Source of the DNA: Heterodontus francisci
Lineage: Eukaryota
Assembly: GCF_036365525.1 (NCBI RefSeq)
Contig: NC_090380.1
Span: 72,715,757-72,779,756, forward strand
Reading direction: 5' to 3'
Length of the DNA stretch: 64,000 nucleotides
In this document: positions 1 through 64,000 of the stretch, one piece after another
Position numbering within the stretch: position 1 is the first letter of the stretch
How the letters are laid out: each line of letters opens with the position of its first letter
Made by a program: the position numbers and the translations under genes
The notes under the pieces: generated by a model
Database searches by the model: none
What the model saw: the letters and a program-made list of their open reading frames with translations, nothing else
Told to the model about the DNA's origin: nothing

Positions 1-37
1 TGCAGTGCATCTTGTTTATAATACACATTGCAGCCAC

Positions 38-870
38 ATAAAACAATAGAAACATGGAAATCATGTACGGCACAGAAGGAGGCCAGTTGGTCATTGTGTC
101 TACGCCAACTAAAAAAGGTTATCCTGCCTAATACCACCTTCCAGCTCTTGGTCTGTAGTGCTGTAGGTTATGGCACCTCAATTGAATATTCAAGTATTTT
201 TCAAATGTGATGGGTTTTTTTTTGCCTCTTCCACCCTTTCAGGCAGTGAGTTCCAGACCCCACCACCGTCTGGGTGAAATATTTTTCCTCAACTCCCCTC
301 TAACCCTTCTACCAATTACTTTAACTCTATGCCCCTGGTTATTGACCTCTATGCTAACAGAAATAGGTCCTTCTTATCCACTCTGTCTCGGCCTCTCATA
401 ATTTTATGCATCTCAAACAAATCTCCCCTCTGTTTCAAAGAAAACAGACCCAGCCTATCCAATATTTCCTCATAGCTAAAATACTCTATTCCTGGCAATA
501 TCCTCGCAATCCCTTCTGTACCCTCTGTAGTGTGATCACATCCTTCCTCTAAAGTGATGACCAGAACAGTATAGAGTACTCTAGCTGAGTCAAACTAGTG
601 TTATACAGTTCTAGCATAACCTACTTGGACTTATACTCTTGTCCTCAGCCAATAAAAGAAAGTATACCATATGCTATCTTCACCACCTTATCTACCTGTC
701 CCACTGTCTTCAGGGATCTGTAGACATACACTCAAAGCTCTCTCTGTTCCGCTATATTTTTCAGAATCCTACCATTTATTGTGTATTTCCTTGCCATGTT
801 TGTCCTCCCCAAATGCATTACCTCACACTTCTCAGGATTCAATTCCACTTGCCACTTTTCTGCCCACCTG
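38..870 (-). mobile_element. CR1 LINE 3' fragment
   Basis: Minus-strand WAEKWQVELNPEKCEVMHLGRTN plus degraded downstream ORF2 and 3' UTR. Confidence 0.85.
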
Positions 871-1697
871 ACCTGAAATATAATGTGGGAGAGTGTGAAC
901 TTGACCACTTTCACCAAAAGAATAGAAAAGCAACATATTATTTAAATGGAGAGAGATTGCAGAACTCTGAGATGCAGAGGGATCTGGGTGTCCTAGTACA
1001 CGAAACACAAAAAATTAGTATGCAGGTACACCAAGTGATTAAGAAGGCAAATGCAATGTTGTTGTTTATTGCAAGGGGAATGGAATATGAAAGTAGAGAT
1101 GTTTTGCTACAGTTGTACAGGGCATTGGTGAGACCACATCTAGAGTACTGTGTACAGTTTTGGTTTCCTTACTTAAGAAAGGATATAATTGTATTGGAAG
1201 CAGTTCAGAGAATGATGGCTGATTCCTGGGATGAGAGGGTTATCTTAGGAAAAATTGGACAGGTTGGGTCTATATTCGTTGGAGTTTAGAAGAATGGGAG
1301 GTGATCTTATTAAAACATATAAAATCCTGAGGGGACTTGACAGGATGGATGTTGAAAAGATGTTTTCCCCTTGTGGGAGAGACTAAAACTAGGGTCCACA
1401 GTTTGAAAATAAGGGGTTTCCCATTTAAGATAGAGCTGAAAAGAATTTTTTTCTCTCGGAGGGTCGTGAGTCTGTGTAACTCTCTTCCCTCAAGAGCAGT
1501 GGAGGCCGGGTTATTGAATGTTTTTAAGGCAGAGATAGACTGATTCTTGACAAACAAGGGAATCAAAGAGTATCGGGGGTAGGCAGGAAAGTGAAGTTGC
1601 GTCCACAAACAGATCAGCCATGATCTTATAGAATGGCAAAGGAGGCTTGAGGGGCCAAATAGCCTACTTCTGCTCCTAATTTGTATGCTTGTATGCA
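871..1697 (+). mobile_element. CR1 LINE 3' fragment
   Basis: QRDLGVLVH...LYRALVRPHLEYCVQFW, FFSRRVVSLCNSLP, CR1 3' UTR with a short tandem tail. Confidence 0.9.
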
Positions 1698-2322
1698 GCT
1701 TTGGAGGACAGAAATGGAAGTGTAGCACAAATCGCAGCTTCCAGACTATAGCAACCATTGTGTCTCAGGACACCAGTACACATTAAGACTCTGCTTTCCC
1801 CATCAAACCATGCCAGTGGATCATAGAAGATGAGACTAGGCTGCCGAAGAGCAAGCACCAGAAGTGCAGCCAGTATCATTTTCCCAAGAGATTAGGCCAT
1901 CTCAGTCCGGTGATCTTTTTGTACAGCATAAGCAGTTAATTACTTATTGTGCTTCAGGCCATCAGGTTATAGTGAGAAAAAGCACAAGAATAGATTAAAT
2001 GAAAAGAAACCTACAGGCATCCAGGGAAAGATGGTATTAAGAAAGATTAGTTTGATTGTTGGCAGTTTGGAATTCAACCTAACAAAATACAGTGCACTGT
2101 ATGACGCTTTGTTATTGATGGAAATTAAAGTCATTCAGGAAAATGTGCCAGTGGTCTGATTTTGTGAGAAGCAAGTAGAGGCAGAATGGAAAAAATTTGC
2201 TTTAATAAGAATTACCTAGCTGCAGAATTCTGTAATCAAAATCTCCAGACTCATCTGTCTTGTCATTTCACCCTGCATCAGCTGATCCTGACAACTGCAG
2301 CATCTCATAATTCATAGTCTAT

Positions 2323-2930
2323 GGGCTGAGTTTTACCAGCCCTTTTGGGGATGAGCTAGAAGGTGGGAAGGCTGGTAAAATAGCGTGGGAAGGTGTTGGG
2401 GGAGTGCCCAATATCTTCCCACCGCCGTACCATTTTACCAGCAGCGGGAAACGTGGCAGATTGGCCACCCGCCAGCAACCCAGTTGAACCAGTTAAGTGG
2501 CAAATAAAGGGCCATTTCCCACCTCCAGAGGCATTTTGCCTGTGTCGGGGCGGGGGGCTCACAGTGAGCTGCGGGGGGAGGGGAGCCTGCTTTTTGGGGA
2601 CTCCATGGCTTGAGGGTCCCCTAGCAGCAATGGCCCAATGGCAATGGCACTGCCTGTGCTCAGTGAACAGGAACCCCCCCAACCACCGATCATGGGGGCC
2701 TGCCTGCCTGACCCCAGCATCGCCAGACCCCACTTTCCTCGAGGGTGCCAGGCCATCGATGCACTCTCATTCTGCAGATGTAGGTGCTGCCCCAGCAATG
2801 GGCACTGCTATATCTTGGGGGCAGACCACTGTCCTGAATTTGATGGTGGTGGCAATATGCCACCACAGGCCGAAGCAGTGGCGGCTCCCACTTTCAGCCC
2901 CGGCGGTAGGACTGCTGCCTCCTCCAAAAA
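2323..2930. mobile_element. Non-autonomous DNA transposon fragment (PIF/Harbinger-type MITE-like)
   Basis: Starts gggctgagttttac, similar to the termini at 22567/23339 and 24846, with a GC-rich interior of similar character. Right end unclear. Confidence 0.45.
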
Positions 2931-4662
2931 GTTCTGCCATAAATTACCAGAAATACTCGATCAGTACAAACACAGGAAACGCACGGCTGCTTTGTCACTG
3001 GCTCTCACTCTGACATATGTAAATGAAGCCTGTGGGACCTGGCAGGCAGATTGTGGAAAGGCTCAAAGGCCACATGAAAATGCAGGGGGAGTGCTTTGAA
3101 GGTGCACAACCTGCGCCTGCCTTTTTCAGTTGTACTTAATGGAAGTTGGAATGCAGCTGTAAATCTAGGTAATACATTTTTAGTGTAATTATACCATCTT
3201 TAGATTAATTCCAAATTACATTCATTGTAGTAAGCCAGCAAGGCCAAGACTCCATTTTGTACTAACACTGTGCCAATTTGTATTCTTTGTTTTATAATTA
3301 CTCACGTATTAATTAAAGTTTAATACATAATTAGCAACCAGCCAGAAATATATGATTGACCAATTAATGTACCTCAGTTAAGTTTTACATAACATAAGAA
3401 CTAGGAGCAGGAGTAGGCAATTCAGCCCCTCGAGCCTCCTCCGCCATTCAATACGATCATAGCTGATCTCATAGCCTCAACTCCACTTTCCTGCCCATTC
3501 TCCATAACCCTTCAACTCATTTCTAATTAAAAAATCTGTCTCTCTCCTCCTTAAATTTACCCACTGTTGCGGCATCCACCGCACTCTGGGGTAGTGAATT
3601 CCACAGACTGACGACCCTTTGAGAGAAGTAATTTCTCCTCATCTCTGTTTTAAATCTGCTACCCCTTATCCTAAAACTATGACCTCTCGTTCTAGATTGC
3701 CCCACCAGAGGAAACATCCTCTCTATGTCTACTTTGTCAATCCCCTTAATCATCTTATATACCTCAATTAGATCTCCTCTCATTCTTCTGAACTCCAGAG
3801 AGTAAAGGCCTAAACTGCTCAATCTCTCTTCATAAGACAAGCCCCCCATCTCTGGAATCAATCTAGTGAACCTCCTCTGAACTGCCTCCAATGCAACTAC
3901 ATCCTTTCTCAAGTAAGGGGACCAAAACTGTACGCAGTACTCCAGGTGCGGTCTCAACAATGCCTTGTACAGTTGCAGCAACACTTCCCTACTTTTATAC
4001 TCTATTCCTTTAGCAATAAATGCCAAAATTCTATTTGCCTTCCTTATCACCTGCTGTACCTGCTAACTAGTTTTCTGCGATTCATGCACAAGGACACCCG
4101 CATCCCTCTGCACTGAAGCACTCTGAAGTTTCTCTCCATTTAGATGATAATTTGCCTTTCTATTCTTCCAACCAAAATGGATAACCTCACACTTATCGAC
4201 GTTAAAATCCATCTGCCAAATTTTGGCCCATTTATCTAATCCATCCATATCCATTTGTAGATTTCTTATTTCTTTATTGCAACTTACTATCCCACCTATT
4301 TTAGTGTCATCTGCAAATTTGGCTATAGCACCTTCTATCCCTGCATCCAAGTCATTTATATAGATTGTAAATTGTTGGGGCCTGAGGATCGAACCCTGTG
4401 GCACCCCACTAGTTACATCTTGCCAACCAGAAAAAGACCCATTTATCCCGACTCTCTGTTTCTGTTGGTTAGCCAATCCTCTATCCAAGCCAATGAATTG
4501 CCCCTAACCCCATGTGAACGTACCTTGCATATTAACCTTTTGTGAGGCACCTTATCAAATGCCTTCTGGAAGTCCAGATAAACTACATCTACAGGATCCC
4601 CATTATCCACTTTGCTTGTTACAGCTTCGAAAAACTCTAGCAAATTAGTCAAACATGATTTT

Positions 4663-6106
4663 TTTTCTTCTTCTTCTTTGGCCTCTTTGTCTCAGGAGAC
4701 AATGGGTAAGCGCCTGGAGGTGGTCAGTGGTTTGTGGAGCAGCGCCTGGAGTGGCTATAAAGGCCAATACTAGAGTGACAGACTCTTCCACAGGTGCTGC
4801 AGAAAAAATTGGTTGTCGGGGCTGTTACACAGTTGGCTCTCCCCTTGTGCTTCTGTCTTTTTTCCTGCCAACTGCTAAGTCTCTTCGACTCGCCACATTT
4901 TAGCCCCGCCTTTATGGCTGCCCGCCAGCTCTGGCGATCGCTGGCAACTGACTCCCACAACTTGTGATCAATGTTACAGGACTTCATGTCGCGTTTGCAG
5001 ACGTCTTTAAAGCGGAGACATGGACGGCCGGTGGGTCTGATACCAGTGGCGAGCTCGCTGTACAATGTGTCCTTGGGGATCCTGCCATCTTCCATGCGGC
5101 TCACATGGCCAAGCCATCTCAAGCGCCGCTGACTCAGTAGTGTGTATAAGCTGGGGATGTTGGCCGCTTCGAGGACTACTGTGTTGGAGATGCGGTCCTG
5201 CCACCTGATGCCAGGAATTCTCCGGAGGCAGCGAAGATGGAATGAATTGAGACGTCGCTCTTGGCTGACATACGTTGTCCAGGCCTCGCTGCCGTAGAGC
5301 AAGGTACTGAGGACACATGCTTGATACACTTGGACTTTTGTGTTCTGTGTCAGTGCGCCATATTCCCACATTCTCTTGGCCAGTCTGGACATAGCAGTGG
5401 AAACCTTTCTCATGCGCTTGTTGATTTCTGCATCGAGAGACAGGTTACTGGTGATAGCCTAGGTAGGTGAACTCTTGAACCCCTTCCAGATCGTGGTCGC
5501 CGATATTGATGGATGGAGCATTTCTGACGTCCTGTCTCATGATGTTCGTTTTCTTGAGGCTGATGGTTAGGCCAAATTCGTTGCAGGCAGCCGCAAACCT
5601 GTCGATGAGACTCTGCAGACACTCTTCAGTGTGAGATGTTAATGCAGCATCGTCAGCAAAGAGGAATTCCCTGATGTGGACTTTCCGTACTTTGGTTTTC
5701 GCTCTTAGGCGGGCAAGGTTGAACAACCTGCCACCTGATCTTGTGTGGAGGAAAATTCCTTCTTCTGAAGACTTGAACGCGTGTGAGTGCAGCAGGGAGA
5801 AGAAAAGCCCAGTGTGGGTGCGAGAACATAGCCCTGTTTCACGCCACTCAGGATAGGAAAGGGGTCTGATGAGGCGCTGCTATGCTGAATTGTGCCTTTC
5901 ATATTGTCATGGAATGAGGTGATGATACTTAGTAGCTTTGGTGGACATCCGATCTTTTCTAGTAGTCTGAAGAGACCACGTCTGCTGACGAGGTCAAAGG
6001 CTTTGGTGAGATCAATGAAAGCAACGTAGAGGGGCATCTGTTGTTCGCGGCATTTCTCCTGTAGCTGACGAAGGGAGAACAGCATGTTAATGGTCGATCT
6101 CTCTGC
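4663..6106 (-). mobile_element. 5'-truncated RTE-clade LINE with frameshifts
   Basis: FIDLTKAFD, GVKQG, LFADDAAL, RRLRWLGHV, C-terminal CSTC...H finger and a (GAA)n tail. Inserted into the CR1 between QHGFMK and the TNLLEFF motif. Confidence 0.93.
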
Positions 6107-7262
6107 CTTCATAAAACCATGCTGACTCTGATGGATTGCGTTTTGACTTTCTAAATGTCCTGTTATTACTTCCTTAATAATGGATTCTAACAATTTCCCA
6201 ATGACAGATGTTAAACTAACTGGTCTATAGTTTCCTACTTTCTGCCTCCCTCCCTTTTTGAATAAGGGCGTTACATTAGCTTTTTTCCAATCCACTGGAA
6301 CCTTTCCCGCATCCAGAAAATTTTGGAAAATTATAACCAATGGATCCACTATCTCCACTGCCACTTCCTTTAAGACCCTAGGTCCTGGGGACTCGTCTGC
6401 CTTCAATCCCAATAGTTTGCTCAGTACTTTTTCCCAAGTGATGATGATTGTTCTAAGTTCCTCCTTTTCTATAACCTCTGCATTACCTGGTACTATTGGG
6501 ATGGGACTAGTGTCCTCCACCGTGAAAACTGAAGCAAAATACTGATTTAGTGTCTCTGCCATTTCTGTTTTCCCTTCTATTAACTCCCCAGTCTCATCCT
6601 CCAACGGACCAACATTCACTTTAGCTACTCTCTTCCCTTTTATATACTTATAGAAACTTTTGCTATCTGTTTTTATATTTTGCGCTAGTTTTCTTTCATA
6701 GTTTACCTTTGCTCTTTTTATTACTTTTTTAGTAACCCTTTGTTGATCTTTAAGTTTCCCAATCTTCTGGCCTTTGCAATATTGTATGCCTTAGTTATTG
6801 TCTTTATGTTATCCTTAACTTCCTTGCTTAGCTATGGATGTTTTTTCCCCCTCCTAGAATCTTTCTTCTTTGGAATATATTTTAGTTGGGATAAATTGAA
6901 TATCTCCTTAAACATCTGCCACTGCTCATCACCTGTCCTACCTGGTAGTCTTCCTGCCCAGTCCACTAGGGCCAAATCTGTCCTCATGCCTATATAATTA
7001 CCTTTGTTTAACTCCAGAACGCTCATGTGGGACTCCAGCTTCTTGCCTTCAAACTGAATTTGAAATTCTAGCATGCTATGATCACTTTTCCCTCGAGGAT
7101 CCTTAACAATGAGATCATTAGTTAATCCCACCTCATTACACAATACCAAATCTAGAATAGCCTGCTCCCTGCTTGATTCCACAACATATTGCTCCAATAA
7201 ACAATCTCTAATACATTCAATGAACTCTCCCTCGAGGCTACCCTTGCCAATTTGACTAATCT

Positions 7263-8410
7263 AGACCCTGCAGAGATACTTGTACGTGGAGCGTCCTCCC
7301 AGATGGTGTGCGCTGGCGATGTATTTTCTCCGCCAGTGCCACTGCCTTCAAGACGACACGCAGCTCCCGGCGGAGTCCATTAGCCGCGCCTCTCTGAGGG
7401 AGTTGCCTGTCTTTTACCAGGATCTATTCTGAGTCTGGAACATGGTCGCCTCCAGTCAGGGCGCTCCCCCGCCGGTGGAGGAGAGCGCCTCAGCTGTCTG
7501 GGCGGCCGACTCCGGGGACGGACCAGCGGGCGGAGGAGTAGCCAAAGCCCCCGGGACGCCCCTCGCTGCAGGTGGCGAGGGGGCTCGGGAGTGCGGACTC
7601 CCGGCCGAGTTGACCCCCACTCGGCCGGAACTGCTCATCGGACCCAGGCCCCGAAACCCTCCTTGGGAGCTGGTCCCACACAACCCAAGCCGCCTCTCGG
7701 AAATGCCCTCCGTGCCATTCCAATCGGCGCGGAGGGGTTTCCTGTACAGGCTGCTCCTGCACACTCTCCACTTACTCGCCCTAGTCAGCCGGCCGGACAC
7801 GCCCTGGCAGTCCACGTTGCCGTCTGGCGGCGAGAGGAAACTCCGATGGAGGTCTCTCTATGCGGGAGTCCTCCCCCTTTACATCGGGGACCTGGGGTGG
7901 AGGGTGTTGCACAGGGTAGTCCCATGCAGTAGGTTCACGGACTCCCAGGCCGCCTGTACTTTCTGCAGCCTGGACGAGTCCGTGTTTCACATATATATGG
8001 AGTGTGCGAGGTTGCATCCCCTGTTTGAGTATTTGAAGGGGCTGCTCCACAAGTTCTGGCTGCACTTCAGTCCCATCTCCTGATCTTTGGGCACCCGGTG
8101 CGGGGGGGCATGGGCTGGGAGGAGGATCTCCTCATCGGTCTGCTCCTGGGCCTAGTCAAGGTGGCAATTCACAGGTCCAGGCTGTGGGCCGTCGGGTGTC
8201 CATCCTCCCTGATTGCCTGCCCCTCTTCCGCGGTTACGTTTGCCCCGGGTGTCCCTGGAGAAGGAGCATGCGGTGTCTGCCTGTACGCTTGAGGCCTTCC
8301 GCGACCGGTGGGCACCGCAGGGACTGGAGTGCATTGTCGATGCCGAGAATGGCATTTTAATTTGAGTTTTTTCTTTATTTATCTGTTTTTAATAACGTTT
8401 TTTTTAAAAA
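7263..8410 (+). mobile_element. Tx1-clade LINE 3' fragment
   Basis: GDLGWRVLHRVV..CTFCSLDESVFHIYMECARL (zf-RVT-like CCHC region of the L1/Tx1 group), GC-rich, AT-rich 3' end. Confidence 0.75.
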
Positions 8411-8508
8411 AATGTATATAAAGGGGGCCTGAGGATTAAAGGCCCCCTTGACATGAAATATATAAAAGGGGCCTGGGGTATAAATGCCACCAGTAGACGA
8501 AAAAAACG

Positions 8509-8648
8509 GGGTTAGATAGAGTAAAGCTCCCTCTACACTGTCCCATCAAAAGTCCCAGAACAGGTACAGCATTGGGTTAGATACAGAGTAAAGCTCCCTC
8601 TACACTGTCCCCTTCAAACACTCCCAGGGCAGGTACAGCACAGGGTAG
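8509..8648. repeat. Two diverged copies of a ~66-bp unit (GGGTTAGATACAGAGTAAAGCTCCCTCTACACTGTCCC...CAGGTACAGCA)
   Basis: Direct repeat at ~8509-8573 and ~8574-8642. Confidence 0.8.
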
Positions 8649-10294
8649 GAAAAAAAAGGGGGAAAAATGGACTAATCCAGTCTATATGCATATTAAAATC
8701 ACCCATGATTATTGCTGTACCTTTCTTACAAACCCCCAGTATTTCCTGGTTTATACTGTGCCCCACTGCGGAACTACTGTTTGGGGACCTATAGATTACG
8801 CCCACCAGTGACTTCTTTCCCTTGCTATTTCTTATTTCTACCCAGACTGATCTCCAGTGCCTCTATCGTTTCTCACTACAGTACTGATCTCTTCCTTCAC
8901 TAACAAAGCTACACTACCTCCTTTTCCTCCCTGTCTATCCTTCCGAAATACTGAGTACCCTTGGATATTCAATTCCCAAACCTGGTTTCCCTGCAATCAC
9001 CTCTCAGTAATCGCCACTAAATCATACCCATTTGTCTCTATTTGCGCTGTTAACTCATTTATTTTACTCTGAATTCTTCGTGCATTCAGATGCAAAGCCT
9101 TTAAGTTTGTTCTGTTATTAAATTTCACTACTCTTGTGCGATTCCTTGGTGCAATATGATGTTCACATGTTCTGTCCCTTCCTTTTATTTTCTGGTAATA
9201 GCCTCACCACTAACCTGCACTCCTACCTTCTCCTTTAACTTCCTGTTTTTCCATGCAACTGAACCCTCCACCCCGCCCCCCCCCCCTCCACCCACCCACT
9301 ATTTAGTTTAAAGCCCTATCTACAGCCCTAGTTATGCGATTCGCCAGGACTCTGGTCCCAGCATGATTCAATTTTAATTGAAGAAATATTAAAATAATCA
9401 AGTAGTCATGTTAGGACTGGATTATATTTAAAAAGCTTGTAGTTTAAAAGTACTAATTTGCTGCTATAAGATTCTGCCCTTTGGATGAGCATCAAATCAG
9501 ATATCGTGTGCTAAACTGATACCACTCTGGCCTTGACTATCTCAACGATGAAACTAAACAATAGGCAATTATACGAAGTCAGATAGCAAAAGGCTCAATG
9601 AAAGAAACAACGTTCCTTTGAATGGACAATATACACAGGTAGTCAAACTCCAATTAAACCAATAATTAAATTAACCAATTATGAAATTACACAAACATGG
9701 TCTGAGATGAGGTATTGATAATTTAAGGGACATCTTTGCTAGCTGATCATGTACTGGATGCTTCCAAAGGCAGAATTCGAAAGAATTGCTGTCAATAAAG
9801 CAACTTGAGGAAAGCGACAACTTTGTATCAACCTGATCACCTGATTGAAGCTGTAAAAGACTGTTTTGTTTTGATAAATATTTGTTTGATTTTATTGGGT
9901 TAATTTGAGTTAGTTAATTGCATAATCAAGAAGTAAATTAAATTAAAATACTCAACATACAAAAAAAACCTGTATAACCTCCACCTCCAGTGTGACTGCA
10001 CTCTTTCTCTTTTCAAGGCTCCTTTGGGTCTGCCTTATGGAATTTGTCCCTTCAAGCACAATTTTTCATTTAACAAGTTTAGAACTGTCTTCATGTTACT
10101 TCACAATGTTGGCCTCAAGTAGCGTGTTCAGAAAATGACCATGTATTGCCTTCTGAGTGTCCCAGAATATATGTTCTTATAATTTTGTTACAATAATAAA
10201 ACTGAGGCAAGAGGTCAAGTTGTAACCTTTGGGAAAATTTTGCTTTTCTTCTATCGAGATCAATCTCCCTACATTGGAACTACAGAACCATACA

Positions 10295-12840
10295 GGCTTA
10301 CTAGGAAACCAGGAAAAATGTAAAGAACAACACCATTGCAATCATCGACCTGACCAAATCATTTGACTCAGTGGCTCACGAGGCTCTGTGGATTTTGCTC
10401 CAAAGATTTGGATGTCCAAGAAACTTCATCACAATTCTGCAATTGCACCATGATGATATGACTGCAACTGTCTTGAGTATGAGATCTGAAACAGTCAGAC
10501 TGGGGTTAAACAAGCTGCGTGATGGCCCTCATACAATTTACAATCTACCTGATAGTGGAAAATCAGTTGCCATCAGGTGTATCAAATTCCACCTGGATGG
10601 AAAACCCTTTAATCTCAGTCACTTCTGTGCCAAAACTAAACTGACCACCATACTGTTACAAGATTGCTTCTGTTTCTTTTGTAAAATATGTTTTAAGTAC
10701 ATATAGTTGCATTATAGATACTGATTCATCCAGAATCTTGAAGAGATTGCTGAACTTTGTGGGTTTTAAAAAAAAAAAGTCACCAGAAGGTTCCTGGATT
10801 TGGCTAGTAAACAAGTCGTGCTGGAAGGCATCTGTCTGTGGATAATCACCCAGCAGGGGTTATTTTTGACTTGCAGAGATGTTTACAAAGGAGTGACAGA
10901 TCAAGATTTATAGATATAAGAACAAGAAATGCTGGAAATAGCAGGTCTGGCAGCATCTGTGGAGAGAGAAGCAGAGTTAACGTTTCAGGTCAGTGACTCT
11001 TCATCAGAACTGGTAAATGTTAGAAATGTAATAGGTTTTAAGCAAATAAAGCAGGGGTGGGGCAAGAGATAAAAAAGGCAAGGTGTTGATAGGACAGATG
11101 GTCACAGAGAATAACTGACCAGAAGGTCATGGAGCAAAGGCAAATAGTATGTTAGAGGCTTGACTTCTGGAATGTTTTTAGTTTCAGTTTGAACTGTTAC
11201 ATCAGACAGTGGGTTTTTGCCTGCCAGAAGAAGACCCAGCTTAGTTCTCTCTCTCTTGAAAAGCAAATCCCGCATACAGTGTGTCAGTTTCCTATTTCCA
11301 GCTGTGTCTGAAGAAGTCCTACTTATTGACTATGTGGGAACTGAAACAATGTTGCTGCATTTTTGCTGTAAGACCTATCTGAAGCCTCCGTAGTCGCATT
11401 TTTTGGAAAGCCTCTCCAGACTGATATTCAACATTGCCTGGAAAGAACTGTTCTAGGACGATCCTAGTGACAGCTGTCTAGATGCATTTGGGATGCCAAA
11501 CAAAAACCAAGGACAAATATTCAGCCTAAGTGGTTTTCTCTTCCGTTTTCTTTGTAACAGCTATAAACAAAAATCCTTTTTTTTTCTCAGTTAACTGGTG
11601 TGTGTGTGTGTGTATGTTTTACTTCAATTATTGGTTAAGACTTGTTTTATAATAAACTGATAATTTTGTTGTTTATTAAAGAAACCTAGTTGGTGCGTTT
11701 TATTCTGGGAAAAATAGAGTATGTGATTGACCGTATCGGTAAGTGGGAAAATTTAAATATATGTTGTGATCTGTGGAGAATTGGGACTAGACTAAACAGT
11801 GCACTCATCCCCACTAGGTCATAACAGTAGACATACATGATCACAGTTTGTGGATGACTGCAGTGTTGTTGCCCACTCTGCACCAGATTTGCAAGCCACT
11901 CTCAATCTCTTCAATTCTGCATACAAGAGACTCGGCCTGTCCTTGAATGCTGCCAAAGCAAAACTCATATATCAACCCACACCTGGTCAGCCAAATATTC
12001 CATCTCCCATATATGTTGAAGGAGAGTTTTTGGAATATGTTGAGCACTTCCCATACCTTGGAAGCCACCTCTCTCAAAAGGCCACCATTGACAAGGAGAT
12101 CCAACACCAGATCAGCTGCGCCACCTCAGCCTTCTACAAACTACGGCAGTGAGTGTTTGACGACAAAAACCTCTGCAAGTCGACAAAAGTCCTAGTGTAC
12201 AGAGCAGTTGTTGTCACCACACTCCTGTACCGCAGTGAGACCTGGACTATGTATCAGTGACACATAAAAGCACTAGAGAAATTCAATCACCAATACCTCC
12301 GCCACATCCTCCAGAATCAAAAGGAGGACCGTTGAACAAACACTAACTTCATGAAGCCAGCTCCACAAGCATTCAGGCAAAACTCCTGCAAAACCAACTT
12401 CGATGGACTGGACACTGTGGCCGTAAACCATCCCCCTCACCAGGTCCTGTTTTCTCAACTCTCAAATGGCCAGCGTTCCAGGTGAGGACAAAGAAAATGC
12501 TTCAAATACACTCTTGACCTCTCTTTGAAGATTGACACCATTGATATTGATGACTGGGAGGCACTTGCTACCAATCGTTCAAAATAGTGACAACTTGTCC
12601 ATCAAGCAGCATCATGCTTTGAGCCCAAACGCCTTAATGATGAGGCAGAGTGATGGCAAAGAAGGAAAGAAAAGAAAGCAAATCCTGCACTCCGGATCTC
12701 ACTACCTCATTGGATGTCCTGCTCCATGTGCCCAAAGAGCAGTGGGTCGAAAATCGGCCTGATCAGTCACCTGAAGACCCATTACAGAAACTAGCGACCT
12801 TGAGTAGACATCATCCTCGAATCGAGAGACAGCCAATGAC
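10295..12840 (+). mobile_element. Old RTE-clade LINE split by a solo LTR
   Basis: EALWILLQRFGCP..., (A)DDCSVVAHS..LQ, EHFPYLGSHLS, and a decayed C-terminal finger. Many stops. Confidence 0.8.
10654..11826. mobile_element. Solo LTR (with an internal Penelope-like fragment at ~10920-11155)
   Basis: TGTTA...TAACA termini interrupt the RTE coding sequence, which resumes collinearly. The flanks atac/gtag may be a decayed 4-bp TSD. Confidence 0.65.
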
Positions 12841-13420
12841 AACAGGTTTACTATTGTAGCCATTCAGTCCATAGTGTTTGTGCTGCCCCTTAGCTAGTAC
12901 ATTTTAAAACAAACACAAAAGAAAAATACTGCAGATGCTGGAAATTTGAAATCTGACGCAAGATCAGTGACCTGAAACGTTAGATGCTGTCAGACTTGCT
13001 TCCAGCAATTTCTGTTCTCATTCCAAAAGGGAATCTAGCTGCTGGAATGTTCTTATAGCTTGTAGCTTCCTCTGCTTCAAATATTTGTTCTATTTTCCCT
13101 TAAAAGATGCAATCACTTGCTGTGGCTATGCATTCCATACTCCAACAACCCACATTATAATATCTCTCCTAATCTTTGTCCTCATTCTCTTAGTGGCTAT
13201 TTTAGGTTGATTAACCCTGTCATTGACTCTCCAACCAGAGGAAACAGTCTTTCTCTATTGACTTTATTAAAACCTTAATCATTTTAAAAACTTCTATTAA
13301 ATCATCACATAGCCTTTTCTGTTCCAGTGGAAATAGTCCCAGCAACATTCCGTAGATCAGATAGAGAGCCCCTGGTCAATAAGGAGCATCTTGGAATTCT
13401 GTAAAGGATAAAGGAATGCC

Positions 13421-16400
13421 TGTTATGACCAGGTGAGAAAAGTGTCTAGGGGTCGGTCCCTCTCAGCCTTCACCTGGTCTTACTGTAACAGGGTTTAATT
13501 TTAAACACACCATGTTTTGAGCTAACCCTCGGTGAATCCTTGTTCACCACTTTCCAATTATAAGGCAAAGAAATGAGCACAGACAAGCTGTCTGAGGTTT
13601 AAAGAAGAAAAGTGAAATTTATTAAACTTAAACTCTAATTCGATTGACGCCTACGGCTACATGACGTGCCCACGCTATCATGCATACGCGATACACAGGC
13701 AAATAAGGACAGAAAAGTGCAGAAGAAAAATAAAGTGGAAAGGTTTGAGGCAATATCTGAAGAGTTTGTTACGGTTCTTCGAGCTCACTGCCAAGTCCTT
13801 TTGTAGGTTGATCTTGCTTTTCGTTGGGGCCCAGTATTCTTCTTAAACCTTGTTCACTGTAGGAGACTTTTCTCTCTTGGGGTTCATGTGTCCAAAGAAA
13901 GTCTTGGACTGGCAGACCTCATGGTCATCTGTCTGCAGTGATAATGCAGTCTCTTCTGGGGGAGCTGGTTTGATCATGGCCTCACACATTACACATTCAG
14001 GGACTCTGCAAGGGACCCTCTCCTGCCACTGCCCTGTCTCTCTGACCTCCTGTGGTCTTTCTTTCACTATTAGGGGGGCTACCACCTTCAATCCTGCCAA
14101 ATCATTACCTAGGAGCAGGTCAACCCCGTCCACAGGCAAACTAGGGACAATCCCTATGGTCACCGGTCCCAAAACTAGGTCGCAATCCAGGTGCACCCAG
14201 TGTACAGGTACAGGCATACACTGTCCTCCAATACCATTCACCACCATTTTGCTGTTCACTGCACTCTCTGGGGGAAATGTCAGGCCTTTTCCCAGTAAAA
14301 GGGATTGAGTGGCCCCTGTGTTCCTGAGAATCACTATGGGCTTGCTGGCCCCACTCGAGGGGTATGGGGTTACTTACCCTTCAAACACAAAACCCTGATA
14401 GCCTTCAGGAATCCTATTAGCTTTTCCTGCACTGGCCATAGTAAGCTTCCTGGGTTGCACTCTTACTGCAGTTAAAGCCACAGCATACTCTGCTGTGCTT
14501 TCCATCAGGGTCCTGTCTTCACTGAGCGGGTGTGCCATGATTAACCCTACTGGTTTTCCCTTTAGTTTCCAGCAGTCAGCTTTTAAATGCCCTACTTTAT
14601 TACAATGGAAGCACACAGGTCTCCGGGTCTCTCTCTTGCTCATAGCACCTTCCTTTTTAGCTGGAGGAGGGCCCCCTGTGTCTCCTGCTTTCCTTTCTCT
14701 TCCAGGACTGTCTGGGCTTCTATCGCCGTCCCACCTTTTGTCCTTTTCGGATTTGTGGGGGTGACTAGGAAAAGTTCTCCCCTAGGAAACCGACTTGTAA
14801 ATTAAAGCAAACTCATCGGCCAGAATGGCTGCCTGCCGGGCTCTCTGAACGCACTGCTCCTTTACATGGGCCTTTATTGAGAGTGGGAAAGAGTTTTTAC
14901 ATTATCTAAATTCCTCTAACAGAACTACTTCCCTGAGATTCTCATAGCAGAGCTGTACTTTAAGAGCCCTTAGCCACTGGTCAAAAGCCAGCAGATTACT
15001 TCTTTCAAACTCCAGATAAGTTTGATTAGCTTGCTTTTTGTGCATTCTAAACTTTTGGTGATAGGCTTCGGGTACTAATTCATATGTCCCAAGGATAGCA
15101 TTTTTTGTCAGTTCATAATTTGATGAACTCTCATCTGGCAAAAGGGAATAAACCTCATGGGCTTTTCCGGTTAGCTTGCTTTGCAGTAAAAAAGACCAGG
15201 TCTCAGCTGGCCATTTTAGCTGCCTTGCCAGTTTCTCAGAAGACACAAAAAATTCCTCCACATCTTCATTGAATTTTGGGATTAGTTGAGCGAGTTTTAG
15301 CAATTTTGTACCCAGCCCTGAATTATGCTCTTCCATATTGGCCATGCTTTCATTGGGGTTACTCTGTCGCCCCTTAGGTAACTCAAGCCGCTTCTGCTCT
15401 CATTCTTTGGATTCTTTCTGGAATATTGCTTCTCTCTCTCTCTCCTCTCTCACTCTCGTTCCTTCTCCTGTCTTTCTCTCTCTCTGCCCTCCCTTTTTCT
15501 TCACGTTCTTTCTGGAAGGCTCTCTCTTTCTCCCTCTCCTGTCTCTCTTTCTCTTTCCTCAAATTCAAGTTTCCTCTGTTCCAGTTGTATCTTTGCTAAC
15601 ACTCCCCTATCGGAGTCTGCTTCTAACCCTGTTTCTGCTTCTTCAGATTCAAGGGAAAAATGGTTGGCCACTAGCCTTAGGAGTTCAGACTTTCTAGCCT
15701 TGCCACGTACAGTGACCCCACACTGCTCAGCCATTTTCCTCAACTCCTCCATAGACAGCGCTTTTAACTTATACCAAGTTACTTCATGCTGGCTTGGAGA
15801 GCTACGAGCTTCAGTTGTAGACATGTTAGTATTTAATCACACACAAGCACAAGAAAACCTGAATTGAAACCTTGCTCTTTTTTGCTTGGGAACAATTTGG
15901 CTTCCCACTTCCAATTTCTCTCGTTTGTCTGTGGGTCAATTCCAGACACTAACACCCAAATTTCTGATAAAACCAGGTGAGAAAGGTGTCTCGGGGTCCC
16001 TCTCACCCTTTACCTGGTCTTACTGTAGTCTTCTTTTGGGCCTCCTTATCTCGAGAGACAATGGATACGCGCCTGGAGGTGGTCAGTGGTTTGTGAAGCA
16101 GCGCCTGGAGTGGCTATAAAGGCCAATTCTGGAGTAACAGGCTCTTCCACAGGTGCTGCAGAGAAATTTGTTTGTTGGGGCTGTTGCACAGTTGGCTCTC
16201 CCCTTGCGCCTCTGTCTTTTTTCCTGCCAACTACTAAGTCTCTTCGACTCGCCACAATTTAGCCCTGTCTTTATGGCTGCCCGCCAGCTCTGGCGAATGC
16301 TGGCAACTGACTCCCACGACTTGTGATCAATGTCACACGATTTCATGTCGCGTTTGCAGACGTCTTTATAACGGAGACATGGACGGCCGGTGGGTCTGAT

Positions 16401-17428
16401 ACCAGTGGCGAGCTCGCTGTACAATGTGTCTTTGGGGATCCTGCCATCTTCCATGCGGCTCACATGGCCAAGCCATCTCAAGCGCCGCTGACTCAGTAGT
16501 GTGTATAAGCTGGGGATGTTGGCCGCTTCAAGGACTTCTGTGTTGGAGATATAGTCCTGCCACCTGATGCCAAGTATTCTCCGAAGGCAGCGAAGATGGA
16601 ATGAATTGAGACGTCGCTCTTGGCTGGCATACGTTGTCCAGGCCTCGCTGCCGTAGAGCAAGGTGCTGAGGACACAGGCCTGATACACTCGGACTTTTGT
16701 GTTCCGTGTCAGTGCGCCATTTTCCCACACTGTAGTAGGGTTTGATTTTAAACACACTGTGTTTTGAGCTCCCCCTTGGTGAATTCTTGTTCACTGCTTT
16801 CAAGGCAAGGAAATGAACACAAACAGGCTTGCTTAGGTTAAAGAAGAAAAGTGGAAGTTATTAAACTTAAACTGTAATTCGGTTGACACCTGATGATCCA
16901 CAACGAGCTCACGCTAGCATGCATATGCAATACACACATGCAAATAGAGACAGAAAAGAGCAGAAAAAAATAAAGTGGATCGGTTTGAGGCAAAATCTGA
17001 AGAGTGTTATGGTTCTTCAAGCTCACTGTAGTCCTTTTGTAGGTTGATCTTGCTTTTTGTAGGGGTGCAGTATTCTTCTTAAACCTTATTCACTGCAGGA
17101 GACTTTTCTCTCGGGGTTCATGTGTCTTCCGTGGATTTCAGTTCCGTGAGAAAGAGATGGAAGCAGACAGGAGGAGAAGAGGTCTTTTCACTCAAGAGCA
17201 CAGAGTTTTCTGCCAGTTCAAAAACTGGTTTGACCAAGTATTTTTTGTGTATTGTATGGGAAAAGGGGATAGCTCCTTTGTTCCAACACTGTCTGCTAAT
17301 ATGCAAAATTCTCTTTCCAGCCAGGGGCCTTGGCAATTCGTTGTAATAGGCCTTCTCCTTCCAGGGACAATTTGAAATTTAATATCCATGTGCGAAATTA
17401 ATGTGCCTCATTCTTGGCCTGCATGAGA
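13421..17428 (-). mobile_element. Gypsy (Gmr1-like) LTR retrotransposon relic: two LTRs, gag with SCAN-like capsid and CCHC knuckle, dead protease, pol deleted
   Basis: LTR sequence repeated at 13421-~13890 and 15965-~17428. Gag fragments IPKFNEDVEEFF...WP...LTGKA, YELVPEAYHQKFR...LREVVLLEEF and CFHCNKVGHLKADC. Protease ILRNTGATQS (DTG to NTG). Decayed PBS-like TTGGGTGTTAGTGTCTGGAAT next to the 5' LTR. Confidence 0.88.
16030..16728 (-). mobile_element. Young 5'-truncated RTE LINE inserted in the Gypsy LTR
   Basis: 8-bp TSD ACTGTAGT at 16022-16029 and 16729-16736. Open frame, nearly identical to the 3' part of the RTE at 58040-60203. Confidence 0.95.
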
Positions 17429-17700
17429 ATGTCAATTTATCCAATTAAATTAATGACGTGATCCTCCATGGTCAGCAGATTTCTGGATAGTTGGAAAAGT
17501 TCTTCCAACTCTCAGAAATTCATAGACAAAATGGATTTTGCAATAGATTATCCAAAACAGGGACCTGGTTTCACAAAGAGTAAACTGCATTTCTGAGGCC
17601 AACTTTATTAAAGGAAAAGACATTCCTCGCATGAAACAGGAACTGAAGTTGCTTTGGTCTCGTAAGGTCTGTTCTTTCACATCAGTGTTACCGATAAAGC
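17429..17700 (+). promoter_or_regulatory. Candidate proximal promoter/5'UTR of the VJ receptor
   Basis: Unique sequence between the end of the Gypsy LTR (~17428) and the ATG. It contains ACAGGAACTGAAG at ~17636-17648, an Ets core resembling an Ets-IRF composite site. No clear TATA box. Confidence 0.4.
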
Positions 17701-17734
17701 ATGATGATTGCTACATTGCTCTTGTTTTCAGTCT
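17701..17734 (+). CDS. Leader (signal peptide) exon of the VJ receptor
   Basis: aagcATGATG encodes hydrophobic MMIATLLLFSV and ends at a consensus donor T|GTAAGT in phase 1. A 136-nt intron separates it from the V exon. Confidence 0.85.
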
Positions 17735-20700
17735 GTAAGTATATCGATTCTATATATAAGTAGTATATAAAATTAATCAGATTTTGATACCGACAGGTTT
17801 AATATAACTTGACACTATGTTAAGACATTTTAAATATCTTTATAACTTTAATGAGGTTGTATTGTAATAGGTGCTGCCACTAGATTAGAGCTGCAACAAT
17901 CTCCTCTCGCACTCTGGCTGCACGAAGGCCAGTCTGCCCATTTGGACTGCATTCTACAATCCGAGGGCAAGGTAGTAAATGGCAGTTTTTATTGGCATGT
18001 TCGTGAAGTGAAGTCTGGTGAAACGCCTGTGAGAAATATCAGTACCGAGCCAGAAGATGATCGTATCAATGTGTCCAGTAACAAAGCATCTGATTTCAAC
18101 AGCTCATTGATAATTAAAGACTTTCACATTACTGACACGGGTGTGTATTATTGCAACATCATTATTCACGAACATTTACTTTCGAGGACGATCAGAGGCG
18201 CTGGGACTCATCTGTTTATTCAAGGTAAGGGATGTTGCGGAACTGCGTATTGTTCGGGTTAGGCATTGGAATCGCCATTAAGGAGGCATATGTTGTAGGA
18301 CTGCAATTGCATGTACGAATGGTCGTGGGCTGCAGTGGGTATGAGCAGCCTCATCAGTGGTCCTTAAAGGGGTCATTAGAGGCTGCTTCAAAAACAGCTT
18401 GAAACAGTTTTTTCCACTTTTCAGCACTCCACTCAATATGTCCATCTATCCGGACATAACTTCACTAACAAATTCGTGTTTTCTTTTATACCCTTCAGCC
18501 ATAGTTTACTCGTTCCTAGAGTTCATTCCGAATCTCTACTGTTTTGAGTTTAACTAATAGCCTTTTATATGGTACTCCCAAGTAGGAAGAAAGATAGAAT
18601 CAAATATAAACAGATACGGAAACGATGAGCGCATTACCACCAGGGAAATGTATATAACGACCAAGACGAGTTACTACTTTTGGGAAGTTATTTTGAATGT
18701 AATCTGTAGTTGTGTATAAATGAGGTTATTACTTTTGAGAATGTCTACAACATGAAAAGATAATGGAACTACAACAGCAGAAAAGGACATTTGGGTGACA
18801 TTACCCATTCCTTTCAATGAAACGTATGCAATCACAGTCTCAGATCATGGAATCAGAGAATAGCTACATGTGACTAGTGGTGTTCCACTGGGATCAGTGC
18901 TGGGACCTTTGCTGTTTGTAGTATATATAAATGATTTGGAGGAAAATGTAGCTGGTGTGATTAGTAAGTTTGCGGACGACACAAAGGTTGGTGTTGTTGC
19001 GGATAATGATGAGGATCGTCAGAGGATACAGCAGGATATAGATCGGTTGGAGACTTGGGTGGAGAAATGGCAGATGGAGTTTAATCCGGACAAATGTGAG
19101 GTAATGCATATTGGAAGGTCTAATGCAGGTGGGAGGTATACAGTAAATGGCAGAACCCTTAGGAGTATTGACAGGCAGAGAGATCTGGGCGTACAGGTCC
19201 ACAGGTCACTGAAAGTGGCAACGCAGGTGGATAAGGTAATCAAGAAGGCATTCGGCATGCTTGCCTTCATCGGTCGGGGCATAGAATATAAAAATTGGCA
19301 AGTCATGTTGCAGTTGTACAGAACCTTAGTTAGGCCACACTTAGAATATTGCATGCAATTCTGGTCGCCACACTACCAGAAGGACGTGGAGGCTTTGGAG
19401 AGGGTACAGAGGAGGTTTACCAGGATGGTGCCTGGTCTGGAGGGCATTAGCTATGAGGAGAGGTTGGAAAAACTCGGATTGTTTTCACTGGAACGACGGA
19501 GGTGGAGGGGCGACATGATAGAGGTTTACAGAGTTATGAGCGGCATGGACAGAGTGGATAGTAGAAGCTTTTTCCCAGGGTGGAAGAGTCAGTTACTAGG
19601 GGACATAGTTTTAAGGTGCGAGGGGCAAAGTTTAGAGGGGATGTGCGAGGCAGGTTTTTTTTACACAGAGGGTGGTGAGTGCCTGGAACTTGCTGCCAGG
19701 GGAGGTGGTGGAAGCAGATACGATAGCGACGTTTAAGAGACATCTTGACAAATATATGAATAGGAAGGGAATAGAGGGATATGGGCCCCGGAAGTGCAGA
19801 AGGTGTTAGTTTCAGCAGGCATCAAGATTGGCGCAGGCTTGGAGGGCCGAATGGCCTGTTCCTGTGCTGCACTGTTCTTTGTTCTTTGATACAATTCTAA
19901 AGGGGGTGCAGGAACACAGAGGCCTGGGGACATATGTACACAAATTGTTGAAGGTGGCAGGGCAGGTTGAGGAAGTAGTTGAAAAAGGCATACGGGAGCC
20001 ACACCATGTGGATTTCCTCTGAAAAGAGAAGTTGGTTCTTTGAAAAAAAGAATTCTTTGAGGAACTGGCAGGCCAGTACATTTCCCAAATCATTGCACTG
20101 AGGTCCAGCAGAGACCTATTTTTGCCATTCCTGTAAAATCGATACTTTGGTCTTATGCTGACCATCTGTTGAATAGATAAATTGCTTTTTTAGATGAAAC
20201 ATTAATAGGTCATGCTTTTCAGTATGTATTTATTTATTTGTGGTTACCGCAGCAATGGAATTGAAATCCTGCCTTTTATCAAAATGATCAAATATTTACG
20301 GCTGAAAGTTTGTTTTTGAATAATTCACTTTCTAAAGTCTTTTTTTTTACAGATGTTGATCACAAGTATGATTCAATTAAAAGTAGGTGCATTATATTTT
20401 TATTTTTCATTTCCCCATTGGAATTAACTCTTTAAGGTTAATCATAACTAATGTGGTAGATGGAAATTTCAGAAGTGAGAATGAGCAGGAATATTAGAGA
20501 TAGGAAGGGACAAGAAGAACTTGAAGATTTGGAAAGCAACGATGATAAAATTGTCAACAAATCCCTTTGGAATAATTTTTTTGTTTACTAAGTGAGCTAT
20601 TACTCCTTTAAAAATAATGTAGAACAATCTGTATTATTGTGATAGACCTATAATTCCTTCCCAATTCACACAGAGCAAGTTACTGGAACCTGGACCAATT

Positions 20701-20879
20701 ACAGATTGTCCTTCTTCTCTAGTTTGCTCCAAATTATTACACCTACAGAATTACATTTGATCCAATACGATTATATTGCAGATTGCAGGACCATTCTGAA
20801 TAATCTCCTGTCAGTCATCCGCTATATTTTGTTTCTTCTGCTCATGTGTTACTTCATACTCGTTGAGAAATTCTACTAA
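17701..20879 (+). CDS. Spliced gene join(17701..17734,17871..18224,20353..20382,20782..20879): 171-aa single VJ-type Ig-domain, Arg-transmembrane receptor, NKp30/NCR3-like
   Basis: All three introns are GT-AG and phase 1, and the frame stays open from ATG 17701 to TAA 20877-20879 (34+354+30+98=516 nt). Protein: MMIATLLLFSVC AATRLELQQSPLALWLHEGQSAHLDCILQSEGKVVNGSFYWHVREVKSGETPVRNISTEPEDDRINVSSNKASDFNSSLIIKDFHITDTGVYYCNIIIHEHLLSRTIRGAGTHLFIQ DVDHKYDSIK NCRTILNNLLSVIRYILFLLLMCYFILVEKFY*. The family call is from motif resemblance only. Confidence 0.8.
17871..18224 (+). CDS. Ig V-set exon with intrinsic J-like G strand (VJ-type, non-rearranging)
   Basis: Acceptor taatag|, donor CAAG|GTAAGG, 354 nt, phase 1-1. 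Motifs: QQSP in strand A, B-strand Cys (LDC), C-strand Trp (GSFYW), DTGVYYC, diglycine bulge GAGTHLFI, four N-glycosylation sequons (NGS, NIS, NVS, NSS). No CACAGTG heptamer after YYC. Confidence 0.93.
18869..20000 (+). mobile_element. CR1 LINE fragments in intron 2 of the VJ receptor gene
   Basis: GVPLGSVLGPLLF, KFADDTK, RPHLEYCMQFWSP and 3' UTR, followed by a second short CR1 piece. Confidence 0.92.
20353..20382 (+). CDS. 30-nt stalk micro-exon of the VJ receptor (DVDHKYDSIK)
   Basis: Strong acceptor tcttttttttttacag|, donor AA|GTAGGT, symmetric phase 1-1, frame open. Confidence 0.7.
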
Positions 20880-20892
20880 ATGTGAAACAAAG
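20782..20892 (+). CDS. Transmembrane/stop exon of the VJ receptor (Cys in stalk, Arg in TM, EKFY tail)
   Basis: Acceptor attgcag| in phase 1 gives NCRTILNNLLSVIRYILFLLLMCYFILVEKFY*. The Arg codon CGC is at 20820-20822 and the stop at 20877-20879. A strong donor AAG|GTATGT at 20892/20893 implies a further non-coding 3' exon, which I could not locate. Confidence 0.8.
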
Positions 20893-21249
20893 GTATGTAA
20901 ATACACCATATTCAAAATGATGCCTGACACGTTCAGGGGTTTTCACTCCTTCATGTTACTTAATTTTAGAAAGAAGTTATCGAACCTCCTTTCTCCATTT
21001 GAGGAAAAGGCTGAAACAGGTCTTTTTAAATTTCTGACACCCACGGTTTTTGACACCATACGCTATCCTCCTCCATTACGTTTTCTCTGTTATCTAGCTC
21101 TTTCTGTGATTCTGTCCTCCTGTGATTCCATTCCTACCACCCAGCATATCTCCAGCATTGACCTATCTTCATGCTCCTGTCGCTAACTCTGGAGTCTCCC
21201 AAGGATTTATTTTTGTTCCTTTCCTGTTCCTCACCTACATGGTTCCTCT

Positions 21250-21780
21250 TGGTAACGTCATCCATGGATGTTGGTCAGCTTTCATTTGCTGACAACATCC
21301 ACATCTATCTTTCCGCCACTTTTTTCAAGCTTGTCACCACCTCTATGCGATCAGACTGCCTTTCTGACATTAAGTCATGCATGGATCATAATTTCCTCCA
21401 ACTGAATATCTGAAAGAATGAAGCCATCATGTTGGGTCCTGCTATAAATCCCATTCTTCGACTGCATTGGTGTCAATTCCACTCCACTATCTCAGGCTAA
21501 ATCAGGTCATGCAAAATGTTGAAGTTTTATTTACCCCAGAGCAGAACTTCAAATCTCAAATCCCACCAAGAATGTTCAATGTGCAGCAGTTTTTCCCTCC
21601 ATCCTACCTCACTCCCAATGCCAAAAACACCCTTAGCTGTGCGTTTTCCAACTCTATTTTTGATTACTTTAGTGTCCTTTTCACTAGCCTCATATTCTCC
21701 ACCCTTTATAAACTCAGCTATCTGTATCCTATCCTACTCATCCACCACCCCTTTCCTCACAGACCACATTAGTTCCCTGT
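21250..21780 (+). mobile_element. Old L2-type LINE fragment
   Basis: SFADNIHIYLS...SDCLSDIKSCMDHNFLQLNI matches the L2 RT pattern YADDTQLY...CL.DI..WM..NFLQLN. Confidence 0.7.
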
Positions 21781-22566
21781 AGCCCAAAATATTTATTATG
21801 TATGAAAAATGATGCACGGTCACAGCATTGATATGATGTTATGCCTATATGTGTCACTGTGAATGTTACGTCTAACATCATGTGACGGTGACTCAACTGA
21901 ACAAAAAAATTTCACTTGAAGTAATGCAAAGAAATGGAATTGCAGGCAAAAGCAAAGGTGCAATAGCGAAATAATGAACCAAAGACCAAACACAGAGCTC
22001 TCTATACGCACTGAAACCATATGTAGAAAAACCCCAAATTGCATTCAAAAGAAGAATAAGTATCCAGCCCTCATTGAGCAGCTTTATGACAATGACTACC
22101 CCTCTCATTGAAAAAGCTTTGTGACAACTAGAACCTCATTTCCCTCCACTGAGCACCTTTCCAATAGTGTCCTCCCCTTCTGAGCAGATTTTGGACAATA
22201 AGCCCCCATCAATAACTTTCAATAACTTGAACCCCTCCTCCACACTGAGCATTTTTTACTCACTACCTTCCTCTAAATAAAAACATAGGAACATAAGTAA
22301 TGGGAACATCAGTGGGAAACAGTCCATCAAACCTGCTCCGCCTGGCTGAACTTCTACCTTGACTCCACTTTCCCACACTATCTCCATATCCCTTAATCAT
22401 ATCCCTTGATTCCCTTAGTGCCCAAAAATCTACTGATCTTAGTTTTGAATATATTCATTGACATCCACAGTACTCTGGGGTAGAGAATTCAAAGATTCCT
22501 AACACTTTCTGTGAAAAAATTTCTCCCCATATTAATTCTTAATGATCTACCCCGATCTGAAACTTA

Positions 22567-23339
22567 GGCCAGAAAGTTACCCCTCCCCCAAGAGCGGGCT
22601 GGGGGAGGGGGTTGGGGCAGTGTGTTAAATTGAGTGGGAGGTTGGGATGGGGGTTGGGGGCGGGGTGCCGTTGCCGTTGTCTATTCGCCCCCAATGCCAT
22701 TTTACCAGCGACAGGAGAGGTGGAATATGGCCAGCCTGCCCCATGCCAATTGAGGCCCTTAAGTGGCCAATTAATTGCCACTTAAGGATCTGCTCCTGCT
22801 GCTGCTGGTATATTACCCAGCGGTGGCCAGGCTCTTTGTCAGCCAAGGAGACCATCTGGTAATACCTGGCGGCCTCCTTGCGGGCTGGAGGGGGCCCTCC
22901 TGATCAGACATCCTGTGTCCCACAGAGAGCACCCCCAGTGACGCAACCTGTCTTCGTTGGAGCACCTCCCTCTACCCTCTTGATTGACTCCCCCACAGCC
23001 TCGCCAGGGCTCAGCCAATTGTCCCCGGCAAGGCCCCAATCCCCATTCACTCGTTCCAAGGGCGGCATCCATGCTGCTCCTCTCACTGGGTGCAATCCCA
23101 GCAGTGGCCACTGCTCCTGGTGGCACTGCTGGGACTGATGTGCTTCCAGCCTGTTGATTGGCCGGCAGCTCTTGGAGGCGGGACTTCCTGTTTCACAGGG
23201 GCACAAGTCCCAATCAAGGCCAATTAAGGGCCTGGGCCGTGTAAAATCACAGCATGGCTTCCAGGCCTGGTGGAGGCAGGCTTGGCCCTGACTTTTCAGC
23301 CAGAGGGTGGGGCCTCCTCCACAATGTAAAATTCCAGCC
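22567..23339. mobile_element. PIF/Harbinger-type MITE
   Basis: Imperfect TIRs GGCCAGAAAGTTAC / GTAAAATTCCAGCC flanked by a TTA TSD (22564-22566 and 23340-23342). Non-coding. Confidence 0.8.
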
Positions 23340-23832
23340 TTAGTTCTAGCCTCTCAGCATCTACCCTGTCAAGACCCTTAGAATTTTATACACTTCAATG
23401 AGACGTCTTCCCATTCTTCTAAAGTCCAGGGAATATAGGCCCATTCAACATAATCTTTCCTCATAGGACAACCCTCTCATCACAGAAATCAGTCTAGTAA
23501 ATGTGCTTTGCACCCCATCTAAGGCAAGCAGAGGCTTTCTTAGGTAAGGAGACCAAAACTGTACACAGTATTCCAGATGTAGTCTCACCAAACCCCTTGT
23601 AATTGCAGCAAGACTTACTACTCTAGCCACCTTGCAATAAAGGCAAACACATAATTTGTCATCCTAATTGCTTGCTGTAAATGCATGTTAACTTACTATG
23701 ATTGTGTACAAGGACACCCAAAAATTTCTGAATACCAACATTAACTAGTCTCTCACCTTTGAAAAAAAAATTCTGCTTTTCCATTCTTCCTACCAAAGTG
23801 GATAATTTCATACTTCCCCACATTATACTACA

Positions 23833-24214
23833 TTAGATTAGATTTTAGATTAGATTAGAGATACAGCACTGAAACAGGCCCTTCGGCCCACCAAGTCTGT
23901 GCCGAACATCAACCACCCATTTATACTAATCCTACACTAATCCCATATTCCTACCAAACATCCCCACCTGTCCCTATATTTCCCTGTCCCTATATTTCCC
24001 TACCACCTACCTATACTAGTGACAATTTATAATGGCCAATTTACCTATCAACCTGCAAGTCTTTTGGCTTGTGGGAGGAAACCGGAGCACCCGGAGAAAA
24101 CCCACGCAGACACAGGGAGAACTTGCAAACTCCACACAGGCAGTACCCGGAATCGAACCCGGGTCCCTGGAGCTGTGAGGCTGCGGTGCTAACCACTGCG
24201 CCACTGTGCCGCCC
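23833..24214 (-). mobile_element. Full-length tRNA-derived V-SINE (HE1-like)
   Basis: A box TGGCGCAGTGG, B box GGTTCGATTCC, V-core GTCTGCGTGGGTTTTCTCCGGGTGCTCCGGTTTCCTCCCAC, CR1-like 3' end, (CTAAT)n tail. Confidence 0.92.
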
Positions 24215-24845
24215 TTCCACTTCCTTGCCCAATCCCTTTGCAACCTCTTTGCATCCTCACCACAGCTGATTTTCCCACCTAACTTTGTATTGTCAGCAAT
24301 ATTACACTCGGTCGCACAGTCTAAATTATTGATATAGATTGTAATAGCTGAGGTCCAAGCGCTGCTCTTTGTGATACTTCATTAGTTATATCCTGCCGTC
24401 CTGAAAATGACCTATTTATTTCTACTCTGTTTTCTTTCCATTAATCAGTCCTCCAATCATGCTAATACATTACCCCTAATCCCATGAGTCCTAATCTTGT
24501 GCAATAACCTCTTGTGTAGCCTTTTGAAAATCCAAATATACTAAATACACTGATACTGCTCATTTACCCTGCTATTTACATCCTCAAAAATCTCTATTAG
24601 ATTTGTCAAACACAATTTTCCTTTCGTGAAACTGTGTTAATTCTGCCTAATTACATAATGATTTTCCCAAGTGCTTGGTTACCTTATCCTGAGCAATAAA
24701 TTCTAGCATTTCCCTACTACTGATGTCAGGCTGTTTTCTCTTTCCCTCCTTTCTTGAACAGCAGGGTTATATTTGTTACCTTCCAATCCACAGGGAATGT
24801 TCTAGAATCTCGGGAATTCTGGAAGATCGAACCAATGTATCCACT

Positions 24846-25848
24846 GGCTGGAATTTTATGAGCCCTGTAGCAATGGGAACGGAGGCGGGGATCCCATAAA
24901 ATTGCAAGGGAAGGCAGGGGTGGAGTGCCCATTGCCTTCCTAATGGCATGGAATTTGGTACGGAGTGGGAAAGGCTGAGGACTGTCTTCCCATCCAGAGG
25001 CCAACTGAGGGCAGCTTCCCACTTCTGCTCCCATTTCACTAACATCGGAAGGGCCTGCTGCCGCATGGAGACATTGCCAGGTGAAACTAGGCGGCCTCCT
25101 AGCGGGCTCATGGGTCCCTCCTCTGGGGGGCAATCCATGACCCATGGAGGGCCCCTCTGGCAACGATGGCTGCACCTGTGGCAAGACACCTCCCACCCTC
25201 ATGGAATCCCCCCCACCTACCCCCTCACTGGGGACTGCCTGACTGGCCCCGGTGACCCTGACCCAACTTACCTGGATCCTGGGGTGTCCTCCATGTTCGC
25301 TACTGTAGGCCTCCTGCAGTACAGGCAGTAGCCACCACTCCCGATGGCGCTGCTGATCTCCGATTGGCCGACAGCCCTGGGGGCAGGAGATTGTTCCTTC
25401 AAGGCACGGTGGGTGTCACTGTGTGCGGGAGGTGGGTGGGGGGGAGGAGTGGTGGTTGAAGGTGAGAGAAAATGCTGGTGTGTCGCAAATCAGACATGAC
25501 CCCACTGATGACCGGATTTAACTGTTGGGCTTTTCGAGGCTTGCAGGAAACCCATGTGGGACAGGTCTATCAATGGTTATCAAATGCAAAGTGGCAATTG
25601 ATAGAAGATTTAAATTAACCCTGCATCCTGCCTTTAACTGCCAGCAGGCAGGTTTTGCAAGCTGTCTGAAACAACCCAAGGCCAACAAAATGATAGCACA
25701 GCGGGGATTGACAAGGCTGTGAAATTGAAAGGCTTTTGTTCACAGGATTTATTTTGAGTGTGCTTTCACTGCTTCAGAAGCGATTTCCAACACTTTGGAG
25801 CTCATTTCTGTTACTTGTGACTATTTTTGGCTTTGATCTGCATTACCT
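24846..25848. mobile_element. Harbinger-type left terminus/MITE fragment and probable 5' non-coding region of the Harbinger element
   Basis: Begins GGCTGGAATTTTA, the same TIR as the reverse complement at 23339, and interrupts the CR1. Interior resembles 22567-23339. Confidence 0.55.
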
Positions 25849-28800
25849 AGCTGTCAGTCTTCACTGCAGGATTGTCCAGCTGTCAGTCTGCACTGCAGTA
25901 TTGTCCAGCTGTCAGCCTTCACTGAAGTATTGTCCAACTGTTAGTCTTCACTGCAGTATTGTCCAGCTGTCAGTCTGCACTGCAGGATTGTCCAGCTGTC
26001 AGTCTGCACTGCAGTATTGTTCAGCTGTCAGTCTTCACTGAAGTATTGTCCAGCTGTCAGTCTTCACTGCAGTATTGTCCAGCTGTCAGTCTGCACTGCA
26101 GGATTGCCCAGCTGTCAGTCTGCACTGCAGTATTGTCCAGCTGTCAGTCTGCACTGCAGGATTGTCCGGCTGTCAGTCTTCACTGCAGTATTGTCCAGCT
26201 GTCAGTCTGCACTGCAGGATTGTCCAGCTGTCAGTCTGCACTGCAGTATTGTCCGGCTGTCAGTCTTCACTGCAGTATTGTCCGGCTGTCAGTCTTCACT
26301 GCAGTATTGTCCAGCTGTCAGTCTGCACTGCAGGATTGTCCAGCTGCCAGTCTGCACTGCAGTATTGTCCGGCTGTCAGTCTGCACTGCAGTATTGTCCG
26401 GCTGTCAGTCTGCACTGCAGTATTGTCCGGCTGTCAGTCTGCACTGCAGGATTGTCCAGCTGCCAGTCTGCACTGCAGTATTGTCCGGCTGTCAGTCTGC
26501 ACTGCAGTATTGTCCGGCTGTCAGTCTTCACTGCAGTATTGTCCGGCTGTCAGTCTGCACTGCAGGATTGTCCGGCTGTCAGTCTGCACTGCAGTATTGT
26601 CCAGCTGTCAGTCTTCACTGCAGTATTGTCCAGCTGTCAGTCTTCACTGCAGTATTGTCCGGCTGTCAGTCTTCACTGCAGTATTGTCCAGCTGTCAGTC
26701 TTCACTGCAGTATTGTCCAGCTGTCAGTCTTCACTGCAGTATTGTCCGGCTGTCAGTCTTCACTGCAGTATTGTCCAGCTGTCAGTCTTCACTGCAGTAT
26801 TGTCCGGCTGTCAGTCTTCACTGCAGTATTGTCCAGCTGTCAGTCTTCACTGCAGTATTGTCCAGCTGTCAGTCTGCACTGCAGTATTGTCCAGCTGTCA
26901 GTCTTCACTGCAGTATTGTCCAGCTGTCAGTCTTCACTGCAGTATTGTCCGGCTGTCAGTCTGCACTGCAGGATTGTCCAGCTGTCAGTCTGCACTGCAG
27001 TATTGTCCAGCTGTCAGTCTTCACTGCAGTATTGTCCAGCTGTCAGTCTTCACTGCAGTATTGTCCGGCTGTCAGTCTGCACTGCAGGATTGTCCGGCTG
27101 TCAGTCTGCACTGCAGGATTGTCCGGCTGTCAGTCTTCACTGCAGTATTGTCTGGCTGTCAGTCTTCACTGCAGTATTGTCCAGCTGTCAGTCTGCACTG
27201 CAGGATTGTCCAGCTGTCAGTCTGCACTGCAGTATTGTCCGGCTGTCAGTCTGCACTGCAGTATTGTCCAGCTGTCAGTCTTCACTGCAGTATTGTCCGG
27301 CTGTCAGTCTGCACTGCAGGATTGTCCGGCTGTCAGTCTGCACTGCAGGATTGTCCGGCTGTCAGTCTTCACTGCAGTATTGTCTGGCTGTCAGTCTTCA
27401 CTGCAGTATTGTCCAGCTGTCAGTCTGCACTGCAGGATTGTCCAGCTGTCAGTCTGCACTGCAGTATTGTCCAGCTGTCAGTCTTCACTGCAGTATTGTC
27501 CAGCTGTCAGTCTGCACTGCAGTATTGTCCAGCTGTCAGTCTTCACTGCAGTATTGTCCAGCTGTCAGTCTTCACTGCAGTATTGTCCGGCTGTCAGTCT
27601 GCACTGCAGGATTGTCCAGCTGTCAGTCTGCACTGCAGTATTGTCCAGCTGTCAGTCTTCACTGCAGTATTGTCCAGCTGTCAGTCTTCACTGCAGTATT
27701 GTCCGGCTGTCAGTCTGCACTGCAGGATTGTCCGGCTGTCAGTCTGCACTGCAGGATTGTCCGGCTGTCAGTCTTCACTGCAGTATTGTCTGGCTGTCAG
27801 TCTTCACTGCAGTATTGTCCAGCTGTCAGTCTGCACTGCAGGATTGTCCAGCTGTCAGTCTGCACTGCAGTATTGTCCGGCTGTCAGTCTTCACTGCAGT
27901 ATTGTCCAGCTGTCAGTCTGCACTGCAGGATTGTCCAGCTGTCAGTCTGCACTGCAGGATTGTCGAGCTGCCAGTCTGCACTGCAGTATTGTCCGGCTGT
28001 CAGTCTGCACTGCAGTATTGTCCGGCTGTCAGTCTTCACTGCAGTATTGTCCAGCTGTCAGTCTGCACTGCAGGATTGTCCAGCTGTCAGTCTGCACTGC
28101 AGTATTGTCCGGCTGTCAGTCTTCACTGCAGTATTGTCCAGCTGTCAGTCTGCACTGCAGTATTGTCCGGCTGTCAGTCTTCACTGCAGTATTGTCCGGC
28201 TGTCAGTCTGCACTGCAGAATTGTTCAGCTGACAGTCTGCACTGCAGTATTGTTCAGCTGCCAGTCTTCACTGCAGTATTGTTCAGCTGACAGTCTGCAC
28301 TGCAGTATTGTTCAGCTGCCAGTCTTCACTGCTGTATTGTTCAGCTGTCAGTGTTCACTGCAGTATTGTCCGGCTGTCAGTCTGCACTGCAGTATTGTTC
28401 AGCTGACAGTCTGCACTGCAGTATTGTCCGGCTGTCAGTCTGCACTGCAGTATTGTTCAGCTGACAGTCTGCACTGCAGTATTGTCCGGCTGTCAGTCTG
28501 CACTGCAGTATTGTCCGGCTGTCAGTCTGCACTGCAGTATTGTTCGGCTGACAGTCTGCACTGCAGTACTGTTCAGCTGCCAGTCTTCACTGCTGTATTG
28601 TTCAGCTGCCAGTCTTCACTGCAGTATTGTTCAGCTGCCAGTCTTCACTGCTGTATTGTTCAGCTGCCAGTCTTCACTGCAGTATTGTTCAGCTGCCAGT
28701 CTTCACTGCTGTATTGTTCAGCTGCCAGTCTTCACTGCAGTATTGTTCAGCTGCCAGTCTTCACTGCTGTATTGTTCAGCTGTCAGTCTGCACTGCAGAA

Positions 28801-31800
28801 TTGTTCAGCTGACAGTCTGCACTGCAGTATTGTTCAGCTGCCAGTCTTCACTGCAGTATTGTTCAGCTGCCAGTCTTCACTGCTGTATTGTTCAGCTGTC
28901 AGTGTTCACTGCAGTATTGTCCGGCTGTCAGTCTGCACTGCAGTATTGTTCAGCTGACAGTCTGCACTGCAGTATTGTCCGGCTGTCAGTCTGCACTGCA
29001 GTATTGTTCAGCTGACAGTCTGCACTGCAGTATTGTCCGGCTGTCAGTCTGCACTGCAGTATTGTCCGGCTGTCAGTCTGCACTGCAGTATTGTCCGGCT
29101 GTCAGTCTGCACTGCAGTATTGTTCGGCTGACAGTCTGCACTGCAGTATTGTTCAGCTGCCAGTCTTCACTGCAGTATTGTTCAGCTGTCAATCTTCGCT
29201 GCAGTATTGTTCAGCTGCCAGTCTTCACTGCTGTATTGTTCAGCTGTCAGTCTGCACTGCAGTATTGTTCAGCTGTCAGTCTGCACTGCAGTATTGTTCA
29301 GCTGACAGTCTTCACATGCTGTATTGTTCAGCTGCCAGTCTGCACTGCAGTATTGTCCAGCTGTCAGTGTTCACTGCAGTATTGTCCAGCTGTCAGTCTG
29401 CACTGCAGTATTGTTCAGCTGTCAGTCTTCACTGCAGTATTGTCCAGCTGTCAGTGTTCACTGCTGTATTGTTCAGCTGCCAGTCTTCACTGCAGTATTG
29501 TTCAGCTGCCAGTCTTCAATGCTGTATTGTTCAGCTGCCAGTCTTCACTGCTGTATTGTTCAGCTGCCAGTCTTCACTGCTGTATTGTTCAGCTGCCAGT
29601 CTTCACTGCAGTATTGTTCAGCTGCCAGTCTTCACTGCTGTATTGTTCAGCTGCCAGTCTTCACTGCAGTATTGTTCAGCTGTCAATCTTCACTGCAGGA
29701 TTGTCCAGCTGTCAGTCTGCACTGCAGTATTGTTCAGCTGTCAGTCTGCACTGCAGTATTGTTCAGCTGTCAATCTTCACTGCAGTATTGTCCAGCTGTC
29801 AGTGTTCACTGCAGTATTGTCCAGCTGTCAGTCTGCACTGCAGTATTGTTCAGCTGTCAGTCTTTACTGCAGTATTGTTCAGCTGCCATTCTGCACTGCA
29901 GTATTGTCCAGCTGTCAGTGTTCACTGCAGTATTGTCCAGCTGTCAGTCTGCACTGCAGTATTGTTCAGCTGTCAGTCTTTACTGCAGTATTGTCCAGCT
30001 GTCAGTCTTCACTGCAGTATTGTTCAGCTGCCAGTCTTCACTGCAGTATTGTTCAGCTGCCAGTCTTCACTGCAGTATTGTTCAGCTGCCAGTCTTCACT
30101 GCAGTATTGTTCAGCTGCCAGTCTTCACTGCAGTATTGTTCAGCTGTCAATCTTCACTGCAGGATTGTCCAGCTGTCAGTCTGCACTGCAGTATTGTTCA
30201 GCTGTCAGTCTGCACTGCAGTATTGTTCAGCTGTCAATCTTCACTGCAGTATTGTCCAGCTGTCAGTGTTCACTGCAGTATTGTCCAGCTGTCAGTCTGC
30301 ACTGCAGTATTGTTCAGCTGTCAGTCTTTACTGCAGTATTGTTCAGCTGCCATTCTGCACTGCAGTATTGTCCAGCTGTCAGTGTTCACTGCAGTATTGT
30401 CCAGCTGTCAGTCTGCACTGCAGTATTGTTCAGCTGTCAGTCTTTACTGCAGTATTGTCCAGCTGTCAGTCTTTACTGCAGTATTGTCCAGCTGTCAGTG
30501 TTCACTGCTGTATTGTTCAGCTGCCAGTCTTCACTGCTGTATTGTTCAGCTGCCAGTCTTCACTGCTGTATTGTTCAGCTGCCAGTCTTCACTGCAGTAT
30601 TGTTCAGCTGCCAGTCTTCACTGCAGTATTGTTCAGCTGCCAGTCTTCACTGCTGTATTGTTCAGCTGCCATTCTGCACTGCAGTATTGTCCAGCTGTCA
30701 GTGTTCACTGCAGTATTGTCCAGCTGTCAGTCTGCACTGCAGTATTGTTCAGCTGTCAGTCTTTACTGCAGTATTGTCCAGCTGTCAGTGTTCACTGCTG
30801 TATTGTTCAGCTGCCAGTCTTCACTGCTGTATTGTTCAGCTGCCAGTCTTCACTGCAGTATTGTTCAGCTGCCAGTCTTCACTGCTGTATTGTTCAGCTG
30901 CCAGTCTTCACTGCAGTATTGTTCAGCTGCCAGTCTTCACTGCAGTATTGTTCAGCTGTCAGTCTTCACTGCAGTATTGTTCAGCTGTCAATCTTCACTG
31001 CAGGATTGTCCAGCTGTCAGTCTGCACTGCAGGATTGTCCAGCTGTCAGTCTGCACTGCAGGATTGTCCAGCTGTCAGTCTGGCACTGCAGGATTGTCCA
31101 GCTGCGAGTCTGCACTGCAGGATTGTTCAGCTGTCAGTCTTCACTGCAGTATTGTTCAGCTGTCAGTCTTCACTGCAGTATTGTTCAGCTGCCAGTCTTC
31201 ACTGCAGTATTGTTCAGCTGCCAGTCTTCACTGCAGTATTGTTCAGCTGTCAGTCTGTACTGCAGTATGGAAGCAGCTGCCAGTCTGCACTGCAGTATGG
31301 AAGCAGCTGCCAGTCTTCACTGCAGTATTGTTCAGCTGTCAGTCTTTACTGCAGTATTGTTCAGCTGTCAGTCTGCACTGCAGTATTGTTCAGCTGCCAG
31401 TCTTCACTGCAGTATTGTTCAGCTGTCAGTGTTCACTGCTGTATTGTTCAGCTGCCAGTCTTCACTGCAGTATTGTTCAGCTGCCAGTCTTCACTGCAGT
31501 ATTGTTCAGCTGCCAGTCTTCACTGCAGTATTGTTCAGCTGTCAATCTTCACTGCTGTATTGTTCAGCTGTCAATCTTCACTGCTGTATTGTTCAGCTGT
31601 CAATCTTCACTGCTGTATTGTTCAGCTGTCAGTCTTCACTGCTGTATTGTTCAGCTGTCAATCTTCACTGCATTATTGTTCAGCTGTCAACCTTCACTGC
31701 TGTATTGTTCAGCTGTCAGTCTTCACTGCTGTATTGTTCAGCTGTCAATCTTCACTGCATTATTGTTCAGCTGTCAATCTTCACTGCTGTATTGTTCAGC

Positions 31801-33649
31801 TGTCAATCTTCACTGCTGTATTGTTCAGCTGTCAGTCTTCACTGCTGTATTGTTCAGCTGTCAGTCTTCACTGCTGTATTGTTCAGCTGTCAATCTTCAC
31901 TGCATTATTGTTCAGCTGTCAATCTTCACTGCTGTATTGTTCAGCTGTCAGTCTTCACTGCTGTATTGTTCAGCTGTCAATCTTCACTGCATTATTGTTC
32001 AGCTGTCAATCTTCACTGCTGTATTGTTCAGCTGTCAGTCTTCACTGCTGTATTGTTCAGCTGTCAATCTTCACTGCTGTATTGTTCAGCTGTCAATCTT
32101 CACTGCTGTATTGTTCAGCTGTCAATCTTCACTGCAGTATTGTTCAGCTGTCAGTCTTCACTGCAGTATTGTCCAGCTGTCAGTCTTCACTGCAGTATTG
32201 TTCAGCTGCCAGTCTTCACTGCAGTATTGTTCAGCTGCCAGTCTTCACTGCAGTATTGTTCAGATGCCAGTCTTCACTGCAGTATTGTTCAGCTGTCAGT
32301 CTGCACTGCAGTATTGTTCAGCTGTCAGTCTTCACTGCAGTATTGTTCAGCTACCAGTCTTCACTGCAGTATTGTTCAGCTGTCAGTCTGCACTGCTGTA
32401 TTGTTCAGCTGCCAGTCTTCACTGCAGTATTGTTCAGCTGCCAGTCTTCACTGCAGTATTGTTCAGCTGCCAGTCTTCACTGCTGTATTGTTCAGCTGTC
32501 AGTCTTCACTGCAGTATTGTTCAGCTGCCAGTCTTCACTGCAGTATTGTTCAGCTGCCAGTCTTCACTGCTGTATTGTTCAGCTGCCAGTCTGCACTGCA
32601 GTATTGTTCAGCTGCCAGTCTTCACTGCAGTATTGTTCAGATGCCAGTCTTCACTGCAGTATTGTTCAGCTGTCAGTCTGCACTGCAGTATTGTTCAGCT
32701 GTCAGTCTTCACTGCAGTATTGTTCAGCTGCCAGTCTTCACTGCAGTATTGTTCAGCTGTCAGTCTGCACTGCAGTATTGTTCAGCTGCCAGTCTTCACT
32801 GCAGTATTGTTCAGCTGCCAGTCTTCACTGCAGTATTGTTCAGATGCCAGTCTTCACTGCAGTATTGACCAGCCGTCAGTCTGCACTGCAGTATTGTTCA
32901 GGTGCCAGTCTTCACTGCAGTATTGTTCAGCTGCCAGTCTTCACTGCAGTATTGTTCAGATGCCAGTCTTCACTGCAGTATTGTTCAGCTGTCAGTCTGC
33001 ACTGCAGTATTGTTCAGCTGTCAGTCTTCACTGCAGTATTGTTCAGCTGCCAGTCTTCACTGCAGTATTGTTCAGCTGTCAGTCTGCACTGCAGTATTGT
33101 TCAGCTGCCAGTCTTCACTGCAGTATTGTTCAGCTGCCAGTCTTCACTGCAGTATTGTTCAGCTGCCAGTCTTCACTGCAGTATTGTTCAGATGCCAGTC
33201 TTCACTGCAGTATTGACCAGCCGTCAGTCTGCACTGCAGTATGGGCCAGCCTTCAGTCTGCACTGCCGTTAGGGCCAGCCGTCAGTCTGCACTGCAGTAT
33301 GGGCCAGCTGTCAGTCTGCACTGCAGTATGGGCCAGCCTTCAGTCTGCACTGCCGTTAGGTCCAGCTGTCAGTCTGCACTGCAGTATGGGCGAGCTGTCA
33401 GTCTGCACTGCAGTATGGGCCAGCCTTCAGTCTGCACTGCAGTATGGGCCAGCCGTCAGTCTGCACTGCCGTATGGGCCAGCCGTCAGTCTGCACTGCCG
33501 TATGGGCCAGCTGTCAGTCTGCACTGCAGTATGGGCCAGCCATCAGTCTGAACTGCAGTAATGGCCAGCCGTCAGTCTGCACTGCAGTAATGGCCAGCCG
33601 TCAGTCTGCACTGCAGTAATGGCCAGCCGTCAGTCTGCACTGCAGTATG
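25849..33649. repeat. 29-bp minisatellite array, ~269 units, consensus CAGCTGTCAGTCT(T/G)CACTGCAGTATTGT(C/T)
   Basis: Directly visible 29-nt periodicity over ~7.8 kb. Rare variants recur at exact multiples of 29, e.g. tctgg at 27151, 27383 and 27789. Confidence 0.98.
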
Positions 33650-34783
33650 GTAGCACCTATTGCTGCTCTGCCTTGGTCCTTTGCTGAGGAAGAAGAGGAG
33701 CAGCACCTGCAACACCACCACAGCATAAGCAGGAGCAACATCAGCAGAAGGAGCAGCGGCCTCTCCTGAGCTGCATTCTGCCACATGCAATGGATACAGA
33801 GCTCCAACTCAAAGGAGATGATACACCCAGGGTATACAGGCAGAGGATCAGCTTTCTGGACTTGACTGAGTACCAGTATCTCAGGAGGCTCAGAGCTTTG
33901 TGGCAGGTCATTGCTGACACCTGCAGCCTCCTGGACCATGACACTCTTCCAAGTGGGCGAGGTGGGAATTCATTGCCAGTGGCCATCAAGGTCACCACAG
34001 CCATGAATTTCTTTGCCTCTGGCTCCTGCTGGTGACATCTGCTGGATTTCACAACCTGCTGCGGACAAGTGCATATCCCAGGTGTTTACCATGTTTGCCA
34101 AGGCCGTCATTGTGTCCACTTCGCTAATGGTGAGGCCAGTCAGACCAAGAGGACTCTCAGATTTGCTATAATGCTGGATTCCCTCAGCTGCAGGGTGTCA
34201 TCGAGTGCATATATGTGGCAACCAAAGTGCCGTCAGATCATCTAGGAATCTTTCTCAATCAATAGGGATTCCACTCTATCAGTGTTCAGCTGGTATGTAA
34301 CCACGAGAAGGTTTTCATGCATGTCTGTGTAATATACCCTGAAAGCTGCCATGATGCCTTCATTCTGTACCAGTCACATCTCCCATGGGTCTTTCCAATG
34401 AGAGACAGCAGATGGCTAACTTTTAAGGATCTGGCTTATGACGTGTGTGCAACCCTATGTCTGATGAACAGGAAAGGTACAATCAGAGCCACTTGAGTAC
34501 AAGAGCAGTCATTGAACAAGACATTGTGTTGCTGAAGATGGGATTCAGATGCCAGAACAGATCTGGAGGCAGCCTTCAGTATGTACCAGCAGCAAGGGTC
34601 TCTGGAATGGGAGTAGTCTGCTGCGTCTTGCACAACATTGCACTGTGGAAAAATCTGGAGCTGCAGGAGGAGGAAGGTGATGATAGCTCTGTATCTTTAG
34701 AGGAGGAGAAGGAGCTTGATGTGGCCATGGTCTCTGCAACTGCCCACCTAGCTGCCAGGGATGTCTGCAATGGGCTCATATAG
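33647..34783 (+). pseudogene. Degenerate PIF/Harbinger (HARBI1-like) transposase
   Basis: Fragments PRVYRQRISFLDL, LPVAIKVTTAMNFFASGS, QGVIECIYVA (decayed GAIDCTH), GFHSISVQLVC, YPESCHDAFIL, ERYNQSHLSTRAVIEQ..LLKMGFRC, CCVLHNIA and an acidic tail. Contains frameshifts and stops. Confidence 0.88.
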
Positions 34784-35310
34784 GCGTGATTAAGCTAACC
34801 TGAGGCTGTGAAACCATATGGCACACCAATATTGACCCCACTGGACACTCCTTGTGAAACTACAAAATTTTTTTCTTCCTTTTCCTATTGCTTCATGTGG
34901 TGCTACCTCTGTAGCTTCAGTGGAGCCGGAGGTAGTCTGCTCGTCCCTGCTCTGACTGTTCAGATGTTCATGGTCAACTGCTTCTGGGTTTGGAGCTTGA
35001 CCTCTTCTGTGGACTCCTCAGGAACGTACCCGCTCATTTTTTTTTTGGAATGTGGGTGATTTATTTAAATGCTTAAGCCCTTTAAATTTTTTGGACATGC
35101 GCAGTAACTTAAAAGGGCCAACTTGTGCATGGCCTACCTGGAAACTTTTGGGCTACTGCTTGGCCGCACAGCTTACAGGGAACATTGCTCCTTGTCCTCC
35201 TCCGACTCCAGCTGCTTTGAAGGCTCACACCTGAAGGACCTGTGGGAGATGAAATTTATCAATAAGAACTGACAAGGGGAAAGGTTCAAAGTCATTATTG
35301 TGGCAGGTGA

Positions 35311-35691
35311 TCATATTTTAGATACTGGTGACATCAACTCAACATAAGTGAGTGCTGTGTACCATGTGGCTGTGTGATATTTAATTCTGTCACCAGGTAT
35401 CTGGGAGAACCCCATCTCTCCATCTCCAATGGTCATGCACTCCCCAACTCTGCTGGTCTCCCTTGCCTCCTCCTCCACAACAGTGTGCGTGAAGATTACT
35501 GGAGGGCACTCCTGGTGCACTGTCTCTCTCAGGTGTTCTGTGCTGTCTTCTTCTGGACAGAAATCAGAGCTTTTGAGTGTGAGAAATGGATTGTTTTGAG
35601 AGGATGTATGGACAACATTTTGTGGAGGGTGACTGTGGAGGATGGATGTGAGATGGCAGTAAGATGAAGGTGAGTGCCATTGTTGGCTCAT
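35311..35691 (-). mobile_element. Probable relic of the second (Myb/SANT-like) Harbinger ORF, tail-to-tail with the transposase
   Basis: Minus-strand ECPPVIFTHTVVEEEARE...IGDGE resembles the post-Myb segment of Harbinger accessory proteins, and the position fits. Weak motif evidence. Confidence 0.4.
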
Positions 35692-36148
35692 TACACAATA
35701 CTGAATCTAAAATAGCCTGTTCCCAAGTTGGTTCCTCGACATATTGTTCTAGAGCACAGTCTCAAATTTCATGAAATCATCCTCAAAGCTACTTTTGCAA
35801 ATTTAGTTTTCCCAGTCTATATGAAAATTAAAGTTCTCCAGAATTATTGTTTTCCCCCTTCTTACATGCTCCTCTAATTTCCTGATTCTCCTTTGTTTAA
35901 CATTATGATTACTGTTAGGGGGCTTATAAACTATTCCCAACAGTATTTTCTGCCTTTCGTTATTTCTTAGCTCCATCCACACTGATTGTATATTCTGATT
36001 TTCTGGGTTAAAATCCATTTTTCCTACTGCCTTTATCATCCTTTATTACGAGGGCTACCCCACCTTCTTTTTCATTTTCCTATCTTTTTTAAAAGTCAAG
36101 TACCTAGAATATTTAGTTCCCAACCATGGTCACTCTCCAAACACATCT

Positions 36149-39100
36149 CAGGGGGATGAGGTCCTGAAAGCAGATTTTAGGGAGGTAGGAAGAAGATTAA
36201 AAAGCAGGACCTCAAAAGCAGTAATTTCAGGATTACTCCCAGTCCAACGTGCGAGTAAGCATAGGCTTAGGAGAACTAAGAGATTGAACATGATGCTGGA
36301 GAACTGGTGTAGGAGGGAGGGCATCAGATTTCTGAGGCCTTGGGACCGGTTTGGGAGCAGGTGGGATCTGTACAAGATGAACAGATTGCATCTTAGCAGG
36401 ATTGGGACTAATATCCTTGCTAGTGTTGTTGGGAGGTGTTTAAACTAGATTGGCATTGGAATAGAAACCTGACAGGGAGCTCAGATTGGAGGGAAACAAA
36501 ACTAGTAACTTGTCAGGGGTGTGGGAACCAGGAGGAAAAATCAGAGAGGAATAGCAAGGTGCACAGAATACTGAGAGAGATGGATAGCACTAGAATAGGG
36601 AATAGTAAGTTATTAGATGGGGTCAGAGTAAAGGAGAAATTAATAAAGTCTAAATCGGGGTTAATGTGCATGTACTTGAATGTATGGAGTATGGTTAATA
36701 AGACTGGTGAGGTACAGGTGCAGATTGCCATATAGAAATATGATGATGTGGCTATAACAGAGACCTGCCTCAAAGAAGGGCAGGTTTGGGTGTTAAATAT
36801 TCCTGGATACAAGGTATTCAGGAAAGATAGGAAAGGGAAAAGGGGGTAGGGGTGGCGGTATTGATTAAGGAGAGCATTAAAGTGCTGGAGAAAAAGGATG
36901 TCCCAGAGGGGTCGAGGACAGAGCCAAGGTATAAAAAATGTGCAGTTACATTGCTTGGTGTTGTCTATAGACCAACAACTAGTGGGAAGGATGTGGAGGA
37001 ACAAGTTTGCAAGGAAGTTACAGAGAGGTGCAAAAATTATAGGATGGTTATAATGGGGGACTTTAATTATCCAAACATAGACTGGGATAGTAGTAGTGTA
37101 AAGGGCAGTGAGGGGCAAGAGTTCCTAGACTGTGTTCAGGAAAATTTTCTACAACAGTATGTTTCTAGTCCAATGAGAAAGGAGGCACTGCTAGACCTGG
37201 TTCTTGGGAATGAGGTGGGCCAAGTGGATCAAGTGTCAGTAGGAGAGCATTTAGGGGACAGTGATCATTGTATCATGAGGTTTATGCTGACTATGGAAAA
37301 GGACAAAGAACAATCCAGAGTAAGAATAATTAACTGGGGGAAAGCCAACTTCAATGGGGTAAGAATGGAGCTGAGGCAAATAAATTGGAGTCAAAGGTTG
37401 GCAGGAACATCAGTAGCTGAACAAAAGAGAGCGTTCGGGCACAGTCAAGGTATGTTCCCTCGAAGGGGAAAAGTAGGGCAAACAAATCCAGAGCTCCCTG
37501 GATGACAAAAGAGGTAGTGATTAAGATAAAGAAGAAAAAGTGTGCTTATGACAGATGCTAGGCAGAAAATACTATTGAGAACCAGGCTGAATATAGAAGG
37601 TCCAGTGGGGAAGTGAACAAGCAAATAAGAGAAGCAAAGAGAGAGCATGAAAAGAGACTGGCATTAAAGGGAATCCCAAAGTTTTCTACAGACATATAAA
37701 TAGTAAAAGTGTGGTAAAAAGGAGTGGGTTTGATTAGGGACCGTAAAGGAGATTTACACATGGAGGCAGAGTGCATAACTGAGGTATTAAATGAATATTT
37801 TGCATCTGTCTTTACCAAGGAAGAAGATGTAACCCAGGCACTGGTGGAAGAGGAGGTAATTCAGACACTAGAAGGGGTTTAAAATTGATAAAGAGGACCT
37901 ATTAGATAGGCTGTCTATACTTAAAGTAGATAAAGCACCAGGATTGGATGAGATACATCCAAAGATACTGAGGGAAGTGAGAGTGGAAATCACAGAGGCA
38001 CTGGCCATAATTTCTCAGTCTTCCTTAGATTCAGGGGTTGTGCCAGAGGACTGAAGATTTGCAAACATTACACACTTGTTCAAAAAAGGGTGTACAGATA
38101 AGCCCAGCAACTACAGGCCAGTCAGTTTAACTTCAGTGGTGGGAAAACTTAGAGAAAAAATAATTCGGGACAAAATTAATGGTCACAAGGACAAATTTGG
38201 GTTAATTAAAGAAAGCCAGCTTGGATTTCTTAAAAAATTTGAGGAGGTAACAGAGAGAGTTGATGAGGGCAATGCTGTTGATGTGGTGTACATGGACTTT
38301 CAGGAAGTGTTTGATGCAGTGCCACACAACAGACTTGTGAGCAAGGTTATAGCTCATGGAATAAAAGGAACGGTAGCAACCTGGATATGGAATTGGCTGA
38401 GTGACAGGAAATAAAAAGCAGTGGTTAATGGATTTTCTTTTGGGCTGGAGCAGGTTTGTAGTGGAGTTCCCCAGGGATCAGTGTTGGGACACGCTTTTCC
38501 TGATATATATTAATGACCTAGACCTTGGTGTACAGGGCACAATTTCAAAGTTTGCGGAAGAGATATTGACAGACTATGTGAGTGGGCAAAACTGTAGCAG
38601 ATGGATTTCAATGGGGGCAAGTGTGAGGTTATCCATTTTGGACCAAAAAAGGATAGAGCAGGGTACTTTCTAAATGGGAAGAGGTTAAGTACAGTGGATG
38701 TCCAAAGAGACTTGGGGGTTCAGGTGCATAGATCTTTAAAATGCCACGAGCAAGTGCAGAAAATAATCAAAAAGGCTAATGGAATGCTAGCCTTTATATC
38801 CAGAGGATTGAAGTATAAGGACACAGAAGTTATGCTGCAGCTGTACAAAATCCTGGTTAGACCCCACTTGGAGTACAGTGAGCAGTTCTGGGCACCACAT
38901 CTTCAGAAGGATATATTGGCCTTGGAGGGAGTGCAACGTAGGTTTACAAGAATGATACCTGGACTACAGGGGTTAAGTTACAAGGAGAGATTACACAAAT
39001 TAGGCCTGTTTTTGCTAGAATTTAGAAGGTTAAGGGGTGATCTGATTGAAGTCTGTAAAATATTAACAGGAAAAGACAGGTTAGAGAAAGATAAACTATT

Positions 39101-40320
39101 TCCACTGGTTGCAGATTCTAAAACTAGGGGGCATAGTCTAAAAATTAGGATCAGACCATTCAGGAGAGATGTTAGGAAGCACTTCCTCACGCAAAGGGTG
39201 GTAGAGGTTTGGAACTCTCTCACACAAACAGCAATTGTTAATTTTAAATCTGAGATACAGAGATTTTTGTTAAGCAAAGATATTAAGGGATATGGGCCAA
39301 AGGCAGGTATATGGAGTTAGGCCACAGATCAGCCATGATCTCATTGAATGGCGGGACAGGCTCGAGGGGCTGAATGGCCTACTCCTGTTCCTATCTTCCT
39401 ATGTCCTATGTTCCTATGATACGAAACTTGGAAGCATTGTGAACTGTGAGGAGGATAGAGTAGAACTTCAAAAGGACATAGACAAGTTAGTGGAATGGGC
39501 AGACAGGTGGCAGATGAAGTTCAATGCAGAGAAATGTGAAGTGATTCGTTTTTGTAGGAAGAACATGGAGATACAATATAAAATAAAGGGTACAATTCTA
39601 AAGGGGGTGCAGAAGCAGAGGCACCTGGATGTATCTGTTCATAAGTCATTGAAGGTGGCAGGACAGGTTGAGAGAGTGGTTAATAAAGCATACAGTATCC
39701 TGGGCTTTATTAATAGGGGCATAGAGTACAAGAGCAAGGAAGTTATCATGAACTTGTATAAGACACTAGTTCAGCCTCAGCTGGAGTATTGCGTCCAGTT
39801 CTGGGCGCCACTCTTTAGGAAGGACGTGAGGGCATTGGAGAGAGTACAGAAGAGATTCACGAGAATGGTTCCAGGGATGAGGAATTTCAGTTATGAAGAT
39901 AGATTGGAGAAGTTGGAACTGTTTTCCTTGGAGAAGAGAAGGCTGAGAGGTGATTTGATAGACATATTCAAAATCATGAGGTGTCTGGACAGAGTAGAGA
40001 GAGAGAAACTGTTCCCACTTGTGAAAGGATTGAGAACGAGAGGGCACAGATTTAAAGTATTTTGTTAGAGAAGCAAAAGTGACATGAGGAAAAACTTTTT
40101 CATGCAGTGAGTAGTTAAGGTCTGGAATGCACTGCCTGAGAGTGTGGTGGAGGCAGGTTCAATTGAAACATTCAAAAGGGAATTAGACAGTTGTATGAAA
40201 AGAATGTACAGGGTTACGGGGAGAAGGCAGGGGAATGGAACAGAGTGAATTGTTCTTTCGGAGAGCCAGTGCGGACATGATGGGCTGAATGGTTTCCTTC
40301 TGCACTATAACAATTCTGTG
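36149..40320 (+). mobile_element. Nested CR1 LINEs: near-full-length degenerate copy with a second CR1 3' fragment (~38561-39418) inserted at the FADD motif
   Basis: Esterase-like ORF1 remnant, endonuclease (GVVYRP, MGDFNYP, LDLVL, SDH) and RT. TISKFA| is followed by an 860-bp insert with its own 3' tail, then |DTKLGSIV resumes. Confidence 0.9.
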
Positions 40321-41780
40321 ATCCGTTCAGTAATGGCTACAAGATCAAATCTGTTTATCACAATTTGTGCCATTAATTCACCTATCTTACATATGCTTTG
40401 TGCATTCAGTTTTAGGGGCTTTAATTTTATCTTTTTACTATTTTTCCCTGATGTTGCCTTACTTGCTGATGCCCTATTAGCGTCATTAAACTCTGCCCCT
40501 CCCTAACACAATCTGCTTGATTTTAACCAATTCGCTACTCTGCTCTACAGGCTTCACTTTTCCCTTCAGACTTATATAAGTACCCTTGCCTGTACACTCC
40601 CTGCTTGCCCTTATTGCTTAAGGCCTATAAAGCCCGATCCACTACCCGAGTTATTCAATTCACTAGGACATTGGTTCCAGCCCAGTTTAAATGGAGCCAT
40701 TCCAATGGAACAGTTTTCTTCTTCTCCAGTACTGGTGCTAGTGCCCCATGAATTGAAAACCCTTCCACCCACACTACTCTTTCAACCACACAACTAAACC
40801 CTTAATCTGTTTGTCCCTATGCTAATTCACATGTGGCTCAGGTATCGATTCAAAGATTATTAATTTTGAGGTTTGCTTTTTAATTAGTACCGAGCTCCTC
40901 AAACTCCCTCAGCAAAACCTCATTCCTAGTTCTATCTAGGCCATTGGTTCCTATGTGGACCACAACAACAGGATCTCCACCCCCCCCTCACCCTCCTTTT
41001 CCAAGTTCTTCTCCAGCCAAGAGGAGGTTCCTTAACCTTGGCACTGGGCAGCCACTAAGCCTTTGGGACTCCTGGTTGTGGCAGAAAAGAACAATATCTA
41101 TCCCTCATTTGTACCATCCATCACCCCCTACCACATTCCTTTTTTCTCTCTCCACTTGAATGGCCTCCTGTACCATAGTGTGTGGACAATTTGCCAATAT
41201 GCCCTGTAATCTTTGTTCTCTACAAAGCAGTCAAAGGTATCTTGTACTTGTTGGACAATGACAAAGGCTGAGTCTCCTCCACCACTGCATCTGCAGTCCC
41301 CTTAACTGTCCAGCTTGCAGTCACATCCTCCTGTCATTGACCACTAATAGAATCTTTTTAAACCACTCATGGTTTAGAGGTAGTGACTGCCTCCTGGGTT
41401 AAAATACCCAGATAACCCCCTCCATGATGCATCGCAATGCCAGTGCCTCAGACTGCAGCTCAACAACTCTGAGCCGATGTTGCTCAAGTTGTAGGCACTT
41501 GCTGCAGATGTGGTTCCCTGGGATCCCGCTGATCTCCACAAACGCCTACATATTGCAAATGCAGCACACCCCTTGTGTGGTCATCTCTAAGCAGCCATGT
41601 TTTATATATTTAGTTAATTAAAGTTTGATATAGAAACATAGAAAAATAGGAGCAGGAGTAGGCCATTTGGCCCTTCGAGCCTGCTCTGCCATTCAATACG
41701 ATCATGGCTGATCATCCAAACTCAGCAACCGGTTCCCGCTTTCTCCCCGTTTCCCTTGATCCCATTAGCCCTAAGAACGA
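40321..41780 (-). mobile_element. Degraded CR1 5'/ORF1 region plus a short CR1 3' end
   Basis: Resembles 8990-9370. A CR1 3' tail (catagaaaaataggagcaggagtaggcc) is at ~41630-41780. Confidence 0.6.
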
Positions 41781-44700
41781 TATAATTAATTCACTTGATT
41801 TATTTTTAGTTTTTAAAAAATTAGTTAATTTAACTAGTTTAAATTATTAATTTATTGAAGTATTAGTTATATATTTCTAGCTTTAAATACTTACACAAAC
41901 CACGACAAGTGTTAAAAGCAATCGGAGCACTTCCTTACCCCTCTACCGAATTCCCACTCTGTTTATGATGCACTCAGTTAACGTTGCAATCTGTGATGAA
42001 TTATACCTTTTCCTCTTTTCCCTCATCCCCACCTTTCTCTCTACCTTCCCCTCCACCTCCTCCCTACTCCTTTTCATTTCTTTTCTCATCACCCCTTCCT
42101 TGCCCATCCTCCATCCTACCAACTGCTGCATTCCCTCTTGCCACTCTTGGTTCAATTCAATTATTCATTCCCCTTAACATTGGTTGACCTGGTCTTGACA
42201 TCCTAAGTGCAACGCCACTTGAGATCGACTAGTTATATATTAAAAATGAGAGATAGGTCACAGAATATGTGCAAATAACCTGCATTCATATAGCGCCTTT
42301 CACAACTTCAGAAATGCAAAGCATTTCACAGTCAATGAAGCAATGAAGTGTGTGCAATGCCTGTTATGTCTGTAGATGGTGCTATGTTTATTTTTAATGG
42401 GTTGCATGATTTAAAATACCAATAAACACGATCTGCTTATCCAGTCTGTGTCCATGCAGTACTGCATTGTCATCACTAGGAGGAACTGCAGCAACCAATG
42501 TTTTCTTAGAGCAAAAGCACTGAGTAGAAGTCAGATCTCGAAAGTTCTTTGTAAATTGCGTATATTTCTTATTAGTTTCTTTACGGAATAGTAAGTTTCA
42601 ATTAAGATCAAATCTCCTGAGGCCAATGTTCCTCCCAATCGTTGAACATTTTTCCCCTACCCTCATCTCTGAAAGCAAAATCAGCAGAACCTAGAGTTCC
42701 CAACCCACCCACTTTGGGCGGAAGTAGACTGGGACAGGGCGATGGATCTCCTATATTTAATAAAAGCAAAATACTGCAGTTGCTGGATATCTGAAATAAA
42801 AACAAAGTGCTGGAAATACTCAGCAGTTCTTGCAGCATCTGTGGAGACAGAAACAGAGTTAATGTTTCATCAGAACTGGCAAAAGTTAGAAATGTAATAG
42901 GATCTCCTGGTCCCTGCTTCTGCTGCTGCAGTGCTTCCATGGTCAGTTCATGCATGCGCAATAGCATGGTTGTCATGGCTTGCAACCAAACCACTTTGTC
43001 TGAACCCTATTGGTTTCGCCTGGAAACCTCAGGAGTCCTGAAGGGCAGGGAGAGAAAGAATCACAAAGTGGGGGATGGAGAGAGAAACAGACTGAGTGAG
43101 GGAGAGAGACCAAAAAAAATTGGGAGATGAGGGAGAGAATCATAAGTTGAGGGAGAGAGAAACACAAACTAGGGTGTGGAAGAGTTCATGTACGCCTATG
43201 ATGTGCACAGTTATATAATATATTTTGTTCCAGGAGTTAGGCAGCTTTTGCGCTTCTCTCTGATGACTGAGCCTCATCTCCCTGAAGCAGAGCTTCAGTG
43301 GTGGGATGTGAGAGTCAGTGAATTGAATTAGGTTTGGTTTGGGATTTTTTTTGATAACTATCTGTGTATTGTGAACGATCAGGAAATTACACAAAAGCTT
43401 TGGTGCAAAGTTAGTTATATCAATAAAGTTTTTGTTGAATCAGTGGAATTTATTTTGTGTTTCTCATTGCAGTCAATTCTGTAAAAAAAAGAAAATCACA
43501 AGTAGTTTTTATTTAAACATTACTTATCCTTAAATCTTTCTATTCTTTTGCATTCTTTCTTTGATTTATAAGTTACGTTATTCGCTTGACTATAAAACAA
43601 AAAGTCATTTTATTCAGAGCTTAGTGATACTAAGACACTCAGCTAAGATAAACACTATAATGCTTGCAAACATTAGACAACTGCCTTGTGATCAAATGTC
43701 ATGTGATTAGGCAACATATGAGCAATGTCATGTGATGAATGCCATGTGATCAAATGCAACATGATCAAATCTGCATGAATACATCAAACCAGTGCTGGCA
43801 ACCCAAACAGAACTGTTCCCTGCACTGAGATCAAAATGGAGACTCAGAGCCCTACTATCCAGAGCAAAATTAAGCCTCAAAAGCAATTCCCCGTACATTG
43901 AGAACAAAATCCACTTCCCACTCCTCCTTTCTCTTCTCCTTCTCTCCCTATATCCTTCACATCCCCTCTTTCCATTTCTGTCTTACTCCCTTTCTTAACT
44001 CCCCAACCTGCACCTAATTATTCCCCCAACTTTTAACTGTGCTTGACTGTATACTGCCTTTGGTCTTCACTCCTCATATGAAATGCCATATGGAATCAAC
44101 TACTTAAATTTACAATCCTCATTGTCATTGCCCAACCTACCTCTGCAACATCCTCTAGTGTTACATCTTCTGCACCCTTTGATCCTCATGTACTGGCCCT
44201 CTGCAATTCCCTTCATCCACCATTGGTGGCAGAGTCTTCAGCTGCCTCTGCTTTAATCTCTGGAAATTCCCCTCTAATCTCTTTCATCTCCCTACTTCTC
44301 TCTCTACCTTTTTAAAACCTATCATTTTGACTATGGTTACTTCTCCTAACTCCTACATTATGGCTTGGTGCCCTTTCCTTTTTCTTTATGTTAAGTACCT
44401 AAGGATGTTTTTACAACATTAAAAATACACTATAAAAACAAATTGTTGTTCTTAACATCTAATAAAGTGGTATTTGTGGTGAAAAGTAATATGATCATTT
44501 ACAAAAAATTTTCTTTGGATCTTCAGTGGCAGCGAAGTCAATTTTAACCCCACCCACTCGTTGGAGACCATGGCTGAGCAGTTAAAATTGCTCAGCTCAC
44601 TTACCCGCCCTGCAGTCACTGGGATCTGACCTTCCATGATTGTCTTCTCGGGAGCATTCCTAGAATGAGGAAGGCTGTTTCTAAGCTGTTATTTGTCTAC

Positions 44701-45459
44701 ATCATTGCTTTCGCTAACAACAGAATGTTCTTTATTAGCCATCTAAGGAAATCAGTACTCTTAAGTTTGTGCACAATGAATATTAAAAAGATTTTTAAAT
44801 GTTAGTGACAAGTTCCATACTTGGGGAAACAATTCTTGTAAATGTTAAGAATAAAATGATGTCTATCAATATAATTACATTACATATTAATCATTGTGAA
44901 TACAATTTACATAAAAACTCCTTTGATTTGGATTGGTATTGCTAATTAAATATGGTGCATTGTAATTTTACTAATCATAAATAATGGTGATGTCTCAGAA
45001 TTTTTTAATTATTTTGTTAAAATCATATCTATCAATTATAATTTTATCAAATAAATGTGCAACCAATTTAAAGCATTTGATGTATTTTTGTTATACATGC
45101 ACAATTATTGATAAAACATTAAATGGAGGACATATGATTTACACCCCAAAGACTCAATACTGCAATAATGAATGAATGAAGGAACTGAGGGCAGCCTTAT
45201 GAGGGGCAAGGATCCTTATAATGTATTCGCACCTTGGTGTGTCATGTGCTTGCTACTTTCAATCAGGACATAGGTAGGAGTACTTTAATTGGGCTTAGCA
45301 CTTCTCCGGAGGAGAACGTCAGACAATATTCCTGCTCCTATTTGCTACTCACTCACTCCTGCTGACAATGTGTGCAGATGTAAGGCAAGGGCAGGATGAG
45401 GCTCAATTCTAATCCCATTCCTCCACAGTCAAATAACCTACCAATTAACACTTGCAAAT

Positions 45460-46073
45460 AGTACAGGAGCAGGGATGTCTTGCTGCAATTATACAGGGCC
45501 TTGGTGAGGCCACACCTTGAATATTGTGTGCAGTTTTGGTCTCCTTATCTGAGGAAGGGTGCTCTTGCTATAGAGGGAGTGCAGCGAAGGTTTACCAGAC
45601 TGATTCCTGGGATGGCGGAACTGATGTATGAGGAGAGATTGAGTTGGTTAGGATTATATTCGCTGGAGTTCAGAAGAGTGAGGAGGGATCTGATAGAAAC
45701 CTATAAAATTCTAAGAGGACTTGACAGGGTAGATGCAGGAAGGATGTTCCCGATGGTGGGGGAGTCCAGAACCAGGGGTCATAGTCTAAGGATACGGGGT
45801 AAACCTTTCAGGACTGAGATGAGGAGAAATTACTTCACCCAGAGAGTGGTGAGCCTGTGGAATTCGCTACCACAGAAAGCAGTTGAGGCCAAAACATTGT
45901 ATGTTTTCAAGAAGGAGTTAGATATAGCTCTTGGGGCGAAAGGGATCAAAGGATATGGGGGAAAGCGGGAACAGGTTACTGAGTTGGATGATCAGCCATG
46001 ATCATAACGAATGGTGGAGAGGCTTGAAGGGCCGAGTGGCCTACTGCTGGTCCTATTTTCTTTGTTTCTATGT
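45460..46073 (+). mobile_element. CR1 LINE 3' fragment
   Basis: LYRALVRPHLEYCVQFWSP...FTQRVVSLWNSLP and 3' UTR. Confidence 0.92.
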
Positions 46074-47196
46074 AAATGAAACAACATTTCAACAAAAAGA
46101 AAGGAAAGCTCCTACAAAGGGGAACAGATTACAAGGAAATTTACCGGCAAGTAACAGAAGGGCAAAAGAAATTAATACAAAGTGAAGAGGAATTAGCACA
46201 GAAGGAGATACAGTCGACCAGTCTGACTCAAAGGCCTGGAGTTTCTGCTCGATTGTGCTTGTTTTATTCAGTGCATTTCACATGATAACAGCGTAACCAG
46301 TACAAAAGAGCACAGAATTATAAGCACAAATTTCATTCAATGCAAATCAAGTTCCTGCAGAATTTTGCATTAGTTTTAAAAACATTACACTAGAAGCAGG
46401 CTCTGCTCACAAAACTGGCCACATTCCCAGGGTGAATTAATCACTATTGTGAGTTTCCATTAATTGTGCTCATTTGCAGGCCTTCGAGAAGGCTCCAAAG
46501 ATTAAGCTGTATATTTTGAATGTAAGGACACTAATGGGTACAAATTGCAAGGTTTTGAATAAAAAAAAGTTATACTAAGGAACTGAGTAATGTACCCCAA
46601 ACTACTGACACTGATTTGGAATGTTTTTATTGTGTTAAACCCATTTTCATCTATGTTAATCAAACTTTGCCGAGTTACCGCTCTTAAATATATAAAGCAA
46701 TACTTCATAAAGCAAAATGTAAAATATTTTTGCATATTTTGTATTCAGTGATATGCAAATGAGTTTCAGCAGAAACTTGGGTTGGGGGGGCGGGCGGGGG
46801 GGTGGCTGGTTAACCCTTTTCAAAATGGGCGCAATTTTAGGTGCAATTTTGTGCCCAAAGCGGAAACTCTACCACAAAGACTTAAAAGAGAAAGGTCGGT
46901 GCTCAGTGATAAGTGTGTGGCAGAATCAAAGCACTTATTACAAATTTGGGCATAAACTGCTCATGATTTTCTGCCTGTTAATGTTCGTGAGTAGAAAATT
47001 ATGGATAACTTGGGCTCAGATTTGCAATGGGCACTTCTGCCTGCCAAGCTTTACTGTCAGGTTCTAAAGAGAAATCTGTCCCTCTGTGTGCCACTTTGAC
47101 CTAAAGACTTACTGAAAAAGATAGTGTGCCAAAGTGTTTCAAAGAATTAATCACAAAGAGGCAGAATGTTAGTATTTTAAATGACAGTTCCAAGTA

Positions 47197-49462
47197 TTTG
47201 GCCCTGTGAAGTATTTGGCCCTGTGGGACTGGGTCGGCCCGGACCTGCTGGAAGTATACGAGAGTATGCTCCTGGCCGGCAGCATGTCAGAATCCATGAG
47301 AAAAGGCATCATCACCCTCATCTACAAGCGCAAGGGGGAGAGGGCAGAAATCAGAAATTGGCAGCCCATCTCACTGCTTAATGTTGACTACAAGATTCTG
47401 TCCAAAGTCATAGCCAGTCGAGTCAAGTCTGCTCTGGAGTTGGTGATCCACCCCGATCAGACCTGCACTGTACCCGGCAGGAAGATCTCCGATAGCCTCG
47501 CGCTACTTAAGGATACGATCGCCTATGTACGGGGCAGGAGGGTGGACACCTGCCTCAGGAGAAGGCTTTTGACAGGATATCGCACACCTACATGATGGAT
47601 GTGCTTTCCAAAATGGGGTTTGGGGAGGGAATCTGCAATTGGACCAAACTGCTCTACGCAAACATCAGTAGTGCAGTCTCAATCAATGGGTGGGAATCGG
47701 AAAGTTTCCTGGTCCAATCTGGAGTCAGACAGGGCTGACCTCTCTCCCCGGTCTTGTTTGTTTGCTATATTGAACCCTTTGCTGAGTCTATTAAGAAGGA
47801 TGCGAGCATCAGAGGGGTGACAATCCCAGGCAGCGGAGGCACTCAGGTTAAAACCTCCCTGTACATGAATGACGTCGCCGTCTTCTGCTCGGATCCGCTG
47901 TCTGTGCGCAGACTGATGAGCATCTGCGACCAGTTCAAACTGGCCTCGGGAGCCAAAGTTAACCACGGCAAGAGCGAGGTCATGTTCTTTGGGAACTGGG
48001 CCGACCGATCCTTTGTCCCCTTCACCGACAGGTCAGACTACCTGAAGGTGCTGGGGATATGGTTTGCAAGGGCCAGGGCGTGCAACAAAACCTGGAAGGA
48101 GTGAGTAGCCAAGGTACAACACAAGCTGAGCATGTGGGGGCAGCGATCTCTCTCCATTGTGGGTAAGAACCTGGTCATCAGGTGCGAGGCGCTCACGTTG
48201 TTGCTGTATGTGGCGCAGGTCTGGCCCATACCCCACTCCTGCGCTGTGGCGGTCACCCAAGCCAATTTCCGCTTCATCTGGGGATCTAAAATGGACCGGG
48301 TCCGGAGGGACATGATGTTCAAACCTCTAGATAAGGGCAGCAAAAATGTACCCAACGTGGCCCTCATCCTGATGACTACCTTCGTGTGTGGCTGCATCAA
48401 GCTGTGTGTAGACCTCCAGTACGCAAACTCCAAGTGTCACTACGTGCTGAGGTTCTATCTGTCACCGGTGTTGCGAAGGATGGGCCTGGTCACATTGCCG
48501 CGGAACGCTCCATCCAGTTGGACTCTGCCGTACCACCTATCCTTCGTGGAGCAGTTTCTGCGGAAAAACACCTTTGACCACCAATCCATCAGGCAGTGGT
48601 CTACACGGAATGTCCTCAAGGCCCTACAGGAAAAGGAGATGGTGGATCCTGTCTGCTGGCTCCCTGAGCAGACTGCCAAAGTCATTTGGCGGAATGCCTC
48701 ATCACCAGAACTTTCAAACAAGCTCCAAGATGTAGTTTGGCTGGTGGTGAGAAGCGCCCTCCCCGTCAGATCCTTCCTGCATGCCCGAAGTCTCACCCCC
48801 TCCGCACAATGCCCTCAAGGTGGCTGTGGTGGGGAAGAGATGGTTGCCCACCTCCTTCTGGAATGTGTCTTTGCAAAGCAGGTGTGGAAAGAGATGCAGT
48901 GGTTTTTGTCAAGGTTCATTCCAAGCAGCTCTGTAACACAGGAGTCTGTGCTCTACGGGCTGTTCCCAGGGATGCACACCGAGATAAACATCAACTGCTG
49001 CTGGAGGACTATCAATTTGGTGAAAGACGCCCTTTGGTCTGCCCGAAACTTGCTGGTCTTCCAGCGCAAAGAGTTGTTCACGACCGAATGTTGCAGACTG
49101 GCATATTCCAAGGTCCAGGCTATGTGCTGAGGGACGCACTAAAGCTTGGGGCAGCCGCAGCAAAGACTCAATGGGGAAAGACCACTGTGTAAGGTCCCCC
49201 CACCAAGCTGAACTGAGGGGTTGGATCCATGGGAAACCCCTCGAACTGTATCGGGAAAATTTTGTGTGCTGTAAAATGTAAAAATGTATATGGCACGAGA
49301 AATGAAATGGAAGGGTTGTGAGGCAACTCATGATTGTATTGAAGGAAACTGATCACCTTTGCACTGTTTGTAATTTTTGACTTGGTGCTGTTAGAAACTG
49401 TTTGGTAATGTATTTTTTTTACAGATTTTTATGAATAAAGTATATTTTGGAAATAAAAAAAA
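47197..49462 (+). mobile_element. 5'-truncated Tx1-clade LINE with poly(A) tail
   Basis: NWQPISLLNVDYKIL, GVRQG, LYMNDV, zinc-finger CPQGGC...H...C, AATAAA and poly(A). 11-bp TSD AGTTCCAAGTA at 47186-47196 and 49463-49473. Confidence 0.93.
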
Positions 49463-49958
49463 AGTTCCAAGTACAGAGAGAACTGAAACTTGTTAATGGC
49501 ACACACAACCTACAGCAAATAGATGTAAAATCCAGTGAAGCACTGGGAAAAATTAAGGCTCAAAGATGTCAACTAGGACAGGATGAAAATAATCTTGGAT
49601 TTATGGAGAGTGAAATAGAAGTTCACAGCTCACAAAGGAAAAAGATAACTAGAAACAATCACTAGATGACTGGATGACCAATAGGTGCACAACCAAGGTG
49701 TTTGATGCCAGAAGAGTGTAATATATTAAAATGATCAGCAATCGAAATCAGGAACTGCCTGGCACTGAGCATTTAATAATCATCACTATCAAAGGAAACA
49801 AGCATATAAATAAAACAAATTGAAAATATCCAAGCAGAAGAGACATAAAACAAGCTGAGAGTGCATCTATTTAAGGTAAAAAGGAGAGAGCATCCAATAG
49901 AGTTAGTGCATTGTACATATAGTTTGCTGTAGGGAGATATAGATTAGTGGAAAAAAAA

Positions 49959-50405
49959 GACTTTCATTTATATAGTGATTTTCAGGAGCACCGTATGTCC
50001 CAAAGCGCTTTACAGCCAATGAAGTACTTTTGAAGAGTAGTGACTGTTATAATGTAAGAAACACAGCAGCCAATTTGCACACAGCAAACTCCCAAAAACA
50101 GCAATGTGATAATGACCAAATAATCTGTTTTTGTGATGTTGATTGAGGGATAAATATTGGCCAGAATACAGGGGCTAACGCCCCAGCTCTTCTTCAAAAT
50201 AGTGCCATGGGATCTTTTACATCCACCTGAGCAGGCAAATGGAGGCCTCATTTTAAAGTCTCATGCAAAAAATGCACCTCCAACAGTGCAGCACTCCCTC
50301 ACTGGAATGTCAGCCTTCATTTTTGTGCTTAAGTCCTGGAGTGGGACTTGAACCTGGATGCTTATGATTAAGAGGTGAGAGTGCTACCAACAGAGCCACA
50401 GCTGA
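49959..50405 (-). mobile_element. tRNA-derived DeuSINE (SacSINE1-like); related fragments at ~42280-42370, ~55430-55550, ~61770-61910
   Basis: Minus-strand A box TGGCTCTGTTGG, B box GGTTCAAGTCC, core GATGTAAAAGATCCCATGGCACTATTT, L2-like tail GTAAAGCGCTTTGGGAC...CTATATAAATG. Confidence 0.75.
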
Positions 50406-51179
50406 AAGAGATTAATCCTATCCAACAGGGCTGAATTTTGATTCATCAGTACCCACTACTTTCAATGAGCTGCAACATTGAAATAAACCGACGAGGCTTA
50501 TATTGAACCCCCTTCCAAACATAAGAGATAGGAGTTACAATGCCTACAAATAAGGGTGCTGGTTTCGACCAGATGGAGAAGCTACAATAGCAGCAGCACT
50601 GACTATGGAACTCTATTTCTGGGCATTTAATGTTTTTAACCTTCATTTAGATCATTTTAGCCTTGTGCCTACAGAAGATTAGGTTTGGCTTCTGTTTCTC
50701 AGTGTCTGTTGCAGTTTTAATATGAACAGATGAGAATCAGAGCAATAATGGACTATCCTCCATTTTACTCTATCACACATCGTCAAGATCTACCCTACTA
50801 AGCAGGGAATCATTAAACCTGGTAAAATGTAAACTCTGATGCACTTCAATTAGGCCATGACCATATTGTGTTGCAGTGCCTTTTTACATATTACTGGAGT
50901 ATTTACTCTATATAGATTTCCATATACTTAAACTAGCCCTGGGAAATTTTCTACACATCAGAGCAGCGATTCTGAAACATTTTTGCTCAAAGGACTCCTT
51001 TACAAATGGGTTGGTAACCACAGACTCCACATCTGAATACTAATACTATATAATCCTCAAAATGTGAAAGTGCTACATGTAAAGAGTGTTTAACAATGTT
51101 TTTAAGAAAAGAGGCATTTACATACAGATATCAGAGAGATAGGTGTGCCGTTTCTCACTGCTGAGTCAGTCTGTCTTGG

Positions 51180-51590
51180 CAGACAAACGGAAAGAGCAGG
51201 AACCCAGAGAGTACACAGGTGGAGCAAGGAGAGAGCTGGAGCACAGGTAAGCACAGCATGGAAACAAAGGGAGCATGGGGAGAGCAGAAGCCTGGAGAGG
51301 GCAGAAGTACTGACAGAGCAGAGAATGGGGAAAGAGCAACAGCCTGGAGAAAGGAGCATGGAGAGGGCAGAAGCACCGAGAGGGCACCAAGGCAGCATTG
51401 GGGAAGCACAGCACAGAGAGAGCAGGAGCCTGGAGAGAGGTGCATGGAGAGAGAAGAAACACCGAGAAAGTACAGCACAGAGAGAACACTAGGAGAGCAA
51501 TGAGACAGCAGTAGCCTGAGAGAGCAGAAGCACGAGGACAGGAGAGCACCACAGGAGCACTAGGGAGAAAAGGAGCATGGGGGAATCAGA
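51180..51590. repeat. Purine-rich degenerate tandem repeat
   Basis: Recurrent GAGAGCAG(A/G)AGCCTGGAGAG / GGAGCATGG / AGCAC motifs, low complexity. Confidence 0.6.
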
Positions 51591-51904
51591 GCAATCCTCC
51601 GGCCATCACTCACTCACTTACTCTAACCCTGGTGCCCTGGGCAGTCGCCTGTAAGGCTGGCCCTGTGTTGCGGACCTCCTGAAGGTCTATGTAGAATCCA
51701 GTTTAAGAACCACTGCTCAGAGCCAAGCCAGCTTTCAGAAACAACCTCGCCTGAATGTTAGTCCACACTATACTCTGTTCTCCAAGTACTACTTGTCACT
51801 TACATCATAATCTTTTGATAGTAAGGAAATTAACGCCACTTTACCTTCTATTTGTACAAGATCGCATTTTGTCTCCATTAACAACAGAGCTCAAGAGTTA
51901 ATTT

Positions 51905-52464
51905 TTTAAAAATTCATTCATGGGATGTGGGCGTCGCTGGCCAGGCCAGCATTTAATGCCCATCCCTAATTGCCCTTGAGAAGGTGGTGGTGAGCTGCCT
52001 TCTTGAATCGCTGCAGTCCATGTGGGGTAGGTATACCCACAGTGCTGTTAGGAAGGGAGTTCCAGGATTTTGACCCAGCGACAGTGAAGGAACGGCGATA
52101 TAGTTCCAAGTCAGGATGGTGTGTGACATGGAGGGGGATTTGCAGGTGGTGGTGTTCCCATGCATTTGCTGCCCTTGTCCTTCTAGTTGGTAGAGGTCAC
52201 GGGTTTGGAAGGTGCTGTCTAAGGAGCCTTGATGCATTGCTGCAGTGCATCTTGTAGATGGTACACAGTGCTGCCACTGTGCGTCGGCGGTGGAGGGAGT
52301 GAATGTTTGTAGATGGGGTGCCAATCAAGCGGGCTGCTTTGTCCTGGATGGTGTCAAGGTTCTTGAGTGTTGTTGGAGCTGCATCCATCCAGGCAAGTGG
52401 AGAGTATTCCATCACACTCCTGACTTGTGCCTTGTAGATGGTGGACAGGCTTTGGGGAGTCAGG
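51905..52464 (-). mobile_element. CR1-group LINE 3' fragment (different family)
   Basis: IYKAQVRSVMEYSPLAW...LDTIQDKAARLI...SLHRRRTVAALCTIYKMH. Confidence 0.8.
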
Positions 52465-53656
52465 AGCTGGCTACTGAAAGGTACAGCCCATACATTAACA
52501 TTTATCCTTCAATGCAAATGTGCAACTATTCTAATTTTAGCAAAAGCTTAATACTGAGGTTGCTGGAAATCTGAAACAAAACAGAAATGTTGGTGACACT
52601 CAATGGCTCAGGCTGTAAAGAGAATGTTGTCAGTCGATTTTTTCCAGCATTTTCAATCTATTTTCAGTTTCGTTTCTCTTTCTGAAAGTGTGCAGTTTCT
52701 AATTCATTCAAATATTGGTAAGGCAACCAAAAGCAAAGATAAGGCTGCATAGCTGTATTTTACCTGAAATATTTCAGCTGAATAAGTTTGCAGATAAAGC
52801 AACTATGTTCACATCAAAATGCAACAAGTATATCTATTAATTTAACCAGTTATAAAGTTGTTGTGTCCTCTTTTTGGATGGTTTAAACAGTCCTATATAT
52901 GGACAAAATCTTGAACAGCTATTGTGATTAAACAAAAATCCTGCTTGGTAAAGTACGAAATGTATAATATTACAGTAACATTGAGCAACAAATGAATTTC
53001 AGTATGAATATAAACTAGAGGAACACATTGAATGACACAATATGTCCAGGCACTCTGCTTCCACTTGCAGGCATTTTAACGGATCTGCCATCAGTTGCTC
53101 AAAGCCAAAACTGTGCTTACTGTTACTGTATGCTCTCTTAGGATAAATCAGAAATCCCCTATGCGTCAAGAAACCTCCTGCAACCTTAGAAACAATAATA
53201 GGAGTGATAATGTACATAGAGCATGAAAATCTTTTGAAGACAGCCCCTGGGACATTCCTATGAATGAAATATGTCCACTAAAGAATGGAGGGACACCTCA
53301 CAGAAAATGCAGTATCAGAAACAAATCTGCTCTTAGTAACATGCTGATAGTAATTTCTTATTTTGTAGTTCTTGACCTGCCCATACAGATTCAATTGGCC
53401 CTCCTAGTTTGGTACCACCTGCAAATCATACCAATTTCCAAGGAGTTTTTGAATCTAAGTCATTGATATAAATTAGAGACACTGAGAAGGTGGGAGTGTT
53501 GGGTGGTCCCAACACTTGTCCCTGGAGCACCAGTCAGCAATTCTCCCCACCTTGACATAACTGCAAGTGGCTAGTGTTTTTTTTTATCCTTCAACCAATG
53601 TTTTTATCCACTCGCACCATTTACCCTGAATGCTCACTGTTCAGAACTAAACAGAA

Positions 53657-53920
53657 GGAGTTTGCAAGTTCTCCCTGTGTCTGCGTGGGTTTTCTCCGGG
53701 TGCTCCGGTTTCCTCCCACAAGCCAAAAGACTTGCAGGTTGATAGGTAAATTGGCCATTATAAATTGTCACTAGTGTAGGTAGGTGGTAGGGAAATATAG
53801 GGACAGGTGGGGATGTTTGGTAGGAATATGGGATTAGTGTAGGATTAGTATAAATGGGTGGTTGATGTTCGGCACAGACTCGGTGGGCCGAAGGGCCTGT
53901 TTCAGTGCTGTATCTCTAAT
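53657..53920 (+). mobile_element. 5'-truncated V-SINE (HE1-like)
   Basis: Near-identical to the reverse complement of 23833-24133. Lacks the A and B boxes. Confidence 0.92.
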
Positions 53921-54488
53921 CAAAACATTTTGTCAAATGCGTTTTGGAAATCTAAGGCTCCTACCTTGTACTGCTTTGTACAGTCCTCTTGACATATTAC
54001 TACCTCAAAAAGGTTAAAGACGTTGTTCAGTTAGGACTTTCCTCTGCTGAATCTGTGCTGACTCTCGTTTACTAGATTGCTATAATGCAGGAAATCCTCA
54101 AGTTTGCTCCTTAGAATCAATTCAATTACTTAATATTTTTCCTGATTGGAATGAGGCAGAAATAAGGACTAAAGGAGTGGACCAATAAGGAAAATCTATC
54201 ACTATTAGCACCTCCAAACTTGTACAACCTTCAGAATCTCCAACCTCACTTGGGGTTGGTAGTCTCACGGAATTGTAAAGGAGCCGAGTATAGCTGGCTA
54301 TTGAAAGGTACAGCCCATACATTAACTTTTCTCCTTCCAATGCATATATGCAATTATTCTAATTTTAGCAAAACTTAATACTGAGGTTGCTGGAAATCTG
54401 AAACAAAACAGAAATGTTGGCGACACTCAGCGGCTCAGGCTGTAAAGAGAATGTTGTCTGTCGATTGTTTCCAGCATTTTCAATCTAT

Positions 54489-54509
54489 TTTCAGTTTCGT
54501 TTCTCTTTC
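54489..54509. promoter_or_regulatory. Candidate ISRE/IRF element TTTCAGTTTCGTTTCTCTTTC (identical copy at 52662-52682)
   Basis: Four TTTC half-sites with spacers of 2, 1 and 2 nt, including AGTTTCGTTTCT, which matches the ISRE consensus. Confidence 0.45.
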
Positions 54510-55559
54510 TGAAAGTGTACAGTTTCTAATTCACTCAAATGGATCACGATGCATTGGTAAGAAATAATACATTCCACATATGTATTTGATCTGGCATAAA
54601 TCTAAACTCATGGAATAAACTCTGCGCCTAAAGTACAATATGGACTCAGGTGATTTATGTGGTTTATCACACGAACCTTATTATAAATCATTATAAATAA
54701 TTAGCTGTCCAGTCACTGAAATTTAAATATTCATATATTTGTGCCTTTTAAGTATCTATTTTATGATACATGCACTAAACCTGTCGATTTCTACCGGATT
54801 GTACGTCAACTTCGTTGAAGGTGAAGATTATGCTGGTTTGAAACCTTTGGAACTTTCTTCTGCCTCGACACAAGTGACGAGGATGAAAAGCAATGTTTTA
54901 ATAGGCGCTTAAACTGAACTCTGCGCAAGCATTGCTTCTCTTTGTCTTCCTGTTTGTGCAGACTCGGAGGATTGTTCGTTCTTCTGCGGTCATAGTGAAG
55001 AAGATTAAACATTAATGTACGTTTTTTATTCAATGTTTTTGGTAGACGCTATGTTTTGTAACTCTAATTTAAGCTGAATACATATGTGATCTGTTTATTG
55101 ATTATGAATCAGTCCATCAAGCAGACTGTGACTGGTAACGTTATGGATGTAGGATGTTTATATTCGTTCATGGGATGTGGGCGTCGCTATAATAATGTGA
55201 ATTAATATATTTATTAAGAAAGTATTTAATTGTGAATGCAGCAAATATGTTAGTCATTTTCGAACCCCCAGAAGAATGCTTCATGGCAGTGGAAGGAACA
55301 ATATTGAATTTACGACATGGAACCAGGCCCCATGTTGGTCTTTCTGCTCCAAGTGGCCTTAGTCTCATGTGTGCTCTGTTTCTGCCGACCCTTAATTTTA
55401 AGCGTCTCTATCAAACCCCAGTATAATAAACCATTTTGTTTCCTACATTACAAGAGCGACTACACTTCAAAAGTATTTCATTGGCTGTGAAGCACCTAGG
55501 CATGTACTGTGGTTGTGAAAGATGCTATATAAATGCAAGTCTTTCTTTATCTTGAAGAC

Positions 55560-56450
55560 CTGGGGTATGATCAGTAAGTTCGCAGATGACATGAAAATTG
55601 GTGGTGTTGTAAATAGTGAGGAGGAAAGCCTTCAATTACAGGACCATATAGATGGGCTGGTAAGATGGGCAGAGCAGTGGCAAATGGAATTTAATCCTGA
55701 GAAGTGTGAGGTGATGCATTTTGGGAGGACTAACAAGGCAAGGGAATATACAATGGATGTACAGAGGGTCAGATGGACCTTGGTGTACTTCTGCATAGAA
55801 GTACAGCTAGATCAGGTGGTTAGGAAGGCATATGGGATACGTGCCTTTATTAGCCGAGGCATAGAATATAAGAGCAGGGAGGTTATGATGGAGCTGTATA
55901 AAATGCTAGTTAGGCCACAGCTGGAGTATTGTCTACAGTTCTGGGCACCACACTATAGGAAGGATGTGATTGCACTGGAGAGGGTGCAGAGGAGATTCAC
56001 CAGGATGTTGCCTGGACTGGAGAATTTCAGCTATGAAGAGAGACTGAAAAGGCTAAGGTTGTTTTCCTTAGAGCAGAGAAGGCCGAGGGGGACATGATTG
56101 TGGTATACAAAATTTTGAGGGGCATTGATAGGTTAAATCGGAAGAAACTTTTTCCCTTAGTGAAGGTGTCAATAACCAGCAGGAGGTAAAGGGCAGGAGG
56201 TTTAGAGGGGATTTGAGGAAAAATGTTTTCACTCAGAGGGTGATTGGAATCTGGAACGCACTGCCTGAAGAGGTGGTAGAGGCAGGAACCCTCACAACAT
56301 TTAAGAAGTATTTAGATGAGCACTTGAAACGCCATAGCATACAAGGCTATGGGCCAAGTGCTGGAAAATGGGATGAGAATAGTTAGGTGCTTGATGGCTG
56401 GAACAGACACAATGGGCCAAAGGGCCTGTTTCTGTGTTGTATAACTCTAT
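55560..56450 (+). mobile_element. CR1 LINE 3' fragment
   Basis: ISKFADDMK, WAEQWQMEFNPEKCEV, RPQLEYCLQFWAP and 3' UTR. Confidence 0.9.
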
Positions 56451-57749
56451 GACCTCTATCAGGTCACCACATCCCTCAATCCTTTCTCTAGAGAAGAGTC
56501 CTGTACAACCTTTCCTGATGGTCAGAATGTTGGGGGAGGGGCCAGTCAGTGTGTGTGTGAGAGGTGGTGGTGAGGGAGTCACAGGTACGTATGAGGCATA
56601 GGGGAGGGTCAGGTCAGCGCAGGACTGGTTCTGTCAAAAGGACACAAGATTCTTTGGGATTATCACAGAAAAAGGATACCTGGGAATGCAATGTTAAGGA
56701 ACCATTAATGGGGGGGGGGGATCTTGGGAAATCTCACCATTTCCCACGGAGCCATTTCTCCCCTCTTTGTATTTTCTCACACCAGGAAGCATTATAGTGA
56801 ATGTGCACAGTACCCTTTCTACTGCCTCAACATCATACCATTAGTTTGGAGCTCAAAACTGCACAATACTCCAACTGTGGTCTGATTAAGGTTTTGTAGA
56901 GATTCACCATTAAACCCTGATTTCTATATGCCTGTAACTATTGATATAAAGTGAAACTGAACCACAAATCCACATCACCCAGTTTTCCCTAATTCAATGT
57001 AATGATTACTTTTCTTTCTGAAAATGCAGCACTTCATATTTGGTGACACTGAATTCTTCTTTGCCCATTGCACCATCTTTTCAATATTTTTCTGTAGCTT
57101 CCTCCTATTTTAATATTTCCTGTAAATATAGACACCACTTCCTCCAGTCCTATATCCAAACACTTGATGTTCACAAGTGAACAGAAGCAGTTACAGAACT
57201 GAACTCTGGGATATCATTACCACATCCAACCATTTGGAAACTGCCTTTAACTCTTACTCTGTTTTCTCCTTCTAACCAGTCATTAATTCTTTTTCAGGAT
57301 GCTGTCACAGTGCTTTCTGGTACTTTTTTGGCTGTTTAGTCATGTTGGTAAGTTCTTTTTCTTCCTCCACTGGATTTTTGAAAACTATTAATATGAGAAT
57401 TCAATGCACATGAATAAACTTAAGTGAAGGTTAAATGCAAATATGAATGTGACCGATATTAGGTACATCTAAGGGCAAATCATGTTTAACTAATGAGTTT
57501 TTTGATGAACTAACAGAGAGATTTCTGGGAGGGAGGGGAATGGGTGAGGTCAGAAGTGCGGAAATGGGTAGGACACAGTTGAGGGCCCCTGTCAACCACA
57601 GTTGGGGGGGGGATTCCTCAGTTGAGGAGAAAGGAAGACATATCAGAAGCGCTGTTGTGGAAGGTTGCATCATCAGAACAGATGCATTGGAGATGGAGAA
57701 ACTGGGAGAATGGAATCCTTACAGGAAGCAGGGTGTGAGGAAGTGTAGT

Positions 57750-58022
57750 CAAAAGATGATTGGCGAAAGAAGCGGAGGCAACATGAAAAATGTTTTTACG
57801 CAGCAAGTGATAAGGATCTGGAATGCACTGCCTGAGAGTGCGGTGGAGGCAGATTCAATCGTGGCTTTCAAAAGGGAATTGTACAATTATCTGAAAGGAA
57901 AACAATTGCTGGGCTACAGCGAAAAGGCATAGGACTAGTTGAGTCGCTCTTTATAGAGAGCTGGCACAGACACAATGGGCCAAATGGCCTCCTTCTGTGA
58001 TATAACCATTCTTTGATTCTAT
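57750..58022 (+). mobile_element. CR1 3' end
   Basis: FTQQVIRIWNALPESAVEA..FKREL and a (GATTCTAT)-like tail. Confidence 0.8.
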
Positions 58023-58039
58023 AATCAATAATGTGAAAT

Positions 58040-60203
58040 GCACTTTTGAACTACAAGAAAGCCCCCAGCGATTTAACATCCGCAGCACTTAAAGCAGCCA
58101 GAAGTACTGCACAAAGAACAGCTAGGCGTTGCGCAAACGACTACTGGCAACACCTATGCAGTCATATTCAGCTGGCCTCAGACACCGGAAACATCAGAGG
58201 AATGTATGATGGCATGAAGAGAGCTCTTGGGCCAACCATCAAGAAGATCACCCCCCTCAAATCTAAATCGGGGGACATAATCACTGACCAACGCAAACAG
58301 ATGGACCGCTGGGTTGAGCACTACCTAGAACTGTACTCCAGGGAGAATGCTGTCACTGAGACTGCCCTCAATGCAGCCCAGCCTCTACCAGTCATGGATG
58401 AGCTGGACATACAGCCAACCAAATCGGAACTCAGTGATGCCATTGATTCTCTAGCCAGCGGAAAAGCCCCTGGGAAGGACAGCATTACCCCTGAAATAAT
58501 CAAGAGTGCCAAGCCTGCTATACTCTCAGCACTACATGAACTGCTATGCCTGTGCTGGGACGAGGGAGCAGTACCCCAGGACATGCGCGATGCCAACATC
58601 ATCACCCTCTATAAAAACAAAGGTGACCGCGGTGACTGCAACAACTACCGTGGAATCTCCCTGCTCAGCATAGTGGGGAAAGTCTTTGCTCGAGTCGCTC
58701 TGAACAGGCTCCAGAAGCTGGCCGAGCGCGTCTACCCTGAGGCACAGTGTGGCTTTCGTGCAGAGAGATCGACTATTGACATGCTGTTCTCCCTTCGTCA
58801 GATACAGGAGAAATGCCGTGAACAACAGATGCCCCTCTACATTGCTTTCATTGATCTCACCAAAGCCTTTGACCTCGTCAGCAGACGTGGTCTCTTCAGA
58901 CTACTAGAAAAGATCGGATGTCCACCAAAGCTACTAAGTATCATCACCTCATTCCATGACAATATGAAAGGCACAATTCAACATGGTGGCTCCTCATCAG
59001 AGCCCTTTCCTATCCTGAGTGGTGTGAAACAGGGCTGTGTTCTCGCACCCACACTTTTTGGGATTTTCTTCTCCCTGCTGCTTTCACATGCGTTCAAATC
59101 CTCTGAAGAAGGAATTTTCCTCCACACAAGATCAGGGGGCAGGTTGTTCAACCTTGCCCGTCTAAGAGCGAAGTCCAAAGTACGGAAAGTCCTCATCAGA
59201 GAACTCCTCTTTGCTGACGATGCTGCTTTAACATCTCACACTGAAGAATGCCTGCAGAGTCTCATCGACAGGTTTGCGTCTGCCTGCAATGAATTTGGCC
59301 TAACCATCAGCCTCAAGAAAACGAACATCATGGGGCAGGATGTCAGAAATGCTCCATCCATCAATATTGGCGACCACGCTCTGGAAGTGGTTCAAGAGTT
59401 CACCTACCTAGGCTCAACTATCACCAGTAACCTGTCTCTAGATGCAGAAATCAACAAGCGCATGGGTAAGGCTTCCACTGCTATGTCCAGACTGGCCAAG
59501 AGAGTGTGGGAAAATGGCGCACTGACACGGAACACAAAAGTCCGAGTGTATCAGGCCTGTGTCCTCAGTACCTTGCTCTATGGCAGCGAGGCCTGGACAA
59601 CGTATGCCAGCCAAGAGCGACGTCTCAATTCATTCCATCTTCGCTGCCTTCGGAGAATACTTGGCATCAGGTGGCAGGACTATATCTCCAACACAGAAGT
59701 CCTTGAAGCGGCCAACACCCCCAGCTTATACACACTACTGAGTCAGCGGCGCTTGAGATGGCTTGGCCATGTGAGCCGCATGGAAGATGGCAGGATCCCC
59801 AAAGACACATTGTACAGCGAGCTCGCCACTGGTATCAGACCCACCGGCCGTCCATGTCTCCGTTATAAAGACGTCTGCAAACGCGACATGAAATCGTGTG
59901 ACATTGATCACAAGTCGTGGGAGTCAGTTGCCAGCATTCGCCAGAGCTGGCGGGCAGCCATAAAGACAGGGCTAAATTGTGGCGAGTCGAAGAGACTTAG
60001 TAGTTGGCAGGAAAAAAGACAGAGGCGCAAGGGGAGAGCCAACTGTGCAACAGCCCCAACAAACAAATTTCTCTGCAGCACCTGTGGAAGAGCCTGTCAC
60101 TCCAGAATTGGCCTTTATAGCCACTCCAGGCACTGCTTCACAAACCACTGACCACCTCCAGGCGCGTATCCATTGTCTCTCGAGATAAGGAGGCCCAAAG
60201 AAT
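58040..60203 (+). mobile_element. Young RTE-clade LINE, 5'-truncated, with an uninterrupted 701-codon RT + C-terminal frame (58046-60151)
   Basis: KAPGKD, NYRGISLL, QCGFR, FIDLTKAFD, GVKQG, LFADD, YLGS and CSTC..H finger, with no stops. It lacks the N-terminal AP endonuclease and a true ATG. Confidence 0.96.
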
Positions 60204-60907
60204 ATCCCCTTTGTTCAAATAAGTAACAAGTTTAATTTTATTTTTAATTGCGACTTGTTAACAAGAAGGCCAGTGTGGTGGTTTTTAGAGGTGTGATCTC
60301 ATAAAATATGATTTTTTTAACAATCATGACTCACCTCTATTGATGAAGTTGTAATGCTCACACAAAAAATGACCCCCTTAACTGATCCATTTGATAAAAG
60401 TTTTGGTAATCCAACTGTGATGTATGCAATTTTATGTGAAAAGTCTGAGTAGGAGGTTCAGTAATTTCGAGCACAACTCTTTCCAAATCCCCAAGCCCAT
60501 GAAAGCCAAACAAGACATGCCAATAAGTACCAAGTATAAGTGCAAACAGAAAAACGTTTGTGTCTTTCATGGGCTGAATGTCATGTGTTGCAGAGCATGT
60601 GTCTTATGGGCTTTAGCTTGCAGATTCTTCTCCCACGTTCTCAATATTAAATACGTGAGCAATTCTTGCAGCATAATAAATTGGATTTGGGAGCTGGTGC
60701 CTGAAAATGTACTGATTTAATTTTCAAGAAGTGGACATTTTAGTTACAGAAGATTAGCGAAATGAGTATAATGTCTTCAATTGCGAACATGAACGAGCAT
60801 TTGTGACATTAAATTCTGTGCACAAGTAAATGTGATACCAACCAGTAGAAGTGGGGGAAATTATTGCACATGATACCCTAACTCCTCTTGTTCACTATTG
60901 TTAATAG

Positions 60908-60979
60908 GCTTCAAATGCTCCTTGTTGCCATGGTTAATGGCATACCTCAGAAATCTGAGGTTCACATTCTGCTATTGCT
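60908..60979 (+). other. Candidate upstream exon of the B7-like gene (unconfirmed)
   Basis: 72 nt of unique sequence bounded by ttgttaatag| and |GTGAGT, open in two frames. Neither frame gives a convincing signal peptide, and a direct phase-1 join to 63518 would create TAG. Confidence 0.25.
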
Positions 60980-61927
60980 GTGAGTAAAACGAATCCATCA
61001 GGGATGTTCTGCCAATCTGGGAGAACAGTTGGCAGAATGAAACTGAGAGGAAATATTCAGAGATTACTAGCCTTTTAAATTGGTGTAGAAATACAAGGAA
61101 AATGAAATGATGAAGGAAGTAGATATCTGCCAATCTAAATTTATCTGATAAAATCTTCTGCCAAGCTGCCATCACAACATATTAGTTACTTAGTCATGGT
61201 TGAGAAGTTGAAAGTTTCTGGTGAAGGAATTGATGGATTATTTTATAAATTATTGCTCAATTTTGCTTTCTTCAACTGAAATGTTAGCTATAACCATAAT
61301 TTGTTGAAACATCACTCACAAAATTAAAAATTCTTAATAAATTACCTGTAAATCAGGGGGAAAAGGGCAGAATTCAAAGATGGCTTTAAAGGGTGCATTT
61401 TCCATGTGCTCCTGTCCCAGAGCCTAACCTGTCACGAACACATGTTGTGAAATCACATATACAGTCCATGATTGTCTATTCGTTAGTTTTAGTGGATGAA
61501 GAATTCATGGGCTGTACAAACACGATTTCATGGTACATACCAGGAGCATGCAATCTGAAACTCTGCAGGCAGTGGAGGCACGTTTCAATTCAGCCTCACA
61601 AACAAAACATTGGCTAGGATAACAAATGAATAGATCAAATTTCTGTCTGACTGAATTTTATCTGTCAGTCAAGAGAAAGATCTGAATTCAGAGAAATCCA
61701 TAGATTTGAATAATTTGGCTACAAGTATGGCACCTGACAGAATATATCTTGGATATTTGCTAACTATCTACAGTGGTATTCAGTCTTGCCTCAGGCCCAG
61801 GACCTCACTGTCACAAGGTTGTGTTCGTGCCTTACACTAGAATTTGAGAACATATTCTAGGATACCACTTTAGTGCAATATTGAGGAATACTGCATTGCC
61901 AGAGATCCTGGAGGTGCTCTGTGATTT

Positions 61928-62234
61928 CTCTTTGGCCTCCTTATCTCGAGAGACAATGGGTAAGCGCCTGGAGGTGGTCAGTGGTGTGTGGAGCAGCACC
62001 TGGAGTGGCTGTAAAGGCCAATTCTAGAGTGACAGGCTCTTCCGCAGGTGCTGCAGAAAAATTTGATTGTCAGGGCTGTTACACAGTTGGCTCTCCCCTT
62101 GCGCCTCTGTCTTTTTTCCTGCCAACTGCTAAGTCTCTTCAACTCGCCACACTTTAGCCCCGCCTTTATGGCTGTCCGCCAGCTCTGGTGAACGCTGGCA
62201 ACTGACTCCCACGACTTGTGATCAATGTCACAGG
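61928..62234 (-). mobile_element. Short RTE LINE 3' end
   Basis: 10-bp TSD TCTGTGATTT at 61918-61927 and 62235-62244. Encodes CDIDHKSWESVA...CSTCGRAC. Confidence 0.93.
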
Positions 62235-63517
62235 TCTGTGATTTACACTGATAATAGTGATGATGTTGTGGAGTGGTCGCACTGCCGCCCATAGCTGGCT
62301 TTTGAATGCCTAGACTGGTTTTAGATCGGACTCCGTCTAAATGTCTCCAGCGAGCTGCAAGCATTAAATATTTGGTCAGAGTTTAAAAATTTCAGTGGCT
62401 TCATGTCGAGCTGTTTATTCTTTCACTTAGTTTATTTTCAAGGCTGTTGTCAGCATAAGGCTGAATTAAACTAAAGCCTTAATAGAAACCTAGAAAACAT
62501 TTTGAATGTAAAATAACTTTTTTTAAATTACACTTATTTTGTTTCTGATTTTGTTCATGAATCTTAAAAAAAGTCACTGATCAGTGTAGACCTGCATCCC
62601 ATTGTTGCTTGAACCCAATGTCAGAGGGTTAGGACGTGGTTTATGACTTTGTACAGCGAGGGGAAACTGCAAAGTGGAGGCTAGTTGTTTCCCCTCACGG
62701 AAGTATCCACTCAGTGCATGTATTTATTATCCAACAGTCAAATTCAGATGAAAAGTTATGGGGGAAAAATGCAATCCACAAAGGATACAAAGTGAGAGGA
62801 GGTCAAATTGAAACTGACACCAATGCCACTTTTTGTTATTGTTTATTACAAATTGGAATATAAGGGAACTGGATGGGTAGCCATGGAATTGGAGCAGCGG
62901 ACTTACCCACTCTGTTCCCGCACTCTGGCCCTCTGCAATTTTAAATGGCAAGTGGCAAGGACAACTGCTCAAAGCCAGTAGTTTCTAAATATGCAAATTG
63001 GGCTCTGATGTCAACAGGGCTCCAGCTGCTATTTTTTACCTGAGGCCTGAAAGAGGAGGTAGTGGTGGCTTCCCCACCAAGCTAAACCCACCAGGAACAG
63101 GAACAAGGGTCAGATAAGACCTGTCCTGTGAATTGTTTTTCAAGTGGACTTTTATGTCTTACTGAAAATCTCTAATTGTAAACTCAAATGAAACATTGGG
63201 GTGTTACAGCTCTAAAAACAAGTTAATAGACATGAAGATATTGGAAATTCACAGTTGGCTCAGATTTTTATCAAAAATATATTCAGGCACTTACCAGCAG
63301 TTTATATAGGCTGGGAAATTCTCACCACTCATCCTGCTCTGATGCTGTAACTTCACAAGCGGAAACAGCTGGAAGGAATTTCCTGGCCATAATCTATCCA
63401 TTTTATGGGCATAAAAATGTGCCTTTTTAATAGGAAAACTGACCTGAACATAAGTTAATATATAAATATTTGTTGAAGGTTTTGTTTGTAACTGCATTAT
63501 TTTCATTCCTTATTCAG

Positions 63518-63856
63518 AGACAGTCACTGTTTCTACTGATCAGCATACTGGTGCGGAGATTGGCAAACATGTCATCCTCAAGTGTACTTTTGATCAGATT
63601 GACAATAACCCGACAGTGATGTGGGAGAAGGTAGGTGTGAAACAAACCGTGCACCAATACAAGGGAAACGTTGATGACTTCAGTGAACAGCACGGCAACT
63701 ACACCAAGAGAACTGAAATTGATGGAAGCACAATCAAAAAAGGAGATGCATCTCTTACACTGAAGAATGTTAATATCTGGGATGAAGGAATTTACAAGTG
63801 CAGTGTCAGTAATGATCATGGATTCGGAGAAGCATTCATGAATCTGTCTGTTTGGG
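63518..63856 (+). CDS. IgV exon of a B7-family gene, most similar in motif to B7-H4/VTCN1; partial, gene continues beyond the window
   Basis: Acceptor tttcattccttattcag|, donor TGG G|GTATGT, 339 nt, phase 1-1. Translation: TVTVSTDQHTGAEIGKHVILKCTFDQIDNNPTVMWEKVGVKQTVHQYKGNVDDFSEQHGNYTKRTEIDGSTIKKGDASLTLKNVNIWDEGIYKCSVSNDHGFGEAFMNLSVW. B7/butyrophilin hallmarks: IG..xILxCTF, VH.Y..G.D...EQ...Y..RT, GDASLxLKNV, DEGxYxC. The ORF track catches only 63616 onward. Confidence 0.88.
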
Positions 63857-64000
63857 GTATGTCAGCTGTTCTGTTCTTTCCCTGCAATCAGGAGCAAGTG
63901 TAACTTGGTGTTTCATTTATTTAATTATTACATACATTTCCAATGCCACCAGAGAAAAGAACAGTTTTAATTTTTTTAATTAAATCTGAACAGTTACAGA

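Follow-up and report, generated by a model that had tools for sequence, protein, structure and literature searches.

A spliced shark gene with four coding exons for a VJ-type, virtually tailless receptor with the architecture of NKp30

What kind of gene, if any, is encoded around position 17,701 of this 64-kb window (the whole stretch of DNA that we analysed, 64,000 nucleotides long, most of which is transposons)? It is a real, transcribed and spliced gene, and we consider it probable that its 171-residue product is a type I activating receptor that is built like NKp30 and that represents its own conserved selachian lineage among the shark VJ (NCR3-like) receptors. From the outside in, the protein consists of a short leader, a single IgV domain of the non-rearranging VJ type, a 13-residue stalk, a transmembrane (TM) helix that carries an Arg close to its outer end, and a tail of four residues.

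The initial annotation had proposed a complete gene with four exons, phase-1 junctions and a 171-residue product, and an exon-by-exon translation of the forward strand bears this out: the coding segments at 17701-17734, 17871-18224, 20353-20382 and 20782-20879 add up to 11 + 1 + 117 + 1 + 9 + 1 + 31 = 171 amino acids, and the introns between them are all GT..AG and all phase 1. Exon 1 (17671-17734) includes 5′ UTR back to at least 17671, since a contig (X1, described below) extends 64 nt into exon 1 from the first joint; from the start codon at 17701 it encodes the leader MMIATLLLFSV and the first base of a Cys codon, and ends in the donor TCT/GTAAGT. Exon 2 (17871-18224), identified from its translation, Pfam, an AF2 model and contigs, has 117 full codons (17873-18223, beginning AATRLELQQSP and ending RGAGTHLFIQ) that encode the VJ-type IgV domain together with that J-like end. 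Exon 3 (20353-20382) is a 30-nt mini-exon for the stalk, (D)VDHKYDSIK(N). Exon 4 (20782-20892), which translates from 20782 as CRTILNNLLSVIRYILFLLLMCYFILVEKFY, supplies the Cys-Arg of the stalk, the Arg-containing TM segment (LLSVIRYILFLLLMCYFILV), the tail EKFY, the stop codon at 20877-20879 and 13 nt of 3′ UTR; a good donor, AAG/GTATGT, follows at 20893. Intron 2 also harbors a LINE reverse-transcriptase fragment on the same strand (18864-19733; Pfam RVT_1, 5e-13), which lies outside the protein. As had been noted, the list of open reading frames displays only a 106-residue fragment of the gene (17942-18262), and in the collection of proteins that we searched we found none of this genome that matches the exon-2 V domain or represents the gene.

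Assembled contigs demonstrate that these exons are spliced together. All three predicted joints (17734>17871, 18224>20353 and 20382>20782), whose presence in RNA-type contigs had been proposed as a check, were found in those of two runs from the same organism, X1 (790 nt) and X2 (1004 nt), with no mismatches to the genome in exons 2 and 4 and 100% identity over 17871-18222. The RNA label of these runs is a guess, and we took them as RNA because the introns are uncovered: contig depth in the introns is zero outside the LINE repeat, where huge, multi-copy depth is accompanied by many mismatches. The second and third joints are present in X5 as well as in X1 and X2. Contigs from a related organism, B, carry junctions 2 and 3 at ~97% identity, and contigs from another, C, carry junction 2 at ~88% identity. 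Over the four runs (three organisms), the V exon is joined to the 30-nt stalk exon in every case and, in the three longer ones, onward to the TM exon. The exon model is far beyond chance. The X1 and X2 contigs continue 231 and 468 nt past 20892, and we therefore place a fifth, non-coding exon beyond 17300-22300.

The same contigs speak against two other kinds of gene. No C-domain exon follows the V exon in the contigs of the four runs (three organisms), in agreement with the proposed absence of a C domain, and the direct path from V to stalk to TM argues against a germline-joined Ig or TCR gene. A shark SIRP-like or UrIg-type VJ-C1 receptor is disfavored both by this lack of a C exon in the transcript and by the lack of a second Ig-like exon nearby: tblastn found none between 18.2 and 63.4 kb of the window.

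The whole layout is conserved in a second shark order. An "uncharacterized" RefSeq model from Mustelus asterias, XP_078088791.1, is an ortholog that is also 171 amino acids long and has a matching leader (MMLATLLLFAAC); it is 63% identical in the V domain and 86% identical in the TM segment and tail, and it keeps the TM Arg, a TM Cys and the C-terminal FY. A third family member, Chiloscyllium plagiosum XP_043556870.1, is 53% identical in the V domain and differs at its C-terminus, where it has no TM segment; this end may reflect either an error of the gene model or a secreted protein. Its RefSeq name, "CD8 beta chain-like", is a mislabel, and the automatic names of the relatives are in general uninformative or wrong; we found no paper that describes either protein. 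Both came to light only in an exhaustive HMMER scan, as word-index searches with the V exon, the Mustelus protein and the nurse-shark NCR3 gave no match, the query alone, or three matches.

The V domain can be assigned with confidence to the VJ-type IgV class (Pfam V-set, 2.4e-11) and has the canonical Cys26, Trp41 and Cys94. It contains four N-glycosylation sequons, two of which (N36 and N55) are kept in all three family members, and the J motif of these three proteins has R, M or T at the position before GxG where Phe or Trp is usual, a departure that counts against our reading. AlphaFold2 predicts its structure with a pLDDT of 91.4 when given a 22-sequence alignment, with strands A A′ B C C′ D E F G and a break in the G strand at GAG. 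The best structural matches to this model were IgNAR V (Z 15.6, TM-score about 0.8) and TCR delta V (Z 15.4), with CD8 alpha-alpha also among the tied matches (Z 14.1); the top matches are all tied antigen-receptor V domains, and the fold searches did not separate NKp30 from other V domains. The ESM Atlas returned generic V-set neighbors only. A profile of the family matched TCR V-alpha best (E 1.8e-9, 41 bits, J region included); over the whole domain it also matched human NKp30 (E 3e-6, 30 bits), which was the best whole-domain, non-rearranging PDB match among the matches listed. Thus TCR V-alpha is the closest match in sequence and IgNAR V the closest in structure, and the predicted lack of a C″ strand would be a further likeness to the latter. 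Unlike either of them, however, the shark protein has V and J germline-joined in one exon, as the initial annotation had it, with no C domain and with a transcript that is identical to the genome over that exon.

Downstream of the V domain, the features read from the sequence at the outset also stood, with one reservation. The segment around the TM Arg is strongly hydrophobic (best 19-mer hydropathy 2.46), and both this Arg and a tail of four residues, here EKFY, are conserved in Mustelus. The Mustelus stalk is equal in length to the 13-residue stalk seen here and different in sequence: the stalk Cys is present in our protein as claimed, but it is absent from the ortholog, and the disulfide-linked dimer that had been proposed is therefore less well supported. 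The greater conservation of the TM segment than of the ectodomain would fit a TM helix that contacts a partner. Because the tail has no signaling motif, we infer that the conserved Arg would recruit an ITAM adaptor whose TM segment contains Asp, of the FcR-gamma/CD3-zeta type or possibly DAP12, and that the V domain would bind a ligand; it is this recruitment that would make the protein an activating receptor built like NKp30, putatively one of NK or T cells as the initial annotation had it.

Could the gene, then, belong to the shark NCR3 family proper, as a paralog that now lies outside the MHC and that corresponds to one of the eight published subtypes or adds a ninth? This is the strongest alternative, and the architecture favors it. 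NKp30 combines an Ig domain with a short stalk and contacts CD3-zeta through a TM charge, and the TM Arg of the human protein couples to CD3-zeta/FcR-gamma (PMC12272517). Human NKp30 (NCR3; PDB 3NOI, 3PV6, 6YJP, 9FWW) resembles our protein in its single Ig domain, its J-like G strand within the same exon, its short stalk and its TM Arg, whereas its tail is longer and varies by exon-4 isoform, and its F–G hairpin is shorter, a difference already suggested by the initial annotation. A closer parallel is QTT61904.1, a nurse shark (Ginglymostoma cirratum) NCR3 family member (Kinlein et al. 2021): it shares the architecture (leader, a single IgV of the VJ type, short stalk, basic TM segment, essentially no tail) and is nearly equal in length (170 vs. 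171 residues), although the basic TM residue is Lys rather than Arg, the J strand is FGPGTRLTV rather than RGAGTHLFI, and the V domains are only 30% identical. Searches place it consistently among the top matches outside the family (second or third among the non-family domains for each of the three members), yet from the NCR3 side our V domain comes no higher than 19th, with several multi-VJ shark proteins ahead of it. In a maximum-likelihood tree whose NCR3 representatives were the NCR3-named shark sequences, with neither human NKp30 nor the remaining published shark subtypes, the receptor family comes out as a separate clade (SH-aLRT 97) that is not sister to the NCR3-named sequences, and a branch with 98% SH-aLRT sets the NCR3-named group apart from 86 rows that include the receptor family; an AU test, however, does not reject a joint clade of the two (p 0.32).

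Location bears on the same question. NCR3 is reported to be MHC-linked in both human and shark, whereas the only other gene piece in the 64-kb window is a B7-H4-like IgV exon 43 kb from the receptor gene; the window contains no MHC gene, and tblastn across it turned up no paralog of the V or the TM exon. The gene seems to lie outside the MHC, with a B7-family gene as its neighbor. The best whole-domain match to human NKp30 noted above speaks for NCR3 membership, which we nevertheless consider doubtful. The likeness to NKp30 that had been drawn from the sequence holds for the architecture and for the whole-domain profile match; the V domain itself is closer to TCR V-alpha, and in the tree it is not placed as sister of the NCR3-named sequences. 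The gene is not a demonstrated NCR3 ortholog, and the original hedge, an NCR3 paralog or an undescribed lineage, stands, with the evidence leaning toward a separate lineage.

If the TM Arg instead served assembly with another receptor chain rather than with an ITAM adaptor, the protein would be a non-signaling partner chain or co-receptor similar to CD8-beta, or a decoy. Like CD8, which is counted among the VJ members of the IgSF (PMC11599192), the protein has a VJ-type V domain, and both the RefSeq name of the Chiloscyllium relative and the presence of CD8 alpha-alpha among the tied structural matches would agree with such a role. However, no CD8 chain was found among the best 60 matches to the family profile. 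CD8-beta has a cytoplasmic tail, a long, Ser/Thr/Pro-rich, O-glycosylated hinge and a TM segment that lacks basic residues, unlike the short stalk, TM Arg and four-residue tail seen here. We regard a role of this kind as improbable.

Non-rearranging VJ domains, many of which are kept by sharks, are candidate relatives of the exon that was split by the RAG transposon to give rise to antibodies and T-cell receptors. As an activating receptor of a separate lineage, the protein described here would add to them a new conserved, expressed and minimal VJ receptor (one V, a TM Arg, no tail) whose V domain stands closer to TCR V-alpha and IgNAR V than to NKp30. The NKp30-like kind of receptor was already known, and the gene is an addition to that kind that provides shark immunologists with a defined candidate activating receptor.

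The neighboring exon suggests a more specific and highly speculative scenario. The human B7-H4 gene lies at 1p13, an MHC paralogous region, and the receptor gene might represent an ancient, separate VJ-receptor lineage that resides in such an MHC-paralogous (human 1p13-like) region and encodes the counter-receptor of the neighboring B7-H4-like ligand. We think this very unlikely. The linked, co-evolving pair of NKp30 and B7H6 is a parallel for such a pairing. To our knowledge, the receptor for B7-H4 has yet to be found in mammals, and the shark pair, if real, would point to it. Also very unlikely is an expressed pseudogene, a relic that is transcribed but has lost its function: although the surroundings are mostly transposons and all seven of the listed V-exon differences from organism B change an amino acid, which could mean relaxed constraint, fast change in the ectodomain is normal for immune receptors, the 171-residue reading frame is intact both here and in Mustelus, the TM segment is 86% conserved across shark orders, and three organisms make precise use of the splice sites.

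Translating 17500-21100 exon by exon bears out the gene that the initial annotation had proposed, with four coding exons, phase 1 at every coding junction and a 171-aa product (a length obtained by arithmetic over the separately translated exons). All four lie on the forward strand: exon 1 (17701-17734) encodes MMIATLLLFSV plus one base; exon 2 (17871-18224) contains 117 whole codons, from AATRLELQQSP through RGAGTHLFIQ; exon 3 (20353-20382) encodes VDHKYDSIK; and exon 4 (starting at 20782 and traced by contigs to 20892) encodes CRTILNNLLSVIRYILFLLLMCYFILVEKFY, with its stop codon at 20877-20879. The three introns split Cys, Asp and Asn codons, their donors are, in order, TCT/GTAAGT, AAG/GTAAGG and AAA/GTAGGT, and each acceptor is an AG at the end of a pyrimidine-rich tract. 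As had been noted, the mechanical ORF list includes only a 106-aa piece of this gene, at 17942-18262.

The predicted splicing was found in assembled sequencing runs. A search identified runs containing around half the words sampled from 17650-18300, the amount expected from exons alone, and we aligned the contigs of four runs to 17300-22300. Runs X1 and X2, which derive from a single organism-A sample, are represented by one contig apiece, of 790 nt for X1 and 1004 nt for X2, and both contigs have all three anticipated joints, 17734>17871, 18224>20353 (given by the contig alignment as 18222>20351, "cut +2") and 20382>20782, all of them GT..AG, with no mismatches in exons 2 and 4. Run type is a guess in the record, but contig depth is zero across the introns, save at 18.8-20.0 kb, where there is a LINE fragment present in many copies, so the runs behave as RNA. 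Two related organisms provided shorter contigs: that from run X5 (organism B, 488 nt) has the second and third joints, with 9 differences in 353 nt, and run X8 (organism C) shows the second joint, with 27 differences in 217 nt and a version of exon 3 whose final 9 nt differ in sequence while its length is unchanged. Each of the seven differences listed for organism B within the V exon alters an amino acid, which is suggestive of a fast-evolving ectodomain, although seven differences are too few for a test. Nowhere among the contigs of the four runs over 17300-22300 is the V exon joined to a C-domain exon, in agreement with the earlier claim that the gene has no C domain. Exon 4 is closed by a good donor, AAG/GTATGT at 20892/20893, 13 nt past the stop codon; because the contigs run a further 231 and 468 nt into sequence outside 17300-22300, a fifth, non-coding exon must lie there.

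A word-indexed protein search with the V exon returned no match, and scanning 1.84 billion representatives exhaustively with HMMER revealed two close relatives, both 171 aa. The first (E 1e-35), from Mustelus asterias, is XP_078088791.1, "uncharacterized protein LOC144506486". It has the same leader, a V domain 63% identical to ours and a nearly identical TM and tail (86% identity; TILNNLQSVVRYILFVLLMCYFILVETFY), and its 13-aa stalk is unrelated in sequence and lacks Cys. The stalk Cys, which had been suggested to form a disulfide dimer, is therefore species-specific, and such a dimer is not a conserved feature. The second (E 4e-26), XP_043556870.1 from Chiloscyllium plagiosum, has a V domain 53% identical to ours and a different C-terminus without a TM, which may mean that its last exon was mis-predicted or that the protein is secreted. 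The name it carries in RefSeq, "CD8 beta chain-like", appears to be incorrect. Another C. plagiosum protein (P0098), 82% identical to the nurse-shark NCR3 protein QTT61904.1, is called "cd79b" in RefSeq and is probably a further shark VJ receptor that was given a wrong name automatically. The collection searched yielded no horn shark protein that matches the V exon; since other horn shark RefSeq proteins are present in that collection, the gene appears to be unannotated there.

The V exon matches Pfam V-set (E 2.4e-11), and AlphaFold2 modeled the domain with a pLDDT of 91.4 from a 22-sequence alignment, predicting strands A, A', B, C, C', D, E, F and G and no C'' strand, with a long F-G hairpin and a G strand broken at GAG. 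Searching with this model (Foldseek plus VIA-align) gave antigen-receptor V domains as top matches, with IgNAR V, TCR delta, TCR beta and antibody V all tied. When the single V sequence was the query, the best PDB matches were TCR V-alpha domains including J (E 6e-7), and NKp30 was absent from the best 60. A profile of the three family members again matched TCR V-alpha (1.8e-9) and also retrieved human NKp30 (9FWW, 3PV6, 6YJP and 3NOI) at 3e-6 over the entire domain, the best whole-domain non-rearranging receptor among the profile matches listed; as a control, nurse-shark NCR3 found human NKp30 at 7.9e-9. The nurse-shark protein (170 aa) shares our receptor's layout of VJ domain, short stalk and no tail, whereas its basic TM residue is Lys; it is 30% identical to our V domain and, together with an Ig-like protein from a frog, is among the best non-family domains for each of the three members, ranking second or third. 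In an IQ-TREE phylogeny of 110 VJ domains, the three members form their own clade (SH-aLRT 97), placed apart from the NCR3-named group, and joining the two is not rejected by the AU test (122 columns, p 0.32). The proposed NKp30-like identity stands for the architecture (VJ, short stalk, basic TM, tailless), with membership in NCR3 itself unproven. We conclude that this gene is a new, conserved member of a class already known from sharks, the VJ-type, NKp30-like receptors of predicted activating function.

The protein comprises a secreted-pathway leader, a glycosylated VJ IgV domain whose N36 and N55 sequons are common to all three members, a 13-aa spacer, a single TM helix (best 19-mer hydropathy 2.46; the Arg lies four residues inside the core) and a 4-aa tail. 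In NKp30, the TM charge binds CD3-zeta (PMC12272517). By analogy, the Arg would pair with an ITAM adaptor through the Asp in the adaptor's TM, which fits the TM being better conserved than the ectodomain, and an activating mechanism in which the V domain, on binding its ligand, would activate the cell through that adaptor is plausible.

The only other gene piece in the window is a B7-family IgV exon (63518-63856, +), phase 1 at both ends, that matches human VTCN1 (B7-H4; 4GOS) at E 2.7e-15, with CD276/B7-H3 second among solved matches; the remainder of that gene extends past the window end. A link between the receptor and this B7-H4-like neighbour would be speculative. In human, VTCN1 sits beside TTF2 at 1p13, in a region paralogous to the MHC, which hints that the receptor gene is located outside the MHC proper. 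Transposons otherwise make up most of the window, namely fragments of LINE reverse transcriptase and an element with a gag zinc knuckle. In all three organisms, the LINE reverse-transcriptase (RVT_1) fragment in intron 2 of the receptor gene (18864-19733, +) is covered very deeply by diverged RNA contigs that number in the thousands, pointing to a repeat family that is abundant and transcribed. On the reverse strand at 13846-15399, an LTR retroelement remnant is suggested by a gag-like ORF that has a CCHC zinc knuckle and is adjoined by a protease-like ORF. Finally, 25712-33616 (+) is a minisatellite, a very long tandem array open in several frames that would encode a repeating peptide like SIVQLSVCTAVLSSCQSALQYCPAVSLHC.

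What the first reader, a model, noticed from the sequence alone, without database searches (positions are those of the whole stretch)
17701..63856. NKp30-like receptor and B7-family gene as immediate neighbours: candidate linked receptor-ligand pair
Seen: the only two host coding loci I can find are the VJ/Arg-TM receptor and a B7-type IgV exon, on the same strand and ~43 kb apart, separated by transposons and a minisatellite. Established: VJ-like single-V receptors (NKp30, CD28/CTLA4, TMIGD2) bind B7-family ligands (B7-H6, CD80/86, HHLA2). In mammals these pairs are unlinked, and the B7-H4 receptor is not firmly established. Inference: this may be a physically linked, co-inherited receptor-ligand module or a relic of an ancestral immune gene complex, and the receptor is a candidate partner for a B7-H4-like ligand.
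Basis: inference. Interest (0 to 1): 0.8.

Follow-up and report, generated by a model that had tools for sequence, protein, structure and literature searches.

The report
Shark VJ receptor beside B7-H4 gene
In the horn shark, an expressed gene missing from the protein collection I searched, which encodes a small T-cell-receptor-like activating receptor, lies about 36 kb upstream of the shark version of the immune checkpoint gene B7-H4 (VTCN1). Both genes are real, but nothing yet shows that the two proteins bind each other.

Summary
The window has exactly two Ig V-type exons, both on the + strand.

**Receptor gene (17701-20892).** It has four coding exons. Spliced RNA contigs from two runs match it with no mismatches and use GT..AG junctions at 17734/17871, 18224/20353 and 20382/20782. 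It encodes about 171 aa:
- a signal peptide;
- a germline-joined VJ domain (YYC...GAGTHLFI);
- a short stalk with one Cys;
- a membrane segment containing Arg;
- a 4-residue tail.

**B7 gene.** The exon at 63518-63856 is the IgV exon of RefSeq XP_067896839.1, named VTCN1 (B7-H4) of Heterodontus francisci. Its leader exon is at 57298-57347. Nine cartilaginous-fish relatives are 47-64% identical.

**Between the genes** I found only retroelement and Harbinger debris and a 7.8-kb minisatellite.

**Interpretation: partly supported.** The linkage and the B7-H4 identity stand. "NKp30-like" holds for architecture only, because the best solved relatives are TCR-alpha V-J chains. All shark VTCN1 models lack a membrane anchor.

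The scan flagged similar B7-plus-receptor neighbours on other DNA of this genome (s1-872188, s1-873608) and just downstream of this window (s1-874363).

The parts
17671..17734 (+). Receptor exon 1: about 30 nt of 5' UTR (the contig reaches 17671), ATG at 17701, signal peptide MMIATLLLFSV, phase-1 donor
   Evidence: Sequence. Junction 17734>17871 GT..AG in spliced contigs of runs X1 and X2, with a 64-nt side.
17871..18224 (+). Receptor exon 2: a single-exon germline-joined VJ Ig domain (codons 17873-18223). It has the canonical Cys/Trp/YYC residues, four N-x-S/T sites and the J-like motif GAGTHLFI.
   Evidence: Pfam V-set 2.5e-11. Best PDB hits are TCR-alpha V-J at E 5e-7, with the J strands aligned. 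Contigs cover it with 0 mismatches.
18864..19733 (+). Reverse-transcriptase fragment of a retroelement inside receptor intron 2
   Evidence: Pfam RVT_1 5.2e-13. Very high multi-copy read depth.
20353..20382 (+). Receptor exon 3: 30-nt stalk (D-VDHKYDSIK-N with the split codons)
   Evidence: Junctions 18224>20353 and 20382>20782, both GT..AG, in X1, X2 and X5.
20782..20892 (+). Receptor exon 4: membrane-proximal Cys, membrane segment LLSVIRYILFLLLMCYFILV with Arg, tail EKFY, stop at 20877-20879, then a GT donor at 20893 leading to further 3' UTR outside the laid stretch
   Evidence: Sequence. Contig pieces cover 20782-20892 with 0 mismatches, and the X1 contig has 231 nt more.
25849..33648 (.). 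Minisatellite, 29-bp unit, about 269 copies
   Evidence: Tandem Repeats Finder score 11581, 93% matches.
34266..34780 (+). Harbinger/PIF-type DDE transposase fragments
   Evidence: Pfam DDE_Tnp_4 6e-07 and 8.6e-04.
36831..40065 (+). LINE remnants (endonuclease and reverse-transcriptase tail ORFs)
   Evidence: Exo_endo_phos_2 2e-13. RT-tail ORFs.
47185..49127 (+). LINE remnant (RT and zf-RVT)
   Evidence: zf-RVT 1.1e-09. RVT_1 members.
57298..57347 (+). VTCN1 leader exon (MLSQCFLVLFWLFSHV; ATG at 57299; phase-1 donor). The RefSeq model adds an upstream exon ending in AT.
   Evidence: Exact match to residues 2-17 of XP_067896839.1.
58037..60148 (+). Long LINE ORF2 (704 aa open) inside VTCN1 intron 1
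   Evidence: RVT_1 3.5e-33.
63518..63856 (+). VTCN1 (B7-H4) IgV exon, phase 1 at both ends. The gene continues beyond the window end.
   Evidence: 100% identical to residues 19-130 of XP_067896839.1. Human VTCN1 IgV 3.6e-15 and CD276 7e-15.

Best explanation
There are two separate, genuine immunoglobulin-superfamily genes lying head to tail.

**Upstream gene.** It makes a small type I membrane protein of about 171 aa. It has one antigen-receptor-like VJ domain that never needs rearrangement, a stalk cysteine, an arginine in the outer third of the membrane segment, and no signalling tail. By analogy with NKp30, NKp46 and TCR-alpha, it most likely signals by pairing the arginine with the aspartate of an ITAM adaptor (CD3-zeta or FcR-gamma type). 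That makes it an activating receptor of lymphoid or NK-like cells. Its ligand is unknown.

**Downstream gene.** It is the shark B7-H4 (VTCN1) gene. As annotated in ten cartilaginous fishes, it encodes a V-C ectodomain with a conserved hydrophilic C-terminus and no membrane anchor, so it is probably secreted.

**Why they are neighbours.** The most likely reason is that both belong to an Ig-superfamily-rich region, not that they form a proven binding pair.

**Shown:** both genes, the splicing, the domain types and the adjacency. **Inferred:** adaptor coupling, secretion, and any interaction between the two proteins.
For: - **Receptor transcription.** Spliced contigs match at 100% and have three GT..AG junctions. 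There is no depth in the non-repeat intron bins. Relatives differ from the V exon by about 2.5% (X5: 9 of 353 bases, the same last two junctions) and about 12% (X8: 27 of 217 bases, the second junction shared and a variant third one), all.
- **Receptor domain.** V-set domain and TCR-alpha V-J best hits, with the J motif aligned.
- **Receptor anchor.** Arg-bearing membrane segment and a 4-aa tail, read directly from the sequence. The role of such an Arg in NKp30 and NKp46 is described in PMC6514059.
- **B7 identity.** The B7 exon is XP_067896839.1, VTCN1. Relatives of 237-244 aa exist in eight named sharks or rays plus one unnamed assembly.
- **B7 C-terminus.** It is conserved (..FTDGxTMIRxDDGxxSxDL) with no hydrophobic stretch.
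- **B7 fold.** AF2 model pLDDT 79.8. Foldseek TM-score 0.75-0.85 to BTN3A1, BTN2A1 and PD-L1 ectodomains.
- **Not a local duplication.** The two V domains share only generic IgV similarity, 27% over 33 aa.
Against: - Adjacency of a VJ receptor and a B7 gene recurs in this genome according to unchecked scan notes (s1-874363, s1-872188, s1-873608). That could mean such modules are selected rather than accidental.
- Known VJ or V-type receptors do bind B7/butyrophilin V-C ligands: NKp30 with B7-H6, and gamma-delta TCR with BTN2A1.
- I could not see the wider neighbourhood, so the claim of an "Ig-superfamily-rich region" rests on knowledge of the human 1p13 VTCN1 region (CD2, CD58, CD101, IGSF3), not on this genome.
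Confidence: 0.6

Rival explanations
1. Genuine co-inherited receptor-ligand module: the VJ receptor binds the neighbouring shark B7-H4, and linkage keeps matched alleles together, as in the KLR-CLEC2 pairs of the NK gene complex.
For: - The genes are immediate neighbours on one strand with no host gene between them.
- Receptors of this architecture bind B7-family ligands. The B7-H4 receptor is still unidentified (PMC13212089).
- Genetically linked receptor-ligand pairs are an established principle (PMC3972465).
- A scan note (s1-874363, unchecked) places a second, ITIM-bearing V receptor just beyond the same B7 gene.
Against: - There are no binding, co-evolution or synteny data.
- The receptor V domain is nearest to TCR-alpha V-J, not to any known B7 receptor.
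- It lacks the CD28-family CDR3 and tail motifs (versus the sequence).
- The annotated ligand has no membrane anchor.
- Ig-superfamily genes cluster for reasons of descent alone.
Confidence: 0.17
2. The receptor is the activating half of a paired activating/inhibitory receptor set that flanks VTCN1. The reported ITIM receptor lies downstream. Both would recognise some other ligand, self or pathogen, and VTCN1 would merely sit between them.
For: The Arg-bearing membrane segment and tailless design are typical of activating members of paired receptor families (PMC6514059). Scan note s1-874363 reports an ITIM receptor beyond the window end.
Against: I could not read the downstream gene, so I do not know whether its V domain resembles this one. 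The word search found no close paralogue of 65-206 aa.
Confidence: 0.13
3. The receptor is a true member of the shark NCR3 (NKp30) family displaced from the MHC, and its ligand is a B7-H6-like protein encoded elsewhere.
For: It has the same overall design as NKp30: one V(J) domain, Arg in the membrane segment and no signalling tail (PMC6514059). Sharks are reported to have several divergent NCR3 genes (accessions cited in PMC12227049).
Against: No NKp30 chain appears among the best 60 solved-structure hits, whereas TCR-alpha chains score down to E 5e-7. Published trees place NCR3 further from Ig/TCR V domains than other germline VJ genes (PMC12227049). Its neighbour is VTCN1, which is not an MHC gene in humans.
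Confidence: 0.08
4. One of the two loci is not functional: a decaying receptor gene or a pseudo-exon.
For: The receptor is absent from the protein collection in its expected length range. The region is swamped by transposons.
Against: All frames are intact and all splice sites canonical. Spliced transcripts occur in three organisms. The B7 exon belongs to a RefSeq protein conserved in ten cartilaginous fishes.
Confidence: 0.02

Closest known systems
NKp30 (NCR3) and its ligand B7-H6
   Same: One Ig V(J)-type ectodomain, a short stalk, Arg in the membrane segment, a tail without signalling motifs, and a B7-family V-C protein as known partner.
   Different: No detectable specific sequence kinship: TCR-alpha V-J is closer. 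The neighbour is VTCN1, not an MHC class III gene. The nearby B7 is B7-H4-like rather than B7-H6-like. NKp30 and B7-H6 are unlinked in mammals.
VTCN1 / B7-H4 (human, PDB 4GOS) and CD276 / B7-H3
   Same: IgV-IgC ectodomain. Human VTCN1 IgV is the best solved match to the window's V exon. RefSeq names the shark gene VTCN1. The receptor of B7-H4 is unknown.
   Different: All ten cartilaginous-fish proteins end in a conserved hydrophilic peptide, with no hydrophobic anchor like that of human B7-H4. Over the V-C unit, B7-H3 scores similarly.
Genetically linked NK receptor-ligand pairs (Nkrp1-Clr, NKp65-KACL, NKp80-AICL in the NK gene complex; CD2-CD58 on human 1p13)
   Same: Receptor and candidate ligand genes lie side by side, which would allow co-inheritance.
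   Different: Those pairs have demonstrated binding, and the NK-complex pairs are C-type lectin-like. Here only the adjacency is shown.
Germline-joined VJ genes of sharks and fishes (UrIg/UrIg2, NITRs)
   Same: A non-rearranging single-exon VJ domain with a J-like GxGTxL motif. Activating NITRs also carry a charged membrane residue and a short tail.
   Different: There is no C1 domain, unlike UrIg. NITRs are described from ray-finned fishes only. Kinship was not tested because no sequences of these families were obtainable here.
Butyrophilin BTN2A1/BTN3A1 recognised by the Vgamma9Vdelta2 TCR
   Same: A B7-like V-C ectodomain (the best structural matches of the shark VTCN1 model) is engaged by germline-encoded parts of a TCR V domain. 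The shark receptor's V domain is TCR-like.
   Different: That TCR is a rearranged heterodimer with C domains. No interaction is shown here.

Membership tests
NKp30 / NCR3 | Single extracellular Ig V(J) domain encoded without rearrangement | tested here: met
   One exon, 17871-18224, carries V and a J-like GAGTHLFI motif.
NKp30 / NCR3 | Arg in the membrane segment and a cytoplasmic tail without signalling motifs | tested here: met
   LLSVIRYILFLLLMCYFILV followed by EKFY and a stop. Feature as defined in PMC6514059.
NKp30 / NCR3 | Specific sequence relationship to NKp30 | tested here: not met
   The PDB search lists 939 hits at E<=1. The best 60 (E 5e-7 to 3e-5) are TCR-alpha chains plus one MXRA8 chimera, and no NKp30 chain is among them.
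NKp30 / NCR3 | Location in or linked to the MHC | tested here: inconclusive
   The only visible neighbour is VTCN1, which is on 1p13 in humans.
B7 family, VTCN1/B7-H4 | Signal peptide, IgV and IgC ectodomain of B7/butyrophilin type | tested here: met
   P0004 sequence. AF2 pLDDT 79.8. Foldseek TM-score 0.75-0.85 to BTN3A1, BTN2A1 and PD-L1.
B7 family, VTCN1/B7-H4 | Closest human relative is VTCN1 | tested here: met
   Single V exon: VTCN1 3.6e-15 and CD276 7e-15. With the profile, VTCN1 IgV alone scores 80.8 bits against 84-87 bits for a whole CD276 V-C unit.
B7 family, VTCN1/B7-H4 | Membrane anchorage (C-terminal hydrophobic segment) | tested here: not met
   All ten cartilaginous-fish proteins end ..TMIRxDDGxxSxDL with no hydrophobic stretch. 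Longer isoforms cannot be excluded.
B7 family, VTCN1/B7-H4 | Conserved synteny with the VTCN1 neighbourhood (MAN1A2, TRIM45, TTF2) | not testable with these tools
CD28 family (CD28, CTLA4, ICOS, CD28H, CD28HL1-3, CD28X, PD-1) | Proline-containing CDR3 motif (PPP or EIP type) and conserved tyrosine motif in the tail | tested here: not met
   The CDR3 is YYCNIIIHEHLLSRTIRGAG, without Pro. The tail is only EKFY. Motifs as listed in PMC11599192. None of that family's synteny groups includes VTCN1.
Genetically linked receptor-ligand pair | Physical adjacency of the two genes | tested here: met
   At most 36.4 kb, same strand, with only mobile elements and a minisatellite between.
Genetically linked receptor-ligand pair | Adjacency conserved across species | not testable with these tools
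   Orthologues of VTCN1 exist in eight other named species, and the receptor is transcribed in two other organisms. Their loci could not be fetched.
Genetically linked receptor-ligand pair | Direct binding of the two ectodomains | not testable with these tools
   No complex prediction tool was available. The single-sequence AF2 model of the receptor V domain was unusable (pLDDT 37).

The most novel reading that the evidence does not exclude
Shark VTCN1 is flanked by an activating receptor (this gene) and an inhibitory V-type receptor, and both are its cognate receptors. That would reveal the long-sought B7-H4 receptor family as a TCR-like germline VJ receptor that mammals have lost or that has diverged beyond recognition. 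It would also reveal a co-inherited checkpoint module dating to the origin of jawed-vertebrate immunity.
Probability: 0.13. Interest if true: 0.85.

Novelty: new member of a known kind. Interest (0 to 1): 0.5.

Why it matters
The receptor of B7-H4 is still unknown, although B7-H4 is a drug target. A 2026 review calls this a fundamental gap (PMC13212089). A physically linked candidate in a shark gives a cheap, concrete binding experiment.

Single-exon VJ genes are also sought as relics of the ancestor of antibodies and T-cell receptors (PMC12227049). This one is expressed, closest to TCR-alpha V-J, apparently unannotated, and sits beside a B7 gene.

If the two proteins do not bind, the finding reduces to one more shark Ig-superfamily receptor next to a known gene.

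Tried and rejected
- **Word-index searches** with the receptor V exon and the B7 V exon found nothing. Their length limits (65-206 aa and 62-196 aa) exclude longer relatives, so this only shows that no protein of the expected size carries the receptor exon.
I could not read the rest of VTCN1, the reported ITIM receptor downstream, or any other species' locus.
- **Single-sequence AlphaFold** of the receptor V domain gave pLDDT 37, so I ran no fold search on it.
- **A PDB search** with the 31-aa membrane exon found nothing.
- **Ten non-shark hits** of the big search turned out to be multi-domain proteins named hemicentin-like, butyrophilin-like or HHLA2, or unnamed. They did not help with orthology.
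- **A search of scan notes by sequence** was blank.
- **Papers not held:** Flajnik 2012 (PMC3709836) and Ohta and Flajnik 2015 (PMC4594805). Kinlein 2021 on shark NCR3 was not found. What I say about them is from memory and is marked as such.
- **Rejected readings:** CD28-family membership (motifs absent), recent duplication of one V exon into the other, and a pseudo-exon.


Full report
**What is in the window.** The 64-kb window is repeat-rich vertebrate DNA. The exact match of one exon to a RefSeq protein identifies it as horn shark, Heterodontus francisci. A six-frame screen for the V-domain signature finds only two Ig V-type exons, both on the + strand, at 17871-18224 and 63518-63856. Both pass Pfam V-set (E 2.5e-11 and 4.8e-12). 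I translated the other 188 open segments of 75 aa or more, leaving out the minisatellite, and scanned them against Pfam. The only families hit were RVT_1 (12 segments), DDE_Tnp_4, Exo_endo_phos, zf-RVT, zf-CCHC and Rho_N, which fit mobile elements. The minisatellite runs from 25849 to 33648 and has about 269 copies of a 29-bp unit.

**The receptor gene.**
- Exon 1 (ATG at 17701, ending at 17734) encodes MMIATLLLFSV and ends in phase 1.
- Exon 2 (17871-18224) encodes a complete V domain. It has the canonical Cys, Trp and YYC residues and four N-glycosylation sites. In the same exon there is a J-like strand, RGAGTHLFIQ.
- Exon 3 (20353-20382) is a 10-residue stalk.
- Exon 4 (20782-20892) encodes a membrane-proximal Cys, the segment LLSVIRYILFLLLMCYFILV, the tail EKFY and a stop at 20877-20879.

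Contigs of two runs from one organism (X1, 790 nt; X2, 1004 nt) match with no mismatches. They join 17734 to 17871, 18224 to 20353 and 20382 to 20782, each across GT..AG. The non-repeat parts of the introns have essentially no depth, so these runs are RNA and the gene is transcribed and spliced as predicted. The contigs go on past a donor at 20892/20893, so there is more 3' UTR outside the stretch I laid.

A second organism (X5) has the last two of these junctions and 9 differences in 353 bases of the V exon. A third (X8) has 27 differences in 217 bases, the second junction, and a variant third junction in the stalk. The gene is therefore conserved and expressed beyond one species.

No protein of 65-206 aa in the 5.8-billion-protein collection carries this exon. 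It is probably unannotated. I did not search the joined model.

**What kind of receptor it is.** The best solved relatives are TCR-alpha V-J chains (E 5e-7). The J strands align: IRGAGTHLFI against IFGAGTRLTV. NKp30, CD28, CTLA-4 and PD-1 are not among the best 60 hits.

The CD28-family hallmarks are absent. These are a proline motif in CDR3 and a tyrosine motif in the tail (PMC11599192). None of that family's synteny groups involves VTCN1.

The architecture is that of NKp30 or NKp46: an Arg in the membrane segment that pairs with the Asp of CD3-zeta or FcR-gamma, and no signalling tail (PMC6514059). I therefore read it as an activating, adaptor-dependent receptor. That is inference from architecture. 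I regard NKp30 membership as not established. Published trees put NCR3 further from Ig/TCR V domains than other germline VJ genes (PMC12227049), which fits poorly with the TCR-like score here.

**The B7 gene.** The exhaustive HMMER search found a 241-aa protein that is 100% identical over the whole exon. [quoted passage not shown] Its leader exon lies in the window at 57298-57347, and RefSeq adds one more 5' exon. The genes are therefore at most 36.4 kb apart.

A 704-aa open LINE ORF2 sits in the 6.2-kb intron before the V exon.

Relatives of 237-244 aa and 47-64% identity occur in Scyliorhinus, Mustelus, Carcharodon, Heptranchias, Chiloscyllium, Stegostoma, Pristiophorus and Narcine, all named VTCN1 or VTCN1-like, plus one unnamed Logan contig.

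Human VTCN1 IgV is the best solved match to the V exon (3.6e-15), narrowly ahead of CD276. With a profile of the ten shark and ray proteins, the VTCN1 IgV alone scores 80.8 bits, against 84-87 bits for a whole CD276 V-C unit.

The AF2 model (pLDDT 79.8) superposes on BTN3A1, BTN2A1 and PD-L1 ectodomains at TM-score 0.75-0.85. The exon is therefore neither a pseudo-exon nor a stray butyrophilin fragment.

One unexpected point: all ten proteins end in a conserved hydrophilic peptide (..FTDGxTMIRxDDGxxSxDL) with no hydrophobic anchor. As annotated, shark B7-H4 looks secreted.

**The pairing hypothesis.** These points are established:
- The genes are adjacent.
- They lie on the same strand.
- Both are real genes.
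- The ligand-side gene is B7-H4-like.
- The two V domains are not recent copies of each other.

The B7-H4 receptor is still unidentified (PMC13212089). Linked receptor-ligand pairs are a known principle (PMC3972465).

These points are not established: binding, co-evolution, conserved adjacency, and any kinship of this receptor with a known B7 receptor.

Scan notes, which I could not check, report an ITIM-bearing V receptor just beyond the same B7 gene (s1-874363). They also report similar B7-plus-receptor neighbours on other pieces of this genome (s1-872188, s1-873608). That pattern either reflects real modules or simply the clustering of Ig-superfamily genes.

I put about 17% on true pairing and about 13% on a paired activating/inhibitory set with another ligand. 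About 60% goes to two neighbouring genes without a demonstrated functional link.

**Verdict.** The receptor is a new, expressed member of the germline VJ activating-receptor kind. The B7 gene is already in RefSeq. Interest is moderate. The hypothesis is cheap to test and touches an open question, but nothing beyond adjacency supports it so far.

Noticed in passing
beyond window; proteins P0004, P0151-P0159 (alignment A1): All ten cartilaginous-fish VTCN1/B7-H4 proteins are about 240 aa. They end in a conserved hydrophilic peptide (..FTDGxTMIRxDDGxxSxDL) and have no hydrophobic membrane anchor, unlike human B7-H4. In the AF2 model, residues 228-233 form an extra beta-strand after the IgC domain. 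Shark B7-H4 may be a secreted protein.
   Followed up: partly
window 20877-20893: The receptor's stop codon lies 13 nt before a used GT donor, so the mRNA has an intron in its 3' UTR. The X1 and X2 contigs carry 231 and about 466 further nucleotides that map outside 17600-21000.
   Followed up: no
window 58037-60148 (+): A 704-aa uninterrupted LINE ORF2 (RVT_1 E 3.5e-33) lies in the sense orientation inside VTCN1 intron 1. Near-identical C-terminal ORFs occur at 4727-5458 (-), 16086-16790 (-) and 61981-62382 (-), so the element family appears recently active.
   Followed up: no
window 25849-33648: A very regular 29-bp minisatellite (about 269 copies, 93% matches, no indels). All three + frames stay open for 750-1430 codons, an artefact of the repeat and not a gene.
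   Followed up: partly
window 57298-57301: The RefSeq VTCN1 start codon is split across an exon junction (..AT|G) and is followed directly by a second ATG at 57299. The in-exon ATG may be the real start.
   Followed up: no
window 18854-19993: The retroelement fragment in receptor intron 2 attracts RNA contig depth of tens of thousands in three organisms. This repeat family is heavily transcribed or very abundant in shark transcriptome assemblies.
   Followed up: no
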